Below are positions 1 to 64,000 of a DNA stretch of 64,000 nucleotides, piece by piece (within the stretch, counting starts at the first letter, position 1; each line of letters starts with the position of its first letter). A program made the translations under genes and the position numbers. The notes beneath the pieces are model-generated. The model ran no database searches, was not told where the DNA came from, and saw only the letters and a list, made by a program, of their open reading frames with translations. Origin of the DNA: an uncultured Chloroflexia bacterium (lineage in GTDB: Bacteria; Chloroflexota; Limnocylindria; Limnocylindrales; CSP1-4); the NCBI GenBank assembly GCA_963813335.1, contig CAWEYL010000004.1, forward strand, positions 1 to 64,000. The letters run 5' to 3'.

Positions 1-100
1 GTCTCGTCGCGGGCCGGATCCGCGCCGTCGGGCGGGGTTGCTCCCCCGCCGTACCGTCACGCTCAAATCGCAGCAACCATCGGCAGAAACGTCGGGAGTC

Positions 101-145
101 CTCTGGATCAGGAGATCGAAGGTTCGAATCCTTCCTCGTCAGCCA
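101..145 (+). mobile_element. 3' half of tRNA-Gln(CUG); probable att site duplication
   Basis: CTCTGGA anticodon loop, TCAGG, variable loop AGATC, T-arm GAAGG-TTCGAAT-CCTTC, acceptor 3' strand CTCGTCA-G-CCA. Upstream GAGTC cannot pair with TCAGG and no D-arm or 5' acceptor strand is present. Confidence 0.75.
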
Positions 146-322
146 GCATCCCGAGCGCGCCCGCGAGTCCGGCCCACATGGACGCCGCGGACTCCGGAGC
201 GCCTCCTCCCGACGTCGTCGGACCGTTCGGACGGGCCGATCCGGGCCGAATCGCTCTGGCGCCCCGCCCGAGCCCGACGGACTCTGAGCCCCGGACTTCG
301 CCGACGGCAGAGGGACGGCAGC

Positions 323-778
323 ATGGATCTGAAGACGCTGGTCGGAAGCGGCGACAAGATCGCGCGGATCGTCTTGCCCGCCTTCGTCGTCGGCCTGATC
401 CTGAGCCTCTTCTTCCCGGGGGTCTTCGATGTGGATACCTCGAATGAGACCCTTCGAGTCGTCTCCATCGTCGTGCTGATCCCGGGTGTGGCCATCTGGG
501 CCTGGTCCGTCGTGCTCATCCTGAGGCACGTGCCGCGAGGGGAGCTGATCACCAACGGGCCGTACGCGCTGGTGAAGCACCCCCTCTACACCGCGGTGGC
601 GCTGCTCGTCCTGCCGTGGATCGGCTTCCTCCTCGGCACCTGGCTGGGGGTCGTGATCGGGGCGGTGCTGTACATCGCCGCCAGGATCTACGCGCCGGAG
701 GAGGAGGCCGCGCTGGCGAAGGCATTCGGGGCAAGGTGGGAGGCATACATCGGCACGGTGAAGCTGCCGTGGCTCTGA
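323..778 (+). CDS. isoprenylcysteine carboxylmethyltransferase (ICMT/PEMT) family membrane protein
   Basis: LITNGPYALVKHPLY motif, C-terminal EE..L...FG..W..Y, several TM segments; ATG at 323 after GAGGGA. Confidence 0.8.
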   Translation: MDLKTLVGSGDKIARIVLPAFVVGLILSLFFPGVFDVDTSNETLRVVSIVVLIPGVAIWAWSVVLILRHVPRGELITNGPYALVKHPLYTAVALLVLPWIGFLLGTWLGVVIGAVLYIAARIYAPEEEAALAKAFGARWEAYIGTVKLPWL

Positions 779-827
779 GGCGGGCGTTCCCCGCTCGCTT
801 GACCTGACCGCGTCCTGCTCGCCGCGA

Positions 828-863
828 TGGCCGAACGGCCCACGCGAACGCGCCCTTCGGCAC
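828..863. promoter_or_regulatory. paired DosR-like boxes upstream of the oxidoreductase operon
   Basis: TGGCCGAACGGCCC (828-841) and GCGCCCTTCGGCAC (850-863); TACGTT at 887, 23 nt downstream. Confidence 0.6.
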
Positions 864-909
864 TCCCGGGCCACCGCCCTCGACCCTACGTTTCGATGGG
901 AGGCTACCG

Positions 910-1182
910 ATGGCGATCGCCGTCCAGGAGATCCGGCAGGAGACGCGCCGCTCGAGGGCCTTTGAGCCCCTGGACGTGGCCGCCCACCGCTGCAAGGGTT
1001 GCGGGCTCTGCGTCTCCGTCTGCCCCAAGGGCGTCCTCGAGCTGGACACGTCGCTCGTGAACGACCTCGGCTACCACCCCGTCCGGTTGACCGACGCGGC
1101 CGCCTGCACGAGCTGCGCGCTGTGTGCCCGGATCTGCCCCGACGCGGTGTTCGCCGTGTATGCGCGACCCAGGAGTGCCTGA
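910..1182 (+). CDS. 2x[4Fe-4S] ferredoxin, delta subunit of 2-oxoacid:ferredoxin oxidoreductase
   Basis: [12 protein letters not shown] and [12 protein letters not shown] motifs; GGAGG RBS. Confidence 0.9.
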
Positions 1183-1183
1183 C

Positions 1184-2410
1184 ATGCCCAGCATGGTCGC
1201 CGAGCAGGGCACCCGACCCATCGATGGCGTCGTGCGCCCGATCCTCATGAAGGGCAACGAGGCGATCGCCGAAGCGGCGATCCAGGCCGGCTGTGACGCG
1301 TACTTCGGCTACCCGATCACCCCCCAGGCCGAGCTCCTCGAGTGGATGGCGCGCCGGATGCCGGAGCTCGGGCGGGTCTTCGTCCAGGCCGAGAGCGAGC
1401 TCGGGGCGATCAACATGGCCCTCGGCGCGGCGGCCACCGGCGCCCGCGTCCTGGTCTCGTCCTCGAGCCCCGGCATCAGCCTGATGGCCGAGGGGATGAG
1501 CTACCTGGCCGGCTCCGAGCTGCCGATGGTCCTCGTCAACGTCATGCGCGGCGGACCGGGGCTGGGCAGCATCGGACCGTCGCAGTCCGACTACTTCCAG
1601 GCGACGAAGGGCCATGGCCACGGCGACTACCGCGTCCCGGTCCTCGCACCGTCGTCGATCGCCGAAGCCGTCGAGTTGACCGCGGACGCCTTCGAGATCG
1701 CGGAGCGCTACCGGACACCGGTGATCATCCTCGCCGACGGGGTCATGGGCCAGGCGATGGAGCCGGTCCTGCCCGTCTATCGGATGCCGGCCCGCGAACC
1801 CGCCGGCTGGGAGCTGTCCGGGGCGGACGGCCGCCCGCCGCGGGTCGTTCGCTCGCTCCATCTCCGAAGCGAGGATCTCGAGGTGCACAACCAGCACCTG
1901 CAGGCGAAGTTCGGCTTGATCGCCGATCACGAGGTCCGCTGGGCCGGCGAGCTCCTGTCGGACGCCGAGGTCGTCGTGGTCGCCTACGGGACGGCGGCGC
2001 GCGTCGCGCGAACGGCGATCGAGCGGGCACGCGAGCAGGGCCTGCGCGTCGGCCTGTTCCGGCCGATCAGCCTCTGGCCGTTCCCGTCGAGCGCGCTGGC
2101 CGACGTCGCCGCCGACGTGCGCGCCATCGTCGTCCTCGAGATGTCGGCCGGGCAGATGGTCGAGGACGTGCGCCTGGCCGTCGAAGGGCGAACCCCCGTC
2201 CTCTTCCACGGCCGGACGGGCGGCATGGTCCCGACGCCGCGGGAGGTCGTGGATGTCATGCGCCGGGCCTGGGCGCTGACCCCGTCGATCGGCTGGTCGT
2301 CCGTCCTGGACGAGGTCGCCGCCGACGAGGAGGCGGACCCGCTCAGCCTGATCGAGCTCGGCGCCTGGACGGCTGCCCGGCATGGCACGACCGATGGGAA
2401 GGCCCGGTGA
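1184..2410 (+). CDS. vorB: 2-oxoacid (2-ketoisovalerate-type):ferredoxin oxidoreductase alpha subunit, VorB-like
   Basis: [45 protein letters not shown] motifs. Confidence 0.88.
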
Positions 2411-2414
2411 CCCC

Positions 2415-3203
2415 GTGGTGATCCAGACCGCCGACCCGAGACGCATCGTCTACCGACGACCCGACCTGCTGGCCGACACGTCCACCCACTACTGCCCTGG
2501 CTGCGGTCACGGCATCGTCCACCGCCTAGTCGCCGAGCTGCTCGACGAGATGCACCTCGGACCCACCACGATCGCGGTCGCCTCGGTCGGCTGCAGCGTC
2601 TTCGCCTACGACTACCTGGCGGTCGACTTCGTCGAGTCTCCGCATGGTCGCGCGCCCGCGGTCGCGACCGGCGTTCGCCGGGTCCGCCCGGACGCATTCG
2701 TGTTCACCTACCAGGGCGACGGCGACCTTGCCGCGATCGGGACGGCCGAGATCGTCCATGCGGCGGCTCGCGGGGAGCGGATCAGCGTGGTCTTCGTCAA
2801 CAACGGCATCTACGGGATGACGGGTGGACAGATGGCGCCGACGACGCTGCTCGGCCAGCGCACGACGTCGAGCCCGGGCGGGCGCGAGGCGTCGACAGCC
2901 GGCTACCCCATCCCGATCACCGAGATGCTCGCGCTGCTCCCCGGCGTGACCTACGCCGCGCGCGGCTCCATCGCCGACCCGTCGTCGATCGGCAAGACCA
3001 AGGCGATGATCCGACGCGCGTTCGAGGCCCAGCTGGGAGGCGGCGGCTTCTCGATCGTGGAGGTCCTGTCGACCTGCCCGGTCGGCTGGGGGATGACGCC
3101 GACCGAGTCGATGACGCACCTCGCCGATGATGTCGTGCAGACCTATCCGCTCGGCGTGCTCGCCGACCGGACGACGGCCCACGGCGGCCCCGTGAGGGAC
3201 TGA
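2415..3203 (+). CDS. 2-oxoacid:ferredoxin oxidoreductase beta subunit (TPP-binding)
   Basis: HYCPGCGH, VGC, HGRA, YQGDGDL, NNGIYGMTGGQMAPTT, STCP; start uncertain. Confidence 0.88.
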   Translation: MVIQTADPRRIVYRRPDLLADTSTHYCPGCGHGIVHRLVAELLDEMHLGPTTIAVASVGCSVFAYDYLAVDFVESPHGRAPAVATGVRRVRPDAFVFTYQGDGDLAAIGTAEIVHAAARGERISVVFVNNGIYGMTGGQMAPTTLLGQRTTSSPGGREASTAGYPIPITEMLALLPGVTYAARGSIADPSSIGKTKAMIRRAFEAQLGGGGFSIVEVLSTCPVGWGMTPTESMTHLADDVVQTYPLGVLADRTTAHGGPVRD

Positions 3204-3204
3204 G

Positions 3205-3789
3205 ATGCAGCACGCGACGGTCATCAGCGGGTTCGGTGGGCAGGGCCTGCTGTTCGCCTGGCGCGTCCTGGCCCAGGCCGCGCTCATCGAGGGTCGGACC
3301 GTGTCGTGGATGCCCTCCTACGGGCCCGAGATGCGCGGGGGAACGGCATCGTGCACGGTCATCATCGCGGACCATCCGATCGGCTCGCCGATCGTCGACA
3401 GCGCCGACAGCGTCATCGCCCTGAACCCGCCGTCGATGGCCAAGTTCGAGCCGCTCCTCGTCGCGGGCGGCCTGCTGATCGCGAACAGCACGCTGATCGA
3501 GGCGGAGCCCCGCCGGACGGATATCGAGGTCGCGGGCATCCCGTGCACCCGCCTGGCGCGCGCGGGCGGAGACGACCGACTGGTCAGCATCGTGGCCCTC
3601 GGCGGGCTCCTCGCTCGCCGGCCGATCGTCGGCCGCGAGTCGCTCCGGCTCGCCCTCGTCGAGGTGCTCGGAACGAAGCGGCCGGAGATGATCGACGCCA
3701 ACCTCGCGGCGCTCCACGGCGGCTACCAGGCAGCGATCGACGCGGCCGTCGCCGACCGGGCCGCGGGACCGGCACGCTCGGGACGCTGA
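3205..3789 (+). CDS. 2-oxoacid:ferredoxin oxidoreductase gamma subunit
   Basis: SGFGGQG and PSYGPEMRGGTA motifs. Confidence 0.9.
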   Translation: MQHATVISGFGGQGLLFAWRVLAQAALIEGRTVSWMPSYGPEMRGGTASCTVIIADHPIGSPIVDSADSVIALNPPSMAKFEPLLVAGGLLIANSTLIEAEPRRTDIEVAGIPCTRLARAGGDDRLVSIVALGGLLARRPIVGRESLRLALVEVLGTKRPEMIDANLAALHGGYQAAIDAAVADRAAGPARSGR

Positions 3790-3817
3790 CTGGCGCACCG
3801 AGCCCTGGACGCAGGGC

Positions 3818-3852
3818 GGCGGAGATCCCGCCCCGAAAACGGGACCTCCGCC
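3818..3852. terminator. hairpin between convergent genes
   Basis: GGCGGAG-A-TCCCG / CGGGA-C-CTCCGCC stem. Confidence 0.55.
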
Positions 3853-3886
3853 TGGTGGTCTTCAGGTGGCTCGACTCGTCGATGGG

Positions 3887-4333
3887 TCAGGTGACCTGGA
3901 CCTTGACGCGCGTCGGCTTGACGTCCTCGGTCTTCGGCAGGGTGAGCCTCAGCAGACCGTCCTTGAATTCCGCCGTGGCTGCCTCGGCCTTGATGGCGGT
4001 CGGCAGCGTGAAGCTCCGGGTGAACTTGCCCTGGCTGAGCTCCTTGTGGACGAAGTCAGCCTCGCTGACCTCCTTCTCCTCCTTGAACGTGCCGCTGATC
4101 GTGACGATGTCGTCGGCGATGGTGACGTCGACCGCCTCCGGCTTGATCCCGGGCAGCGCGACCCTCGCGATCACCGCCTCAGGCGTGCTGTAGAGATCGA
4201 GCGCAGGAACAGCCTGCCGCTCCGCACTGCCGATCCACATCGGCCTGAAGAAGCGCTCGTCGAAGAGCCGATCCATCACGTCCTGGAACGAGACGAGGTC
4301 CGAGAGTGGTGCCGAGCGCCGCATGAGCGTCAT
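3887..4333 (-). CDS. Hsp20/alpha-crystallin small heat shock protein
   Basis: ALPGIKPEAVDV, FTRSFTLP, AEFKDGLLRLTLPK, terminal V-x-V; AAGGAGG RBS. Confidence 0.93.
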   Translation of the reverse strand: MTLMRRSAPLSDLVSFQDVMDRLFDERFFRPMWIGSAERQAVPALDLYSTPEAVIARVALPGIKPEAVDVTIADDIVTISGTFKEEKEVSEADFVHKELSQGKFTRSFTLPTAIKAEAATAEFKDGLLRLTLPKTEDVKPTRVKVQVT

Positions 4334-4498
4334 CTGGACACCTCCTTGCTTGCGGGCGGATCGGCCAGCCTCACTGGACGCGGCATCAGGTGGACCCGTC
4401 CAACCCGACAGTGTCGGCCCGATGCCCGGTCCCCGCGAGAGCCAGTCGACCCGAAAGCGCCGAGTCGATCGGATCGAACACCACTCCCCTGTCCGGTG

Positions 4499-4534
4499 GG
4501 GCCGGACGGCCCGCCGATGGGTGACCTTCGCCCC
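4499..4534. promoter_or_regulatory. paired DosR-like boxes
   Basis: GGGCCGGACGGCCC (4499-4512) and GTGACCTTCGCCCC (4521-4534); CAGACT at 4558. Confidence 0.65.
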
Positions 4535-4599
4535 TCGTTCGGCCCCTGGCCGGCGTCCAGACTCCCCCGATCAACCACCGCTCCACCCGGAGGTGCGAG

Positions 4600-5001
4600 A
4601 TGACTCGGGTCCTCGTCGTCCATCACGACCTTGACCTGGCCGGCCAGGAAGTCGATTCGCTGCGCCGCTACGGCTATGACGTCGTGGAGTGCGGCGGGCC
4701 GACCCGCAATCGCTGCCCGGTCCTCGCCGGACACCCGTGCGACCTCGCGGAGCGGGCGGACGTGCTCGTCTACGACGTCTGGGCGAGCGGCGACGCCGAC
4801 GGGGCCAAGACCCTGATCGAGAACATCCGCGACGTCCATCCGGACACGCCGGTGGTCCTGACAGCACCGGGCGTCGCGCTGAGCTGGGAGGAGACGACGG
4901 GCAGCCATGCCGTGACCGTCCTCCTGGGCCAGCCGACTGGTGCCCGGCTCGACGAGGCGATCAAGGCCGCGCTCGCGCCCAAGGCCGAGTCGGACGCGTG
5001 A
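4600..5001 (+). CDS. stand-alone receiver-like domain protein with a Cys-rich insertion
   Basis: CheY-like pattern (RVLVV.., GYDV, DVLVYD, PDTPVVL) with C-G-G-P-x4-C-P-x6-C insert; GGAGG RBS. Confidence 0.65.
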   Translation: MTRVLVVHHDLDLAGQEVDSLRRYGYDVVECGGPTRNRCPVLAGHPCDLAERADVLVYDVWASGDADGAKTLIENIRDVHPDTPVVLTAPGVALSWEETTGSHAVTVLLGQPTGARLDEAIKAALAPKAESDA

Positions 5002-5028
5002 CCTGAGCGGACGACGGCGTCGATCGCG

Positions 5029-5850
5029 CTAGCCCGCCCTCGGTTCGGCCGGCCAGTACTGCTCGCTGACGATCGCGTCACGGGCGAAACCACGTCGGGC
5101 GAGGATCAGTTCGGTCGCGGCGATGACCCCGGGATTCCCGCAGAGATAGGCGACGCTCTCGGCGGGAGCCAGCCCATGGAGATCGCACAGCTCGTCGAGG
5201 CGGGCGTCGATCCGGCCGGTGAGCCCGGTCCAGCCGGCGTTGTCGGGATGGGTCGGGCGGGAGATCAGCGGCGAGTAGCGGATCCGGGCGGGGCCGCCGG
5301 CCATCCTCTCGAGGCGGTCGCGGTAGGCCAGCTCGCCGACGCGCGCGACGCCGTGGACGACGACCGCGCGCGGTGCGCCGGCGTCGGTGCAGGGAGCAGC
5401 GAGGTCGTCGCCCACCAACGTCTCGAGCATCGAGACCAGCGGCGCGATCCCCGTTCCGGTAGCGACGAACAGGTGGGCCCGCGGGTCGCCAGGCCGCAGC
5501 TTGAAGAGGCCCTTCGCCCGGCCGATGCGCAGCCGGGCCCCGACCGGAAGCGCCCACAGCCGAGGCGTGAACGTGCCGCCTTCCACGAGGCGGACCAGGA
5601 ACTCGAGGTCGCGACCCGACCCTGCCGCGGATGCCGTCGAGTAGGGCCGCTGGAGCAGGCTGCCATCGAGCATCAGGCCGAGCGCGAAGTACTGGCCGGG
5701 CTCGAACGGGACGACGCCGACGTCCGGCCGGACCGTGAACCGGCCGACGGTCTCCGTCAGGTCGATCCGCGCGATGAGCGTCGCGTTCGGCTCCCCAGCC
5801 GGCCCCGGACGAGCGACCGACGCGGGTCGTCCCGGTTGGCCCGTCCACAC
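5029..5850 (-). CDS. ferredoxin-NADP+ reductase family FAD-binding oxidoreductase
   Basis: FEPGQY, RPYS, GTFT, ATGTGIAP, YLCGNP, C-terminal EQYW; start uncertain. Confidence 0.88.
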   Translation of the reverse strand: MWTGQPGRPASVARPGPAGEPNATLIARIDLTETVGRFTVRPDVGVVPFEPGQYFALGLMLDGSLLQRPYSTASAAGSGRDLEFLVRLVEGGTFTPRLWALPVGARLRIGRAKGLFKLRPGDPRAHLFVATGTGIAPLVSMLETLVGDDLAAPCTDAGAPRAVVVHGVARVGELAYRDRLERMAGGPARIRYSPLISRPTHPDNAGWTGLTGRIDARLDELCDLHGLAPAESVAYLCGNPGVIAATELILARRGFARDAIVSEQYWPAEPRAG

Positions 5851-5851
5851 G

Positions 5852-6142
5852 TCAGGCGGCGGCAGCGACATGCTCCACCGCTTCGCGCGCGGCTGCCGGG
5901 TCGCGATACCAGGTCGCGTCGATCCGGGCGAACTGGGCCCAGGGTGGCGGGAGCTGGTCGGCACGGAAGATCGCCTGGTTCGGGCACGCGCTCTCGCACG
6001 AGCCGCAGTCGATGCAGCCGTCCGGGTCGATGTAGAACTTGCGGTCGACCGACGGGTCGGCCGTGATGCAGTCGACCGGGCAGACGGCCACGCACGACTG
6101 GTCGCTGTTGTCGATGCATGGCTCCGCGATGACGTAGGCCAT
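5852..6142 (-). CDS. 7Fe/8Fe-type ferredoxin (FdxA-like)
   Basis: MAYVIAEPCID..CVAVCPVDCI..CIDCGSCESACP; AGGAGG RBS. Confidence 0.92.
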   Translation of the reverse strand: MAYVIAEPCIDNSDQSCVAVCPVDCITADPSVDRKFYIDPDGCIDCGSCESACPNQAIFRADQLPPPWAQFARIDATWYRDPAAAREAVEHVAAAA

Positions 6143-6228
6143 GGTGAGTCCTCCTGGATCGGATCGAGATCGATGGCCGCGCGGCAAGCATCCCTGCTGC
6201 CGCGACCGCTCCGACACTGGCGCCGACC

Positions 6229-6256
6229 GATGTGAGGGTCCTGTGCGTCAGATGTG
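6229..6256 (-). promoter_or_regulatory. three direct repeats with 11-bp period (OmpR-family site)
   Basis: minus-strand CACATC, CACAGG, CACATC at 6251, 6240 and 6229. Confidence 0.55.
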
Positions 6257-6296
6257 GGTTCGCTCATCTCGGTCGACCCGGGCGAGCCGCCGGACG

Positions 6297-7613
6297 TCAG
6301 CTCGCGGCTGGCGTGTCGCTCGACCTCGGCAGGGACACCACGAATCGGGCGCCGCCTCCGGGTGCGTCGTCCACCGCGATGGACCCATCGTGAGCAGCGA
6401 CGATCCGCTGGGCGATCGCGAGGCCCAGACCCGTCCCGCCCGCGCGGTCGCGCCGGACGCCGGGCAGGCGGGTGAACGGCTCGAAGACACGGTCGCGCTC
6501 GGCGGGCGGGATCCCCGGCCCCTCATCGCTGACGGTGAGCTCGACCCGGCGATCCGACGGTCTGACCGCCACGCGGACCGTCGTCCCCGGCGGCGCATGG
6601 TCGAGCGCGTTGTCGATGAGGATGAGCACGAGCTGGGTCAGCCGATCGCGATCACCCGCCACGGATGCCGGCGTCCCGGGTTCGTCGCGGGACTCGGATC
6701 GCAGCTCGACCTGTCGCATCGCGGCCAGGGCCCCCGCCTGCCGGACGGCGTCCAGCGCGACCGCCCCGAGGTCGGTCGGGCGTCGAACGATGACGAGGCC
6801 CCCCGCGTCCGATGACGCGATCTGCAGGAGGTCGCCGACCAGGCGAGAGAGCCGATCGGTCTCGGTCACGATGTCGGCGACCAGCACGTGCCCGCCGTCG
6901 CGGACGAGTCCTTCCCGTTCGAGGACCTCGGCATTGGCGCGGATGATGGCCGGCGGCGTCTTGAGCTCGTGCGATGCGTCCGCGACGAACCGTCGCTGGG
7001 CGGCCATCGACCGCCGGATCGGGACAAGCGCATCACCGGTGACCAGCATCGTGACGACCGCCGCACCGAACAGGCCGACGACGCCGACCAGGGCGATCGC
7101 CGCGACCAGGCTGTTCGACTGCTGGTCGTGGAGCGTCATCACGAAGCCACCCTGGACGTAGCCGACCGGGGGCTTGCCCGGCGCCGGCACCACGGGCTCG
7201 GTCAGCAGCCTGACCTCGACGCCGCCGACGTCGACCGTCCGAATGTCCCGGCCGTTCGCGCTCGCCGCCGCGACGGCAGCGGGATCGGGCAGGCCGGGGA
7301 GGTTGACCCGCGACAGGTTGGAGATCTCGCGGCCGGTCGCGTCGAGGTACAGGAGCAGCGTGTCGGCAGAGGCGGGCGAGGCGTCGTCCGATTCGCCTGA
7401 CCCCTCGCCGCTGGGAAGCTCGCCGTCGAGCCGCGTGACCGCCGCATCGACGGTCGAGGCGAGCGCCCGGTCGACATCCACGTCGAGCGCGCGAAGTCCG
7501 ACGAAGGCCGTGGCGGCGCCGATCACCACGATCAGCGTGGCGACGAGCGCGAGGGTGGTGACGAACAGGCGGCGCCGGGTCGCCCCGAGCAGCCGCGCGG
7601 TCGGGTCGGTCAT
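6297..7613 (-). CDS. membrane sensor histidine kinase (HisKA)
   Basis: two TM segments, ADASHELKTP H-box, DNA, DEGPGI, GTGLGL. Confidence 0.92.
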   Translation of the reverse strand: MTDPTARLLGATRRRLFVTTLALVATLIVVIGAATAFVGLRALDVDVDRALASTVDAAVTRLDGELPSGEGSGESDDASPASADTLLLYLDATGREISNLSRVNLPGLPDPAAVAAASANGRDIRTVDVGGVEVRLLTEPVVPAPGKPPVGYVQGGFVMTLHDQQSNSLVAAIALVGVVGLFGAAVVTMLVTGDALVPIRRSMAAQRRFVADASHELKTPPAIIRANAEVLEREGLVRDGGHVLVADIVTETDRLSRLVGDLLQIASSDAGGLVIVRRPTDLGAVALDAVRQAGALAAMRQVELRSESRDEPGTPASVAGDRDRLTQLVLILIDNALDHAPPGTTVRVAVRPSDRRVELTVSDEGPGIPPAERDRVFEPFTRLPGVRRDRAGGTGLGLAIAQRIVAAHDGSIAVDDAPGGGARFVVSLPRSSDTPAAS

Positions 7614-8296
7614 CGCGGCGACACGGGCTCGGCGCGGAGCGTGTAGCCCACGCCGCGCACCGTCCGAAGCCAGTCCGCCCGCCCCAGCTCGCCGAGCTTG
7701 CGCCGAAGGTAGTGGACATACAGGTCGACGACGTTCGAGTAGACGTCCGGCTCCGCGCCCCACACGGCATCGAGGATCTGCTGTCGCGTGAGGACCTGGC
7801 CCGCGTGGCGGATGAAGTAGCCCAGCAGCGCGAATTCCCGTGCCGACAGGTCGACCGTCCGGTCACCGACCTGGGCGACATGACGCAGCTCGTCGAGGCT
7901 CAGGTCACCGGCCTGGAGCGGTCGCTCGGGCGCACCCGCCGGTCGCCGGGCCAGGGCGTTGATCCTCGCGATGAGCTCAGCGAAGGCGAACGGCTTCGGC
8001 AGGTAGTCGTCGGCGCCAGCCTCGAGGCCACCGACCCGGTCCTCGATCGATCCCAGCGCTGTCAGCATCAGGACGGGCGTGGTCATGCCTGTCGCGCGCA
8101 GGAGGCCGAGCAGCGTCAGCCCGTCGATGTCCGGCAGCATCCGGTCGAGGACGACCACGTCGTACGGCCCGCGCTGGGCAAGCGCGACCGCGGTCACGCC
8201 GTCCGGGGCGACGTCGACGACGTGGCGCTCGGCCGTCAGGACCCGATGGATCAGGGCTGCCATCTTCGGCTCGTCTTCTACGAGCAGGATCCGCAT
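7610..8296 (-). CDS. OmpR/PhoB family response regulator
   Basis: MRILLVEDE, LDRMLP, GADDYLPKPF, winged helix ending TVRGVGY. Confidence 0.93.
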   Translation of the reverse strand: MRILLVEDEPKMAALIHRVLTAERHVVDVAPDGVTAVALAQRGPYDVVVLDRMLPDIDGLTLLGLLRATGMTTPVLMLTALGSIEDRVGGLEAGADDYLPKPFAFAELIARINALARRPAGAPERPLQAGDLSLDELRHVAQVGDRTVDLSAREFALLGYFIRHAGQVLTRQQILDAVWGAEPDVYSNVVDLYVHYLRRKLGELGRADWLRTVRGVGYTLRAEPVSPR

Positions 8297-8359
8297 ACCC
8301 GGCATCCTGCGCCGCGGATGCGGTGGAGTCGAGGTCTTGCAGCCCTGTCTTTGAAGCTT

Positions 8360-8387
8360 CTCATCCGGGCCACATGGCCCACTCATC
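8360..8387 (+). promoter_or_regulatory. three direct repeats with 11-bp period (OmpR-family site)
   Basis: CTCATC (8360), CACATG (8371), CTCATC (8382). Confidence 0.55.
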
Positions 8388-8439
8388 GCGCTGGCCGAGC
8401 CTGCCCTCATCACCCCCACCCGCGCCGAGGTCCAGCCAC

Positions 8440-8718
8440 ATGGTCAGCAAGATCGCCCTGTTCGTCGCCTCACTCGCCGCATCACTCGCCCTCGCGGGCG
8501 CTCTCGCCCTGGCGGGTTTCGCGCCCGGGGCCGCCCCCGCCATCGCCACCGCCGCCGATCCGACCGTCGCCCCGGCGACGCCCGACGTCGCGGCGCAGCC
8601 ACAGGTCCAGGTCGACACCGTCTACGTCGCGGCACCGCCGAAGCAGAAGACGATCACGGTCCACAAGGTCGCCAAGGCCGCCCGCGGGGAGTCGGACGGC
8701 GAAGCGGGCGACGACTGA
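8440..8718 (+). CDS. small secreted or membrane-anchored Ala/Pro-rich hypothetical protein
   Basis: N-terminal hydrophobic segment; GAGG RBS; TGATG coupling to the next gene. Confidence 0.7.
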   Translation: MVSKIALFVASLAASLALAGALALAGFAPGAAPAIATAADPTVAPATPDVAAQPQVQVDTVYVAAPPKQKTITVHKVAKAARGESDGEAGDD

Positions 8719-9111
8719 TGCCCGGTATCCGGGACGGGCTCCCGCCACGAGGCGTGCCGCCCATCGCCGCGGATCGTGCCGCGACCGCCGGGAGGCCCCC
8801 GGTCCCGACGCCGAAGGCTCGGCCCGACGCCCGTCCCCTCCGGATCGCCTTCGGGATGGGTGCGGTGGCCACGGCGAGCGCCCTGATCACCGCCTTCGCG
8901 GCGCCGGGCGCCGGTTCGGCGACCACCACCGTGCAGACGATCGGTGACCCAACCGGTGGATCCGGCGCCATCGGTCAAGCACATCATCCAGTACGTCCAG
9001 CTCAAGCCCGGGCAGACGGCTCCACCGAAGGCCGTGGTCAAGCAGGCGCCTGCACCGCCCCCGAAGGTCGTCGTCGTCACGACCACCCGACAGTCGGGCG
9101 GGAAGCGGTGA
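8718..9111 (+). pseudogene. small membrane-anchored Pro-rich protein with a +1 frameshift near 8943
   Basis: TM segment, then removing one G gives ..IVTQPVDPAPSVKHIIQYVQLKPGQTAPPKAVV..VVVVTTTRQSGGKR*, ending in a GTGA overlap with apbE. Confidence 0.6.
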
Positions 9112-10124
9112 CCGCGCCCGGGATCGCGGACCGGGGCTTGTCGGCGACGGGCGGTCCAGTCGTCAGCGGGCCGGCCCGAGCCGATGTCGAAGAGGCGGTC
9201 CTCGTGTCCGTCGAGCGGGCGATGCTCGGTGGTCTCGTCGGCATCCACCTTTACACCGATCCTGCAGCCGACGCCGAGGTCAGGGCTCGGCTCCACGCGG
9301 ACCGACTCCTCGACCGGATGGAGGCATGGGCGGCACGTCTGACCCGCTTCTCCCCGACGTCCGACCTGGTCCGCCTGAATGCCTGGCCGTCGACGCGCGC
9401 CCCGGTCCGCCCGACCCTTGCGGCGGTCATGGACTGGGGACGAGAGGCCCAGGGCCTGAGCGATGGGATCGTCGACATCGCGCTCCTCGACGCACGTCTC
9501 GAGGCCGAGGGGATGGACCCGCCGCCGACCTCGTCAGGGCTCGCGAGCCCGGCGGCCCGCCGCTGGTCGATGGCCCGAGGCCCGCGTCGGACGGACGTGC
9601 TCAGGCCGATCGGCCTGACCTTCGATCTCGATGGCGTCGCCAAGGGCTGGCTCGCCGACCGCGCCCTGCGCCGGCTGGCCGACCACCCATCGGCCGTCGT
9701 CGATGCCGACGGCGACATCGCGATCAGGCTCGGACCCGGCCGGCGGATGCGCTTCGGGGTGGCCGACCCGCGGTCGACGGGCACCCTCGTCGAACTCGAG
9801 CTTGGCGGACCGACGACGGGGGTGGCTCGACAGTTCGGGCTGGCGACGTCCGGGACGTCGGTCCATCGATGGACGGTCGATGGCCGGCGGTCGCACCATC
9901 TCATCGATCCGCGGACAGGTCGTCCCGCCCTGACCGACCTCGTCCAGGCGACCATCCTGGCGGGATCGGCACGCGAGGCCGAGGCGATCGCCAAGACCGC
10001 CGTGATCGTCGGTTCCGAGGCGGCGCTCGAGCGCCTGGACCGCGCCGGGATCCACGCGGCGATCCTCCTGACCGAGCGGGGAGACGTCCTCGTGACCCCG
10101 TCCACCCTGGGCTGGCTCGCATGA
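9108..10124 (+). CDS. apbE: FAD:protein FMN transferase (ApbE family)
   Basis: RFSPTSDLVRLN, FDLDGVAKG, DGDI, ATSG, HHLIDPRTG motifs. Confidence 0.9.
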   Translation: MTAPGIADRGLSATGGPVVSGPARADVEEAVLVSVERAMLGGLVGIHLYTDPAADAEVRARLHADRLLDRMEAWAARLTRFSPTSDLVRLNAWPSTRAPVRPTLAAVMDWGREAQGLSDGIVDIALLDARLEAEGMDPPPTSSGLASPAARRWSMARGPRRTDVLRPIGLTFDLDGVAKGWLADRALRRLADHPSAVVDADGDIAIRLGPGRRMRFGVADPRSTGTLVELELGGPTTGVARQFGLATSGTSVHRWTVDGRRSHHLIDPRTGRPALTDLVQATILAGSAREAEAIAKTAVIVGSEAALERLDRAGIHAAILLTERGDVLVTPSTLGWLA

Positions 10125-10825
10125 AGTTCCGTGGGTTCGACGCGCGCACGCAGGCGACCCGCTGGGGCTTGTTCGCCGTCGCGATCGGCATCGTCGTCGG
10201 CGCGACCGGGCCGACGGCCATCGCGGGGCTCGCGGGCGCGTGGGAGGCGAACCGGTCGAGCCTGCCGTGGATCTTCGAGCGGACGTTCGCGTTCCTGGCC
10301 TATGGCGCCGTCGCGGGCTCGGTGATCTACGGCCTGCTCCTCTCGACGAAGGTCCTCGATGTGGTCGCCCATCGCCCGATCACCTTCGCCCTGCACCAGG
10401 ACCTGGCCTCGTTCGGCGTGGGCCTCGCCGCGATCCACGGGATGCTCCTGGCGCTCGACAAGAGCGTCCCGTTCAGCCTCGCCCAGATCGCCGTTCCCGG
10501 GCTGGCCCCGTACGCACCGATGTGGGTCGCGGTCGGCCAGGTCGCGTTCTACCTGATGGCCGCCGTCCTCGCGAGCTTCTACCTTCGGCGGCGGATCGGG
10601 CAGCGCGCCTGGCGCCTCTTCCACTACCTGACGTTCTTCGCGTTCATCGGGGCGACGGCGCATGGGCTCGGGGCCGGCACCGACAGCGCCTCTCCCTGGG
10701 CCTGGTGGCTCTACGTCGGGTCGTCCGTGGTCGTCGTGTTCCTGTTCGTCTACCGAGTCGCGAGCGCCGTCGCCGGGCGGTCAGCGCGCCCGGCCCGGAC
10801 GACGGGGCGGATCGGGACCGCGTAA
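10121..10825 (+). CDS. ferric reductase-like/MsrQ-like transmembrane heme b protein
   Basis: multiple TM segments with four His in TM-proximal positions; RRRIG.RAWRLFHYL motif. Confidence 0.82.
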   Translation: MKFRGFDARTQATRWGLFAVAIGIVVGATGPTAIAGLAGAWEANRSSLPWIFERTFAFLAYGAVAGSVIYGLLLSTKVLDVVAHRPITFALHQDLASFGVGLAAIHGMLLALDKSVPFSLAQIAVPGLAPYAPMWVAVGQVAFYLMAAVLASFYLRRRIGQRAWRLFHYLTFFAFIGATAHGLGAGTDSASPWAWWLYVGSSVVVVFLFVYRVASAVAGRSARPARTTGRIGTA

Positions 10826-10891
10826 GGCCCGATGGCCCCCTTTGAAGGGGCAGTCCGGCCGGGGTGCGCGCCGCGAGCGCGGCCATAGACT
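10825..10891 (+). promoter_or_regulatory. paired DosR-like boxes and leaderless -10
   Basis: AGGCCCGATGGCCC (10825), GGGCAGTCCGGCCG (10848), TAGACT (10886) 6 nt before ATG. Confidence 0.55.
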
Positions 10892-10897
10892 CGGTCG

Positions 10898-13321
10898 ATG
10901 AGCGCTACGTCGCCCGACGCGCCACTGCGCGTGGCCAGCGATCCGCCGGTGAGCTCGATCGACCGGGCTCGCCACCTCGTCGACCGCGCCATCCTGCCGC
11001 TGACCGTGGCGGGGCTGCTGGCCGGCATGGCGCTGACGTGGGCCGGGAACGCCGAGGCGGCCGCCCTCGCGTGGACGATCCCGTCCGTCGTGGTCGCGGT
11101 ACGCCTCGCATGGGCGATCGTGCGCGATCTGCTGCGCGGCGAGTTCGGCGTCGACCTCATCGCGATCCTCGCCATCGCGGGTGCGCTCCTGCTCGGCGAG
11201 CCGTTCGCCGCAGCGGTCATCGCCGTCATGCTCGCGACCGGTGAGGCGCTGGAGCGCTACGCACAGGGCCGCGCGCACCGCGAACTGACCGCGCTGCTCG
11301 GACGGGCACCGCGGGACGTCCAGCGCTATCTCGACGGCCGGCTCGAGACGACCCCGATCGAGGCCGTCGTCCCCGGTGACCTGCTGGCGATCCGCCCTGG
11401 CGAGGTGGTGCCCGTCGACGGGATGGTCGTCGGGAATCCAGCGGTCCTCGACGAATCCGCGCTCACCGGCGAGTCCCGGCTGGTGACCCGCGAGGAGGGC
11501 GACCAGGTCTCCTCCGGGACCGTCAACGCCGGGTCCTCATTCGACCTTCGCGCCGCCGCGACGGCCGCCGAGAGCGCCTACGCCGGGATCGTCCGTCTCG
11601 TCCAGGAGGCCCAGGGGAGCAAGGCGCCGTTCGTCCGCCTCGCGGACCGCTATGCCCTCATCTTCGTCCCGTTCACGCTGGCCATCTCGGCGGCGGCCTG
11701 GCTCGTCTCCGGCGACCCCGTCCGCGGGCTGGCGGTGCTGGTCGTGGCGACGCCGTGCCCGCTCCTGCTCGCGGCGCCGATCGCGATCGTCGCGGGGATC
11801 TCCCGTGCGGCCCGGCGCGGCGTGATCGTCAAGGGCGGCGGACCGCTCGAGGCGCTCGCGCGGTCACGGGTCATCCTGTTCGACAAGACCGGGACGCTGA
11901 CCGCCGGCCGGCCACGGCTGGCCACGATCGACGTCGGTCCGGCCACGGAGCCCGGAGCCATCGACCAGGGCGAGGTCCTTCGGCTGGCGGCCTCGGTCGA
12001 GCAGCTGTCGCCGCATGTGCTCGCCGGGTCGATCGTCCACGGAGCCCGCGAGCGGGACCTCGAGCTGTCGATGCCGGACGACGTCGTCGAGACGCCGGGG
12101 GCCGGCGTGATCGGCCGGGTCGAGGGCCGGCAGGTCGCGGTGGGGACGGCCGAGTTCTGTGCCGGCCCAGGCGGGTTGCCGCGCTGGGCACGCGACGTCC
12201 GGCGCCGGGCGGCGATCGAGGGATCGACCTGCGCCTTCATCCGGATCGACGACACCGTCCGCGGCGCGCTGGTGATGGACGACCCGCTCCGCCCCGAAAC
12301 CCCGCGGGCGATCCGCTCGCTGCGGCGGATCGGCTTCACCCGGATCGTGATGGTCACCGGCGACAACGCGTCCGTCGCGGACACCATCGGGTCGGCCATC
12401 GGCGTGGACGTGATCCTGGCCGATCGCGTGCCGACCGAGAAGGTCGATGCCGTCCGGGCCGAGCGGTCGGACGCCACCGGGCCGATCGTGATGGTCGGCG
12501 ATGGGCTCAACGACGCCCCCGCGCTCGCACTCGCCGACGTCGGCGTGGCGATGGGCGCCCGGGGCGCGAGCGCGTCCTCCGAGGCAGCCGACATCGTCAT
12601 CACGGTGGACCGGCTCGATCGCCTCACCGAGGCCGTCCAGATCGCGCGCCGGGCGCGCATGATCGCCGTGCAGAGCGTGGTCTTCGGGATGGCGATGTCG
12701 ATCGTCGCGATGGGCGCCGCGGCCGTCGGGCTCCTCCCCGTCGTCGCCGGGGCGATCCTCCAGGAGGCCATCGACGTCATCGTGATCCTCAACGCGCTGC
12801 GCGCCGTGCGCGGCGGCGTGGAGGTCCCGGTCCAGATCCCCGGCTGGACCGAGACCAGCGCCGGGCTGCGGGCTGCGCACATCGCGCTCGAACCGGATAT
12901 CGCCCGGATCCGAGCGACGGCCGATGTCCTCGACAGCCTCCCGCCGGCGGCCGCCCTGGCCGCCCTGGAGGGGATCCGGCGCTTCGTGTCGGATGACCTC
13001 CTGCCGCACGAGGAGCTGGAGGATCGGACCATCTACCCGATGCTCGCCGCGGCGATGGGCTCGGACGACGCGACGGCGTCCATGCACGGGACGCACCAGG
13101 AGATCTTCCGGCGCGCGCGGCTGCTCGATCGCCTGGTCCGCGACCTCCCGTCGGAGGGGCCGAGCGACGGCGACCGGACGGACCTCCAGCGCCTCCTGTA
13201 CGGGATGGAGGCGATCCTTCGCCTGCACCAGGCGCAGGAAGAGGACCTCTACCACTCGATCGGCGACAGCGCCGCGCCGACCGGCCGGCCGACCTCCGCG
13301 GCGGAGCCAGCCCGCTCCTGA
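10898..13321 (+). CDS. heavy-metal P-type ATPase (P1B-5) with C-terminal hemerythrin domain
   Basis: TGES, TPCPL, DKTGT, GDGLND, QEAID; C-terminal H..HEELED..H..H..EE. Confidence 0.9.
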   Translation: MSATSPDAPLRVASDPPVSSIDRARHLVDRAILPLTVAGLLAGMALTWAGNAEAAALAWTIPSVVVAVRLAWAIVRDLLRGEFGVDLIAILAIAGALLLGEPFAAAVIAVMLATGEALERYAQGRAHRELTALLGRAPRDVQRYLDGRLETTPIEAVVPGDLLAIRPGEVVPVDGMVVGNPAVLDESALTGESRLVTREEGDQVSSGTVNAGSSFDLRAAATAAESAYAGIVRLVQEAQGSKAPFVRLADRYALIFVPFTLAISAAAWLVSGDPVRGLAVLVVATPCPLLLAAPIAIVAGISRAARRGVIVKGGGPLEALARSRVILFDKTGTLTAGRPRLATIDVGPATEPGAIDQGEVLRLAASVEQLSPHVLAGSIVHGARERDLELSMPDDVVETPGAGVIGRVEGRQVAVGTAEFCAGPGGLPRWARDVRRRAAIEGSTCAFIRIDDTVRGALVMDDPLRPETPRAIRSLRRIGFTRIVMVTGDNASVADTIGSAIGVDVILADRVPTEKVDAVRAERSDATGPIVMVGDGLNDAPALALADVGVAMGARGASASSEAADIVITVDRLDRLTEAVQIARRARMIAVQSVVFGMAMSIVAMGAAAVGLLPVVAGAILQEAIDVIVILNALRAVRGGVEVPVQIPGWTETSAGLRAAHIALEPDIARIRATADVLDSLPPAAALAALEGIRRFVSDDLLPHEELEDRTIYPMLAAAMGSDDATASMHGTHQEIFRRARLLDRLVRDLPSEGPSDGDRTDLQRLLYGMEAILRLHQAQEEDLYHSIGDSAAPTGRPTSAAEPARS

Positions 13322-13357
13322 GCCGGGCGCGCGATCACCCTGCCCGAGCGGGTCGGC

Positions 13358-14578
13358 TCAGGTCGTCAGGCGGATCTCCCCGGTCGCCTGATCGATATGG
13401 ATCGGCAGCGCGGTCAGCGGCTGGTCGGTCGGGCCGGCGATGGCCCGGGCACCATGTTTCGGATCGAACGTCGCGCCGTGGCACGGGCAGATCAGCAGGC
13501 TCGACGATGGGTCGTACTCGACCTCGCAGCCCGCGTGGGTGCAGGTCAGGTCGTATGCGACCAGCTTGCCGCTCGGCAGCAGCAGCACGGCGCTCGGGTC
13601 GCCGGTCGTCGGATCGGCGAAGCCAAGGGGGCGGTCGCGGGTGACATGGCTGACGCTGCCGATGACCGTGCCGGTCGGCGGCGGGGTCGCGGCGGCCGCG
13701 GCGGGCGCGGGGCTCGCCCCGACCGACGCAGCGGGGGTCGGTCGTGGCGCGGCCGCCCCGGTCGAACCGTTCGATCCGGTCGACCCGTTCGACCCGGTCG
13801 ATGCCAGCCCGGGTCCTCGCCCGGTCGGACCGTGGAGGACCGGCCCGAGCAGCCCCGCCGCCGACGCCAGCAGGATCGCGACGCCGCCGATGACGCCGGC
13901 TTCGAGGAACGCTCGCCTCGTCACATCCATCTCGGGCTCGGGGATCGGTCGGCCCCGGGCGGTCGCGAGTCGAAGCCGCTCCAGCTCACGAGGCGTCAAT
14001 GGCGGTCCGGGCGCCGGGAGCCATGCGCCGATCGTGAACATCCCGCCGGTGCCGGCGAGGGCCAGGGTGATCCACCCGATGGCGTACGGCAGGTCCGGCC
14101 CGTAGTAGTAGGGCTTGACGGCCCAGGACGCGGTCAGCCAGAACATGATCGCGAGGAGCGCGCCGAGTGCCGCACTCGCCCTGAAGAGGAGTCCGGTCAG
14201 CGTGCCCACGCCGACGGCGATCTCGGCCAGGCTGATCCCGAGGCCGACGGCGACTGGGAACGGTTCGCCGAGGACGACCACCAGCGGCCCGAGCGGCGAG
14301 TTGTGGGCGAACGCAGCCATCTGCGCGCCGATGGACCCGGGACCGCTCGCGTGAAGGAAGGCCGGGTCGAGGAGCTTGTCGAGGCCGGCGTACAGGAACG
14401 TCACGCCGAGGAAGATCCGCAGCGGCAGCAGGGCGGCAGGCGGGATCCCGACGAGTCGCCTGGTCTCGGGCTGCCAGGCGTCGACGGGGCCCACGGTCGC
14501 TGCTGGCGTTCCCGGACGGGCGACGAAATCGGGTCCACGGGGCGATACCCGTTGTCTGGCGCGGCCGCGAGCACTCAT
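13358..14578 (-). CDS. DoxX/TQO-family membrane domain fused to a Rieske 2Fe-2S domain
   Basis: PLRIFLGVTFLYAGLDK; internal TRRAFL; CTHAGC and CPCHG; AGGAG RBS. Confidence 0.85.
   Translation of the reverse strand: MSARGRARQRVSPRGPDFVARPGTPAATVGPVDAWQPETRRLVGIPPAALLPLRIFLGVTFLYAGLDKLLDPAFLHASGPGSIGAQMAAFAHNSPLGPLVVVLGEPFPVAVGLGISLAEIAVGVGTLTGLLFRASAALGALLAIMFWLTASWAVKPYYYGPDLPYAIGWITLALAGTGGMFTIGAWLPAPGPPLTPRELERLRLATARGRPIPEPEMDVTRRAFLEAGVIGGVAILLASAAGLLGPVLHGPTGRGPGLASTGSNGSTGSNGSTGAAAPRPTPAASVGASPAPAAAAATPPPTGTVIGSVSHVTRDRPLGFADPTTGDPSAVLLLPSGKLVAYDLTCTHAGCEVEYDPSSSLLICPCHGATFDPKHGARAIAGPTDQPLTALPIHIDQATGEIRLTT
13758..13802. repeat. 18-bp tandem repeat (about 2.5 copies) encoding an STGSNG linker
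   Basis: CCGGTCGA(A/C)CCGTTCGA(T/C) repeated. Confidence 0.6.
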
Positions 14579-14617
14579 GGATCTCCTCGTTGGCGGAGCC
14601 CGAGCGTGGGCCGCGAC

Positions 14618-14634
14618 CCTGAGACCCAGATGAA
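14618..14634 (-). promoter_or_regulatory. direct repeat pair with 11-bp period
   Basis: minus-strand TTCATC and CTCAGG upstream of the DoxX-Rieske gene. Confidence 0.4.
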
Positions 14635-14755
14635 TCGGCCGGGGACGGTCCGGGCGTCGGGGAGGCATCGGCGGCCTCCGGGCGCCGATGCGGCTACGAT
14701 CGGCGAGGAGGCGCCCGGGACCGGGCTCGCCATCGATCATGGAAGGTGTGTCGGC

Positions 14756-15445
14756 GTGCGGATCCTCGTCGTCGAGGATGAACCCGCGATCTCCGCCGCG
14801 GTGCGCACGGCGCTCGCGGCGAGCGGCCACGCCGTCGACGTCGCCGAAGACGGCCTCGAGGCGATCGACTGGGTGGAGTCGTATCCGTACGACCTCCTGA
14901 TCCTCGACGTCGTCCTCCCGGGGCTGGACGGGTTCGGTGTCTGCGCGCGGGTCCGGGAACGGGGCCTCACTGTCCCGATCCTGATGCTGACCGCGCTCGA
15001 CACGCTCCAGGATCGCGTCACCGGACTCGACCGCGGGGCCGACGACTACCTGGTCAAGCCGTTCGCCATGGCCGAGCTGCGCGCCCGGGTCCGCGCCCTC
15101 GCGCGTCGCGGGACCGAAGGGCGGTTGCCCACGATCAAGGTCCACGACCTCGAGCTCGACCCGGCCACGCAGGTGGTCCGCCGGGGCAGTGCGACCATCG
15201 ACCTGTCGGTCCGCGAATACGCCATGCTCGAGCTCTTCGCCAGGCACCCCGGGCATGTCTTCCACCGCGATCGGCTGATCGACAAGCTCTGGAACGCCGA
15301 CTTCTCGCCCGAATCGAACATCGTCGAGGTCTACGTCCGCAACCTCCGGCGCAAGATCGACGGCGGCCGCAGGAATGGGCTCATCCAGACCGTCCGGGGA
15401 TCCGGCTACCGCCTGCGGGCGGACCCACCACCGCCGCCGCGCTGA
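14756..15445 (+). CDS. OmpR/PhoB family response regulator
   Basis: RILVVEDE, GADDYLVKPF, TVRGSGY. Confidence 0.92.
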   Translation: MRILVVEDEPAISAAVRTALAASGHAVDVAEDGLEAIDWVESYPYDLLILDVVLPGLDGFGVCARVRERGLTVPILMLTALDTLQDRVTGLDRGADDYLVKPFAMAELRARVRALARRGTEGRLPTIKVHDLELDPATQVVRRGSATIDLSVREYAMLELFARHPGHVFHRDRLIDKLWNADFSPESNIVEVYVRNLRRKIDGGRRNGLIQTVRGSGYRLRADPPPPPR

Positions 15446-16431
15446 TGTTCGACCGCGCTCGGTATCGACTGACCCTGCTCTACATCGCGATCTTCGTGAT
15501 CGTCCTCGGCGTCTTCAGCGCGGTCTTCTACGTCGTGCTCGCGACGGTCCTGCAACCGACCCTTGACGTCGACCCGGACGTCCCCGACCTCGCCGCGGCA
15601 CAGATCGCCTACGCGGCCACCATCCAGCGGATCGGCATCGCCTTGATCGCGGCCGACATCGCCGTGGTCGGGCTCGTCGGGGTCGTCGCGTGGCTGCTCG
15701 CGACCAGGACGCTCCGCCCCATCCAGGACGCCCACCGGCGGCAGCGCCGGTTCGTGGCCGACGCCTCGCACGAGATGCGGACGCCGCTCGCGGGGATCCG
15801 CGCCACCGCCGAGGGGGCACTGGAGAGCGATGGCTCGACCGCGGAGATGCGCTCGAGTCTCGAGGCGATCGTCGAGTCGACCGAGCGGATGGCGCGGCTG
15901 ACCGACGACCTGCTGCTCCTGGCCCGGACGGACGACCGGCTCCTCGAGCCGCGACTCGAGACGTTCGACCTGTCCGTCGCGGTCGCCGAGGTCCTCGATG
16001 CGGTCCGGCAGGCATCGCCCGCGGGTCGACCAGCCGAGGTGCGGCTGGCCCCGGACCTTCTCGTCTCAGGCGACGCCGAAGGGGTACGACGGGCGGTGGC
16101 CAACCTGATCGACAACGCCTATCGATATGGCGGGCCTGAAGCGACGGTGCAGGTCACGACGCGGGCGTCGGATGGCGACGCGGTCGTCGAGGTCGCCGAT
16201 GACGGGCCGGGGATCCCGGCGGCCGATCTGTCCCGGATCTTCGACCCGTTCTATCGCGTCCGGGCCGACGCCGGCGCTCCGGCAGGGAGCGGTTTGGGGC
16301 TCGCGATCGCGCGAGGCATCGTGGAACGGAGCGGGGGCAGCCTGTCGGCGGCCAGCAAGCTCGGTGCCGGGACCACGTTCCTGCTCACCCTGCCCAGGTC
16401 GGACGCGCGGACGGCGCGATCGGGTCATTGA
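15445..16431 (+). CDS. membrane sensor histidine kinase
   Basis: two TM segments, ADASHEMRTP, DNA, DDGPGI, GSGLGL. Confidence 0.92.
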   Translation: MFDRARYRLTLLYIAIFVIVLGVFSAVFYVVLATVLQPTLDVDPDVPDLAAAQIAYAATIQRIGIALIAADIAVVGLVGVVAWLLATRTLRPIQDAHRRQRRFVADASHEMRTPLAGIRATAEGALESDGSTAEMRSSLEAIVESTERMARLTDDLLLLARTDDRLLEPRLETFDLSVAVAEVLDAVRQASPAGRPAEVRLAPDLLVSGDAEGVRRAVANLIDNAYRYGGPEATVQVTTRASDGDAVVEVADDGPGIPAADLSRIFDPFYRVRADAGAPAGSGLGLAIARGIVERSGGSLSAASKLGAGTTFLLTLPRSDARTARSGH

Positions 16432-16608
16432 CCCGTTGGCCAGATGCGGCCCCTCGGCTCATCGCCCGAGCGTCACGGTGAACTCGTCCCGGTCGGCCTC
16501 CACCACGATGACCGTCGCCCGATCGGGGCCTGACTGGCGCTGGACCAGCCGGCCGCCCGCGATGGGATCAGGGGTGTCGGGCGCGAGCAGTGGCTACACT
16601 TCGCCGCT

Positions 16609-18198
16609 GTGAGCACACGTACCTTGACGCTCGGGGGCACGAGCTACCCGCTGGTCCTGCCGAGCATCCGCGATCCCCGCCTCCACGTGGCGTCGGTGAT
16701 CATCACGATCCACGTGCTCGGGCAGGTCGGGCTCCACTTCCGGGTCAGCGTGCCGCAGATCCTGGCCGCGATCATCGCCACCGCCGTCATCGAAGTGGCG
16801 CTGACGTTCCGCCAGACCCGCTCGTTCGTGTGGCCGGCGAGCGCGATGCTGACCGGGAGCGGCGTCGCCCTGATCCTGCGGGTCGTCGGGACGCCGCCGG
16901 ACGACCCCTGGAACACCGACGCCTGGTACGTGTTCGCGGGCGTCGCGGCGTTCGCGCTCCTGACCAAGTACGTCATCAAGTACCGCGGGACCCACGTCTT
17001 CAACCCGTCCAACATCGGGTTGGTCGTCGCGTTCGTGGTGCTCGGCAGCACGCGCGTCGAGCCGCTGGACTTCTGGTGGGCGCCGCTGAACATCTGGATG
17101 ATCGCGGCCTACGCGGTGATCATCGGGGGCGGGCTGCTGATCACCCGGCGCCTGCGGCTGCTGGTCCTCGCAGCCGCGTTCTGGCTCGCCCTGAACCTCG
17201 GCATCGGGACGCTCGCCGCGTCCGGGCACTGCATGGTCGCGAACTGGTCGTTCACCCCGGTCTGCGGCGTCGACTACTGGCGGGTCATCGTCACCTCGCC
17301 GGAGGTCCTGATCTTCCTCTTCTTCATGATCACCGACCCCAAGACGGTCCCGGCCGGACAGGTCGGGCGGGTCCTCTTCGGCATCCTCGTCGCGGTGACC
17401 AGCACGCTCCTGATGGCGCCGCAGACGAACGAGTACGGCACCAAGGTGGGGCTGCTGGCCGGGCTGGTCCTGGTGTGCGCGGCGCGCCCCGTGCTCGACC
17501 GGCTGGTGCCCGAGCCGCGCTCCGCGGCCGACGACGTCGGGCGGTTCGCGACCCGGGTGGCGACCGGTGGGACCGGGGCCGGGCTGGCCCGCGGCGCGGC
17601 ACGGGTCGGGCTGATCGTCGGGGCCGTCCTCGTCCTGGGGGTCGGCATCGTGATGGCCGGCACGCCGGCGCGCGGGACGACCGGACCGGACGTGGCCGAG
17701 GTCCTCGACCGGGTGCCCCACCAGATCGACCCCTCGACGTTCCCGTCGATCGCGGTCGGCCAGGACGTCACCGACTTCGACCACACCATGGCCGGCCCGG
17801 GCGCCCAGCAGCTCCTGCTGACGGTCGCCGAGAACCTCGAGCTCGAGAACCAGGCCCTGCTGCGCAAGGACGGGTCGATCCTGACCGCGGTCGACCACGG
17901 CGACCGGCTCCTGGACCTGCAGGCGCGGCTGAAGACGGCGACCGAGACCGGGACGACGACCGTCCGGCACTACCACATGGACGACGTCTCGATGTCGCTG
18001 CTGCTGCCGTTCGGCAAGCAAACTGGCCTGAGCATCGGCATCCACGCCAAAGGAACCGTGACCGAGGAGACCTACGACGCGGCGGGGACGCTGCAGTCGA
18101 GCGAAGCGAAGCCGTTCGACACGGTGTTCGTGACGCGCCGGGCGACGGGTGGACGCTGGCTCAACGTGGCCGAGCTGCCACCCGGCTCCAAGGGCTGA
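16609..18198 (+). CDS. RnfD/NqrB-like membrane domain protein with an extracytoplasmic C-terminal domain
   Basis: DPR, HVFNPSNIG, FFMITDPKT motifs; about 10 TM segments. Confidence 0.7.
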   Translation: MSTRTLTLGGTSYPLVLPSIRDPRLHVASVIITIHVLGQVGLHFRVSVPQILAAIIATAVIEVALTFRQTRSFVWPASAMLTGSGVALILRVVGTPPDDPWNTDAWYVFAGVAAFALLTKYVIKYRGTHVFNPSNIGLVVAFVVLGSTRVEPLDFWWAPLNIWMIAAYAVIIGGGLLITRRLRLLVLAAAFWLALNLGIGTLAASGHCMVANWSFTPVCGVDYWRVIVTSPEVLIFLFFMITDPKTVPAGQVGRVLFGILVAVTSTLLMAPQTNEYGTKVGLLAGLVLVCAARPVLDRLVPEPRSAADDVGRFATRVATGGTGAGLARGAARVGLIVGAVLVLGVGIVMAGTPARGTTGPDVAEVLDRVPHQIDPSTFPSIAVGQDVTDFDHTMAGPGAQQLLLTVAENLELENQALLRKDGSILTAVDHGDRLLDLQARLKTATETGTTTVRHYHMDDVSMSLLLPFGKQTGLSIGIHAKGTVTEETYDAAGTLQSSEAKPFDTVFVTRRATGGRWLNVAELPPGSKG

Positions 18199-18231
18199 GC
18201 GCCGGACGCGAGCCCCGGGCGCTCGCGACGG

Positions 18232-19290
18232 TCAGACCCCGAGTTCGCTCGAGGCGAGCGCGGTCCCCTGGACCCTCGCCGCGATCTTCGCGAATGCCGT
18301 GTCCCGCGACGTCGAGGTGTCGTCGCCGAACGGGGAGAAGCCGCAGTCGTCGGTGGTGCCCAGGTGGTCGAGGTCGATGTGACGGGCGGCGTGGAGGATC
18401 CGGTCGCGGACGACCTCGGGTGTCTCGATCCGCGAGTCGATCGGGTCGATCACGCCGACGAAGACCCGCCGATCCCCCGTGGCGAGCCCACCGAGGACCT
18501 TGAGGACCCCGTCCGGATCCGCCTCGCTGGCGAGCTGGACGTAGAAGTTGTCCACGTTGAGCCGGAACAGGGCCGGGAGCAGGGCGGCGTAGTCGATATC
18601 GGCACTGTGGGTCGAGTCCTGGTCGCCGCCCGGGCAGGAGTGGACGCCGACCTTTCGGCGCTCCTCGTCGCTGAGCTGGTCGAGGACCCGGTTGTTGAGG
18701 GCGACGAACGCGTCCAGCAGCCCGCCGGACGGGTCGAGCTTGAGCGACAGGCGCGCCTCGGTGAAGTCGATCTGGACGATCGCCCCTCGATCGAGGCAGC
18801 CCCGGATCTCGGACAGCGCCTCGGCCACGAGGTCCTCGACGAACGCGTCGCGCGAGTAGCCGTCCATCCCGTCGCCCGGGTACATCAGGCTGATCGCCGA
18901 CGCCGAGATGACAGCCTGCTTCAGCTGCGCCGTCGTCAGGCCCTTCGCGCCGTCGAGATACTCGTAGGCCTTCGTGGCGTAGCGGAACGGGCTCGTCGTC
19001 AGGACCGGCAGCTGCCGCGTGTGCCCGTCCTCGAAGGGGATCGTGACCCCGCCCCCGGCGAGGGGCAGGCCGGCGACCGGGTACGTGGCGAAACTGGGTT
19101 TGCGCTGCTCGCCGTCGGTGACCACCAGGGACCCGGTCGCCTCGAAACGGCGGAGCGTGTCGCGGACGGCGTCGTCGAACAGGGCCTCGAGCTGCTCGGA
19201 CGAGATGGTCCCGGCGGCGGCGGCGGCCATGCCCGCCTGCAGCTCCGGGGAGCGGGGGATGCTGCCGATCGGTTCAGTGGGGAGTGTCAT
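18232..19290 (-). CDS. cobalamin-independent methionine synthase II family protein
   Basis: IGSIPR, TDGEQ, HSCPG, DDCGF. Confidence 0.85.
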   Translation of the reverse strand: MTLPTEPIGSIPRSPELQAGMAAAAAGTISSEQLEALFDDAVRDTLRRFEATGSLVVTDGEQRKPSFATYPVAGLPLAGGGVTIPFEDGHTRQLPVLTTSPFRYATKAYEYLDGAKGLTTAQLKQAVISASAISLMYPGDGMDGYSRDAFVEDLVAEALSEIRGCLDRGAIVQIDFTEARLSLKLDPSGGLLDAFVALNNRVLDQLSDEERRKVGVHSCPGGDQDSTHSADIDYAALLPALFRLNVDNFYVQLASEADPDGVLKVLGGLATGDRRVFVGVIDPIDSRIETPEVVRDRILHAARHIDLDHLGTTDDCGFSPFGDDTSTSRDTAFAKIAARVQGTALASSELGV

Positions 19291-19331
19291 GGGTAGATGC
19301 TAGCGGGCGTCACGGGGCCTTGGCCAGATGG

Positions 19332-19349
19332 TGCGGCATACTTGCCGCA
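19332..19349. promoter_or_regulatory. perfect palindrome, putative operator
   Basis: TGCGGCA-TACT-TGCCGCA between divergent genes, overlapping CATACT. Confidence 0.45.
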
Positions 19350-19376
19350 TCCTTGCAGCCTCAGGAGAACGCCCGC

Positions 19377-19994
19377 ATGGCCCGTGACGAAGAACGCCTC
19401 GAACGAGCGCAGGAAGACCCCATCGTCGGCGGCCTGCCTGACGTCCCCGGGATCCTGACCGCGTTGCGCCTGACCCCGCAGCTCGGCATCCACCTGCGCG
19501 GCCTGGCCGACGAGCTGCTCGTCGACGACTTCGCCGGCGCCACCATCAGCCGCTCCGAGCGCGAGATGCTCGCCACCGCCGTTTCGGCCGCCAACGACTG
19601 CTTCTACTGCATGGATTCCCACGGCGCCTTCGCAAGCGCCCTGCTGGAAGTCGATGGCGCGACGGATCGGCTGCCGCTGGTCGACGTGATCAAGGTCGGC
19701 TCGTCCGAGGGCTTCGACGACAAGATGCGCGCCCTGCTGCACATCGCCCGGACCGTCCGGGGCGAGCCGCGGGACCTGACAGCGGACGACATCGCGGCGG
19801 CGCATGCCGCCGGCGCGAGCGATGCCGACGTGCAGCTGGCCGTGCTCATCGCCGCGGCCTTCTCGATGTACAACCGGATGGTCGAGGGCTTCCGGGCCCG
19901 GACCCTGCCGACGCCCGATGCCTACCGCGGCCGGGCCGCGGAGATCGCGGCGCACGGCTACAGCGACAACCGCGTCACCGCCGTCCCGAGCTAG
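19377..19994 (+). CDS. carboxymuconolactone decarboxylase/AhpD-like peroxidase-related protein
   Basis: EREMLATAVSAANDCFYCMDSH and MYNR motifs; AGGAG RBS. Confidence 0.85.
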   Translation: MARDEERLERAQEDPIVGGLPDVPGILTALRLTPQLGIHLRGLADELLVDDFAGATISRSEREMLATAVSAANDCFYCMDSHGAFASALLEVDGATDRLPLVDVIKVGSSEGFDDKMRALLHIARTVRGEPRDLTADDIAAAHAAGASDADVQLAVLIAAAFSMYNRMVEGFRARTLPTPDAYRGRAAEIAAHGYSDNRVTAVPS

Positions 19995-21361
19995 GGCCCC
20001 GGGCTCCCGGAGCCAGGATCCACCGGGCGGTCGGGTTCCTTCCCGGACCGGCCGACCACGCGCTCCACGGGAGCGACGAGGTAGACCTCGATGCCGCCCG
20101 CGACGGCGTCCACGGCCGGCGTCACGAGCTGCTCGCGCACCCGCTGCACCGCCATCACGAGGATGTCGCCCGAGGCGACGCCGGTCCCCACCAGGAACGC
20201 CGCACCGGCGGCTGCCAGCAGGCCGCTGACCCTCGCGACATCCGTGGCGGCGAGCATCGCCTGGACCAGCTGCAGGCCCGGCAGCAGCGGGAGGATCGCC
20301 GGCACGACCCAGAGCGCGGCTGGGGCCCCGTCGTGCCGGGCGAGCAGCCGGCCCGCCACGCCGATCGAGATCGCCGCTCCGAGCGTCGCCAGCGACGGGT
20401 CGAGCAGGCCGGCGTCGGTGACCGCGATGAACGCGAGCCACGCGGCACCGCCGAGCGCGGCGGCCTGGGCGACGGCGCCCGTCGGCACCCCGAGCCGGAT
20501 CGCGAATGCCCCGACCGCGATGAATGCGGCCACTCCGGCAACGGCCAGGCCCCACTCGGCCCGCCCGACGGTCACGATCGAGAGGTAGACCTCGAAGCGG
20601 GTCGCAACAGCCAGGCCCAGCACCGTCCCGCCGGCCACGCCGGCCGCCAGCAGGAGCGCCTCGGCGAGGCGCGCGGAGCCGGAGATCATCGACTGGTCGA
20701 TGAGGTCCCGGAACCCGGACACCAGCGCGTAGCCGGGCAGGAACCGCAGGAGGCTGCCCGTGAGCACGAGCCCACCGGTGATCGGCACGCCGAGCTTGAC
20801 GATCAGCGCCACCAGGAGCGCGGACGCCGCCGAGCCGAACACCACGCGGAAGAACGGCGGGAGCGTCGAGCGGTCGAGCAGGCTGAGCGCCGGCTGCACG
20901 AGCAGGGCGATCAACAGGGTCATCGCCGCGTCGAGGACATTGCCGCCGAAGACGATCGTCGAGGCGGCCGCCGAGACGCCCGGGACCAGGAACGAGACCA
21001 CCGGCCCATAGGGCGACGGCTGCTGCTCGAGCGACGCGAGGGCGGCCTCCGCCTCGTCGATGGGGAGCCCGCCATCGCGGACGCGGCGCACGAGCGACGC
21101 CGCGGCGGCCAGGCGCGCGAACTCCGCGGTCCGGTCGCGCACGATGTGCAGCAGCGTGGTCGGCGCCTCCAGGTCGTGCGGATCGTGCGAGATCGAGATG
21201 CTCGAGAAGTAGACCGAGGCCTGCACGCCCGTCACGCCATACGCGGCCGCGACGGCCACGGCGGCGGCCTCGACATCGTCGGTCTGGGCGCCGGAGCTGA
21301 GCATGGCGACGGCGGTCCGCATCGCCACCCGCAGGACGCGGGCGGTCTCCTGCGGCGTCAC
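19991..21361 (-). CDS. threonine/serine exporter ThrE family
   Basis: ML.SGA.T..VE, LPG..L..G.RDL...SG.ARL, about 10 TM segments. Confidence 0.82.
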   Translation of the reverse strand: MTPQETARVLRVAMRTAVAMLSSGAQTDDVEAAAVAVAAAYGVTGVQASVYFSSISISHDPHDLEAPTTLLHIVRDRTAEFARLAAAASLVRRVRDGGLPIDEAEAALASLEQQPSPYGPVVSFLVPGVSAAASTIVFGGNVLDAAMTLLIALLVQPALSLLDRSTLPPFFRVVFGSAASALLVALIVKLGVPITGGLVLTGSLLRFLPGYALVSGFRDLIDQSMISGSARLAEALLLAAGVAGGTVLGLAVATRFEVYLSIVTVGRAEWGLAVAGVAAFIAVGAFAIRLGVPTGAVAQAAALGGAAWLAFIAVTDAGLLDPSLATLGAAISIGVAGRLLARHDGAPAALWVVPAILPLLPGLQLVQAMLAATDVARVSGLLAAAGAAFLVGTGVASGDILVMAVQRVREQLVTPAVDAVAGGIEVYLVAPVERVVGRSGKEPDRPVDPGSGSPGP

Positions 21362-21438
21362 GCGTCACCCATCGTCGGAGGATACGTCCTCACCGACGGC
21401 CGACGGGCAGGTCGGGTCTCCGATGACCCGACCTGGGT

Positions 21439-22401
21439 CTACGGGCCGCCGACCACCCGGAGCGAGCCGACCCCGCCGCGGACATCGATGTCGACGTGGT
21501 TTGCCGCGGTGCCGTAGTCCAGCGACTGGTAGAGGTCGCCGACCCGCGGGAACCGCGCCGGGTCGATCTGGTTGCTGCCGAGCGCCATCCGGGAACGGAT
21601 CCGCGCGGCGACCCCGGCCGGGACCTCGATCGTCAGCGACGCGGCACCGGCCTCCGCGGTGACCGAGGTCGCACCCGCGGCACGTGGCAGGCGGACGCGG
21701 GTGTCGCTCGCGCCGGTGTGCAGGTCGAGCGTCGCGAGACGCAGGTCGCTGAGGTCGATGATCCCGCGATAGGCACCGACCTGGAGGCGCAGGTCCAACG
21801 GCACCTCGCCGGTCAGGCCGATGTCCCAGCGCGAGTCCCGGTCGAGCCACGGGATGCCGTCGAACTCCTGCTCCAGCTCCACCTGGCCCGGGCCGTGGGT
21901 CCGACTCTTGACCCCGCCCAGGAACGACCCGTCGACGAGCGCGCCCGGCGCGGCTCGGTGGATGGCCAGCTCCCCTGCCCCGAACTTGATCTCGACCCTC
22001 GCCTGACGGGCCTCGCCGAGCGGCACGACGAGCGCTTCCACGGCTGCACCTCCCGGCACGAACGCCCCGATCAGGAACCAGACGCCCAGGATCACGAGGG
22101 CCCACGGCCACCATTCGGAGATGAGCTCGCCTGGCCCGACGCCGAGGGATCCGGTGGTGCTGGCCAGCAGGATCAGGCCGACGACGACCCACGCGACCGG
22201 CCACGTCAGCGCCCAGAGGATCCTCGACCCGCGGGCGCCGCGGACCAGGGCCGACACCCCGCCGGCGAAGCCGGCCAGGATCAGGAAGAGCGGCCACGCC
22301 TCGCCCCACGACCAGTCCATCGCCTGGCGGACCAGGAAGACGACCCCCAGGCCGATCAGCCAGGTCGCGCCGATCACCGAGCCGCGACGGGCCGCCATCA
22401 C
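21439..22401 (-). CDS. LiaF-TM/DUF5668-like membrane protein with a beta-repeat (toast-rack-like) domain
   Basis: repeated WP..LI..G TM hairpins, then GAG.L/DLS.L/GAS repeats. Confidence 0.65.
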   Translation of the reverse strand: MMAARRGSVIGATWLIGLGVVFLVRQAMDWSWGEAWPLFLILAGFAGGVSALVRGARGSRILWALTWPVAWVVVGLILLASTTGSLGVGPGELISEWWPWALVILGVWFLIGAFVPGGAAVEALVVPLGEARQARVEIKFGAGELAIHRAAPGALVDGSFLGGVKSRTHGPGQVELEQEFDGIPWLDRDSRWDIGLTGEVPLDLRLQVGAYRGIIDLSDLRLATLDLHTGASDTRVRLPRAAGATSVTAEAGAASLTIEVPAGVAARIRSRMALGSNQIDPARFPRVGDLYQSLDYGTAANHVDIDVRGGVGSLRVVGGP

Positions 22402-22997
22402 GCGGGTCCGCCGCTCGTTCCCGACGGGCCGGGGGTGCCGCCGGCACCCGGGGCCGCCGGTGGGCGGCCCGTGTCATGGCCGCGCTCCAGGGCCGCGACC
22501 AGCAGCAGGATGCCGAGGGCGATCAGCATGACCGGCCAGAGCCAGTCGAAATCGATCTGCGGGAGCCACTGCCGGACGAGGAAGACGACGCCGATGACGA
22601 TGAGCAGGCCGCCGAAGACGACCCCGACGCTTGACGGACCACGCCGGCGCTCGGCGCGTCGGGCGGCCCTGGCCCGGGCGCGCGCGGCCCGCGCCTCGGC
22701 CCGCGACCACGCGGGGTTCGCCGCGGCGGGCTGGCCCGTGGCCGGTGTGCCGGCGGCAGGTGTGCCGGCGGCAGGTGCGCCGGCGTCCGCCGGCGCGGGC
22801 TCCCAGGCGTCGGGGCGCTCGGGGACCACGATGGCCATCACGATGTAGACGAGCAGGGCGATGCCACCCGTGAAGAAGGCGAGCAGCGCCCACACGATCC
22901 GGACCACGGACGGGTCGGCGTCCCACATCTCCGCCAGGCCGCCGGCCACGCCGGCGAGCATCCGGTCATCGGTCGATCGATACAGCCGATCGTCCAT
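22398..22997 (-). CDS. pspC: PspC domain-containing protein
   Basis: RLYRSTDDRMLAGVAGGLAE..DP..VR..Y..AIVVPE; GGAGG RBS. Confidence 0.88.
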   Translation of the reverse strand: MDDRLYRSTDDRMLAGVAGGLAEMWDADPSVVRIVWALLAFFTGGIALLVYIVMAIVVPERPDAWEPAPADAGAPAAGTPAAGTPATGQPAAANPAWSRAEARAARARARAARRAERRRGPSSVGVVFGGLLIVIGVVFLVRQWLPQIDFDWLWPVMLIALGILLLVAALERGHDTGRPPAAPGAGGTPGPSGTSGGPA

Positions 22998-22998
22998 C

Positions 22999-23949
22999 TC
23001 AGCATCCTCCATCCGGGTCCAGCGTGAAGCTGGCCGCATTGCCGTCGATCGTCAGCTCGATGACCCCGCCGCTCGCGCCGGTCCGCGTCCAGGTGTTCCC
23101 GTCGCGGGCAAGCCCGCGTCCGCCCAGGTTGTGGACGAACGTGAGCTGGTCGGTCATGTGCAGGACGAGGGTCACGCCGTCAGGCACGCACAGGTCCATC
23201 GCGCCGGCATTCGCCGCCAGCCGTCCCTGGGTCGGGCCCTGTCCGAGGGTGACCCGTGCCCGCCCGGCATTGATCGAGATGTCCACCCGAGCGGTCGCTG
23301 CGTGGCCCCCGTCGATGCGCAGGTCGGCCGCGTTCACCTCGGCATCCAGCCTGTCGAGCGTCATCCCGGCCAGGTCCAGCGACGCCTTCGCGGCGTTGGC
23401 GGTGAGGTCCAGCTCGCGCGTCGATGCCGTCGGCAGGCCGACGGCCCAATGCTGGTAGTGGTCGCCAGGCAGGTCTGGCGAGGCGATGCGCAGGCTCGAG
23501 CCGGATGCGGTCACGATCGGCGGGTTCCCTCGGTAGTCCGCGCTCAGCGTCCAGGCGTTGGCGGTGGCGGGCCCGACGGTGGCCTCACCGCAGTCCAGCC
23601 TGAGGTCGACCTTGCCGGGCGGGTCGAGGGCGCCGCCGTTCGTGAGGTGATCGGTCGCGGGCGGCGTGCCGACACACGAGCCGAAGGCCCCGAGCCACGA
23701 GCCGCCGGACGCGAGCGCCGCGCCGCCGGCGACCCCAAGGACGAGGGCGAGGATGACGGTGATCGCCAGCCCGGCCCGGCCACGGCCGAGCAGGATGGCG
23801 AGACCGAGGCCGACCAGGAGGAGCGGCCAGAGGCGCCATACGTCGGCGAAGGCCGACGCGTCGAGGTATCCGCCACGGACCAGCAGCGGGATGCCGCCGA
23901 GCGGGATGAGCAGGAGGCCCCAGAAGAGCGGGCCGCGTCGAAGGCGCAT
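22999..23949 (-). CDS. LiaF-like/DUF5668 membrane protein with a beta-repeat domain
   Basis: LFWGLLLI..WRLWPLLLVGLG, then NAA/NAG repeats. Confidence 0.65.
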   Translation of the reverse strand: MRLRRGPLFWGLLLIPLGGIPLLVRGGYLDASAFADVWRLWPLLLVGLGLAILLGRGRAGLAITVILALVLGVAGGAALASGGSWLGAFGSCVGTPPATDHLTNGGALDPPGKVDLRLDCGEATVGPATANAWTLSADYRGNPPIVTASGSSLRIASPDLPGDHYQHWAVGLPTASTRELDLTANAAKASLDLAGMTLDRLDAEVNAADLRIDGGHAATARVDISINAGRARVTLGQGPTQGRLAANAGAMDLCVPDGVTLVLHMTDQLTFVHNLGGRGLARDGNTWTRTGASGGVIELTIDGNAASFTLDPDGGC

Positions 23950-24066
23950 GGCGTCTCCAGCAGACTCTGGGTGTCGATGGGCGGCACGATGCCGCACCGC
24001 ATGTACCAATTAAAAGCCTGCGCGGCAAGTCCGCCTCGCCGCGCGTGCCGACGGTCACGACCCGGC

Positions 24067-24080
24067 GGGTCGAAGGTCCC
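24067..24080. promoter_or_regulatory. single DosR-like box
   Basis: GGGTCGAAGGTCCC. Confidence 0.45.
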
Positions 24081-24164
24081 GCCGTGCTGCCGGCGGGCCC
24101 CGTCGTCAGGCGATCCAGACCATGGGCCGGATCGTCTTGATCACCTCCGCCCGGAGTGCCCCAG

Positions 24165-24662
24165 TCAGGCGGCGATGGTCTGCTCGGCGATGTCGATCAC
24201 GACCTCGCTGACGCCTCCGCCGAGCGCTCGCTCGACCGTGGGTCGGCCAAGGCTCCGGAGCAGCCGCTGGATCGGCGCGTTGTCCGCGAACATGGTGGCG
24301 GTGAGTCGCGTGACACCTTCGGCGCGCGCCCAGGCGACGCCAGCCGCCAGCAGTCGTCCCCCGATGCCGACGCCCTGGAACTCGCCGGCGACGGCCACGG
24401 CCACCTCGGCGGTCTCGGCGCCGTCGGGCTCCATGCACAGGTGGCCGACGATGCGATCGCCGTCGGGTCCGGTCACCACCGCGACGAACCCGTCGCGGTG
24501 CGCATGGTCGGGCGTGCAGAACGAGATCGCCTGCGCCTCGCTCAGACGGGCGCCGACGTGCAGGAACCGCGTGCGCCGGTCCTCTGCGGAGAGTCCTGCG
24601 TAGAACTGCTCGAGCAGGGGGACGTCGGCCGGGTCGATCGGGCGGATCAGGGGCGTCGTCAT
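24165..24662 (-). CDS. GNAT N-acetyltransferase (Pat/protein lysine acetyltransferase-like)
   Basis: IRPI.P.D, LS...RF, AEVAVAV..FQGVGIG, ADN. Confidence 0.85.
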   Translation of the reverse strand: MTTPLIRPIDPADVPLLEQFYAGLSAEDRRTRFLHVGARLSEAQAISFCTPDHAHRDGFVAVVTGPDGDRIVGHLCMEPDGAETAEVAVAVAGEFQGVGIGGRLLAAGVAWARAEGVTRLTATMFADNAPIQRLLRSLGRPTVERALGGGVSEVVIDIAEQTIAA

Positions 24663-24698
24663 GGCCCCACCATACGTGGTGCCGCGGCGACGCGGGCA

Positions 24699-24795
24699 GG
24701 GTCGGACGGCCCTCGGCGCGCAGGTGCTTCGGCCCGAATGCCGTCGGGGCCGCGAAGCACGGCCGTCCGTCACGTCGGGGCGGGACCTTCGGCCC
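24699..24795. promoter_or_regulatory. four DosR-like boxes in a divergent promoter
   Basis: GGGTCGGACGGCCC (24699), AGGTGCTTCGGCCC (24722), CGGCCGTCCGTCAC (24760), GGGACCTTCGGCCC (24782). Confidence 0.7.
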
Positions 24796-24830
24796 TCGTC
24801 GGACGCCCATGCCCCAGCAACGATGGGCCC

Positions 24831-25307
24831 ATGGAGACCTCCGCCCTGACCGAGCTGCTCGGTGCGACCTGGTTCGGTGCCGACATGTCGGTCAAGACCC
24901 GGGCCCGCCTGGCTGCCGTCGGGCACCTGGTCGACTTCCCGGACGGGGCGGTCATCGTCCGCGAAGGCACCCCTTGCGAGGAGATGGGTGTCATCGTCCA
25001 AGGTCGGGTCGCGCTCCGGATGGCCCTCGCCGGCGGCCAGGACCGGACGATCCTGACCGTCGAGCCGGGCGACGTCTTCGGCTGGTCGGCAGTGGTCGCG
25101 CCGGGCATGGCCACGTCCACCTGCGTCGCGGTGGGGCCCACCCAGGCCGTGCTGTTCGACGGCGTCGACCTGCGCCTTGCCCTGGCCATCGACAGCGACC
25201 TCGCCTCGGTCATCTACCAGCGCCTGCTCGCCTGCGTGATCCGCCGCCTGATGGCGACCCGGATCCAGCTCCTGGACCTGTACCGACCCGGGAACGAGCC
25301 GTGGTGA
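24831..25307 (+). CDS. stand-alone cyclic nucleotide-binding domain protein
   Basis: G.VIVREG, G.V, PGDVFGWS; no HTH; C-terminal ATRIQLLDLY. Confidence 0.82.
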   Translation: METSALTELLGATWFGADMSVKTRARLAAVGHLVDFPDGAVIVREGTPCEEMGVIVQGRVALRMALAGGQDRTILTVEPGDVFGWSAVVAPGMATSTCVAVGPTQAVLFDGVDLRLALAIDSDLASVIYQRLLACVIRRLMATRIQLLDLYRPGNEPW

Positions 25308-27289
25308 TGGCCGGACCGCGGTTCCTGGTCCGCCCGGACCTGGACCGCCTGTTCGACGCGCTGCGCGCCGAGGGCCGCCAGGTCCTGGGCCCGACCGTCG
25401 CCGACGGCGCGGTCGTCTACGACGAGATCGCGAGCGCGGCGGACCTCCCCGTCGGATGGACGAGCGAGTCGGCGCCCGGGGCATACCGGCTGACCGAGTC
25501 CGGCAGCGAGCGGGCGTTCGACTACGGCGTTGCGCTGACCGCCTGGAAGCGATTCACCCATCCCTCGTTCGTGCCCCTGACGCGTGCGACCAGGGACGGT
25601 GCATCGGTCACGGTCGTGCCGGTCGTCGAACCGGCGCCGAAGGTGGCGTTCGTCGGGGTCCGGGCGTGTGAGCTGGCCGCCCTCGCGATCCAGGAGCGTG
25701 CGATGCGGGCCGGCCCTGTCGGCGACGCGGACCACGCCGCGCGACGAGACGCCGCCGTGGTGGTGGCCGTCGAGTGCGCCCAGGCGACCAGCACCTGTTT
25801 CTGCACATCCATGGGGACCGGGCCCGAGGTCGGCGACGGTGCGGACCTCGTCCTGGCCGAGCTTGACGCGGGGTTCACGGTCCGTGCCGGCAGCGACGCG
25901 GGGGCCGCGATCCTCGAGCGACTCGACCTGCGCGACGCCACGGCTGCGGAGGTGGCCGACGCCAGCGCCCAGGTCGCCGCGGTCCGGACGGCCATCGGCG
26001 ACCCGGTGGCGACCGAGGGCCTCCCGCAACGGCTGCGCGCCGCCCTCGACCACCCGCGCTGGGCCGAGGTCGGCCATCGCTGCCTGGCCTGCGCCAACTG
26101 CACGCTCGTCTGCCCGACCTGCTTCTGCACGAGCGTCAGCGTCGCCTCGGATCTCGATGGCATCGAGGGCAGCACGGCACGCGAATGGGACTCCTGCTTC
26201 AGCCTGGGCTTCGGGCGGGTCGCCGGCGACGCGAACTTCCGTGGGCGGACCAGCGACCGCTACCGCCAGTGGCTGACCCACAAGTTCTCGACATGGTGGG
26301 ACCAGTTCGGCTCCAGTGGCTGCGTCGGCTGCGGCCGCTGCGTCGCCTGGTGCCCGGTCGGCATCGACGTGCGCGAGGAGCTGGGCGCCATCGCCCCGGT
26401 CTTCGCCCCGAGCGGGCCGATCCCCTGGCCGCCGTCCCCGGCCGAGGGCCGTGCTCCCGCGCCGCTGGCGGTCGTGGAGCCGGCGACCCATGCGATCGCG
26501 ACGGTCCGCTCCGAGACCCCGGAGACCGCCGACACCGTGACCCTGCGCCTGGAGACGTCCGACCCCGCGCTGCTGGCGGCCCGTCCCGGGCAGTTCGTGA
26601 TGGTCGAGCTGCCGGCGTTCGCCGCGCCTCCGATCTCGATCTCGCGCATCCGGCCCGACAGCCTGGACCTGACCATCCGCGCCGCAGGTCCCGCGACCGC
26701 CGCCCTGACCGGTCTGGGCGCCGGCGCCGAGGTCGCCCTGCGCGGGCCGCTCGGCCGCGGCTGGCCGCTCGAGACGACCATCGGCCGTGACGTGGTGATC
26801 GTCGCCGGCGGGATCGGCCTGGCCCCCCTCCGCCCGCTCATCGACGCAGTCCTCGAGGACCGCCCGAGGGTCGGCGCCATCCGCCTGTACCTCGGTGCGC
26901 GGACGCCGCGCGACCGGCTCTTCGTGGCCGAGATGGCCGCCCTTGCCGGCCGGGCCGACGTCGAGGTCGCGGAGATCGTGGACCGGGCGGGGCCGGACTG
27001 GCTCGGCCGGGTGGGCATCGTCACCCAGCTCTTCGACCACGCCACCTGGGACGGCAAGCGGGTCACCGCCTTCGTCTGCGGACCGGAGCGGATGATGCAG
27101 GCGACGACGTCCACGCTGGCCCGCCTCGGCGTCGATCCCGCCGCCACGTGGCTGACGCTCGAGCGGAACATGGCATGCGGCGTCGGCACCTGCGGCCACT
27201 GCCAGCTGGGGCCCTTCTTCGTGTGCCGCGACGGCCCCGTCTTCTCGGTCGCCGAGCTCGGCAGCGCCTTCGGGCGCGAGGGGCTGTGA
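25307..27289 (+). CDS. group 3b hydrogenase fused beta (4Fe-4S, AsrA-like) and gamma (FAD/NAD, AsrB-like) subunits
   Basis: CFCTS, CLACANCTLVCPTCFC, CVGCGRCVAWCP; then PGQF, GPLG, AGGIGLAPLR, CGPE, MACGVGTCGHC..VCRDGP. Confidence 0.85.
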   Translation: MAGPRFLVRPDLDRLFDALRAEGRQVLGPTVADGAVVYDEIASAADLPVGWTSESAPGAYRLTESGSERAFDYGVALTAWKRFTHPSFVPLTRATRDGASVTVVPVVEPAPKVAFVGVRACELAALAIQERAMRAGPVGDADHAARRDAAVVVAVECAQATSTCFCTSMGTGPEVGDGADLVLAELDAGFTVRAGSDAGAAILERLDLRDATAAEVADASAQVAAVRTAIGDPVATEGLPQRLRAALDHPRWAEVGHRCLACANCTLVCPTCFCTSVSVASDLDGIEGSTAREWDSCFSLGFGRVAGDANFRGRTSDRYRQWLTHKFSTWWDQFGSSGCVGCGRCVAWCPVGIDVREELGAIAPVFAPSGPIPWPPSPAEGRAPAPLAVVEPATHAIATVRSETPETADTVTLRLETSDPALLAARPGQFVMVELPAFAAPPISISRIRPDSLDLTIRAAGPATAALTGLGAGAEVALRGPLGRGWPLETTIGRDVVIVAGGIGLAPLRPLIDAVLEDRPRVGAIRLYLGARTPRDRLFVAEMAALAGRADVEVAEIVDRAGPDWLGRVGIVTQLFDHATWDGKRVTAFVCGPERMMQATTSTLARLGVDPAATWLTLERNMACGVGTCGHCQLGPFFVCRDGPVFSVAELGSAFGREGL

Positions 27290-28149
27290 TGGACCTCCCA
27301 GTGCTTCCCGGTCCGACGCGCCATCCGCGCGCCGAGACGCCACGCCGGCCGCGCATCGGCGTCGTCAAGTTCGCCTCGTGCGACGGCTGCCAGCTGACGC
27401 TCCTCGACCTCGAGGACGAGCTGCTCGCGATCGCCGACCGCGTCGATGTCGTCGAGTTCGCCGAGGCGACCTCGCACCGCTCGTCGGGACCGTTCGACGT
27501 GCTCTTCGTCGAGGGATCGGTCAGCACCCCGGAGCAGGTGGAAGAGATCGTCCGATTGCGCGCCGTGTCCCATCGACTTGTCGTCATCGGCGCGTGCGCC
27601 ACCGCCGGAGGGATCCAGGCGATCCGCAACTGGTTCGACCACGACAAGATCCGCGCGGCCGTCTACCCCGAGCCCGGCTATATCGACTCGCTCGAGCGGG
27701 CGCATCCCGTCGCGGACTACGTCGCGGTCGATGGCGAGCTGCGCGGCTGCCCGATCTCGCCTGGCCAGCTCCGCGAGTTCCTCGTCGCCCTCGTCACCGG
27801 TCGGCGGGCGCAGCTCCCCGACGAGGCCGTCTGCCTCGAATGCAAGCGGCGCGGCGTGGTCTGCGTCGCGGTCGCCAAGGGCATCGCCTGCCTGGGCCCG
27901 GTCACCCGGACCGGCTGCGGCGCGATCTGCCCGGCCTACGGGCGCGGCTGCTACGGCTGCTTCGGGCCACGCGAATCGGCCAATACCGCCGCCCTCGCGA
28001 CCTGGCTGGGGAGCGAGCGGGCCGACAGCGAGGTCGGCCGGCTGTTCGCCGGCTTCACCGCCTGGTCCGGGCCCTTCCGGTCCGTCATCGATGCCGCCGG
28101 CGGCCCACCCGGCCCGGCCGACGCCCCGAAGGGACCGAAAGATGCATGA
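27289..28149 (+). CDS. [NiFe]-hydrogenase small (delta) subunit, group 3b
   Basis: ASCDGCQ, EGS, GACA, GCP, VCLECK, CLGPVT..GCGAICP..CYGC. Confidence 0.9.
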   Translation: MDLPVLPGPTRHPRAETPRRPRIGVVKFASCDGCQLTLLDLEDELLAIADRVDVVEFAEATSHRSSGPFDVLFVEGSVSTPEQVEEIVRLRAVSHRLVVIGACATAGGIQAIRNWFDHDKIRAAVYPEPGYIDSLERAHPVADYVAVDGELRGCPISPGQLREFLVALVTGRRAQLPDEAVCLECKRRGVVCVAVAKGIACLGPVTRTGCGAICPAYGRGCYGCFGPRESANTAALATWLGSERADSEVGRLFAGFTAWSGPFRSVIDAAGGPPGPADAPKGPKDA

Positions 28150-29467
28150 CACCGACACCTTCGCCGGCCCCACCGGGGACTTCGCCGTCGACATCGCCGG
28201 CCTGACCAGGGTCGAGGGCGAGGGGTCGCTGCGCCTCGTGGTCCAGGACGGCGTCGTGCAGAAGGCGCACCTCGAGATCTTCGAGGCCCCCCGCTACTTC
28301 GAGCGGCTCGTGGTCGGGCGGACGCCCGACGAGGTCATCGACATCGTCGCGCGCATCTGCGGCATCTGCCCCGTCGCGTACCAGATGACCGCCGTCCACG
28401 CGTTCGAGCATGGCCTGGGGATCCCGATCGACCCGGCAACCCGGGCGCTCCGCCGACTCCTCTACTGCGGGGAATGGATCGAGAGCCATGCGCTCCATGT
28501 CTACCTGCTCCACCTTCCCGACTTCCTCGGCTATCCGAGCGCTCTCGACATGGCCAAGGACCACCGGGCCGCGGTCGAGCAGGGCCTCAGCCTGAAGAAG
28601 GCCGGGAACCGGATCGTGGAGATGGTCGGCGGACGGGCGATCCACCCGGTCTCGGTCCGGGTCGGCGGCTTCTCGCGGACGTTCCGGCGCACCGAGGTCA
28701 GGGCCCTGCGCGAGCAGGTGGCCGCCGCCCTCGAGATCGCCCAGCGGACCGTCGAGCTGGTGGCCGGTCTCGACACGCCCGCCTTCGCGCGGGACGGCCG
28801 CCTCGTCGCCTTGCGCCATCCCGACGAATACCCGATGAACGAGGGCCGCATCGTCTCCACCGACGGGCTCGACCTGGCCCCGTCCGACTGGCGCAACGAG
28901 TTCGCGGAGCAGCAGGTCGCCTGGTCGAACGCGCTGCAGGCGCGCGGCCGCGACGGGCGCGCCTACCTCCTCGGGCCAGCGGCCCGCGTCACGCTGGCTG
29001 CCGAACAGCTCCACCCACTGGCGACCGCCGCCCTGGCCGCCACCGGACTGGCGGACGAGATCGCCGTCAACCCGTATCGCAGCATCGTGGCCCGCGCGGT
29101 CGAGCTGGTGGACGCCACCGCCGAGGCCCTCGAGATCATCGACGCCTACGAGCCGCCGGATGCGCCCCTGACACCCTGGAAGCCGGGGCCGGCGAGCGCC
29201 GCGTGGGCGACCGAGGCCCCCCGCGGGCTGATCTTCCATGCCTATGAGCTCGATGAGCGCGGCCTCGTCGCGCACGCCCAGATCGTGCCGCCGACCAGCC
29301 AGAACCAGGCGGCCATCGAGGCGGATCTCGCGGCGTTCGCCCCGAGCGTGCTCGGGCTGCCCCATGCCGAAGCGACGCTCCGCATCGAGCAGCTGGTCCG
29401 GAGCTACGACCCGTGCATCAGCTGCGCGACGCACTTCCTCGACCTGCGCGTGGAGGACGTGTCGTGA
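28142..29467 (+). CDS. [NiFe]-hydrogenase large (alpha) subunit, group 3b
   Basis: RVEGEG, L1 RICGICP, EAPRG, L2 DPCISCATH with a C-terminal extension. Confidence 0.93.
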   Translation: MHDTDTFAGPTGDFAVDIAGLTRVEGEGSLRLVVQDGVVQKAHLEIFEAPRYFERLVVGRTPDEVIDIVARICGICPVAYQMTAVHAFEHGLGIPIDPATRALRRLLYCGEWIESHALHVYLLHLPDFLGYPSALDMAKDHRAAVEQGLSLKKAGNRIVEMVGGRAIHPVSVRVGGFSRTFRRTEVRALREQVAAALEIAQRTVELVAGLDTPAFARDGRLVALRHPDEYPMNEGRIVSTDGLDLAPSDWRNEFAEQQVAWSNALQARGRDGRAYLLGPAARVTLAAEQLHPLATAALAATGLADEIAVNPYRSIVARAVELVDATAEALEIIDAYEPPDAPLTPWKPGPASAAWATEAPRGLIFHAYELDERGLVAHAQIVPPTSQNQAAIEADLAAFAPSVLGLPHAEATLRIEQLVRSYDPCISCATHFLDLRVEDVS

Positions 29468-29946
29468 CCCTGCCGCCTTCCGAACGCCACCCCGTCGAGG
29501 TGCTCGTCTGCGGCTCGCCCGACCGCGGCGACGACGGCGCGCCGGCGGTCGCGGCGGCGTCCCTCGAGGGCCAGCTGCCCGCGACCGTCCGGGTCCGAAC
29601 GGTCGGCATGCTCGACATCGACGACCTGCTCTCCGTGCCCGCCGGGGCGCGGGTGATCGTCGTCGACGCCGCCACCGGGATCCGGCCGGGCCAGATCGTC
29701 GAGCTCCCCCTCGATGGCCTGGTCGAGCGCGGCGACCGACTCCGGCCGCGCTCGTCGCACGCCCTCGGGTTCCCCGAGGTCATCGGCCTGGCGACCCTCA
29801 TCCGCGGACGACCACTGGCTGGACGGATCGTCGCCATCGGCGGCTCGAAGTTCGGCCTCGGCGCGGAGATCAGCGAGAAGGTGGCCCGTGCGATCCCGGC
29901 CCTGGCCAAGGCCGTGTCCGACGCCGTCGAGCGGGCCGGGGCCTGA
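29464..29946 (+). CDS. hydrogenase maturation protease
   Basis: G...RGDDG, IVVDA, SSH motifs. Confidence 0.85.
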   Translation: MTLPPSERHPVEVLVCGSPDRGDDGAPAVAAASLEGQLPATVRVRTVGMLDIDDLLSVPAGARVIVVDAATGIRPGQIVELPLDGLVERGDRLRPRSSHALGFPEVIGLATLIRGRPLAGRIVAIGGSKFGLGAEISEKVARAIPALAKAVSDAVERAGA

Positions 29947-29949
29947 GCC

Positions 29950-30231
29950 ATGTGCATCGCGTTTCCCGGCCTCGTGCTGGCCATCGACACCGACGGCCTC
30001 GGCGCCGTCGTCGAGACCGAGGGCCGTCGCCGGCGCGCCTCGACGTTCCTCGTCCCCGACATCGCCGTCGGCGAGTGGGTGACGGTCGCAGCCGGCACCA
30101 TCGTGGACCGCCTGAGCCCCGACGAGGCCGCCGAGGTCCAGGCCCTGGTCGAGATGGTCAAGGGCCTCGATCGACGGGACCCCGTCGCCGCCGCACCCAC
30201 CACCGCAACCACCGAACGAAGGAGCCTGTGA
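29950..30231 (+). CDS. hypC: HypC/HybG/HupF hydrogenase chaperone
   Basis: MCIAFPG, VGEWV.V.AG...EA. Confidence 0.85.
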   Translation: MCIAFPGLVLAIDTDGLGAVVETEGRRRRASTFLVPDIAVGEWVTVAAGTIVDRLSPDEAAEVQALVEMVKGLDRRDPVAAAPTTATTERRSL

Positions 30232-31214
30232 TGTCCACGCCGACCCCCCGCTGGAACCCGAGCGCGCGGGCCGTGCCCGACCGCGTCGACCGGGGCATCG
30301 CCCTCGCGGTCGGCGCGGCCCTGATCAGCGGGCTCGCGATCTACCTCAACGCCTCCGCCGTCAAGGCCCTGCCCGACGCCGCGGTCTTCACGACCCTGAA
30401 GAACGCCGTCGCGGCCGCGCTGCTCATCGGGCTCGTGCTCGGATCGGGCGCAGCCGGCAGCATCCGGCGCATCGAGCGCCGGCAATGGCCCATGGTCATC
30501 GCGGTCGGGGTCATCGGGGGCAGCATCCCGTTCATCCTCTTCTTCACGGGCCTCGCCCAGGCGAGCGCGCCGAGCGCGGCGTTCATCCAGAAGACCCTCT
30601 TCGTATGGGTCGCGCTGCTGGCCGTCCCGTTCCTCGGTGAACGCCTCGGGCTGGCGACCATCGCCGGGCTCGCGCTCCTGGTCGTCGGCCAGGCCCTGGT
30701 CCTGCCGCCGAGCGGCATCGCCTGGGGCTCCGGCGAGACGCTGATCCTGATCGCGACCGCGTTCTGGGCGGTCGAGACCGTCCTCGTCCGGCGCCTGCTG
30801 GCGACCGTCCCGAGCTCGGCGATGGCCGCCCTCCGGATGGGCATCGGCCTGGTCGTCCTGCTCGGGTATCTCGCCGTCTCCGGACGGCTGGGCGCGGTCG
30901 CCGCCCTCGACGGGACGCAGTGGGCCTGGGTGGCGGTCACCGGCGCGATCCTCGCCGGCTACGTCGCCACGTGGTTCGCCGCGCTCGAGCGCGCGCCGGC
31001 CTCGGTGGTCACGAGCGTGCTGGTCCTCGGCGCGGTCGTGACCGGCGCCCTCACGGCCGTCACGAAGGGGTCCGCCCCCAGCCCGACCGTCGTTGCCGGC
31101 TATCTGCTGATCCTGCTGGCGGCGACGGCCATCGTCGTCGTCTCGAGGCGTGCCGCCCGGGGTGTGGCGGACCGCGCTCGAGCCGTGCTCGTCGACGATG
31201 CTCCAGCTGCCTGA
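30231..31214 (+). CDS. DMT/EamA family transporter
   Basis: about 10 TM segments, PFLGERL motif; AAGGAG RBS. Confidence 0.82.
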   Translation: MSTPTPRWNPSARAVPDRVDRGIALAVGAALISGLAIYLNASAVKALPDAAVFTTLKNAVAAALLIGLVLGSGAAGSIRRIERRQWPMVIAVGVIGGSIPFILFFTGLAQASAPSAAFIQKTLFVWVALLAVPFLGERLGLATIAGLALLVVGQALVLPPSGIAWGSGETLILIATAFWAVETVLVRRLLATVPSSAMAALRMGIGLVVLLGYLAVSGRLGAVAALDGTQWAWVAVTGAILAGYVATWFAALERAPASVVTSVLVLGAVVTGALTAVTKGSAPSPTVVAGYLLILLAATAIVVVSRRAARGVADRARAVLVDDAPAA

Positions 31215-32010
31215 CACCACGTACGGAGCGGCGGTCCCGGCGCCTCCGGCGCCGCCCGCCGCGCGCGTCGCCCCGTGCTCGGGGCCCGTCCTCTTCGCCC
31301 GCTATGCCTACGGTCCCAACCGCCTCGGCTACTGCGGGCCGGACGCGATCGAGGAGCTGTTCGCCGAGGGGACCGTCGGGGGCGACGACCGCGCCCTGCG
31401 GGAGCTGGCCCAGGGCTTCGAGGGCGCGTGGCCGTATCTCGAGCTGATCGCCCGCTCGAACGGCCTGGCGGATCCGCTCGATCGTCGCGTGGTCGAGGCC
31501 TACTGGCTGGGGAATGCCCTGCTCGACGGGGTCCGCCCAGGGTCGTTCGAGGCGTCGCTCGCGACCCGCTTCCGGCCGCGCCTGCGCGCGGACGGGTGGC
31601 GCTGGCTGTCGGGCAAGCCGGCCGACGGCGCGGTCCCGGTCCATGCCTTCCACGTGCTCGACGTCTTCCCGCGCGTGGGCCTGCTCCGCACGGGCTCGAT
31701 CGATCGGGCGCTCGAGGTCATGGACTCGTGCCGGATCCGCTGGGGCCGCGTCCTCGAGCGCGACGGCGACTGGCTCGTCGTCAACGTGGTCCCGCTGGCC
31801 ATGGTCGACGGACGGCTCGAGCTGGGACCGGCGCGTCCCGAGCGGATCCAGGCCTGGCGCGACGGCGCCGCCTTCGTCGACGGCGTCGCGGTCGGCGACG
31901 TCATCTCGGTCCACTGGTCGTGGGCGTGCGACCGGCTCACCGCCGCGGGGGCGGCCGGCCTGATCGACTGGACCGAGCGCGAGCTCCGGGTCGCCAACCT
32001 GACGATCTGA
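31198..32010 (+). CDS. DUF6390-like hydrogenase-associated hypothetical protein
   Basis: FARYAYGPNRLGYCGP, VVEAYWLG, H.FHV, CRI.WG, VHW.W.C. Confidence 0.75.
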   Translation: MLQLPDTTYGAAVPAPPAPPAARVAPCSGPVLFARYAYGPNRLGYCGPDAIEELFAEGTVGGDDRALRELAQGFEGAWPYLELIARSNGLADPLDRRVVEAYWLGNALLDGVRPGSFEASLATRFRPRLRADGWRWLSGKPADGAVPVHAFHVLDVFPRVGLLRTGSIDRALEVMDSCRIRWGRVLERDGDWLVVNVVPLAMVDGRLELGPARPERIQAWRDGAAFVDGVAVGDVISVHWSWACDRLTAAGAAGLIDWTERELRVANLTI

Positions 32011-32033
32011 ACGAGCCGTCCGGCGCGGGACAG

Positions 32034-32070
32034 CACGAGCGCCCCGGCCGGCCCGGACGGGGCGCTCGTG
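32034..32070. terminator. bidirectional hairpin
   Basis: 13-bp perfect stem CACGAGCGCCCCG / CGGGGCGCTCGTG between convergent genes. Confidence 0.65.
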
Positions 32071-32088
32071 GATGCCGCGACCGCCTCC

Positions 32089-32490
32089 TCAGCGGGCGAC
32101 GATCACCGTCGTCGGGCTATGCGTCGCGACGTGTTCAGAGGTGCTGCCCTGCAGGGCGCGCGACAGCGCGCCGAGGCCACGGGAGCCGATGACCACGGTA
32201 TCGAAGCCGCCTTCGGCGGCGATGTGCTCGATGGTGATCGCCGGGTCGCCGGAGGGCGCCATCATCTCGGCTTCGATGCCCTTGTCGCGCAACATCTGCT
32301 GGGCTTCCTTGAGCTCCTTGAGATGGACCGGGCGATCGTCCCACGGGTCGATGGGCGAACGGCCGGGATGGACCGGCGTCACGCTCACGACGGCGACGGA
32401 TGCGCCGAACTTCCGGGCCAGCTCGACGGCCATGTCGAGGGCGCGCTTGGCGGGCTCGCCGCCGTCGTACGCCACGAGGATCTTCTTCAT
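32089..32490 (-). CDS. universal stress protein
   Basis: ILVAYDG, GDP, IGSRG..GSTS. Confidence 0.92.
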   Translation of the reverse strand: MKKILVAYDGGEPAKRALDMAVELARKFGASVAVVSVTPVHPGRSPIDPWDDRPVHLKELKEAQQMLRDKGIEAEMMAPSGDPAITIEHIAAEGGFDTVVIGSRGLGALSRALQGSTSEHVATHSPTTVIVAR

Positions 32491-32626
32491 CGAGGGCCTC
32501 CTGATCGGCATCCCGACCGGCGCCTGGCCAGTCGTCTGGACATCAGCGTGCGCCAGCTGTGGGCCGCTGACGACGGCCACACCTCCCGTTCGCGGCGGGT
32601 CCGATGGCCCCCTGCGGGCGGACCGT

Positions 32627-33337
32627 TCAGCGGGGCCCGTAGGGCAGGTTCGCCACGTCGCCGTTGATGGGCTCGCGCCGGCTGTCGTCGAGCGACCAGC
32701 CGACCGTCATGTCGACGCCGACGATGCCCGGCACCAGGCCGATGCAGCGCTCGATCATCTGGGTCGTGGAGCGACGCTCGACCGACCCGCCGACGGACGC
32801 CACGCCGTCCTCCACCTCGACCGTGAACAGGGCGGGATCCAGCCACAGGACGCGGAGCAGGACGTCCTCGCGGATGGTCCGGGCCAGCTCCTCGTCGGAC
32901 CGGATGAAGGCGCGGACCAGGTCGGCGCGGCTCACGATGCCCACCAGCCGGCCGTCCTCGACGACGGGCAGGCGGTTGATCCGGCGTGCCGTCATGACCG
33001 CGGCCGCCTCGGGGATGGAGCGGTCCGGTCCGATGGTGATGGCCGGCGCCGTCATCGCCTCGCCCGCGGTCGTGGCCGCCACCTTGGCGATCTGGGCCCG
33101 TGACTCCTTCGACTCCCCGCGCACCCGGGCCAGGGAGCGGTGGCGGATCGCGTCGGCGCCGCCTTCCTTCATGAGGAGGTCGGCCTCGGACACGACGCCG
33201 AGTACGGCGCCTTCGGGGTCGACGACGGGCACGCCGCTGATCCGATGGTCGACCAGCGACTGGGCGACGTCCTTGAGCGACGTCCGCGGCGTCACCGTCA
33301 CCACCGTTCGGATCATGACATCTCGGATGGTCAGCAT
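32627..33337 (-). CDS. CBS-pair plus BON domain protein
   Basis: ISGVPVVD..GVVSEADL, INRLPVV..GIVSRADL, then V.VEDGVA...G. Confidence 0.88.
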   Translation of the reverse strand: MLTIRDVMIRTVVTVTPRTSLKDVAQSLVDHRISGVPVVDPEGAVLGVVSEADLLMKEGGADAIRHRSLARVRGESKESRAQIAKVAATTAGEAMTAPAITIGPDRSIPEAAAVMTARRINRLPVVEDGRLVGIVSRADLVRAFIRSDEELARTIREDVLLRVLWLDPALFTVEVEDGVASVGGSVERRSTTQMIERCIGLVPGIVGVDMTVGWSLDDSRREPINGDVANLPYGPR

Positions 33338-33390
33338 CGGGATCACCTGCCTTCGGTTCACAGACTGCCCGCCGGCGCAGCGCGCTGACA

Positions 33391-33404
33391 GGTCCGAACG
33401 TCAC
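33391..33404. promoter_or_regulatory. DosR-like box
   Basis: GTGACGTTCGGACC (minus strand), 23 nt from CAGTCT; another box GGGTCCGATGGCCC at 32597-32610. Confidence 0.55.
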
Positions 33405-33439
33405 GTCCTCGCGGGCCATGCGGGATGCGTGACAGGACC

Positions 33440-34456
33440 CTAGCGAGCGGTGACGGTCGGCCAGGACCGGATCGTCTGCAGGTAGTTCGCGCGCTCGAAC
33501 GCGTCGGGGTCCGCGACCGTGGCCTGGCTCGCGCTGCCGCGCAGCTGGGCCACCGACTCGTACTCGCGGTCGGTCATCCAGGCTTGCAGCTGGTCGGTGA
33601 CCGCGGCGATGTGCTCGGGTCCGTGGCGGAGCAGGGCCGAGGTCATCATCACGACGTCCGCGCCCACCATCAGCGCCTTGACGACGTCCGTCCCCGACCC
33701 GGCACCCGAGGACGCGGCCAGCGAGACGCCGTTCCCGAGCTGCGGGCGCAGGATGGCGATCCAGCGCATCGGCAGGCGCATCTCCCAGCGATGGCTGAGC
33801 TCGAGGCGCGGCACGACGACGAGCGCCTCGAGGTCGAGGTCCGGCTGGTAGAAGCGGTTGAACAGCACGAGGCCGTCGGCGCCCGCCGCGATCGCCGCAG
33901 CGGCGAAATGCGCGAAGGCCGAGTAGTAGGGACTCAGCTTGACCGCGAGCGGGATGGTGACGGCGTCACGCACGTCCGCGATCAGGCCGAGGTCGATCGC
34001 CTCCATCTCGGCGGCGGTCCGGCGGGGGTCCGCGGCAAGGTGGTAGAGGTTGAGCTCGAGGGCGTCCGCGCCGGCCGCCTCGATCCGCTGCGCCTGGCGC
34101 ACCCAGCCGCCGCCGGTGCTGGCATTCAGGCTCGCGATGACCGGCACGCCCACGACGGCCTTGACCTGCTCGAGCGACGCCAGGTAGCGGTCGGCCGCGC
34201 CCACGAACCGGTCGATGGCCGGGAAGTAGTCGAGAGCCTCCGCGACATGCTCCGCCCCCTGCTCGAGGGAGCGGTCGAGCTCGAGCTCCTCGGCCAGGAT
34301 CTCCTCCTCGAAGAGCGACGGGAGGACGATCGCGCCGACGCCGGCCCGATCGAGCCGGGCCGCCGTCGCCGGATCGCCGTTGTGCGGCGCGGCCGAGGCG
34401 ACGAGCGGCGAGCGGAGCTTCAGCCCGAGATAGGACGTGCCCAGGTCGACGGTCAT
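33440..34456 (-). CDS. dihydroorotate dehydrogenase-like flavoprotein (PFOR-associated)
   Basis: YLGLKLRSP, SLFEE, ELN, AVKLSP, LFNRFYQPD, FERANY. Confidence 0.88.
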   Translation of the reverse strand: MTVDLGTSYLGLKLRSPLVASAAPHNGDPATAARLDRAGVGAIVLPSLFEEEILAEELELDRSLEQGAEHVAEALDYFPAIDRFVGAADRYLASLEQVKAVVGVPVIASLNASTGGGWVRQAQRIEAAGADALELNLYHLAADPRRTAAEMEAIDLGLIADVRDAVTIPLAVKLSPYYSAFAHFAAAAIAAGADGLVLFNRFYQPDLDLEALVVVPRLELSHRWEMRLPMRWIAILRPQLGNGVSLAASSGAGSGTDVVKALMVGADVVMMTSALLRHGPEHIAAVTDQLQAWMTDREYESVAQLRGSASQATVADPDAFERANYLQTIRSWPTVTAR

Positions 34457-37400
34457 GCCCCATCTCCTTCGTCGTGCGGGCGCTCGAGATGCGGGACCGT
34501 CCGCTCGATGCCGGCCAGCCCCTGGTAGTAGTGCCAGCGCTCGTCGGCGTCCTTCTGCGCGAGGGTCGCGAGCTCGGCGGCGCGCTCCGGATGCGTCCGG
34601 CCGAGGATGGCGAACCGGGTCTCGCCCGCCGCGAACTCCGCGATCGGGATCGATGGCGGTCCCGAATCGAGCTTGAACGGCTTGCCGCCCTCGATCTCCG
34701 ACGGGTGGAACCGGTACAGCGGCCAATAGCCGCTCCGGACCGCGTCCTTCTGGTGGCTCATCGACTTGGCCATGTCGATCCCGTGGGCGATGCAGGTGCT
34801 GTAGGCGATCACGAGCGATGGCCCCGGCCAGGCCTCGGCCTCGAGGAGGGCGTTCGTCGTCTGGGCGTCGCTGGCGCCCATCGAGACCTGCGCGACGTAG
34901 ACATCGCCATAGGACCGCGCGATGGCGCCGAGGTCCTTCTTGGCGGTCCGCTTGCCGGCGGCGGCGAACTTGGCGACAGCGCCGCGCGGGGTCGACTTGG
35001 ACGACTGCCCGCCGGTGTTCGAGTACACCTCCGTATCGAGGACCAGGATGTTCACGTTGCGACCGGACGACAGCACCTGGTCGAGGCCGCCGAACCCGAT
35101 GTCGTAGGCCCACCCGTCGCCGCCGATGATCCAGACCCCGCGGCGCACGAGGGCGCCGGCGATCGCGAGGAGCTGCCGGGCGTCGGACGCGTCGGGTCCG
35201 TCGATGGCGGCGAGCGCCGTGCGGAGGCGCTCGACCCGCTCGCGCTGGAGCGCGATCCCGGGCTCGTCGTCCTGATCGGCAGCGAGGATGCCCGCGACCA
35301 GGTCGGCATCGAGGCGCGGCGCGAGCCGCTCGAGGAGTCGGCCTGCCTGGTCGCCCTGCGCGTCGAGGGCCAGGCGCATGCCCAGCCCGAACTCGGCGTT
35401 GTCCTCGAAGAGTGAGTTGGCCCACGCCGGGCCCCGACCGGCCGCGTCGACCGTCCACGGGGTCGTGGGCAGGTTCGCGCCATAGATGGACGAGCAGCCC
35501 GTCGCGTTGGCGACGATCATGCGGTCGCCGAAGAGCTGGGTCACGAGGCGGATGTACGGCGTCTCGCCGCAGCCGCCGCACGCCCCCGAGAACTCGAACA
35601 GCGGCTCGAGGAGCTGCGACCCCTTGACGGTGTCGTGCGGGAGCACGCTCCGATCGAGCCGCGGGATGGTCCGGAAGAAGTCCCAGCGCTCGCGCTCGAC
35701 GTCGCGATGCTCGGCGACCGGGGCCATGTCGATCGCCTTGTGGCTGATGTCGGTCTTGCTCTTGGCCGGGCAGACGTCCACGCAGACGCCGCAGCCGGTG
35801 CAGTCATCGGGTGCGACCTGGATGGTCAGCCGGTGGTCGACCAGCTCGCGCGAGCGGAACTCCTTGTGGAGGAAGCCCGCCGGAGCGCCCTCGAGCGACG
35901 CCGTCGGGAAGACCTTCATCCGGATCGAGGCGTGCGGGCAGACCATCGCGCACTTGCCGCAGTCGATGCAGATGGCCGGATCCCAGACCGGGATGGTCTG
36001 GGCGATGGCCCGCTTCTCGTACGCCGCGGTCCCGGTCGGGAACGTGCCGTCGACCGGGAGCGCGCTCACCGGCAGCCGGTCGCCATCGCCGGCCAGCAGG
36101 CGCGCCGTGAACCTGGTCACGAACTCCGGCACGGTGGCCGCGGGAGCGACCGCCGGCAGCGCGGACCCGACCGGCCCGGGCGCGACGTGGGCGAGGCGCT
36201 CGATGGCCGCGTCGATCGCGGCGAAGTTGCGCGCGACGATGGCCTCGCCGCGCTTGGCATACGTCTTCTTGACGAACGCCTTGATCCCGGCGATCGCCTC
36301 GGCCGGCGGGAGGATGCCCGCCAGGTGGAAGAAGCAGGGCTGCATCACGGTGTTGATGCGGCTGCCCATGCCGACCTCCGCCGCGACGGCGAGTGCGTCG
36401 ATGACCCACAGGTCGATCGACTTGTCGACGATCTGCTGCTGGACGCCGACGGGCAGGTGCGCCCAGACCTCGGCGGGTCCGTACGGCGCGTTGAGCAGGA
36501 ATGTGGCGCCCGCCTTGGCATGCTCGAGCATCGGGACCCGGCCGAGCAGGCCGAACTGGTGGCAGGCCACGAAGTCGGCCTCGTCCACGAGGTACGTGGA
36601 GCGGATGGGCTCCGGGCCGAAGCGCAGGTGCGACACGGTGATCGACCCGGACTTCTTGGAGTCGTAGACGAAGTACCCCTGGGCGTACCGGTCCGTGCTC
36701 TCACCGATGATCTTGACCGACGCCTTGTTGGCGCCGACCGTGCCGTCCGATCCGAGCCCGAAGAAGAGGGCCTGGACCTCGCCCGCCGGGCGGGCCGCCC
36801 GGAAGACCGGGTCGATCGGCAGGCTCAGGTGGGTGACGTCGTCCTCGATGCCGAGCGTGAAGTGGCGGAGTGGCCGGGCCGTGGCGAGGGCGTCGAAGAC
36901 CGGCTTGAGCATGGCCGGCGTGAGCTCCTTGGACGACAGGCCGTAGCGCCCGCCGATGACCCGCGGGACGGTCGCGAAGGGCGGCTCGTCGCGGTCCATG
37001 GCCTCGGCCAGGGCGGCGACCACGTCGAGGTAGAGGGGCTCGCCGATGGCACCCGGCTCCTTCGTGCGGTCGAGGACCGCGATGGCGCCGACGGTCGGCG
37101 GCAGGGCCCCCAGCAGCTGGGCCGCCGGGAACGGCTGGAAGAGGCGGACCCGGATCATGCCGACCCGCTCGCCGGTGGCGACGAGCGCGTCGACAGTCTC
37201 CTCCAGGGCTCCGGCTGCGGAGCCCATCACGACGATCACCCGGTCCGCGTCGGGTGCGCCGTGGTAGTCGACCAGGCCGTATTGACGCCCCGTCCTCGCC
37301 GCCAGCTCCTCGAAGACGTCCTCGACGATCCCGGGCACGGCGAGATGGAACGGGTTCGACGCCTCGCGGGCCTGGAAGAACACGTCGGGGTTCTGCGCCG

Positions 37401-38052
37401 TGCCGCGCAGGACGGGGGCGTCCGGCGTCAGGCCGCGCCCGCGGAACGCGAGGACGTCGTCCTCGCGGACGAGCGCCCGGATGTCGTCGTGGTCGAGGAC
37501 GCTGATCCGATCGATCTCGTGCGACGTGCGGAAGCCGTCGAAGAAGTGCAGGAAGGGCACCCGCGCGCGCAGCGTGGCCGCATGGGCCACCAGGGCGAAG
37601 TCATGGGCCTCCTGGACGGACCCCGCCGCGAGCATCGCCCACCCGGTCGAGCGGGCATGCATCACGTCGCTGTGGTCGCCGAAGATCGAGAGTGCATGGG
37701 TCGCGATCGTCCGGGCCGCCACGTGCATGACCGCTGGCGTCAGCTCGCCGGCGATCTTGAACATGTTCGGGATCATCAGGAGGAGCCCCTGGGACGCCGT
37801 GAACGTCGTCGCCAGGGCGCCGGCCTGCAGCGCGCCGTGCAGCGCGCCGGCGGCACCCGCCTCCGACTGCATCTCGACGACCTCGGGCACCTTGCCCCAC
37901 AGGTTCGGGCGCCCGGCGGCCGACCAGTCGTCGCAGTGCTCGGCCATCTGGCTCGCCGGGGTGATCGGGTAGATGGCGATCACCTCGCTCAGGGCGTAGG
38001 CGATGCGAGCAGCCGCCTCATTGCCGTCCAGGCATTCGTCGCGCGGGTCCAA
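34453..38052 (-). CDS. nifJ: pyruvate:ferredoxin (flavodoxin) oxidoreductase
   Basis: DGNEAA, YPITP, MQSEAGA, two CxxCxxCxxxCP, GACGGCGE, GGDGWAYD; TTG start with AAGGAG. Confidence 0.95.
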   Translation of the reverse strand: MDPRDECLDGNEAAARIAYALSEVIAIYPITPASQMAEHCDDWSAAGRPNLWGKVPEVVEMQSEAGAAGALHGALQAGALATTFTASQGLLLMIPNMFKIAGELTPAVMHVAARTIATHALSIFGDHSDVMHARSTGWAMLAAGSVQEAHDFALVAHAATLRARVPFLHFFDGFRTSHEIDRISVLDHDDIRALVREDDVLAFRGRGLTPDAPVLRGTAQNPDVFFQAREASNPFHLAVPGIVEDVFEELAARTGRQYGLVDYHGAPDADRVIVVMGSAAGALEETVDALVATGERVGMIRVRLFQPFPAAQLLGALPPTVGAIAVLDRTKEPGAIGEPLYLDVVAALAEAMDRDEPPFATVPRVIGGRYGLSSKELTPAMLKPVFDALATARPLRHFTLGIEDDVTHLSLPIDPVFRAARPAGEVQALFFGLGSDGTVGANKASVKIIGESTDRYAQGYFVYDSKKSGSITVSHLRFGPEPIRSTYLVDEADFVACHQFGLLGRVPMLEHAKAGATFLLNAPYGPAEVWAHLPVGVQQQIVDKSIDLWVIDALAVAAEVGMGSRINTVMQPCFFHLAGILPPAEAIAGIKAFVKKTYAKRGEAIVARNFAAIDAAIERLAHVAPGPVGSALPAVAPAATVPEFVTRFTARLLAGDGDRLPVSALPVDGTFPTGTAAYEKRAIAQTIPVWDPAICIDCGKCAMVCPHASIRMKVFPTASLEGAPAGFLHKEFRSRELVDHRLTIQVAPDDCTGCGVCVDVCPAKSKTDISHKAIDMAPVAEHRDVERERWDFFRTIPRLDRSVLPHDTVKGSQLLEPLFEFSGACGGCGETPYIRLVTQLFGDRMIVANATGCSSIYGANLPTTPWTVDAAGRGPAWANSLFEDNAEFGLGMRLALDAQGDQAGRLLERLAPRLDADLVAGILAADQDDEPGIALQRERVERLRTALAAIDGPDASDARQLLAIAGALVRRGVWIIGGDGWAYDIGFGGLDQVLSSGRNVNILVLDTEVYSNTGGQSSKSTPRGAVAKFAAAGKRTAKKDLGAIARSYGDVYVAQVSMGASDAQTTNALLEAEAWPGPSLVIAYSTCIAHGIDMAKSMSHQKDAVRSGYWPLYRFHPSEIEGGKPFKLDSGPPSIPIAEFAAGETRFAILGRTHPERAAELATLAQKDADERWHYYQGLAGIERTVPHLERPHDEGDGA

Positions 38053-38122
38053 CGGGCAGCTCCTTGGGGATACGGACGGAAGGATCGGCTTCCATCCTCC
38101 CGTCGCCCATGGCCGGTCGCTA

Positions 38123-38211
38123 GGGCCTTTCGGACGCGTCTGGAGGGCCTTCCGGCACTCGGCACGGCGTCGCCTCGACGCTTCCATGTGGGGGGACGGG
38201 ATCGAGGTCCC
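38123..38211. promoter_or_regulatory. three DosR-like boxes in the nifJ/flavodoxin divergent promoter
   Basis: GGGCCTTTCGGACG (38123), GGGCCTTCCGGCAC (38145), GGGATCGAGGTCCC (38198). Confidence 0.65.
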
Positions 38212-38235
38212 ATGTCCGGATCGAGGAGACATGCC

Positions 38236-38745
38236 ATGCGCGCCATCGTGGTCTACGAGTCGCACTGGGGGAACACGGCCGCCGTCGCCAGGGCGATCGC
38301 GGACGGCATCGGGCCGGAGGCCAGGGCGCTGACGACCGACGAGGCCACCGCCGACGCGGTCGCCGGCGTCGACCTGATCGTCGCCGGGGGGCCCGTGATG
38401 GCCTTCCGACTGCCGACCGAGAAGATGCTCGAGGGACTGGCGACCAGGCCCGCGAATGGACCGGCGCCCGACCTCACCCATCCGTCGATGCGGGCATGGC
38501 TGAGCGGCCTGTCCGTCGGGCACGGGCGCGGCGTCGCGTTCGAGACCGGGGTCCGCTGGTCGCCGGGCAGTGCGACCGGGGCCATCGAGGCGGAGCTCCG
38601 CCGAGCCGGCTACACCCCGATCACCCGCAGCCGACGCTTCGTCGTGACCGGCACCACCGGACCGCTCAAGACCGGCGAGATCGAGCGCGCCCAGGCATGG
38701 GGCGAGGAGCTGGCGGCGGCCATGGGGGCGGCGCTGGTCGCCTGA
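38236..38745 (+). CDS. flavodoxin family protein
   Basis: VVYESHWGNT, DLIVAGGP, GE.ERA..WG. Confidence 0.85.
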   Translation: MRAIVVYESHWGNTAAVARAIADGIGPEARALTTDEATADAVAGVDLIVAGGPVMAFRLPTEKMLEGLATRPANGPAPDLTHPSMRAWLSGLSVGHGRGVAFETGVRWSPGSATGAIEAELRRAGYTPITRSRRFVVTGTTGPLKTGEIERAQAWGEELAAAMGAALVA

Positions 38746-39867
38746 TCAGCGCCCGCCGGCCAGCGCCTTCTGGACGGCCCGCGCGACCACGACATCCTCC
38801 CGGGCGCGGATCCGCAGCACCGCGGCCGACCCGGACGCGAGGACCGCGTCCTCGGTCGAGCCGTCGTCGCTGAGCGGGGCCGACCCGACGAGCCCCAGCC
38901 CGGCCAGCCGTTCGCAGACCCGTGCCCGGATCAGGGGCGCGCGCTCGCCGATGCCGCCGGTGAAGACGATCCCGTCGACGTGCGGCAGGCTGGTCGCGGC
39001 CGCGGCGATCCCCGCGGCCGCCCGGCGCACGAACACGTCGATGGCCAGGCGCGCGCGCTCGTCGCCGGCGGTGCTCCGCTCGATCAGCTGGGCCATGTCC
39101 GCCGTGCCGCCGAGGCCCAGCAGCCCGGACCGGTGGTCGAGGTCGTCCTCGATGGCCGCGGCGGATCGACCGTCGCGGATCAGCCGGAAGATGATCCCGG
39201 GATCGATCGACCCGGCGCGCGTCCCCATCATCAGGCCTTCGAGTGGCGTCATCCCCATCGAGGTATCGACGGAGCGGCCGCCGTCGACCGCGGTCACCGA
39301 GCAGCCCCCGCCCAGGTGGGCGACGAGGAGTCGCAGGCCCGTGCCCGGCCGGCCGAGAAGCTCCGCCGCCCGCTGGACCGACCACTCGACCGACAGCCCG
39401 TGGAACCCGTAGCGCCGCACGCCCGCCGCCACCCAGTCGTCGGGCACCGGATAGCGCGCGGCCGCCTCGGGGAGCGTCGCGTGGAACGCGGTGTCGAACG
39501 CCGCCACGTGGACGGCGCCGGGCAGGACCGCGCGCGCCGCGCGGATGGTCTCGGCCGCGATGGGGTTGTGCAGCGGAGCGAGGTCGCCGAGCGCCGCGAT
39601 GGCGCGGACCACGTCGTCGTCCACGACCACCGGGGCGACGAACCGCTCCCCGCCGTGGACGACCCGATAGCCGACGCCGTCGATGGTGTCGAGGGGCGTC
39701 CCGGCCCGCGCGATCCCCGCGGCGACGTCGGAGACCACGGCATGCCGGGCGGCCGGATCGGGATCCGTCCAGGACGTGGTCGAGTCGGACCGGGGGGCGG
39801 TGCCCGGCAGGTCCAGCACCGTCGCCTTGAGGTTCGCCGACCCGGGGTTGAGGATGAGGACGCGCAC
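38746..39867 (-). CDS. ackA: acetate/propionate kinase
   Basis: RVVHGG, LAPLHN, FDTAFH, RYGFHG, HLGGGCS, TPLEG, FTGGIGE. Confidence 0.93.
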   Translation of the reverse strand: MRVLILNPGSANLKATVLDLPGTAPRSDSTTSWTDPDPAARHAVVSDVAAGIARAGTPLDTIDGVGYRVVHGGERFVAPVVVDDDVVRAIAALGDLAPLHNPIAAETIRAARAVLPGAVHVAAFDTAFHATLPEAAARYPVPDDWVAAGVRRYGFHGLSVEWSVQRAAELLGRPGTGLRLLVAHLGGGCSVTAVDGGRSVDTSMGMTPLEGLMMGTRAGSIDPGIIFRLIRDGRSAAAIEDDLDHRSGLLGLGGTADMAQLIERSTAGDERARLAIDVFVRRAAAGIAAAATSLPHVDGIVFTGGIGERAPLIRARVCERLAGLGLVGSAPLSDDGSTEDAVLASGSAAVLRIRAREDVVVARAVQKALAGGR

Positions 39868-39875
39868 GGGCCGGG

Positions 39876-42278
39876 TCAGCCCGCGCCCGGCCAGGTCCAG
39901 TCGCGGATCTCCGGCGGGTCCTCGCCATGCTCGCGGGTGTAGGCGCGGGCGCGGAGCCGCTCGTCGGCGAGGTGCTGGCGAAGGGAGGCCGAGTGGGCCC
40001 CGAGGCCGGGCACCCGGTCGATGACGTCCATGGCGAGGTGGAAGCGGTCCAGGTCGTTGCGCATGACCATGTCGAACGGGGTGGTCACGGTCCCCTCCTC
40101 CTTGTAGCCGCGGACGTGGAGGTTGGCGTGGTTGGTCCGCCGGTAGGCCAGCCGATGGATCAGCCATGGGTAGCCGTGGTAGGCGAAGATGACCGGCCGA
40201 TCCGTCGTGAACAGGGCGTCGAACTGCGCGCTCGTCAGCCCGTGCGGGTGCTCCGTCTCGTCGACGAGGCGCATCAGGTCCACGACGTTGACGACCCGGA
40301 CGCGCAATGACGGTAGGTGCTGCCGCAGGATGGCGACCGCCGCGAGCGTCTCGAGGGTCGGGATGTCGCCGGCGCAGGCCATCACGACGTCGGGCTCGCC
40401 GGCGTCGTTGCTGGCCCAGTCCCAGATGCCGATGCCGCGGGTGCAGTGCAGGACCGCGTCATCCATGGACAGGTAGGTCAGGGCGGGCTGCTTGCCGGCG
40501 ACGATCACGTTGACGTAGTTCCGGCTGCGCAGGCAGTGGTCCGCCACCGAGAGCAGGCAGTTCGTGTCCGGCGGCAGGTACACCCGGATCACCTCGGCCC
40601 GCTTGTTGACGACGTGGTCGATGAACCCGGGGTCCTGGTGGGAGAAGCCGTTGTGGTCCTGCCGCCAGACGTGGCTGGTCAACAGGTAGTTGAGCGACGC
40701 GATCGGGCGGCGCCAGCCGATCTCCCGGGTCATCTTCAGCCACTTGGCGTGCTGGTTGAACATCGAGTCGATGACGTGGATGAACGCCTCGTAGCAGTCG
40801 AACAGGCCGTGCCGGCCGGTCAGCAGGTATCCCTCGAGCCAGCCCTGGCAGAGGTGCTCGGAGAGCACCTCCATGACCCGTCCACCGGGCGCGAGGTGCT
40901 CGTCGGTGGGTCGTGTCTCGGCCATCCAGACGCGGTCGGTCACCTCGAAGACGGCATCCAGCCGGTTCGAGGCCGTCTCGTCCGGCCCGAAGAGCCGGAA
41001 GGTGTGCGGGTTGTCCCGGATCACGTCCCGCAGCCATGTCCCGAGGACGCGGGTGGCCTCGCTGGTGGCGGTCGCCGGCGACGGCACCGCGACGCCGTAG
41101 TCGCGGAAGTCCGGCAGGGCCAGGTCGCGCAGGAGTACCCCGCCGTTGGCGTGCGGGTTCGCGCTCATCCGGGCCTCGCCGCGCGGCGCGAGCTCGAGGA
41201 TGGATGCGATCGGCCGGCCGTCGTCGTCGAAGAGCTCCTCAGGCCGGTACGAGCGCATCCACGCGTCGAGCTGGGCCAGGTGCGCCGGGTTGCCGCGCAC
41301 GTCCGACAGCGGGACCTGATGGGCCCGCCAGGTGCCTTCCATGGGCTTGCCGTCGACGATCTTCGGGCCTGTCCAGCCCTTGGGGGTCCGCATGACGATC
41401 ATCGGCCACGGCGGGCGGATCGCGGCCCCGGCCCGGGCGGCGGCCCGGATCCCGTCGACCTCATCGAGCGCGCGATCCATGGCCGCAGCCATCTGGGCAT
41501 GGACGGCCATCGGCTCGTCGCCTTCCACCAGGATGGGCTCGTACCCGTAGCCTCGGAACAGCTGGCGCAGGCGGTCGTCGCCGATGCGGTCGAGGATCGT
41601 CGGGTTGGCGATCTTGTAGCCGTTCAGGGCGAGGATCGGGATCACGGCGCCGTCGACGGTCGGGTCGAGGAAGGTGTTCGAATGCCAGCTCGCCGCCAGC
41701 GGGCCGGTCTCGGCCTCCCCGTCGCCGACGACGCAGAAGACCACGAGGTCCGGGTTGTCGAACGCCGCACCGAAGGCGTGCACGAGGGCATAGCCGAGCT
41801 CCCCGCCCTCGTGGATGGACCCGGGCGTCTCGGGCGTGACGTGACTGCCGATCCCGCCGGGGAACGAGAACTGGCGGAAGAGCCGCTGCATGCCCGCCTC
41901 GTCACGGGTCAGCGCGGCGTCCAGCTCGCCCGAGGTCCCTTCGAGATAGGCGTTGGCGACCGCGGCCGGCCCGCCGTGCCCGGGCCCGACGACCCAGATG
42001 GCATCCAGGCCGCGCTCCGTGATCACGCGGTCGGCGTGGGCGTAGACGAGGTTCAGGCCGGGGGTCGTCCCCCAGTGGCCGAGGAGCCGCGGCTTGACGT
42101 GCTCGGGTCGGAGCGGCTCGCGCAGGAGCGCGTTGTCGAGGAGGTAGATCTGCCCGACCGAGAGGTAGTTCGCCGCCCGCCAGTAGGCATCGATCCGTGC
42201 GAGCTCGGCCGGGCTCGGCGTCGTGGTCGCGGCGGGATCGCCTGCGGTCCGCGCCCGATCGGTCGTCGGGTCTGCCAT
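39876..42278 (-). CDS. xfp: phosphoketolase (xylulose-5-P/fructose-6-P)
   Basis: [42 protein letters not shown]. Confidence 0.95.
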
Positions 42279-42357
42279 CGGTCGCGCCCTCCGCCTGCTG
42301 CATCCGGGTCCGCTGTCGGGTCCGGCCCTCGGTCAAGACTAGCCGGACGGCGAGGGG

Positions 42358-42807
42358 TCAGGCGGGGACGACGATCACCTCGCACGGCGCGCGCCGCGCC
42401 ACCTCGGAGGAGACGCTCCCGAGCAGCAGCCGACGGAGGTCCGTCCGGCGGCGCGAGCCGAGCACGATGACGTCGGCGCTCTCGGACGCCGACGCCTCGA
42501 GGATGGATTCGGCCGGGTCGCCCTCCCAGATCAGGTAGGTCGCCGCGACGCCGGAAGCACGGGCCCGGCCGACGATGTCGCGGACCCCGACCTCGAGACG
42601 GTCTCGCTCCTGGTCGACGCGACGCGACCGGCCGCCCGGCAGGTGCAGGTTCGACTGCTCGACGACGCTGAAGACCAGCAGCTCGGCGCGCTCGGTCGCT
42701 GCCATGCGGATGGCCTCGTCGATGGCGCCCTTCGAGGCGCTTGACAGATCGATCGCCAGCAGGACGCGTCGGCCAGGTTCGCTCGGGAGCGGTTCCATGC
42801 CGGGCAT
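42358..42807 (-). CDS. universal stress protein
   Basis: VLLAID, EGDPAESI, LGS, LLGSVS; start may be 42798. Confidence 0.88.
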   Translation of the reverse strand: MPGMEPLPSEPGRRVLLAIDLSSASKGAIDEAIRMAATERAELLVFSVVEQSNLHLPGGRSRRVDQERDRLEVGVRDIVGRARASGVAATYLIWEGDPAESILEASASESADVIVLGSRRRTDLRRLLLGSVSSEVARRAPCEVIVVPA

Positions 42808-42834
42808 GGTGCGGCCGGCCGGCTGTCAGGCCAT

Positions 42835-42898
42835 GGTCCATTCGGGCCGAGTTCGCGGGCCGAGTGGCCCCAGCTTGGTCACAGCCACCTGCTACGCT
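42835..42898. promoter_or_regulatory. paired DosR-like boxes and leaderless -10 (possible autoregulation)
   Basis: GGTCCATTCGGGCC (42835), GGGCCGAGTGGCCC (42857), TACGCT (42893) 6 nt before GTG. Confidence 0.6.
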
Positions 42899-42904
42899 CG
42901 GCGA

Positions 42905-44080
42905 GTGACGCCGACCGACCAGTCACCGCCGGACCTCGAGGTCTTCAGTGCCATCGATACCGCGACCCGGGCGATCGCCGGGCTGGGCTCGGTCGACGAG
43001 GTCCTGCAGGTGATCGTCGACCAGGTGCGTCCGCTCGTCGGGGCGCGCTACGCGGCGCTGGGCATCGTCGACGACCACGGCGTCATCGAGCGGTTCATCA
43101 CCTCGGGCATGAGCGCCGCCACGCGGGCGTCGATCGGTCCCCTGCCCCGCGGCCACGGCTTCCTCGGGCTGATCATCCGCGAGAACCGCTCGTTCCGGAT
43201 TTCCGACATCGCCGTGGATCCGCGGCGGCACGGCTTCCCGCTGCACCACCCGCCGATGCACAGCTTCCTCGGCGTGCCGGTCAGCGTGAAAGGCCGGTCG
43301 GTCGGCAACCTGTACTTGACCGACAAGGCGGGCGCGACCGAGTTCTCGGCAGACGACCAGGAGCTCGTGGAGACGTTCGCGCGCCATGCGGCGATCGCCA
43401 TCGAGAACGCCCGACTGCACGAGCAGGTCCGTCGGCTGGCCATCGTCGACGAGCGCGAGCGGATCAGCAACGACCTCCACGACGGGATCATCCAGAGCCT
43501 CTACGGCGTCGGCCTGTCGCTCGAGGACGTGCCGGACATGCTCGAGGACGACCCGGACGAGGTGGTCCGCCGGGTGGAGCGGGCGATCGACAACATCCAC
43601 TTCGCGATCCGCGACATCCGAAACTTCATCTTCGGCCTGCGTCCGGAGCTCCTCAGCGGCACGACCCTGATGGTCGGCATCGCCGCGATCCTCGAGGAGT
43701 TCCGCCACAACTCGATCATCGACGTCGAGCTGCGCGCCGGCGAGGGCGACCGCGAGCCGTCGCCGGACGACACCGCCCACCTGCTCGGCATCGTCAACGA
43801 GGCGCTCAGCAACATCGCCCGCCATTCCGGCGCGTCGCGGGCGCTCGTCGACGTCGAGATCGAGAAGGACGGTCGCGTCCGCATCGCGGTGACCGATAAT
43901 GGCCATGGCTTCGACGCGTCGTCGGCGGTGAGCCTGGGCCACCAGGGTCTCGCCAACATGCGCTCGCGGGCCGCCGGGATCGGCGCCACGATCACGTTCG
44001 AGAGCGGTCGGAACGGCACGACCGTGCAGATCACCCTGCCGGGGCCGGACTCGGCCGACGCTGGAGCTGCCAAGGCATGA
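42905..44080 (+). CDS. soluble GAF-domain sensor histidine kinase (DosS/DevS-like, HisKA_3)
   Basis: ARYAALG, P.G.G.LG, GFP.HHPPM.SFLGVP, GNLYLT, ERERISNDLHD, EALSN. Confidence 0.9.
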   Translation: MTPTDQSPPDLEVFSAIDTATRAIAGLGSVDEVLQVIVDQVRPLVGARYAALGIVDDHGVIERFITSGMSAATRASIGPLPRGHGFLGLIIRENRSFRISDIAVDPRRHGFPLHHPPMHSFLGVPVSVKGRSVGNLYLTDKAGATEFSADDQELVETFARHAAIAIENARLHEQVRRLAIVDERERISNDLHDGIIQSLYGVGLSLEDVPDMLEDDPDEVVRRVERAIDNIHFAIRDIRNFIFGLRPELLSGTTLMVGIAAILEEFRHNSIIDVELRAGEGDREPSPDDTAHLLGIVNEALSNIARHSGASRALVDVEIEKDGRVRIAVTDNGHGFDASSAVSLGHQGLANMRSRAAGIGATITFESGRNGTTVQITLPGPDSADAGAAKA

Positions 44081-44754
44081 CTGAGACATCGACCAGCCCC
44101 GGGCGACCGCTGACCATCCTGGTGGTCGACGACCACGAGGTCGTCCGCCAGGGTCTCTCGGCGATGCTCGACCGCCGACCAGGGTTCCAGGTGGTCGCGG
44201 AGGCCGGCACCGTCGCCGAGGCGATCGAGGCCGCCAAGCGCTTCCAGCCCGACGTGGTCGTGATGGATGTCCGGCTGCCGGACGGCTCCGGCGTGGAGGC
44301 CTGCCGGGAGATCCGCGCCGAGCTGCCGGACACCCGGGTCGTGATGCTGACGAGCTACCCGGACGAGGAGGCCGTCATCGCCGCGATCATCGCCGGGGCC
44401 AGCGGCTACCTGCTCAAGCAGGTCCGGGCCCGCGACCTCGTCGCGGCCCTCGAGGCCGTCGGTCGGGGCGAATCCCTGCTCGACCCGGCGGTGACCGGCA
44501 AGGTCCTCGAGCGGATGCGCCGGATCGCCTCCTCCGACCAGCCCGACGAGCTCGCCGCCCTGACCCAGCAGGAGCGCAAGATCCTGGCGCTCGTCGCCGA
44601 GGGCAAGACCAACAAGGAGATCGCGGCCGACGTCTTCCTGTCCGACAAGACGGTCAAGAACTACGTGAGCTCGATCCTCGCCAAGCTCAACCTCGAGCGG
44701 CGGGCGCAGGCGGCGGCATACGTCGCCAAGCTCAAGACGCACGGCAGCGACTGA
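44077..44754 (+). CDS. NarL/LuxR family response regulator (DosR/DevR-like)
   Basis: VDDHEVVR.G, DVRLPDGSG, LT.QE..IL..G.TNKEIA..LS.KTVKNYVS.ILAKL. Confidence 0.92.
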   Translation: MTETSTSPGRPLTILVVDDHEVVRQGLSAMLDRRPGFQVVAEAGTVAEAIEAAKRFQPDVVVMDVRLPDGSGVEACREIRAELPDTRVVMLTSYPDEEAVIAAIIAGASGYLLKQVRARDLVAALEAVGRGESLLDPAVTGKVLERMRRIASSDQPDELAALTQQERKILALVAEGKTNKEIAADVFLSDKTVKNYVSSILAKLNLERRAQAAAYVAKLKTHGSD

Positions 44755-44795
44755 GTCCGGCCCGTCGATCCGGCCGGCCCAGTGCGCTCAGGGTG

Positions 44796-44823
44796 GTGAG
44801 GGGCGCCGGGGGGCGCCCCTCAC
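44796..44823. terminator. bidirectional hairpin
   Basis: 12-bp perfect stem GTGAGGGGCGCC / GGCGCCCCTCAC. Confidence 0.65.
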
Positions 44824-44828
44824 GAGGG

Positions 44829-45767
44829 TCACGAGGCGAGCGGTGCCGCCGTCGGCGTGACGACGTGCGTCGTCGAGACCGGTCGGTCGCCACGCAGCAC
44901 CCGCCATGCGAGGAGCAGGACGGCTCCGAACCCGAACAGCGAGGCGATGGCCCCGACGAACGGGATGATCGTCATGACCTCGAGCAGCAGGATGCCGATG
45001 ACCGCGGCGAGGTACGGGCGGTCGCGCTCGACCGTCGGGCTCGTCCGACGCAGGACCCACTCGCCGATCGCGATGCCGGCCACGAGGTAGCCGGCGAAGG
45101 CCGCCAGCGGCCAGAGGCCGAAGAGCAGGCCGAAGGCGAGGGGCATGCCGATGATGGTGATGCTCAGTAGCACGGCCAGCAGGATCGGGGCGACGACCCC
45201 GACGATGCCCACCCCGAGGGTGAGGAACGGCTCCTGGGCCATCAGGCGCTCCGCGGAGCGGACCTGGCGCGACGCCAGGCCGGCCATCAGCAGCCCGGCC
45301 GCGATCCCCGCGACCGAGAGGCCGAGGAAGAACAGGAAGGCCATCGGGGCGAGGATGTACCAGATGCCCGCGAGGTCCTTCGCAAGGTCGCGCACGCTGC
45401 CGCCCACGACCACCGACGCGTCGCTCGTCACCGTCGAATTGACGGTCACGACGTCGCCCGCGACGCGGGTCCCGCCACTCAGCTCGACCGGGCTGCGGAC
45501 GGCGAAGATCGTCTGCACGGTCGCGCCCGTGAGGTGGGCCGCGCCATCGATGACGACGACGGTGTCGACGTCGCCGGCGACCGTCGCCACGCCCCCGGTC
45601 ACGAACAGGAGGTCGGCCTGGTCCCCGGCCGGGATGGTCGCGTCACCCTGGGTCGACACGACGATCCGACCGGTGTGCGTCGTCGACGGGTCGGCGGCGA
45701 GCGCGACGGGGACCGCGATCAGGAAGGCACCGAGCACCAGCCCGAGCAGGATCGACAGCCGTCTCAT
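44829..45767 (-). CDS. membrane protein with signal peptide, beta-helix/bactofilin-like repeats and a multi-TM C-terminus
   Basis: V.GDV repeats; ITIIG.P; IPFVG..FG.GA. Confidence 0.65.
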   Translation of the reverse strand: MRRLSILLGLVLGAFLIAVPVALAADPSTTHTGRIVVSTQGDATIPAGDQADLLFVTGGVATVAGDVDTVVVIDGAAHLTGATVQTIFAVRSPVELSGGTRVAGDVVTVNSTVTSDASVVVGGSVRDLAKDLAGIWYILAPMAFLFFLGLSVAGIAAGLLMAGLASRQVRSAERLMAQEPFLTLGVGIVGVVAPILLAVLLSITIIGMPLAFGLLFGLWPLAAFAGYLVAGIAIGEWVLRRTSPTVERDRPYLAAVIGILLLEVMTIIPFVGAIASLFGFGAVLLLAWRVLRGDRPVSTTHVVTPTAAPLAS

Positions 45768-45889
45768 GATGGTTCCTCCACGGGCATCTCGGGTGCGTGC
45801 ATGGCCACGGACCGAGCGATCAGCGAGGTCACGACCACGACGATGATGGTGGCCACGACGGATAGGGCGATCGGGACGACGAGGCGCAT
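45764..45889 (-). CDS. 41-aa single-TM small protein (not in the ORF track)
   Basis: MRLVVPIALSVVATIIVVVVTSLIARSVAMHAPEMPVEEPS*; GGAGG RBS; ATGA overlap with the downstream gene. Confidence 0.6.
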   Translation of the reverse strand: MRLVVPIALSVVATIIVVVVTSLIARSVAMHAPEMPVEEPS

Positions 45890-45963
45890 GGCGGACCCTC
45901 CATAGGCGACACCGGATCAGACGATGTCATGGTCACGGTCCTCCGTCGGGCGCGAGGATCCCA

Positions 45964-46000
45964 GCGCCGTTCGTCGCGAACGCCGGAGTCCGTTCGGCCC
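45964..46000. promoter_or_regulatory. paired DosR-like boxes
   Basis: GCGCCGTTCGTCGC (45964) and AGTCCGTTCGGCCC (45987). Confidence 0.5.
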
Positions 46001-46021
46001 GAAGCGCGCGCGTGGCGCGGG

Positions 46022-47293
46022 TCAGATCAGGTGGTACCGCCGGGCGGCGGCAACGAGCTCGTCGCGAAGGTCGGGATGGGCGATCGCGATGAGGGCGATG
46101 GCCCGCTCGCGCAGGCTCTTGCCGAAGAGCTCCGCGACGCCCCACTCGGTGACGATCGTCCTGACATGGGCGCGTGTCGTCACGACCCCGGCGCCCTCCT
46201 TGAGCGTGGTGGCGATCCGCGAGACGGTGCCGCCGGCGGCGGTCGAGGGAAGCGCGATGATGGCCCGGCCCTCCGGCGCGAGGGCCGCGCCGCGGATGAA
46301 GTCCATCTGCCCGCCGACGCCTGAATACAGGTGGTGCCCGATCGAATCGGCCACGACCTGGCCGGTCAGGTCCACCTCGATCGCCGAGTTGATCGCCACC
46401 ATCCGCCGGAAGGAGCGGATGACGTGCGTGTCGTTCGTGAAGTCGACCGAGCGCATCTCGACCATCGGGTTGTCGTCCACGAAGTCGTACAGCCGCCGCG
46501 AGCCCATCATGAACGCGGTCACGATCTTGCCGCGGTTGCGATCCTTGCGGGCCCCGGTGACCACCCCGGCCTCGACCAGGTCGACGACCGCGTCGGTGAA
46601 CATCTCGGTGTGGATCCCGAGGTCGCGCTTGCCGTGCAGCGCCATCGCCGTCGCGGCCGGGATCGCGCCGATCCCGAGTTGCAGCGTCGCGCCATCGGGG
46701 ACCAGTTCGGCGACATGCTCGCCGATCAGGCGCTCCACCTCCCCGATCGTGCCCGTGCCGTGCTCGTAGGGCGGCTGGTCGACCTCCACGGCGAGGTCGA
46801 TGTCGCTCACGTGGACGAAGCTCTCGCCCAGGGTCCGCGGCATCGAGCGGTTGAACTGCACGATGACCGTCGTCGCAGCGCGGATCGCGGCGTGCATCGC
46901 CTCCACACTGGTGCCCAGCGAGCAGAAGCCATGGGCGTCGGGTGGGGTGGCGTTGACGAGGACGACGTCAAGGGGGATCGAGCCCGAATCGAACAGGTGC
47001 GGCACGTCGGACAGGAAGACCGGCACGTAGTCCGCCCGCCCCTCGTTCACGGCCGCACGGGCGTTCGGCCCGATGAACAGCGCGCGGTGGCGGAAATGGC
47101 CGGCCATCTCGGGCGCGAGATGCGGCCCGGGGCCTTCGACATGGAGGTGGACCATCCCGACGTCGTGCAGCTCGGGTGCACGCGCCACGAGGGCGTCGAG
47201 CAGCACGGACGGGGTCGCCGCCGCGCAATGCACGTAGACCTGGTCGCCGGAACGGACCGAGGCGACCGCCTCCGCCGCCGATACGATGCGCAT
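46022..47293 (-). CDS. acetyl-CoA hydrolase/transferase (4-hydroxybutyrate CoA-transferase-like)
   Basis: DGATLQLGIG, HTEM, SGVGGQMDF, VTEWG, IAHP. Confidence 0.92.
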   Translation of the reverse strand: MRIVSAAEAVASVRSGDQVYVHCAAATPSVLLDALVARAPELHDVGMVHLHVEGPGPHLAPEMAGHFRHRALFIGPNARAAVNEGRADYVPVFLSDVPHLFDSGSIPLDVVLVNATPPDAHGFCSLGTSVEAMHAAIRAATTVIVQFNRSMPRTLGESFVHVSDIDLAVEVDQPPYEHGTGTIGEVERLIGEHVAELVPDGATLQLGIGAIPAATAMALHGKRDLGIHTEMFTDAVVDLVEAGVVTGARKDRNRGKIVTAFMMGSRRLYDFVDDNPMVEMRSVDFTNDTHVIRSFRRMVAINSAIEVDLTGQVVADSIGHHLYSGVGGQMDFIRGAALAPEGRAIIALPSTAAGGTVSRIATTLKEGAGVVTTRAHVRTIVTEWGVAELFGKSLRERAIALIAIAHPDLRDELVAAARRYHLI

Positions 47294-47302
47294 CCGGGAA
47301 GC

Positions 47303-48257
47303 CTACGCGGGCGTGACCGCCTCCATCGGCTCGTTGGACATGCGCTCACCTCCCGGGAATGTCGGGGTCGGTCGGACGATCAGCACGGACATCGGCGCGT
47401 GGTGCAGCACGGTCCGGGCCGTGCTGCCGAGCAGCAGGCGCCGGAGCAGGCCGTGGCCGCGCGTCCCGACCACGATGAGGTCGGCGGCCCACGATTTCGG
47501 CCTCGGCGATGATCTCGACCGCGGCCGGGCCTTCGCGGACCACCGACCGAGCCTCCATCCCCTCGGCCCGCAGGCGGCGGACCGCCTCGGCGGCGACGGC
47601 CTGGCCGTGCGCGCCGGCCTCGCCCACGACCGACGTATAGACGTCGCTCGCCATCATGCCTTCGCCCGGCGACATCCCGAGCCACCACGCCGCGGGGACG
47701 TCGGTCACGCTCAGGACCCGCGCTCCGGCGGCATCGAAGAGACCCGAGGCGGCGACGAAGGACGCCCCGAGAGCGGCGTCGGGCGAGCCGTCGGTGGCGA
47801 TGAGGACGCGCCATGCCGTCGGCCGGCGGGCGACGAGGACCGGGCAGTGCGCGTGGTCCACGACCTCGGCCGAGACGGACCCGAGGAAGACCCGCTCGAA
47901 GGTCCCGTGCCCGCGGGCGCCCACGATGACCAGCTCGGAAGCGACGCGCTCGGCCTCCTCGACGATCACCGAGGCCGCGCGGCCGTCGAGCACGCGCCCG
48001 ACGACGCCCAGGCCCGGCCGTCGCATCCGCTCGACGGCGGCGTCGACCAGCTGCCGGTACTCGTCGAGCAGGCGCTCGCGGACGTTCGGATCCTGCGTGT
48101 AGACGCCCGCTGCGAACGGGCCGCCGAACACCTCGACGTCGGTCGGGACGACACTGATGATCTCGAGGCGGGAATCGGGCGGCCACGTCAGGCTGGCCGC
48201 GGTCTCGAGCGCCACCGCGGATTCGTGGGAGCCATCGATCGCGAGCAGGGCCTTCAT
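47303..48257 (-). pseudogene. tandem-domain universal stress protein with a +1 frameshift near 47495
   Basis: removing one T from TTT (47495-47497) restores ..[35 protein letters not shown]..; AGGAGG RBS. Confidence 0.8.
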
Positions 48258-48308
48258 GGTCGGGCCTCCTTCTGCGTCGATGCTGGGCCGCTGCCGAGGG
48301 ATCCGCAC

Positions 48309-48345
48309 GTGCCAGCGGACCCGATCCGTCGGTGACCGACGGCCC
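48309..48345. promoter_or_regulatory. paired DosR-like boxes
   Basis: GTGCCAGCGGACCC (48309) and GTGACCGACGGCCC (48332); CAGCAT on the minus strand, 23 nt away. Confidence 0.6.
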
Positions 48346-48372
48346 GTCCGGGCGCGCGATCGGCGGTCCCGG

Positions 48373-49059
48373 TCAGGCCTGGGCGCTGAGGGCCAGCAGC
48401 CGCGCCCCGGCAGCCCAGTCATCGGGCGCGTCGACGCGGAGCCGGCCCGCCTCGTGGCGGATCAGCCGTCCGAGCTCGGTGTCGGTGCTCGACGCGCGGC
48501 CCGCCCGACGGCGGTGCTCCGCGTCGCGGATGAACGCGGCGTAGCGGGTGGTCGGGGTCGCGTCGGCGACGGCCGCCTCGAACCCGGGCCGGTAGTCGAC
48601 GGCGACCATCAGCCGCCCGAAGAACGCGCCGACCAGGTCGGCGCCGGCATCCCAGCCCTGCGAATGGCCGCCGCGCCGCAGCAGCGGCGCCGGTGAGGTG
48701 AAGGCCACGACGATGGCATCGTCCACCATGGCGGCGTCGAGCCGCCCGCCGAAGGTCAGGTACTCGTTGGTGACCCGGAGCCGGTCGACCAGCCGGATCA
48801 TCCCCCAGGAGAACTCCTCGGAGAGGGGCATCGACGTCGCCCGCGACAGTTCGCGCCGCTCGCCGCGGCCGTCGCGCGACACCCAGTACTCGATGCTCTC
48901 GGGGTCGTAGTGCCGGAGCGTCGGCGCCGCGCGCAACGCCACCAGCAGGTATGCCGGCCCGGGCCGGTCCGGGAGGTCCGGGTTCGCGAGGAACCCCCAT
49001 TCGGCGATCCGCGTCGCCGGATCCAGGGGATCGCGGGTGATCGTGCCGTCGGACTGCAT
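48373..49059 (-). CDS. hypothetical protein
   Basis: GC3-biased ORF of globular composition downstream of the hemerythrin gene; no family recognised. Confidence 0.7.
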   Translation of the reverse strand: MQSDGTITRDPLDPATRIAEWGFLANPDLPDRPGPAYLLVALRAAPTLRHYDPESIEYWVSRDGRGERRELSRATSMPLSEEFSWGMIRLVDRLRVTNEYLTFGGRLDAAMVDDAIVVAFTSPAPLLRRGGHSQGWDAGADLVGAFFGRLMVAVDYRPGFEAAVADATPTTRYAAFIRDAEHRRRAGRASSTDTELGRLIRHEAGRLRVDAPDDWAAGARLLALSAQA

Positions 49060-49108
49060 CTGGTGGCCGCCTCTCTCGCCCATGCCGGGGTCGTCGGTCC
49101 GTTCCGCC

Positions 49109-49561
49109 TCAGTCCGGTCCGAGGAGCGGCAGCAGGAACTGCTCCTCGCGCTCGAGGTGGGCGCGCAGCAGCGCCTCGATCGCGAACAGGTCGCAGCGGG
49201 TATCGGCGGTGGCATCGCGCTCGGGACCGTGCGTCAGGCGGATGCGGTCGGACGCCAGGGCCTCGGCCCGGTGCGCGATCTGGCGGTGGTCGAACCGGAC
49301 GAGCCGGGCCAGCCACGGCGTGTGGGCGCGGTGGTCGACCTGCGGCAGGAGCCAGGTCTCCTCCCAGAGCATGTGGGGCTTCAGGACGTGCTCGATCCAG
49401 TGGCTGATCTCCAGGACCCGGCTCGACATCCGGTCGGCGGGCAGGGAGGCCAGCTCGCAGGCGGTCGTATGGATGTGCTCGATCCCGGCGGCGAGGTCGT
49501 GGTGCTCATGCTGGACGAAGGAGCGCATGACCTCCTCACCGGTCGTGCTCGTGCGCGTCAT
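49109..49561 (-). CDS. hemerythrin domain protein
   Basis: EH, H...EE, DH, H...EE pattern; GGAG RBS. Confidence 0.8.
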   Translation of the reverse strand: MTRTSTTGEEVMRSFVQHEHHDLAAGIEHIHTTACELASLPADRMSSRVLEISHWIEHVLKPHMLWEETWLLPQVDHRAHTPWLARLVRFDHRQIAHRAEALASDRIRLTHGPERDATADTRCDLFAIEALLRAHLEREEQFLLPLLGPD

Positions 49562-49623
49562 GTCTCCGACCTCCTGCGAGTGGTGTCGCCCGTACCGTCG
49601 ACCCGAGTGGGCGGCCCGCGCCA

Positions 49624-49709
49624 GTGCCGCCCGGCACGTCCTCCGAGGTCTTGCCGGCCCCTCCTCCAATACGGGCCGGGCGGCGTGGCTGGATCGTGAC
49701 TTCCGGCCC
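49624..49709. promoter_or_regulatory. four DosR-like boxes in a divergent promoter
   Basis: GTGCCGCCCGGCAC (49624), GGTCTTGCCGGCCC (49647), GGGCCGGGCGGCGT (49673), GTGACTTCCGGCCC (49696); CAGGAT at 49733. Confidence 0.65.
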
Positions 49710-49759
49710 GGGTCCGTGGCCGCCGGCGCGTCCAGGATCAGGTCAAGGAGGTCGATGAC

Positions 49760-49999
49760 ATGCAGTCCGACCGCGCCGGCACGGCGCGACGGCCACGGAA
49801 CGAACGGGTGCTCGCGGTGGAGGCCGGCCAGGTCATCTGCCCACGCCAAGGCTTCGTCGATATCGAGACGTGCTGGCGCTGCCCGTCCTACAAGGGCCTG
49901 AGCACGGAACAGTTCGAAGGCGTGGTCTGCGCGACGATCTCCGGCCTCCGACTTGACGACTTCCCCCTGCTAGGTGACGAGCCATGGACGAACCGCTGA
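49760..49999 (+). CDS. small four-Cys hypothetical protein
   Basis: AAGGAGGT RBS; CP-x9-CxxCP-x14-C. Confidence 0.7.
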   Translation: MQSDRAGTARRPRNERVLAVEAGQVICPRQGFVDIETCWRCPSYKGLSTEQFEGVVCATISGLRLDDFPLLGDEPWTNR

Positions 50000-50397
50000 A
50001 CCTGGTCCTCTTCTCGGGGACCGACGACAAGCTGCAGGCCGCGGCCGTCCTGACGGCCGGTGCCGCGGCGCTCGGCAAGCCCGTCAACATCTTCCTGCAG
50101 TACTGGGCGCTCGACGCCTTCCGGGCCGACCGGATCGCCCGCGACCACGGCCTGGCCCCCGAGGCGGGCGACGCGGGTCGCGCCGCCGTCGACGCCCTGG
50201 CGCGGGCGGGGCAGGCGCCGTGGGCGGACACGCTGCGCCAGGCCAAGGAACTCGGCGAAGTCGACATCCAGGCCTGCTCGCTGTCCATGGACCTGCTGAC
50301 CCTCCGACAGGCCGACCTCGACCCGCTCGTCGACGGGGTGGAGGGCGTGACGTCCTTCTACCTCAACGCCGGCGACGGCCAGGTCGTCTTCATCTGA
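49984..50397 (+). CDS. DsrE/DsrF/DrsH-like sulfur-transfer protein
   Basis: LFSG..DK, IF...W.L, ACSLSMD. Confidence 0.8.
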   Translation: MDEPLNLVLFSGTDDKLQAAAVLTAGAAALGKPVNIFLQYWALDAFRADRIARDHGLAPEAGDAGRAAVDALARAGQAPWADTLRQAKELGEVDIQACSLSMDLLTLRQADLDPLVDGVEGVTSFYLNAGDGQVVFI

Positions 50398-50422
50398 TCG
50401 CGCCCGAACGAAGGAGCCGGAC

Positions 50423-50659
50423 ATGCCAGTCATCGAGATCAGCCAGACCATCGACGCTCGGGGCCTGTCGTGCCCGCTGCCGATCGTACGGACCGCCCAG
50501 GCCATGAAGGCGCTGGCTTCCGGAACGACCGTGGAGCTGCTCGCGACCGACCACGGGTCGATCAAGGACGTCGCCGCCTGGTGCCAGGCGACCGGCAACG
50601 CCCTCCTCGAACAGACATCGGATGGAGCGGTCTACCGCTTCGTCATCCGCAGGAAGTGA
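50423..50659 (+). CDS. tusA: TusA family sulfurtransferase
   Basis: DARGLSCPLP, ATD.GS..D. Confidence 0.9.
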   Translation: MPVIEISQTIDARGLSCPLPIVRTAQAMKALASGTTVELLATDHGSIKDVAAWCQATGNALLEQTSDGAVYRFVIRRK

Positions 50660-50666
50660 GGATCCC

Positions 50667-51260
50667 ATGACCACCGAGACCCCGACCCGCCTCGACCCGC
50701 TCGCCGACGCGATCGCGGCCGTCGAGGGCGTGGCGGAACTCGAGGACCTGCCCCTCCCGGCCATGGACGCCGAGGGCGAGGTCAGGCCCCGCGAGGTGCT
50801 CATCATCGACTACAGCGGCGACCTCGAGAAGGTCTGGGCCACCATGATCCTCGCCTCGACCAGCGCCGCCATGGGGGTCAAGACCCGCGTCTTCGTGACC
50901 TTCTGGGGCCTGCAGGTCTTCGTCAAGGATTCGAAGCGCATCACCGGCGAGAACTGGATGCAGCGGATGCTGTCCGCGATGCAGCGCCCCGGTATCAGCC
51001 ACCGCAAGCTCTCGAAGATGAACTTCTTCGGCATGGGCCCGTGGATGATGGGCCGCCTGGCCCGCCAGTACGGCGTCGCCAGCCCGAAGGAGCTCCTCGA
51101 GGCCGCCCAGGAGCTGGGCGTCGAGTTCATCCCGTGCCAGATGACCATGGACATGTTCGGGCTGAAGCCCGAGGACATGATCGACGGCATGGGCGAGCCG
51201 GTCGGGGCGGCAACGGTCATCGGCATGATGACCGGCGACTCCGTCCCCCTGTTCATCTAG
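50667..51260 (+). CDS. DsrE2/DrsH-like protein
   Basis: SGDLEK, FVTFWGL, LSKMNF.GMG, CQMTMD. Confidence 0.85.
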   Translation: MTTETPTRLDPLADAIAAVEGVAELEDLPLPAMDAEGEVRPREVLIIDYSGDLEKVWATMILASTSAAMGVKTRVFVTFWGLQVFVKDSKRITGENWMQRMLSAMQRPGISHRKLSKMNFFGMGPWMMGRLARQYGVASPKELLEAAQELGVEFIPCQMTMDMFGLKPEDMIDGMGEPVGAATVIGMMTGDSVPLFI

Positions 51261-51274
51261 GAAGCGTGACCGCC

Positions 51275-51520
51275 ATGACCGAGACCGCCGTCACCATCAC
51301 CCGCACCATCGACGCTCGCGGCAGCTTCTGCCCCGGGCCGTTGATGGAGCTCATCCGGGCCATCCGCGAGGGAGCCGTCGGCGACGTCATCGCCGTCTAC
51401 TCCTCCGACCAGGGCTCGAAGACCGACATCCCCAAGTGGATCGAGAAGGCCGGGCACCGCCTGGTCGCGCTGGAGGCCCGCCAGGGCTACGACGAGATCG
51501 TCGTCGAGAAGCTGCGGTAG
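51275..51520 (+). CDS. tusA: TusA family sulfurtransferase
   Basis: DARGSFCPGP, SSDQGS..DIP.W. Confidence 0.88.
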   Translation: MTETAVTITRTIDARGSFCPGPLMELIRAIREGAVGDVIAVYSSDQGSKTDIPKWIEKAGHRLVALEARQGYDEIVVEKLR

Positions 51521-51528
51521 GGCCCGAG

Positions 51529-52686
51529 ATGCAGCGGATCCTCATCCTCGGTGGCGGCGTCGGGGGGACGCTCACCGCGAACCTGCTGGTGAAGAAGCTT
51601 CGGGCGCGGATCGACAGCGGCGCCGTCGACGTCATGGTGGTCGATTCGACCGGCGAGCACGTCTACCAGCCCGGGTTCATGTACATCGCCATGGGCGGCG
51701 AGCGGGCCGCGAACCTGCATCGGCCGGAGCGCTCGCTGCTCGACAAGCGGGTGTCGCTCGTCGTCGGCGAGGTCGCCGCGATCGATGAGGCCCGCCGCGT
51801 CGTCACCCTGAAGGACGGGCTGCCGCTCGGCTACGACCAGCTGGTGCTGGCGACCGGCTCGCGCATCGTGCCCGAGGCGATCGAGCACTTCGACGAGGAA
51901 GCCCACCACTTCTACACGGCCGAGGCGGCCGCGGAGCTGCGCGCGGCGCTCGACGAGTTCGACGGGGGCCGCATCGTCATCGGCATCGCCGGGATGCCCT
52001 ACAAGTGCCCGCCGGCGCCCCTCGAGGTCGCGTTCCTGATCGAGGCCGAGCTGCGCGAGCGGGGGATCCGCAAGCGCTCCACGATCGACTTCTGCTCGCC
52101 GATCGGGCGGGCGTTCACCATCGAGAGCGTCTCCGAGATGGCCACGCCGATCCTGGCCGAGAAGGGCATCGAGCTGCACACGTTCTTCAATGTCGAGTCG
52201 ATCGACCCCGAGCGCAAGGTGGTCGAGAGCCTCGAGGGCGAGGAGCTGCCGTACGACCTGCTCATCCTCGTCCCGCCGCACAAGGGCCAGCAGTTCCTCA
52301 TGGACTCCGGGCTGGCGCCCGCCCCCGGAGGCTGGCTGCCGACGGACCGCGCCACGCTCCAGGTGGGCGGGCGGCCCGACGTGTACGCCCTCGGCGACGC
52401 GACGGACCTGCCGCTGTCCAAGGCCGGCTCCACGGCCCACTTCGAGGCCCCCGTCGTGACCGAGCGGATCGTGGCGGCGATCGAGGGGCGCGCCGTGGAC
52501 CACGCCCGCGGCGACTACATGGGCAAGGTCATGTGCTTCTTCGAGATCGGCGACGGGAAGGGCACCCTCCTCCAGTTCGACTACGACCATCCGCCCCGCC
52601 CGCCCAAGCCGAATCGGCTGTGGCACCTCGGCAAGATCGTCTTCAACAAGACCTACTGGCACACCGTGCCGAAGGGCCGGGTCTAG
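51529..52686 (+). CDS. sqr: sulfide:quinone oxidoreductase-like flavoprotein (type III-like)
   Basis: GGGVGG, HVYQPG, YKCPPAPLE, GDAT, KAGS.AH, G.V.CF. Confidence 0.8.
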   Translation: MQRILILGGGVGGTLTANLLVKKLRARIDSGAVDVMVVDSTGEHVYQPGFMYIAMGGERAANLHRPERSLLDKRVSLVVGEVAAIDEARRVVTLKDGLPLGYDQLVLATGSRIVPEAIEHFDEEAHHFYTAEAAAELRAALDEFDGGRIVIGIAGMPYKCPPAPLEVAFLIEAELRERGIRKRSTIDFCSPIGRAFTIESVSEMATPILAEKGIELHTFFNVESIDPERKVVESLEGEELPYDLLILVPPHKGQQFLMDSGLAPAPGGWLPTDRATLQVGGRPDVYALGDATDLPLSKAGSTAHFEAPVVTERIVAAIEGRAVDHARGDYMGKVMCFFEIGDGKGTLLQFDYDHPPRPPKPNRLWHLGKIVFNKTYWHTVPKGRV

Positions 52687-52912
52687 CCCCGGCGCCGCCG
52701 TCGCGCAGGCCGCGCTGATGGCGGCCGTCCCATTCCGGGGGCCTGCCGCTACCGGCTAGCGGTCTGTCCCGGTCCGCGCGCGACCGCGCGGATGTGTCCC
52801 CCATCGCGGTGGGGATTCACCGTATGCTCCTCCCTCGGCGCTCCGCCTCCCGCGGCGCGCCCCGGCGCCCCGAGCGGGCCGGACCGCGAGACAGCTTCCG
52901 GGGAGCAACCAG

Positions 52913-54463
52913 ATGCCGACCTCCGACGCACGGGTGACGCGGGCGACCGCGGGCTTCGATCCGCTTCCTTCACGAGCCAGGTCGGCGGGATCGCGCATCG
53001 CCGTCGCGGCCGCGGCCCCGCCCGACACCGAGGCTCTCGGGATCCCGGTCGCGTCGAGCGGCGAGGTGCCGTCGATCATCGGCGTCGACCGCGAGCGGCT
53101 GCTCGAGAGCGGCTTCAGCGGGGCCCTCGGCCAGACGCTCGCCCTGCCCCACGCCGAGCGGCCCGTCGTGGTCGCGGTCGGGGTCGGCGAACCGGGGACC
53201 CTCGACGGCGCCGGCCTGCGCGACGCGGCCGCCGCGTTCGCCCGGGCCGCCGCCCGGGACGGCGTCCTCGCCACGACCCTCGCCGAGGTCGCCGAGGTCG
53301 GGCCGGAGGAGGCCGGTCAGGCCGTCGTCGAAGGCGTCCTCATGGCCCGCTATCGCTACCGCGCGTTCGCGGACCGGCCCGGGGAGGCGCCGCTGACCGG
53401 GCTGACCCTGGTGGCCGGCGCGAAGCGGGGGGCCATCAGCGCCGGTGCCGAGCGCGGACGGGTGCTGGCCGAAGCCGTCCAGGTGGCCCGCGACCTGGCG
53501 AACACCCCGGCCACGCACCTGACCGCGACCCGCATGGCCGAGGTCGCGATGGTCCTCGGCGCGGAGACCGGCCTGACGGTGGAGGTGTTCGACAACGCCG
53601 CCCTCACGGCGCTCGGCTGCGGTGGGCTCCTCGGCGTGAACCAGGGCAGCGACGAGCCCGCCCGCATGGTCAAGCTGACCTACACGCCGCGGAAGCGCGA
53701 CGGCTCGCCGGCCAGGCCGAAGGGCCACCTCGCGCTCGTCGGCAAGGGGATCATGTACGACGCGGGCGGCATCAGCCTCAAGCCGTCGGACGCGATGCAC
53801 TTCGCGATGAAGCAGGACATGTCGGGTGCGGCTGCCGTCCTCGGCTCGATGATCACGCTCGCGCCGCTGGGCTGCAGGACGGCCGTCACCGGCTACCTGA
53901 TGTGCACGGACAACATGCCGTCGGGCAAGGCGATGCGCCTCGGCGACGTGCTCACCATCCGCGGCGGCAAGACGGTCGAGGTGTTCAACACGGATGCGGA
54001 GGGGCGCCTGGTCATGGCCGATGCCCTCGTCCTCGCGACCGAGCTCGATCCACGGCCCGACGCGGTCGTCACGATCGCCACCCTGACCGGCGCCGCCCTG
54101 CGGACCTTCGGGACCGCGCTCGCGGCCACGCTGGGCAATGACCCGGCACTCGTCGAGCAGCTCAAGGCAGCCGGGACCCGGACGGACGAGAACGTGTGGG
54201 AACTTCCGCTCGTGAAGCGCTATCGGCGCAAGCTCGATTCGGCGATCGCCGACATCAAGAACCTCGGCGGCGAGAACGCGGGCACCATCACCGCGGGTCT
54301 GTTCCTCGAGGAGTTCACCGGCGACATCCCGTTCGGCCACCTCGACATCTGCGGCCCGATGATGACCGACACCGACGACAGCTGGCGTTCGGTCGGGGCG
54401 ACGGCCTTCGGGACGCGCCTCCTCAGCGACCTCGCGATGCACTTCCAGCCGCCCCGCGGCTGA
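52913..54463 (+). CDS. M17 leucyl aminopeptidase
   Basis: VGKGI.YD.GG, MK.DM, NTDAEGRL, TLTGA, HLDI. Confidence 0.92.
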   Translation: MPTSDARVTRATAGFDPLPSRARSAGSRIAVAAAAPPDTEALGIPVASSGEVPSIIGVDRERLLESGFSGALGQTLALPHAERPVVVAVGVGEPGTLDGAGLRDAAAAFARAAARDGVLATTLAEVAEVGPEEAGQAVVEGVLMARYRYRAFADRPGEAPLTGLTLVAGAKRGAISAGAERGRVLAEAVQVARDLANTPATHLTATRMAEVAMVLGAETGLTVEVFDNAALTALGCGGLLGVNQGSDEPARMVKLTYTPRKRDGSPARPKGHLALVGKGIMYDAGGISLKPSDAMHFAMKQDMSGAAAVLGSMITLAPLGCRTAVTGYLMCTDNMPSGKAMRLGDVLTIRGGKTVEVFNTDAEGRLVMADALVLATELDPRPDAVVTIATLTGAALRTFGTALAATLGNDPALVEQLKAAGTRTDENVWELPLVKRYRRKLDSAIADIKNLGGENAGTITAGLFLEEFTGDIPFGHLDICGPMMTDTDDSWRSVGATAFGTRLLSDLAMHFQPPRG

Positions 54464-54499
54464 CGGCCCGACACCCGTAGCCCCGAGGGAGCCCGACCC

Positions 54500-56149
54500 A
54501 TGAGCGACGCCACCGACGCGACCGCCCCGCAGCACACGTTCCTCGGCCGGATGCTCGACACGATCGAGCGCGTCGGGAACAAGGTGCCCCACCCCGCGAT
54601 CATCTTCATCATCCTGATCGCCGGTGTGATCGTGCTCTCCCAGCTCCTGTTCTGGGCGGGCGTCAGCGTGACCTACGACGTCGTCGAGCCGCCGCCCGTC
54701 ACGGGCGAGGTGGGCTACCCGCCCGGCAGCGCGGTCGAGGTCCCGCAGATCCCGGTGCCCGACCACTCCGGCACCGACGAGATGCACGTCGCGACCGAGA
54801 CGACCGCGGTCAAGGGCCTGCTCACCGCCGACGGCATCCGCTTCATGATCACCTCGCCGGTCGCCAACTTCAACAACTTCGGCGTGGTCGGGATCATCCT
54901 CGTTGCGATGCTCGGCGTGGGCCTCGCCGAGGAGGCCGGGCTGATCGGCGCCATCATCCGGCTGCTGGTCCGCTCGTCCCCGCGCGGCCTCATCACGTTC
55001 ATCATCGTGCTCATCGGGATCCTCTCGAGCGTCGCCACGGACGCCGGCTACCTCGTGCTGATCCCGCTCGCCGCAGCCGCCTTCCACAGCATGGGCCGCC
55101 ACCCGCTGGCCGGCCTGGCCGCCGGGTTCGCGGGGGTCGGCGCCGCCTTCGGGGTCAACCTGCTGATCGCCCCGATCGACGGGATCATGACCGAGGTCGC
55201 CAACGAATCGATCGCCCTCGTGGACCCGTCGCGCACGATCGACGTCACCGCGAACTACTTCTTCGCCGTGGTGTCGACGTTCTTCCTCGCGATCCTCATC
55301 ACGATCATGACCGAGAAGGTCATCGAGCCACGCCTAGGCAAGTACTCGGGCGACGCCGTCGCCGAGCCCACGGACAAGGTCTCCGACGAGGAGCGTCGCG
55401 GCCTCAAGTACGCGCTCTACGGGTTCCTCGGCGCCCTGGCGGTGATCCTGCTCATCACCCTGCCGCCCGGCGCGCCGCTGCGCAACGAGACGACGGGCGA
55501 GATCTTCGGGGATTCGCCGTTCATGTCCGGCATCCTCGTGATCATCAGCATCTTCTTCGGGGTCGCCGGCTACGCCTACGGCAAGGGCGCCGGCACGGTC
55601 AAGAACAGCGTCGATGCCATCAACGGCGTGGTGAAGACCTACTCCGGCCTGGCCGGCCTGATCTTCCTGCTGCTGATCATCGCCCAGTTCATCGCCTTCT
55701 TCAATTACACGAACATCGCCACCGTCCTGGCGGTCAACCTGGCCGACTGGCTCGAGGCGGCCGGGCTCGGACCGGTCCCGCTGATCATCGGCTTCGTGCT
55801 TGTGACGGCCCTCCTGGACATCATCATCCCGGGGGTCATCCCGAAGTGGGCGATCTTCGCGCCCATCTTCATCCCGCTGTTCCTGCGCCTCGATATCGCG
55901 CCGCAGCTCGTGCTGGCCGCCTATCGCGTCGGCGATTCGCCGTTCAACGTCGTCACCCCGCTGATGGCCTACTTCGCGGTCATCGTCGTGTTCGCCCAGC
56001 GATACGACAAGAACGCCGGCGTGGGCACGATCGTGTCGCTGATGATCCCGTACACCTTCGTGATCCTCTTCGCCTGGACCGTGTTCCTCGTCGTCTGGTT
56101 CCTGATCGGGATCCCGCTCGGACCGGGAGCGCCCGTGCACCTGACGTGA
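54500..56149 (+). CDS. AbgT family transporter
   Basis: IERVGNKVPHP, GRHPLAG, YRVGDS.FN..TP. Confidence 0.92.
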   Translation: MSDATDATAPQHTFLGRMLDTIERVGNKVPHPAIIFIILIAGVIVLSQLLFWAGVSVTYDVVEPPPVTGEVGYPPGSAVEVPQIPVPDHSGTDEMHVATETTAVKGLLTADGIRFMITSPVANFNNFGVVGIILVAMLGVGLAEEAGLIGAIIRLLVRSSPRGLITFIIVLIGILSSVATDAGYLVLIPLAAAAFHSMGRHPLAGLAAGFAGVGAAFGVNLLIAPIDGIMTEVANESIALVDPSRTIDVTANYFFAVVSTFFLAILITIMTEKVIEPRLGKYSGDAVAEPTDKVSDEERRGLKYALYGFLGALAVILLITLPPGAPLRNETTGEIFGDSPFMSGILVIISIFFGVAGYAYGKGAGTVKNSVDAINGVVKTYSGLAGLIFLLLIIAQFIAFFNYTNIATVLAVNLADWLEAAGLGPVPLIIGFVLVTALLDIIIPGVIPKWAIFAPIFIPLFLRLDIAPQLVLAAYRVGDSPFNVVTPLMAYFAVIVVFAQRYDKNAGVGTIVSLMIPYTFVILFAWTVFLVVWFLIGIPLGPGAPVHLT

Positions 56150-56186
56150 CCCGGCTCGTCAGCGCCGGGCCACCGCGGGGTGGCGC

Positions 56187-57752
56187 GTGAGCGACGTCGC
56201 GATCACGTTCGCGATCCTGCTCGCGGTCGTCCTCGCCTTCGTCTCGAACCGGTTCCCGGTCGGCATCGTCGCCATCGGTGCCGCACTCGCGCTCTACTTC
56301 ACGGGCGTGCTCGACCTGACCCAGGCGCTGGCAGGGTTCGGCGACCAGGCCGTGATCTTCATCGCGGCCCTCTTCGTGGTCAGCGAGGGCCTCGACGCCA
56401 GCGGCGTCACGACGTGGGCCGGCCAGGAGTTGATCGCGCGGGTCGGCGACAGCCGGACGCGGCTCATCGTGCTGATGATGCTGCTGGTCGCTGGGCTGAC
56501 CGCGCTGATCAGCGTCAACGGCGCGGTCGCGGCGTTGCTCCCGGTGATCGTCGTCATCGGCGTCCGCCTGGGGCGGTCGCCGTCGCAGCTCCTGATGCCG
56601 CTGGTCTTCGGCGCCCACGCCGGATCGATGCTGGCCCTGACCGGGACACCCGTGAACGTGATCATCAACGAGGCGGCCGCGACCTACGGCGGACGGCCGT
56701 TCGGCTTCTTCGAGTTCGCGCTGGTCGGCGTCCCGCTCGTCGTCGGCACCATCCTGATCGTCCTGTTCTTCGGCGAGCGGCTCCTGCCGTCGCGCAAGCC
56801 GCGCGGGTTGCCGACCGACTTCAGCGAGCACGCCCGGACCCTCGTCGACCAGTACCGCCTCGACGACGATGCCCTCGGGCTGATCAGCCGGACCTCGGGC
56901 GTCGCCGAGGTGGTCATCCCGCCGCGCTCCGAGTTCGTGGGCGACACGGTGTTCCCGGGGATGGTCACCGATAGCGGCGACCTCATCATCACGGCGATCC
57001 AGCGCAAGGGCGAGGACCGCGGCCCCGGCGAGACGGTCCTCGCCGTCGGCGACGTGCTCCTGCTGCGCGGCCCGTGGGCCGCCCTCGACGAGAACCTCGC
57101 CGACGCGAACCTCCTCGTCGTCGACGCCCCCGAGCAGATCCGCCGCCAGACGATCCCGCTCGGCCTCGGCGCGAAGGAGGCCATCGTCGTGCTGGGCGCG
57201 ATGGTCGTGATGCTCGTGACCGGGGTCGTGCCCTCGGTCGTCGCCGGCCTGCTGGCGGCCGGGGCGATGGTGCTGCTGCGCGTGGTGACGGTGGACGGCG
57301 CCTACCGGGCCATCAACTGGACGACCGTCGTGCTGGTCGCCGGGATGATCCCGCTCTCGACGGCGATGACCCAGACGGGCGCCGCGAACCAGGTGGCCGA
57401 CGCGCTCGTCGGCGTCGTCCGGAACGCCGGGCCGTATGCCCTGCTGGCCGGGCTGTTCGCCATCACCGCGGTCTTCGGCCAGCTCATCAGCAACATGGCC
57501 ACGGCCCTCATCGTGATCCCCATCGCCGTCGCCGCGGCAGTGGAGCTCGGCGTGTCGCCGCAGCCGGTGCTGATGTCCGTGACGGTCGCCGCGGCCGCTT
57601 CGTACCTGACGCCGGTCGCTACCCCGGTGAACATGATGGTGATGGGCCCCGGCGGCTACCGCTTCGGCGACTACTGGAAGCTGGGGCTCCCGCTGCTGGC
57701 CCTGTCGTTCGTCGTGTCGGTCTTCGTGGTGCCGTTCTTCTGGCCGTTCTAG
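56187..57752 (+). CDS. SLC13 family permease with a TrkA-C domain
   Basis: SPSQLLMPL, GTPVN, SN.ATA, TP...PVN, GGY.FGD. Confidence 0.88.
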   Translation: MSDVAITFAILLAVVLAFVSNRFPVGIVAIGAALALYFTGVLDLTQALAGFGDQAVIFIAALFVVSEGLDASGVTTWAGQELIARVGDSRTRLIVLMMLLVAGLTALISVNGAVAALLPVIVVIGVRLGRSPSQLLMPLVFGAHAGSMLALTGTPVNVIINEAAATYGGRPFGFFEFALVGVPLVVGTILIVLFFGERLLPSRKPRGLPTDFSEHARTLVDQYRLDDDALGLISRTSGVAEVVIPPRSEFVGDTVFPGMVTDSGDLIITAIQRKGEDRGPGETVLAVGDVLLLRGPWAALDENLADANLLVVDAPEQIRRQTIPLGLGAKEAIVVLGAMVVMLVTGVVPSVVAGLLAAGAMVLLRVVTVDGAYRAINWTTVVLVAGMIPLSTAMTQTGAANQVADALVGVVRNAGPYALLAGLFAITAVFGQLISNMATALIVIPIAVAAAVELGVSPQPVLMSVTVAAAASYLTPVATPVNMMVMGPGGYRFGDYWKLGLPLLALSFVVSVFVVPFFWPF

Positions 57753-57780
57753 TCGGTCGGGACGCCCGACCGACGTCGGT

Positions 57781-59043
57781 TCACGGGGCGATCCCGGGGT
57801 CGTAGATCTCGGCCTCGGCGACGGCCGCTCCGGTGGCGGCGCTGCCGCCGATCACGAGCACCGTGCCGTCCGACAGCAAGGTCGCCGTGTGGTTCGTTCG
57901 GGCGTGACTCATGTCCGCCGTCGGCACCCAGGTCCCGCTGCCGGGGTCGTAGCGCTCCGCGGAGGCGAGCGGGTCGTCGCCGTACCCACCCGCGACGAGC
58001 ACGGTCCCGTCCGTCAACAGGGTCGCCGTGTACGCGAATCGAGCGTGGGCCATGTTCCCGGTCGTCATCCACGAGCCGAGTCCAGGGTCGAACAGCTCCG
58101 CTGAGCCCAGTCGACCGGGACGCGTCACCAGCACCGAGCCGTCGTCCAGCAGCGTGGCGGTATGTCCGGCCCGGCCTTCGTGCAGCGCTCCGGTGGTCGT
58201 CCACGACTTGCGGTCTGGGTCGTACAGCTCCGCCGAGGCGAGCGCCGTGTTCGCCGGCGAGACCTCCTGCGTGTCGGTCCCCACGCCGCCGACGACGAGG
58301 ACAGTGCCGTCGGGAAGGAGCGTGGCGGTGTGACCCGCGCGGGCGTCAGTCATGTCGCCCACGGCCGTCCACGTCCGGCCCGCCGGGTCGTACACCTCCG
58401 CGCTTGCCAGAGGGCTTCCGTTCCCACCGTTATGGCTGGCCCCGCCCGTAACGAGGACGGTGCCGTCAGGGAGGAGCGTGGCCGTGTGGCCGGCGCGGGC
58501 GTGGGCCATGTCGCCGACCGCCGCCCACGATCCGCGCGCCGGGTCATAGACCTCGGCGGACGCCGTGGGCGTCGTCTCATCCTTCGTCGAGAACCCACCT
58601 GCGACGAGCACGGTGCGATCGGGCAGGAGCGTCGCGGTGTGTCCGTAGCGGGCCTCGGCGAGCGGCGCCGTGATGACCCACGGACCGCTCGGGTCTGCCA
58701 TCTCGGTCTCGGCGGAGACCTCGCCGGCCGCCGCCCCGCCGATCAGGAAGACGAGCCCGAAGTGCGGCAGCAGCGTGGCCGTGTGCATGCTCCGGGGCCT
58801 CACCATCTTCCCGCCGTCGCGCCACGTGGCGATGGTGCCCACGCCAGGACGGGACGGTTCGGCGGTCGGTCCCTCGGAGTCCATCGCCGTCTCGAGCGTC
58901 GGGATGGCGGTCGCTGACGGCGTGGGCGATGCTGGCGGCGCTGATGTCGTCGAGACACGGGTCGGCTGAGGAGCCGATGCACAGGCGGCGATGAGAAGGG
59001 CAGCCAGCGCGATGGCGCCGGTCCGTGAGTGCGAGGAGCGCAT
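57781..59043 (-). CDS. Kelch-repeat beta-propeller lipoprotein
   Basis: IAAC lipobox; about seven HTATLL.DG.VLV.GG..SAE.YDP repeats. Confidence 0.88.
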   Translation of the reverse strand: MRSSHSRTGAIALAALLIAACASAPQPTRVSTTSAPPASPTPSATAIPTLETAMDSEGPTAEPSRPGVGTIATWRDGGKMVRPRSMHTATLLPHFGLVFLIGGAAAGEVSAETEMADPSGPWVITAPLAEARYGHTATLLPDRTVLVAGGFSTKDETTPTASAEVYDPARGSWAAVGDMAHARAGHTATLLPDGTVLVTGGASHNGGNGSPLASAEVYDPAGRTWTAVGDMTDARAGHTATLLPDGTVLVVGGVGTDTQEVSPANTALASAELYDPDRKSWTTTGALHEGRAGHTATLLDDGSVLVTRPGRLGSAELFDPGLGSWMTTGNMAHARFAYTATLLTDGTVLVAGGYGDDPLASAERYDPGSGTWVPTADMSHARTNHTATLLSDGTVLVIGGSAATGAAVAEAEIYDPGIAP

Positions 59044-59100
59044 CCGATGTCCTCCGGGCGGGATCCGACCGTGGGACGCCCGAGCGCTCGATCTGCTACG

Positions 59101-61779
59101 TCACGGCCCCGGACGGACCGTCATGACCCCCACCATCCCGGCCTCGGCATGGCCGGGTTCCATGCACCGGTACGTGTAGCGGCCCGGCGCCGGGGCGATG
59201 AACGTGATCGTCTGCGTCTCGCCCGGCCGGGCGACCGCGCCCACGTTGGCCAGCCCGTCGACCATCCAGTCGTGGAAGACCTGCCCGTCGTTGGTGAAGG
59301 TCACGACCACGAGGCCGCCGCTGGTGACGTCGATGGGTGGGCCGGAGAACGCGGTGTCCACCGCAGTCACCGAGACCTGCTGCGCGCCCGCCTGCAGCCA
59401 TCGCTGGACGGCGATCCCGCCCACGGCGATGCCGATGGCGACCAGCGCGATCGCGACCAGGAACGCCGATTCGCGCAGGCGGTCCAGGGGACCGGGACGC
59501 AGCGCCGCCGTCACGTGCGGCCCGGGCCGCAGGTCGAGCCGGCGCAGCCGCAAAGAGTTCGCGACGACGCTCACCGAGGACATCGCCATCGCCGCCGCCG
59601 CGATCGCCGGGTTGAGCAGGATCCCGAAGGCCGGGTACAGCACCCCCATCGCGACCGGGATCAGGACGATGTTGTAGCCGAACGCCCAGGCCAGGTTCTG
59701 GCGGATCACCGCGGTCGTCCGTCGGGACAGCGCCAGCGCCGACCCGACGAGCCGCGGGTCGCCGCCGACGAGCGTGAGGTCGGCGGCCTCGATGGCGATG
59801 TCAGTGCCCGACCCGATCGCGATGCCGACATCCGCCTTGGCCAGCGCCGGCGCGTCGTTGATGCCATCGCCGACCATCGCCACGACCCGCCCGCCCGCCT
59901 GCACCTCGGCGACGATGGCCGCCTTGTCGGCGGGGAGCATCCCGCCCCTGACCCGCTCGGGGGCGATCCCGACCGCCGCCCCGACGAGCGCCGCGGACGC
60001 CGGTGTGTCGCCGGTCACGAGCCACACCTCGACCCCGGCCGCGCGCAGGTCGGCGACGGCCGCCGCGGCGCTCGGCCGGATGGGGTCGGCGATCAGGAAT
60101 GTCGCCGCCGCCCGCCCGTCGATGGCGACATGCACCGGCGTCTCGCCGGACAGGCCGTGGCCGGCGGCGTCGACCGCGACGCCGCGTTCCTCGAGCAGCC
60201 GCGGACTGCCGACCAGCACGGCGTGCCCGTCGACCACGGCGCCCACCCCGCGGCCCGCGAACGACTCGAACCCCTCGATCGGCTGGAACCCGAGCTCGGT
60301 GAGGTTCGCCCGGACCACGATCGCGGCGCCCAGCGGGTGCTCGCTCCCGCGCTCCGCCGACGCAGCCAGGTCGACGACCCGGTCCTCCTGGAAGCCGGGC
60401 TCGACGACGATGCGCTCGACGGTCGGACGGCCGCGGGTCAGCGTCCCGGTCTTGTCGAAGATGACCGCATCGACCTTGCCCGCGCGCTCCAGCGCGGCCG
60501 CGCTGCGGATCAGGATCCCGGTCTCGGCCGCGCGGCCCGTGCCGACCATGACGGCCGTCGGCGTGGCGAGGCCCATCGCGCACGGGCAGGCGATGACGAC
60601 GACCGCGATGAACGTGGTCAGCGCGAACGTGATCTGCGGCTCGGGCCCGGCCAGCGACCAGACGACGAACGTCAGCGCGGCGGTGACCAGTACGACCGGG
60701 ACGAAGACGGCGCTGATGCGGTCGGCCATGCGCTGGATCGGCGCCTTCGAGCCCTGGGCGCGCTGGACGAGCTCGACGATCGAGGCGAGCACGGTGTCCC
60801 GCCCGATCCGCGTCGTCCGCACCACGAGGGTCCCGGAGACGGCCATCGTGGCGCCGATCACCTCGTCGCCCGGGCCGACGTCGACGGGCAGCGGTTCGCC
60901 GGTCAGCATCGACCCGTCGACCGAGGCGCGGCCGTCGACGACGATCCCGTCGACCGGCACCTTCTCGCCGGGCCGGATGCGGATCAGGTCCCCGACGAGG
61001 ATCGCGTCGAGCGGGACGTCCGCCTCGCGCCCGTCCTCGATGCGGCGCGCCGTCATCGGCTGCAGGCCGACCAGGCGGCGGATCGCGCCGCGCGTCTGGT
61101 CCTTGGCGCGCGACTCCAGCCAGCGCCCCAGCAGGACGAGCCCGATGATGATCGTGGAGCTGTCGAAGTAGGTCTCGGGGTGCAGGCCGGCCTCGTGGAT
61201 GACCGACGGGAAGAGCGTCACGAAGACGCTGTAGGCCCACGCCGCGCTGGTCCCGACCGCGACCAGCGTGTCCATGTTCGTGGTGCCGTGCCGGGCCGCC
61301 CGCAGCGCGGCCACATAGAAGCGGCGCCCGGCCCAGACCTGGATGACCGTGGCCGGGATCAGTGCGAGCCGGTTGATGGTCGTCATCTCGACGACGGTCT
61401 GCGGCCAGAACATCACGACCATCAGGACCAGCGCGACCGCGATCGAGGCGATGGCCTGGACCAGCAGGGTCCGGCGCTCGCGCGCCCGGAGGAGGTCCTC
61501 CGGGTCGGCCGCCAGGGGGGATGCCGCGGCGGTCTCGGGCCGGACGTCGTAGCCCGCTGCGGCGATCGCCGCCACGACCTCGGCCCGCCCGGCCACGCCC
61601 GGGTCGACCGTGACGGTCGCCCGCTCGGTGGCGAGGTTGACGTTGGCCTCCACGACGCCGTCGGTCTTGTCGAGGAACCGCTCGATGCGGTTGACGCAGG
61701 AGGCGCAGGTCATGCCCGCGATCGGGAGGACGATCTCGATCGGGCGGACCGGCGGGGTGGACGGCTCGGCGGCGTTCAT
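59101..61779 (-). CDS. copA: Cu(I)-translocating P1B-1 ATPase with a C-terminal cupredoxin domain
   Basis: GMTCASC, CPC, DKTGT, SEHPL, YN, MAMSS; extra TM, then H..C.EPGH...M. Confidence 0.92.
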
Positions 61780-61821
61780 ACTCCCGCTGAGTATATCAGC
61801 CGCGATACCCCCTGGTAGTAT
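61778..61821. promoter_or_regulatory. tandem CsoR/RcnR-like operators
   Basis: ATACTC-N5-GAGTAT (61778-61794) and ATACCCCCTGGTAGTAT (61805-61821); minus-strand TATACT. Confidence 0.65.
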
Positions 61822-61824
61822 CGA

Positions 61825-62826
61825 TCACGGGGTCGCGACGGCGCGCTCCTGGGTGGACGGCACGTAGTCGACCTGGAGCTCCACGGGAGAGCCGAACGCC
61901 GCGGCCAATGACGTGGCCAGCGGTGCCGCGGGCGCGGGCGCATCCGGTCCCGTGAGCGCGATCGTGACCGCGTCGCCCTCGATCGACCACGAGGTCACGG
62001 TCAGGTTCCTGGTCCCGATCCAGTCGCGGACGATCGGGGCCCCCGTCGTGCTCCGGAGCGTGGCCTGGACGTTCTCGATGCCGCGCCAGGCGAGCGGCAC
62101 CGAGATGGCGAGCAGGAGCAGGATCGCCCCGACGATCCCGTTGCGGACCCGATGGCGCTCCCGGATCATCGCCCGCGACGGCGCGGCACCGAAGAGCACG
62201 AAGACGATGCAGGCGACCACCACGATGCCGGCGAAATTCGTCAGGAAGAGCAGGAGGGCGCCGCCGGCATCCTCGATCCGGCCGAGCTCCAGGCAGATCC
62301 CGACGGTCGCGAGCGGCGGGACGAGCGAGACCGCGATGGCGACGCCGGGCAGGGCGTCGGCGCCGGTCCCGCGGACGGCGACATAGGCGCCCGCCGCCCC
62401 GGCCGCGAGGGCCACCCCAAGATCGAGCAGCCCCGGGGCGGTTCGCGCCTCGAGCGACGGGTTCAGGCTGAGCGGGTCGGGCAGCAGCCAGGAGATCGCG
62501 TATCCGATGCCGATGACCAGCAGCGCGCTCAGCACGACCTGCATCCCGTCGATCCACTGCCAGCGGCTGCGGGCGGTGACCAGCGCTCCGGCGAAGGCCA
62601 TGATCGCCCCGCCGAGCGGGGCCACGATCATCGCCCCGATGATCGCCGCGACGGAGTCCTCGAGCAGCCCGAACGTCGCGATCAGCCCCGCCAGCGCGAG
62701 CATGACCGCGTAGGTGGTGACCGAGTCGCGGAAGGCCGCGCCCTCCGGGAACATCCCGTCGAGCATGGCCGGGCCGGTCAGCGGACCGGCCGCGGGCGCG
62801 GCCGTGCGAGGGACGTCCGTGGTCAT
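61825..62826 (-). CDS. DUF389 domain membrane protein
   Basis: IIGAMIVAPL, ART.P..LDL, LPGVAIAVSLVPPL. Confidence 0.85.
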   Translation of the reverse strand: MTTDVPRTAAPAAGPLTGPAMLDGMFPEGAAFRDSVTTYAVMLALAGLIATFGLLEDSVAAIIGAMIVAPLGGAIMAFAGALVTARSRWQWIDGMQVVLSALLVIGIGYAISWLLPDPLSLNPSLEARTAPGLLDLGVALAAGAAGAYVAVRGTGADALPGVAIAVSLVPPLATVGICLELGRIEDAGGALLLFLTNFAGIVVVACIVFVLFGAAPSRAMIRERHRVRNGIVGAILLLLAISVPLAWRGIENVQATLRSTTGAPIVRDWIGTRNLTVTSWSIEGDAVTIALTGPDAPAPAAPLATSLAAAFGSPVELQVDYVPSTQERAVATP

Positions 62827-62856
62827 CGGCGCATCGGGTCGATCAGGCGGCCGCGA

Positions 62857-63573
62857 CTACATCCTGGCGAGGATCTCGGTCTTCTTCGCCTCGTACTCCT
62901 CGGCCGTGATGGCGCCGCGGTCCCGGAGGTCGGCCAGGCTGCTCAGCGCGGCCGCCGCGTCGGGGGCGGGCGATGCCGCGACGGGCGGAGCAGCCGGGGA
63001 CGCGCCCGCCGTCGCCGACGCGGCGGCGGGCGCCGCGGGCGTCCCAGCGGCCGCGGCGGCCGGGGCCGGAGCCGTGCTGCCCGACATCTTGCGGGCCATG
63101 ATCGCGTTCCTGAAGCCGTCGGTCTTCGTGATCGTCATGAACCGGTCCGCGCCCGACTGGCCGGACTGGCTCAGGATCACGAGGTCGCCATACCCGAGCG
63201 ACCTGCCGAGGACGCCGACCTTCGACTGCACGTCGGTGATCGACGAGATCAACGAGGCCGACGACCGGTGCTTGAGGAGGCCCTCCTCGCGGATCACGCG
63301 CAGGTTCGTCACCGCGAACTCGGCGGTCCGCCAGGCCACGATGTTGTAGATGATCCCGACGACACCGCCGATGAGCAGCGCCCACGCGACGAGGTCCATC
63401 AGGCCCCCGATGGACCCCCAGAACCCGTCGCCGGACGGCGAGAGCCAGCGGATCACGGCGAAGCCGAGCAACAGCAGGACGGCGACGCCGGATGCGCGGA
63501 TGGGGGCCATCCAGTGCTTCTCCGACTGGAATTCGATCGCTTCGTTGGCGATGAGATTGTCGGCGATGGCCAT
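62857..63573 (-). CDS. bacterial PH-domain membrane protein with a C-terminal SHOCT domain
   Basis: KHW, two TM segments, VTNLRVI..G, GR.LGYG; L.DLRDRGAIT.EEYEAKK. Confidence 0.82.
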   Translation of the reverse strand: MAIADNLIANEAIEFQSEKHWMAPIRASGVAVLLLLGFAVIRWLSPSGDGFWGSIGGLMDLVAWALLIGGVVGIIYNIVAWRTAEFAVTNLRVIREEGLLKHRSSASLISSITDVQSKVGVLGRSLGYGDLVILSQSGQSGADRFMTITKTDGFRNAIMARKMSGSTAPAPAAAAAGTPAAPAAASATAGASPAAPPVAASPAPDAAAALSSLADLRDRGAITAEEYEAKKTEILARM

Positions 63574-63683
63574 GGGATCCTCACGGTGACGGTCGGGCTG
63601 GAGCCGGACGGAGCCGGACCGGGGGAATCGTAGTCCACCGGCGCCGCCTCGAAGCGCCGGATCCGCGACCCGATCGGGCCCGC

Positions 63684-64000
63684 CTAGCCCTGGACCGTGA
63701 CCTCGACGCGGTGCGGCGCAGGATTGGCGTACCCGCCCACGCTCCACGTCGGCGCGTCGGTCGCACCGACCACATCGATCGCGCGGCAGGCGAGCGCGAC
63801 CTCGCCCGGGCCGGCAGGCCGCCACTCGAACGACCACGACCGCCACGCCCACGGCCCGAGGGCGGGCGGATCGAGCGTCGCGGGTGCCCAGGTCGCGCCC
63901 CCATCGATGGACACCTCGACCCGTTCGACCGGCGCCCTGCCCGACCACGCCCGACCGGTCAGCAGGACCGGGCCGGGCGGCACGATCCGGCGCCGGGTGA
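63684..64000 (-). CDS. C-terminal part of a sulfite oxidase family molybdoenzyme (dimerisation domain); truncated by the window
   Basis: GRAWSG..V.RVEVS.DGG.TW..A, W..W, RA.D, GY.N. Confidence 0.75.
   Translation of the reverse strand, partial: TRRRIVPPGPVLLTGRAWSGRAPVERVEVSIDGGATWAPATLDPPALGPWAWRSWSFEWRPAGPGEVALACRAIDVVGATDAPTWSVGGYANPAPHRVEVTVQG

What the first reader, a model, noticed from the sequence alone, without database searches (positions are those of the whole stretch)
828..49709. Physically clustered DosR-like hypoxia regulon marked by about 20 palindromic boxes with fixed geometry
Seen: a 14-bp palindrome, G(G/T)G(A/C)C-N4-G(G/T)C(C/A)C, in intergenic DNA at 828/850, 4499/4521, 10825/10848, 24067, 24699/24722/24760/24782, 32597, 33391, 38123/38145/38198, 42835/42857, 45964/45987, 48309/48332 and 49624/49647/49673/49696. 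Paired boxes are 22-23 bp apart. The proximal box lies 22-24 nt from an NANNNT hexamer in at least ten promoters (e.g. 887, 4558, 10886, 42893, 49733), and divergent promoters carry two pairs. Known: the mycobacterial DosR/DevR box has a similar GGGAC..G.CCC core, and DosR controls hspX, USPs and a CBS protein. Inference: the local GAF kinase and NarL-type regulator (42905-44754) autoregulate and activate about 50 kb of anaerobic-survival genes, including several of unknown function. The window seems to come from a non-mycobacterial lineage.
Basis: partly seen in the sequence, partly recalled or inferred. Interest (0 to 1): 0.85.

Follow-up and report, generated by a model that had tools for sequence, protein, structure and literature searches.

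The report
DosR-type hypoxia regulon in Chloroflexota
An uncultured soil and wetland Chloroflexota bacterium carries the oxygen-sensing DosS/DosR-type switch known from mycobacteria and Streptomyces, and its paired binding boxes sit at a fixed distance in front of about 15 neighbouring operons for fermentation, hydrogen production and stress proteins: a well-supported new example of a known circuit, in a new phylum.

Summary
Exact matches run at 2.2/kb in the window's intergenic DNA, against 0.04/kb in its coding DNA and 0.13/kb in other intergenic DNA of the genome. Box-to-box distances peak sharply at 22-23 bp, in the window only. Of 17 pairs, 14 are followed by an NANNNT hexamer 22-24 nt away, which gives 15 promoters. 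At five of these a start codon lies 6-7 nt after the hexamer, so the hexamer is a -10 element and the proximal box is centred near -42.5.

The local response regulator's best solved match is M. tuberculosis DevR/DosR (E 1e-60), with an identical recognition helix. The kinase carries a DosT/DevS-like heme GAF domain.

The organism is a Limnocylindria (Chloroflexota) MAG, not an actinobacterium. Boxes and geometry recur in 80 related loci. Clustering around the regulator varies between relatives.

The box, the tandem layout and even the clustering are already known from M. tuberculosis and Streptomyces OsdR, so this is a new member of a known kind. This scan had already noted the same kind on other DNA.

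The parts
42905..44080 (+). Sensor kinase, 391 aa: one DosT/DevS-like heme GAF domain, then HisKA_3 and HATPase_c. Predicted leaderless.
   Evidence: Pfam. PDB matches: DosT 2vzw E 8e-38; DevS GAF-A E about 1e-34. The GTG at 42905 lies 6 nt after the hexamer 42893-42898.
44077..44754 (+). DevR/DosR-type response regulator (REC plus GerE/LuxR HTH).
   Evidence: Pfam. Best PDB match is DevR 3c3w, E 1.1e-60, with the KTVKNYVS helix identical. That helix motif is unique in the genome.
828..892 (+). Promoter: boxes 828 and 850, hexamer TACGTT 887-892. Drives ferredoxin plus a 3-subunit 2-oxoacid:ferredoxin oxidoreductase (910-3789).
   Evidence: Pfam.
4499..4563 (+). Promoter: boxes 4499 and 4521, hexamer CAGACT 4558-4563. 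Drives an unknown 133-aa protein (4600-5001). hsp20 (3887-4333, minus strand) lies 165 nt to the other side, without canonical geometry.
10825..10891 (+). Promoter: boxes 10825 and 10848, hexamer TAGACT 10886-10891. Drives a P-type ATPase with a C-terminal hemerythrin domain. The ATG at 10898 sits 6 nt after the hexamer, so the gene is probably leaderless.
24015..24080 (-). Promoter: boxes 24067 and 24045, hexamer CAGGCT. Drives a LiaF-like unknown protein (22999-23949), PspC (22398-22997) and a LiaF-like protein (21439-22401).
24669..24735 (-). Promoter: boxes 24722 and 24699, hexamer TATGGT. Drives a GNAT acetyltransferase (24165-24662), leaderless.
24760..24824 (+). Promoter: boxes 24760 and 24782, hexamer AACGAT. 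Drives a cNMP-binding protein, a group-3b-like NiFe hydrogenase (fused beta/gamma, small and large subunits), HycI, HypC, EamA and DUF6390 (24831-32010). Leaderless.
   Evidence: Orthologous promoters are boxed in 3 of 3 relatives that have the gene.
32545..32610 (-). Promoter: boxes 32597 and 32574, hexamer CACGCT. Drives a USP (32089-32490).
33362..33426 (-). Promoter: boxes 33413 and 33391, hexamer CAGTCT. Drives a CBS-pair protein (32627-33346).
38094..38158 (-). Promoter: boxes 38145 and 38123, hexamer GAGGAT. Drives a 1199-aa pyruvate:ferredoxin oxidoreductase (34453-38052) and a DHODH-like protein (33440-34456).
   Evidence: Orthologous promoters are boxed in 2 of 3 relatives.
42806..42898 (.). 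One shared box pair (42835 and 42857) serves two divergent promoters. Hexamer CACCAT 42806-42811 faces the USP (42358-42807; the ATG at 42798 lies 7 nt after the hexamer). Phosphoketolase and acetate kinase may lie in that operon. Hexamer TACGCT 42893-42898 faces the kinase and regulator.
45935..46000 (-). Promoter: boxes 45987 and 45964, hexamer GACCGT. Drives a possible small uncalled ORF and an unknown 312-aa protein (44829-45767).
48280..48345 (-). Promoter: boxes 48332 and 48309, hexamer CAGCAT. Drives a 303-aa USP-domain protein (47346-48257) and an acetyl-CoA hydrolase/transferase (46022-47293).
49594..49660 (-). Promoter: boxes 49647 and 49624, hexamer GACGGT. Drives a hemerythrin (49109-49561) and an unknown 228-aa protein (48373-49059).
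49673..49738 (+). Promoter: boxes 49673 and 49696, hexamer CAGGAT. Drives a small ORF and a DsrE/TusA/DsrE/TusA/SQR-like flavoprotein cluster (49808-52686).
38198..38211 (.). Lone box, 24 nt before a flavodoxin-like gene (38236-38745). It has no partner and no hexamer. Its status is open.
8367..8380 (.). Lone exact-match box between a divergent OmpR-type regulator gene and an unknown gene. It has no partner and no hexamer. Its status is open.

Best explanation
The window holds the core of a DevR/DosR-type two-component regulon in a Limnocylindria (Chloroflexota) bacterium.

Proposed mechanism:
1. A single-GAF heme kinase (42905-44080) senses loss of O2, or NO, CO or redox change. This step is inferred.
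2. The kinase phosphorylates the DevR-like regulator (44077-44754). This step is inferred.
3. Regulator dimers bind cooperatively to two 14-bp palindromes, cGGG(C/A)C-N4-G(G/T)CCCg, set 22-23 bp (about two helical turns) apart.
4. The proximal box is centred about -42.5 from the start site, in place of a -35 element, so the regulator acts as a class-II-type activator. The distal box lies at about -65.

Fifteen such promoters are shown by sequence: five give leaderless mRNAs and one box pair serves two divergent promoters. They would switch on about 40 genes: the kinase and regulator themselves; two 2-oxoacid:ferredoxin oxidoreductases and a ferredoxin; a group-3b-like NiFe hydrogenase; possibly phosphoketolase/acetate kinase and an acetyl-CoA hydrolase/transferase, which lie downstream of boxed USP genes without a pair of their own; USPs; a CBS protein; hemerythrins; a P-type ATPase; a DsrE/TusA/SQR-like cluster; and several unknown proteins. 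Together these look like a hypoxic switch to H2-evolving fermentation plus stress protection.
For: Shown by the sequence:
- Boxes are enriched in intergenic DNA.
- Box spacing peaks at 22-23 bp in the window's intergenic DNA only.
- 15 of 34 pair flanks carry an NANNNT hexamer at offset 22-24, against a background chance of 0.063 per flank.
- Start codons of long ORFs lie 6 nt after the hexamer at 24831, 42905, 24662 and 10898, and 7 nt after it at 42798.
- The composite model (pair plus hexamer) gives 18 raw hits in 4.06 kb of window intergenic DNA, 1 in 45.9 kb of window coding DNA, 38 in 382 kb of other intergenic DNA and 67 in 2.11 Mb of other coding DNA.
- Other intergenic regions of the window score at most 10.4 for their best pair, against 13.0-22.5 for the 15 promoters.

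Regulator and kinase: DevR is the best solved match of the regulator (E 1.1e-60), with an identical KTVKNYVS helix. The helix motif is unique in the genome. The kinase GAF domain matches the DosT and DevS heme domains.

Conservation:
- A pair lies upstream of the kinase orthologue in 15 of 18 same-genus genomes.
- In 80 Limnocylindria loci (616 kb), the geometry 'spacing 22-23 plus hexamer 22-24' gives 212 hits. Other spacings give 39-65, and other hexamer offsets 55-59.
- Hydrogenase orthologue promoters are boxed in 3 of 3 relatives and PFOR orthologue promoters in 2 of 3, even where they lie far from the regulator.

Agreement with known systems:
- The Streptomyces OsdR consensus is AGGGCCGATCGGCCCT (PMC5069765, passages).
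- M. tuberculosis Dev boxes are tandem and in helical phase at -42.5 and -63.5, and G5 and C7 of each half-site are essential (PMC3177182, abstract and passages). The best-conserved columns here are the third G and the C of each half-site.
Against: - There are no binding, expression or start-site data. No RNA run holds this DNA.
- The kinase has one GAF domain, not the two of DevS/DosT.
- Box spacing is 22-23 bp, not 21.
- hsp20, the hallmark DosR target, has no canonical pair on its own strand.
- In several relatives the kinase promoter's proximal box lies further from the -10 element (27-32 nt in L002 and L003), so the geometry is not universal.
- My hard-EM motif score was not above random intergenic sets.
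- Most candidate sites outside the window front genes with no hypoxia theme, so the composite model has false positives.
- The related genomes are kin, so counts across them overstate independence.
Confidence: 0.85

Rival explanations
1. The boxes are real operators of the local regulator, but it represses rather than activates. It would sit on the -35 region and release transcription when the signal arrives.
For: A site centred at -42.5 also overlaps where RNA polymerase binds. Sequence alone cannot give the direction of control.
Against: None of the 15 promoters shows a -35 element other than the box. The -10 hexamers are weak (NANNNT), which is typical of activator-dependent promoters. DevR with the same layout activates (PMC3177182), and OsdR transactivates uspA (PMC5069765).
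Confidence: 0.06
2. Another DNA-binding protein recognises the boxes, for example a different LuxR/NarL-family regulator or a CRP/FNR-like protein, and the neighbouring DevR-like pair is a bystander.
For: The genome encodes several NarL-type paralogues at 40-43% identity. A cNMP-binding protein heads the hydrogenase operon.
Against: Only the local regulator has the DevR recognition helix. The box equals the OsdR/DevR consensus. The cNMP-binding protein has no HTH domain in Pfam. A pair lies upstream of the kinase orthologue in 15 of 18 same-genus genomes.
Confidence: 0.05
3. The boxes are a by-product of composition or structure: G+C-rich palindromes such as terminator stems or repeat elements in a 72% G+C genome.
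For: GGGCC-N4-GGCCC can form a short hairpin. With up to 2 mismatches the pattern is common everywhere, at 9-11 hits per kb. The hard-EM score was not above null sets.
Against: Exact hits are 17-fold commoner than in other intergenic DNA and about 50-fold commoner than in coding DNA. The 22-23 bp spacing and the hexamer offset are sharp. Every one of the 15 hexamers faces a co-directional gene 0-63 nt from the predicted start site, apart from 45964 (161 nt). No pair or box was found in the convergent gaps 3790-3886, 32011-32088 and 44755-44828. The geometry is conserved in other genomes.
Confidence: 0.02

Closest known systems
Mycobacterium tuberculosis DevR(DosR)-DevS/DosT dormancy regulon and its Dev boxes (PMC3177182: abstract and passages read)
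   Same: - The regulator is NarL-type with the same recognition helix.
- The kinase has a heme-type GAF domain with HisKA_3.
- The box is palindromic with a GGG(A/C)C half-site, and the third G and the C are the best-conserved positions.
- Every promoter has at least two tandem boxes in helical phase, with the proximal box at about -42.5.
- A single pair can drive divergent genes, as at tgs1-Rv3131.
- There is a pair upstream of the regulator's own operon.
- The targets include USPs, a CBS protein, a ferredoxin and a P-type ATPase. That these families are DosR targets in mycobacteria is my recollection.
   Different: - The phylum is Chloroflexota, not Actinomycetota.
- The kinase has one GAF domain, not two.
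- Box centres are 22-23 bp apart, not 21.
- C is more frequent than A at half-site position 4.
- The regulon is largely clustered, and is rich in PFOR/OFOR, a hydrogenase, phosphoketolase and sulfur-carrier genes.
- I found no nitroreductase, DGAT or nitrate genes in the window.
Streptomyces coelicolor OsdK/OsdR (SCO0203/SCO0204) and the SCO0167-SCO0219 cluster (PMC5069765: passages read)
   Same: The consensus is nearly identical: AGGGCCGATCGGCCCT there, cGGGCCgnncGGCCCg here. The core regulon is physically clustered around the regulator, with many USP genes and up to 27 predicted elements in the region. OsdR binding was shown by EMSA there.
   Different: OsdR also reaches developmental genes and the nitrate reductase Nar2. 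The passages I read do not describe paired boxes at a fixed distance from the -10 element. The organism is an actinomycete.
Mycobacterium smegmatis DosR control of the group 3b NiFe hydrogenase Hyh for fermentative H2 production in hypoxia (bioRxiv 10.1101/2023.09.11.557286: passages read)
   Same: A DosS/T-DosR system switches on a group 3b hydrogenase under hypoxia. Here a boxed promoter heads a hydrogenase operon whose best family matches are sulfhydrogenase subunits of the group 3b kind, below the curated cut-offs.
   Different: Here the same regulon would also bring the likely electron source (PFOR/OFOR and ferredoxin) and substrate-level ATP steps (phosphoketolase, acetate kinase). The paper's text does not mention phosphoketolase or pyruvate:ferredoxin oxidoreductase (0 occurrences each).

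Membership tests
DevR/DosR-type response regulators (NarL/LuxR family) | REC domain plus a GerE/LuxR-type HTH domain | tested here: met
   Pfam Response_reg E 8.9e-30 and GerE E 8.6e-19.
DevR/DosR-type response regulators (NarL/LuxR family) | Closest characterised relative is DevR, and the DNA-contacting helix is conserved (Lys179, Lys182 and Asn183 of DevR; residue numbers recalled, not from a call) | tested here: met
   Best PDB match is 3c3w DevR, E 1.1e-60; the next is VraR, E 2.6e-46. KTVKNYVS is identical in the printed alignment. It is the only such helix in the genome.
DevR/DosR-type response regulators (NarL/LuxR family) | Phospho-acceptor Asp and the REC switch residues conserved | tested here: met
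   In the printed alignment, MDVRLPDG aligns with LDVRLPDG, LTSY is identical, and the Lys in GY..K is kept. The identity of these positions as D54, T82 and K104 is recalled.
DevS/DosT-type heme sensor kinases | Heme-binding GAF-A domain with its proximal His and distal Tyr | tested here: met
   The GAF domain at residues 28-176 matches DosT 2vzw (E 8e-38) and DevS GAF-A (E 5e-35 and weaker). HHPPM and NLYLT are aligned. That these hold the heme His and the Tyr is recalled. Heme binding itself cannot be tested here.
DevS/DosT-type heme sensor kinases | Tandem GAF-A and GAF-B domains before the kinase core | tested here: not met
   One GAF domain (residues 29-167) is followed directly by HisKA_3 at 183-249; the protein is 391 aa. 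Orthologues across the class align over residues 14-385 only.
DevS/DosT-type heme sensor kinases | HisKA_3 dimerisation domain plus HATPase_c | tested here: met
   Pfam HisKA_3 E 9.2e-13 and HATPase_c E 2e-10.
Dev-box promoters (DevR regulon architecture) | Palindromic box with a GGGAC-like half-site, its third G and its C being critical | tested here: met
   The symmetrised matrix of 28 boxes has G in 49 of 56 and C in 52 of 56 at those columns, which have the highest information. Position 4 is C in 40 and A in 10 of 56.
Dev-box promoters (DevR regulon architecture) | At least two tandem boxes in helical phase, with the proximal one near -42.5 | tested here: met
   Spacing is 22-23 bp. The hexamer lies at offset 22-24, and five start codons lie 6-7 nt after it, which puts the box centre at -41.5 to -43.5. 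In M. tuberculosis the spacing is 21 bp.
Dev-box promoters (DevR regulon architecture) | The regulator binds the boxes and induces the genes under hypoxia, NO or CO | not testable with these tools
   No RNA run holds this DNA. The organism is uncultured.

The most novel reading that the evidence does not exclude
The single-GAF DosS/DosR circuit may be an old, class-wide trait of soil and wetland Limnocylindria. A kinase orthologue was found in 16 of 16 and 15 of 15 genomes of two families sampled, and in 0 of 14 sampled genomes of the small-genome sister family. In these abundant, uncultured, supposedly aerobic Chloroflexota it would drive a complete hypoxic fermentation module from one operator code. 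That module runs from pyruvate or 2-oxoacid through ferredoxin to a group-3b hydrogenase and H2, with phosphoketolase and acetate kinase supplying ATP. New regulon members not reported for actinobacteria would include DsrE/TusA/SQR-like sulfur carriers, hemerythrins and a hemerythrin-fused P-type ATPase. If so, DosR-type dormancy control predates or crosses the split between Actinomycetota and Chloroflexota, and shapes H2 and carbon flux in soils that swing between oxic and anoxic.
Probability: 0.45. Interest if true: 0.55.

Novelty: new member of a known kind. Interest (0 to 1): 0.4.

Why it matters
The window gives a clean regulon map for an uncultured but widespread soil and wetland lineage, read from sequence alone. 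The map has 15 promoters with predicted start sites and about 40 target genes, several of unknown function.

It shows that the DevR/DosR operator code and its tandem, class-II-like promoter layout work the same way outside the Actinomycetota. It also predicts that these Chloroflexota survive oxygen loss by H2-evolving fermentation.

In practice the box-plus-hexamer model can be used to annotate hypoxia regulons in Limnocylindria MAGs and to pick targets in metatranscriptomes.

It does not reveal a new mechanism. The box, the tandem arrangement, the clustering (Streptomyces) and hydrogenase control (M. smegmatis) are all in print. Two full-text searches for DosR with Chloroflexi or Chloroflexota listed 3 and 1 papers. 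None has either term in its title or abstract, and I did not open them.

Tried and rejected
- Soft EM motif search. It collapsed onto codon-periodic, low-information patterns, because some of my 'intergenic' stretches are really coding. Discarded.
- Hard-EM palindromic search. At width 14 it found an unrelated ATCG...CGAT pattern.
- Score of the width-16 motif against 40 random sets of intergenic regions. It was not higher (170.8 against 172 +/- 8.7). I judged the test uninformative because of the order-0 background, and do not count it as support.
- Exact 4-mer dyad analysis. The top dyads are fragments of the box, but only one passes a Bonferroni level.
- Expression evidence. No RNA holder was listed for 42000-50000.
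- ESM Atlas look-ups for the unknown proteins. All failed because the tool was unreachable. The unknown regulon members therefore remain uncharacterised beyond weak Pfam hints: flavodoxin-like 38236-38745 and LiaF-like 22999-23949.
- Candidate promoters outside the window. I annotated 24 downstream genes. A flavodoxin, a DHODB-type Fe-S protein and a P-type ATPase are plausible members. Most others (sulfatase, epimerase, GT87, ABC ATPase and so on) have no hypoxia theme, so I do not claim them.
- A canonical promoter for hsp20, for the ferredoxin/FNR-like pair 5029-6142, or for the flavodoxin-like gene. None was found.
- Origin of the system. I built no phylogeny against actinobacterial DevR, so horizontal transfer versus vertical descent is untested.

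Full report
**What the window is.** The window is G000:C4:1-64000, from a 2.54-Mb, 7-contig, 72% G+C metagenome-assembled genome. Its completeness is 81% and its contamination 0.13%. The 80 closest loci found with the local response regulator (75-94% identity) are nearly all MAGs titled Candidatus Limnocylindrales, Limnocylindria, Chloroflexota or Chloroflexia. The organism is therefore a Limnocylindria-class Chloroflexota, not an actinobacterium. Public runs that hold this DNA are labelled soil and wetland metagenomes; five of them hold at least half of the sampled words.

**Check of the observation: boxes and enrichment.** The exact pattern occurs 13 times in the window, against 4.9 +/- 2.5 in shuffles; 1 of 100 shuffles reaches 13. 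I called genes with a self-trained codon model and compared compartments:
- intergenic DNA at 1-50 kb: 9 exact hits in 4,057 bp (2.22/kb);
- coding DNA at 1-50 kb: 2 in 45,943 bp (0.04/kb);
- other intergenic DNA of the genome: 50 in 381.7 kb (0.13/kb);
- other coding DNA: 98 in 2.11 Mb (0.05/kb).

**Check of the observation: spacing.** This is the cleanest test, because it does not depend on how the motif was derived. Among hits with up to two mismatches in the window's intergenic DNA, start-to-start distances of 22 and 23 bp occur 9 and 7 times. Every other distance from 8 to 45 bp occurs 0-4 times. No such peak exists in the window's coding DNA or in the rest of the genome.

**De novo motif search.** Two results went against the observation or were neutral. 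The likelihood score of that motif was not above 40 random sets of intergenic regions (170.8 against 172 +/- 8.7); those sets were dominated by codon-periodic words under my simple background. Exact 4-mer dyads were only marginally enriched.

**Promoter geometry.** I defined pairs without any hexamer condition: at most 4 mismatches in total, 22-23 bp apart, both boxes intergenic. There are 17 such pairs at 1-50 kb.
- Fourteen pairs have an NANNNT hexamer 22-24 nt beyond the box on one side, and one of these has it on both sides. That is 15 of 34 sides, where 0.063 per side is expected.
- The offset histogram reads 22:1, 23:10, 24:4, and 0-3 at every other offset from 8 to 44.
- Each hexamer faces a co-directional gene.
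- At five promoters the start codon of a long ORF lies just after the hexamer. It lies 6 nt after it at 24831, 42905, 24662 and 10898, and 7 nt after it at 42798.

This is what leaderless transcripts from a -10 element look like. It fixes the proximal box centre at about -41.5 to -43.5 and the distal one near -65.

The 15 promoters score 13.0-22.5 for their box pair. The best pair in any other intergenic region of the window scores at most 10.4 and lacks the hexamer.

This corrects some details of the finding. The boxes at 24067, 32597 and 33391 have partners at 24045, 32574 and 33413. The box at 38198 is alone. The divergent kinase/USP region uses one shared pair, while the GNAT/hydrogenase and hemerythrin/DsrE regions have two pairs each. 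The stretch from 5 to 24 kb holds one boxed promoter.

**Is the regulon clustered?** A composite model (pair plus hexamer) gives these raw hits:
- window intergenic DNA: 18 in 4.06 kb;
- window coding DNA: 1 in 45.9 kb;
- other intergenic DNA: 38 in 382 kb;
- other coding DNA: 67 in 2.11 Mb.

At the stricter level (at most 3 mismatches) the counts are 13, 0, 11 and 9. So about 10 further candidate promoters lie elsewhere in the assembly, where about 1.6 would be expected from the coding-DNA rate. I annotated 24 of the downstream genes. A flavodoxin, a DHODB-type Fe-S protein and a P-type ATPase are plausible members; most of the others have no hypoxia theme. The regulon is thus mainly, but not wholly, in the window.

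**The regulator and the kinase.** The protein at 44077-44754 is a REC plus GerE regulator.
- Its best solved match is full-length M. tuberculosis DevR (3c3w, E 1.1e-60). The next best is VraR (E 2.6e-46).
- I count about 103 identical of 208 aligned positions.
- The recognition-helix stretch KTVKNYVS is identical.
- No other protein in the six-frame translation of the genome has that helix motif. The nearest paralogue is 43% identical.

The kinase at 42905-44080 has one GAF domain, then HisKA_3 and HATPase_c.
- The GAF domain matches DosT (2vzw, E 8e-38) and the DevS GAF-A heme domain over its whole length.
- HHPPM and NLYLT are aligned. That these stretches hold the heme-ligating His and the distal Tyr is my recollection.
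- Unlike DevS and DosT, it has no second GAF domain.

**Targets.** The boxed operons encode:
- a ferredoxin plus a three-subunit 2-oxoacid:ferredoxin oxidoreductase;
- a 1199-aa PFOR with a DHODH-like protein;
- a NiFe hydrogenase whose best family matches are sulfhydrogenase subunits (below curated cut-offs), with its maturation genes;
- four USP-domain proteins, a CBS-pair protein, a hemerythrin and a GNAT;
- a PspC/LiaF-like set;
- a hemerythrin-fused P-type ATPase;
- a DsrE/TusA/SQR-like cluster;
- unknown proteins at 4600-5001, 44829-45767 and 48373-49059.

Phosphoketolase with acetate kinase, and an acetyl-CoA hydrolase/transferase, lie downstream of boxed USP genes. The gaps before them are 79 and 52 nt and hold no pair of their own. 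hsp20 lies 165 nt from the pair at 4499/4521 but has no hexamer on its own side.

**Conservation.**
- Kinase orthologues (52-79% identity) occur in 18 of 18 same-genus genomes and in 0 of 12 of the small-genome sister family.
- Fifteen of the 18 have a box pair upstream, followed by a conserved TGnTAnnnT.
- In a sample of 300 Chloroflexota genomes at least 80% complete, a match at E <= 1e-60 occurs in 16 of 16 genomes of the window's own family and in 15 of 15 of a second family of the class. It occurs in 0 of 2 of the sister family and in 17 of the remaining 267, the last at 35-48% identity.
- In the 80 named Limnocylindria loci (616 kb), the exact geometry gives 212 hits. Other spacings give 39-65, and other hexamer offsets give 55-59.
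- Hydrogenase orthologues were found in 3 of 5 relatives searched, and all 3 have the pair plus hexamer upstream. PFOR orthologues were found in 3 of 5, and 2 of them are boxed.
- In G017 these genes lie about 360-395 kb from the kinase.
- Composite hits within 60 kb (52 kb in G010, at a contig end) around the kinase number 18 in G007, 12 in G016, 4 in G010, 4 in G005, 3 in G017 and 3 in G003.

So the operator code and the targets are conserved, but the physical clustering is not. These genomes are kin, so the counts are not independent.

**Mechanism.** The steps shown by sequence are these: the box; its pairing two helical turns apart; its fixed position in place of a -35 element upstream of a weak -10; the DevR recognition helix; and the heme-type GAF domain. 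The inferred steps are sensing of O2, NO, CO or redox state by the kinase, phosphotransfer, cooperative binding of two regulator dimers, and class-II-type activation.

**Comparison with what is known.**
- In M. tuberculosis every DevR promoter has at least two tandem Dev boxes in helical phase. At tgs1-Rv3131 they sit at -42.5 and -63.5, and one pair drives divergent genes. G5 and C7 of each half-site are essential (PMC3177182, abstract and passages). In my matrix of 28 boxes the third G (49 of 56) and the C (52 of 56) are the best-conserved columns.
- In Streptomyces coelicolor the OsdR consensus is AGGGCCGATCGGCCCT. The core regulon is clustered at SCO0167-SCO0219 with up to 27 predicted elements, and binding was shown by EMSA (PMC5069765, passages).
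- In M. smegmatis DosR activates the group 3b hydrogenase Hyh for fermentative H2 production (bioRxiv 10.1101/2023.09.11.557286, passages).

Every element of the finding therefore has a published precedent. What differs here is the phylum, the single-GAF kinase, the 22-23 bp spacing, and the target set: PFOR/OFOR, phosphoketolase, sulfur carriers and hemerythrins, with no nitroreductase, DGAT or nitrate genes seen in the window.

**Novelty.** Full-text searches for DosR with Chloroflexi (3 papers) and with Chloroflexota (1 paper) listed no paper with either term in its title or abstract. I saw only the listings and did not open the papers. A search for Limnocylindria with hydrogenase gave 3 genome surveys, also seen as listings only. 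Earlier notes of this scan describe the same kind of island in another Limnocylindria genome, in a Dehalococcoidia genome and in several actinobacteria. Those are unchecked AI notes. I did not test them on their own DNA and I do not count them as evidence. I file the finding as a new member of a known kind.

**Verdict.** My confidence in the DosR-type activator reading is 0.85. Interest is 0.4: this is a solid, useful regulon reconstruction and a phylum-level extension, but not a new mechanism.

Noticed in passing
window 10898-13321: A P-type ATPase carries a C-terminal hemerythrin (HHE) domain at residues about 640-769. An O2- or iron-sensing domain fused to an ion pump is unusual. The ORF probably starts at the ATG at 10898 (leaderless), not at 10949 as my gene caller had it.
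   Followed up: partly
window 24831-32010: The hydrogenase operon opens with a 158-aa protein that has only a cNMP-binding domain and no HTH. It contains a fused beta/gamma (Fer4_22 plus FAD/NAD) subunit of 662 aa, and ends with EamA and DUF6390 genes.
   Followed up: partly
window 45768-45960: This stretch shows strong three-base periodicity on the minus strand, between the promoter at 45964 and the gene 44829-45767. It probably holds an uncalled small hydrophobic ORF.
   Followed up: no
window 59101-61779: A heavy-metal (HMA) P-type ATPase carries a C-terminal cupredoxin/plastocyanin-like domain. It lies outside the boxed region.
   Followed up: no
window 6297-8296 and 14756-16431: Two OmpR-type two-component systems lie in the almost box-free gap between the boxed segments. 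ApbE, DoxD-Rieske and NQR2/RnfD-like genes lie there too. A lone exact box sits at 8367.
   Followed up: partly
G000 C1:371828-376791: Two adjacent candidate pair-plus-hexamer promoters lie outside the window. One fronts a DHODB-type Fe-S protein and the other a cation P-type ATPase. They may be dispersed regulon members.
   Followed up: partly
relatives G019-G030: The sister family in the same order has genomes of 1.0-1.4 Mb. None of the 12 searched (87-93% complete) has a match to the kinase, which would fit loss of the circuit in a streamlined lineage.
   Followed up: partly
L002-L019: The kinase promoters of relatives share an extended -10-like TG(C/G)TAnnnT. The distance from the proximal box to it varies (22 to about 32 nt), and some have a third box, for example L004 and L017.
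   Followed up: partly
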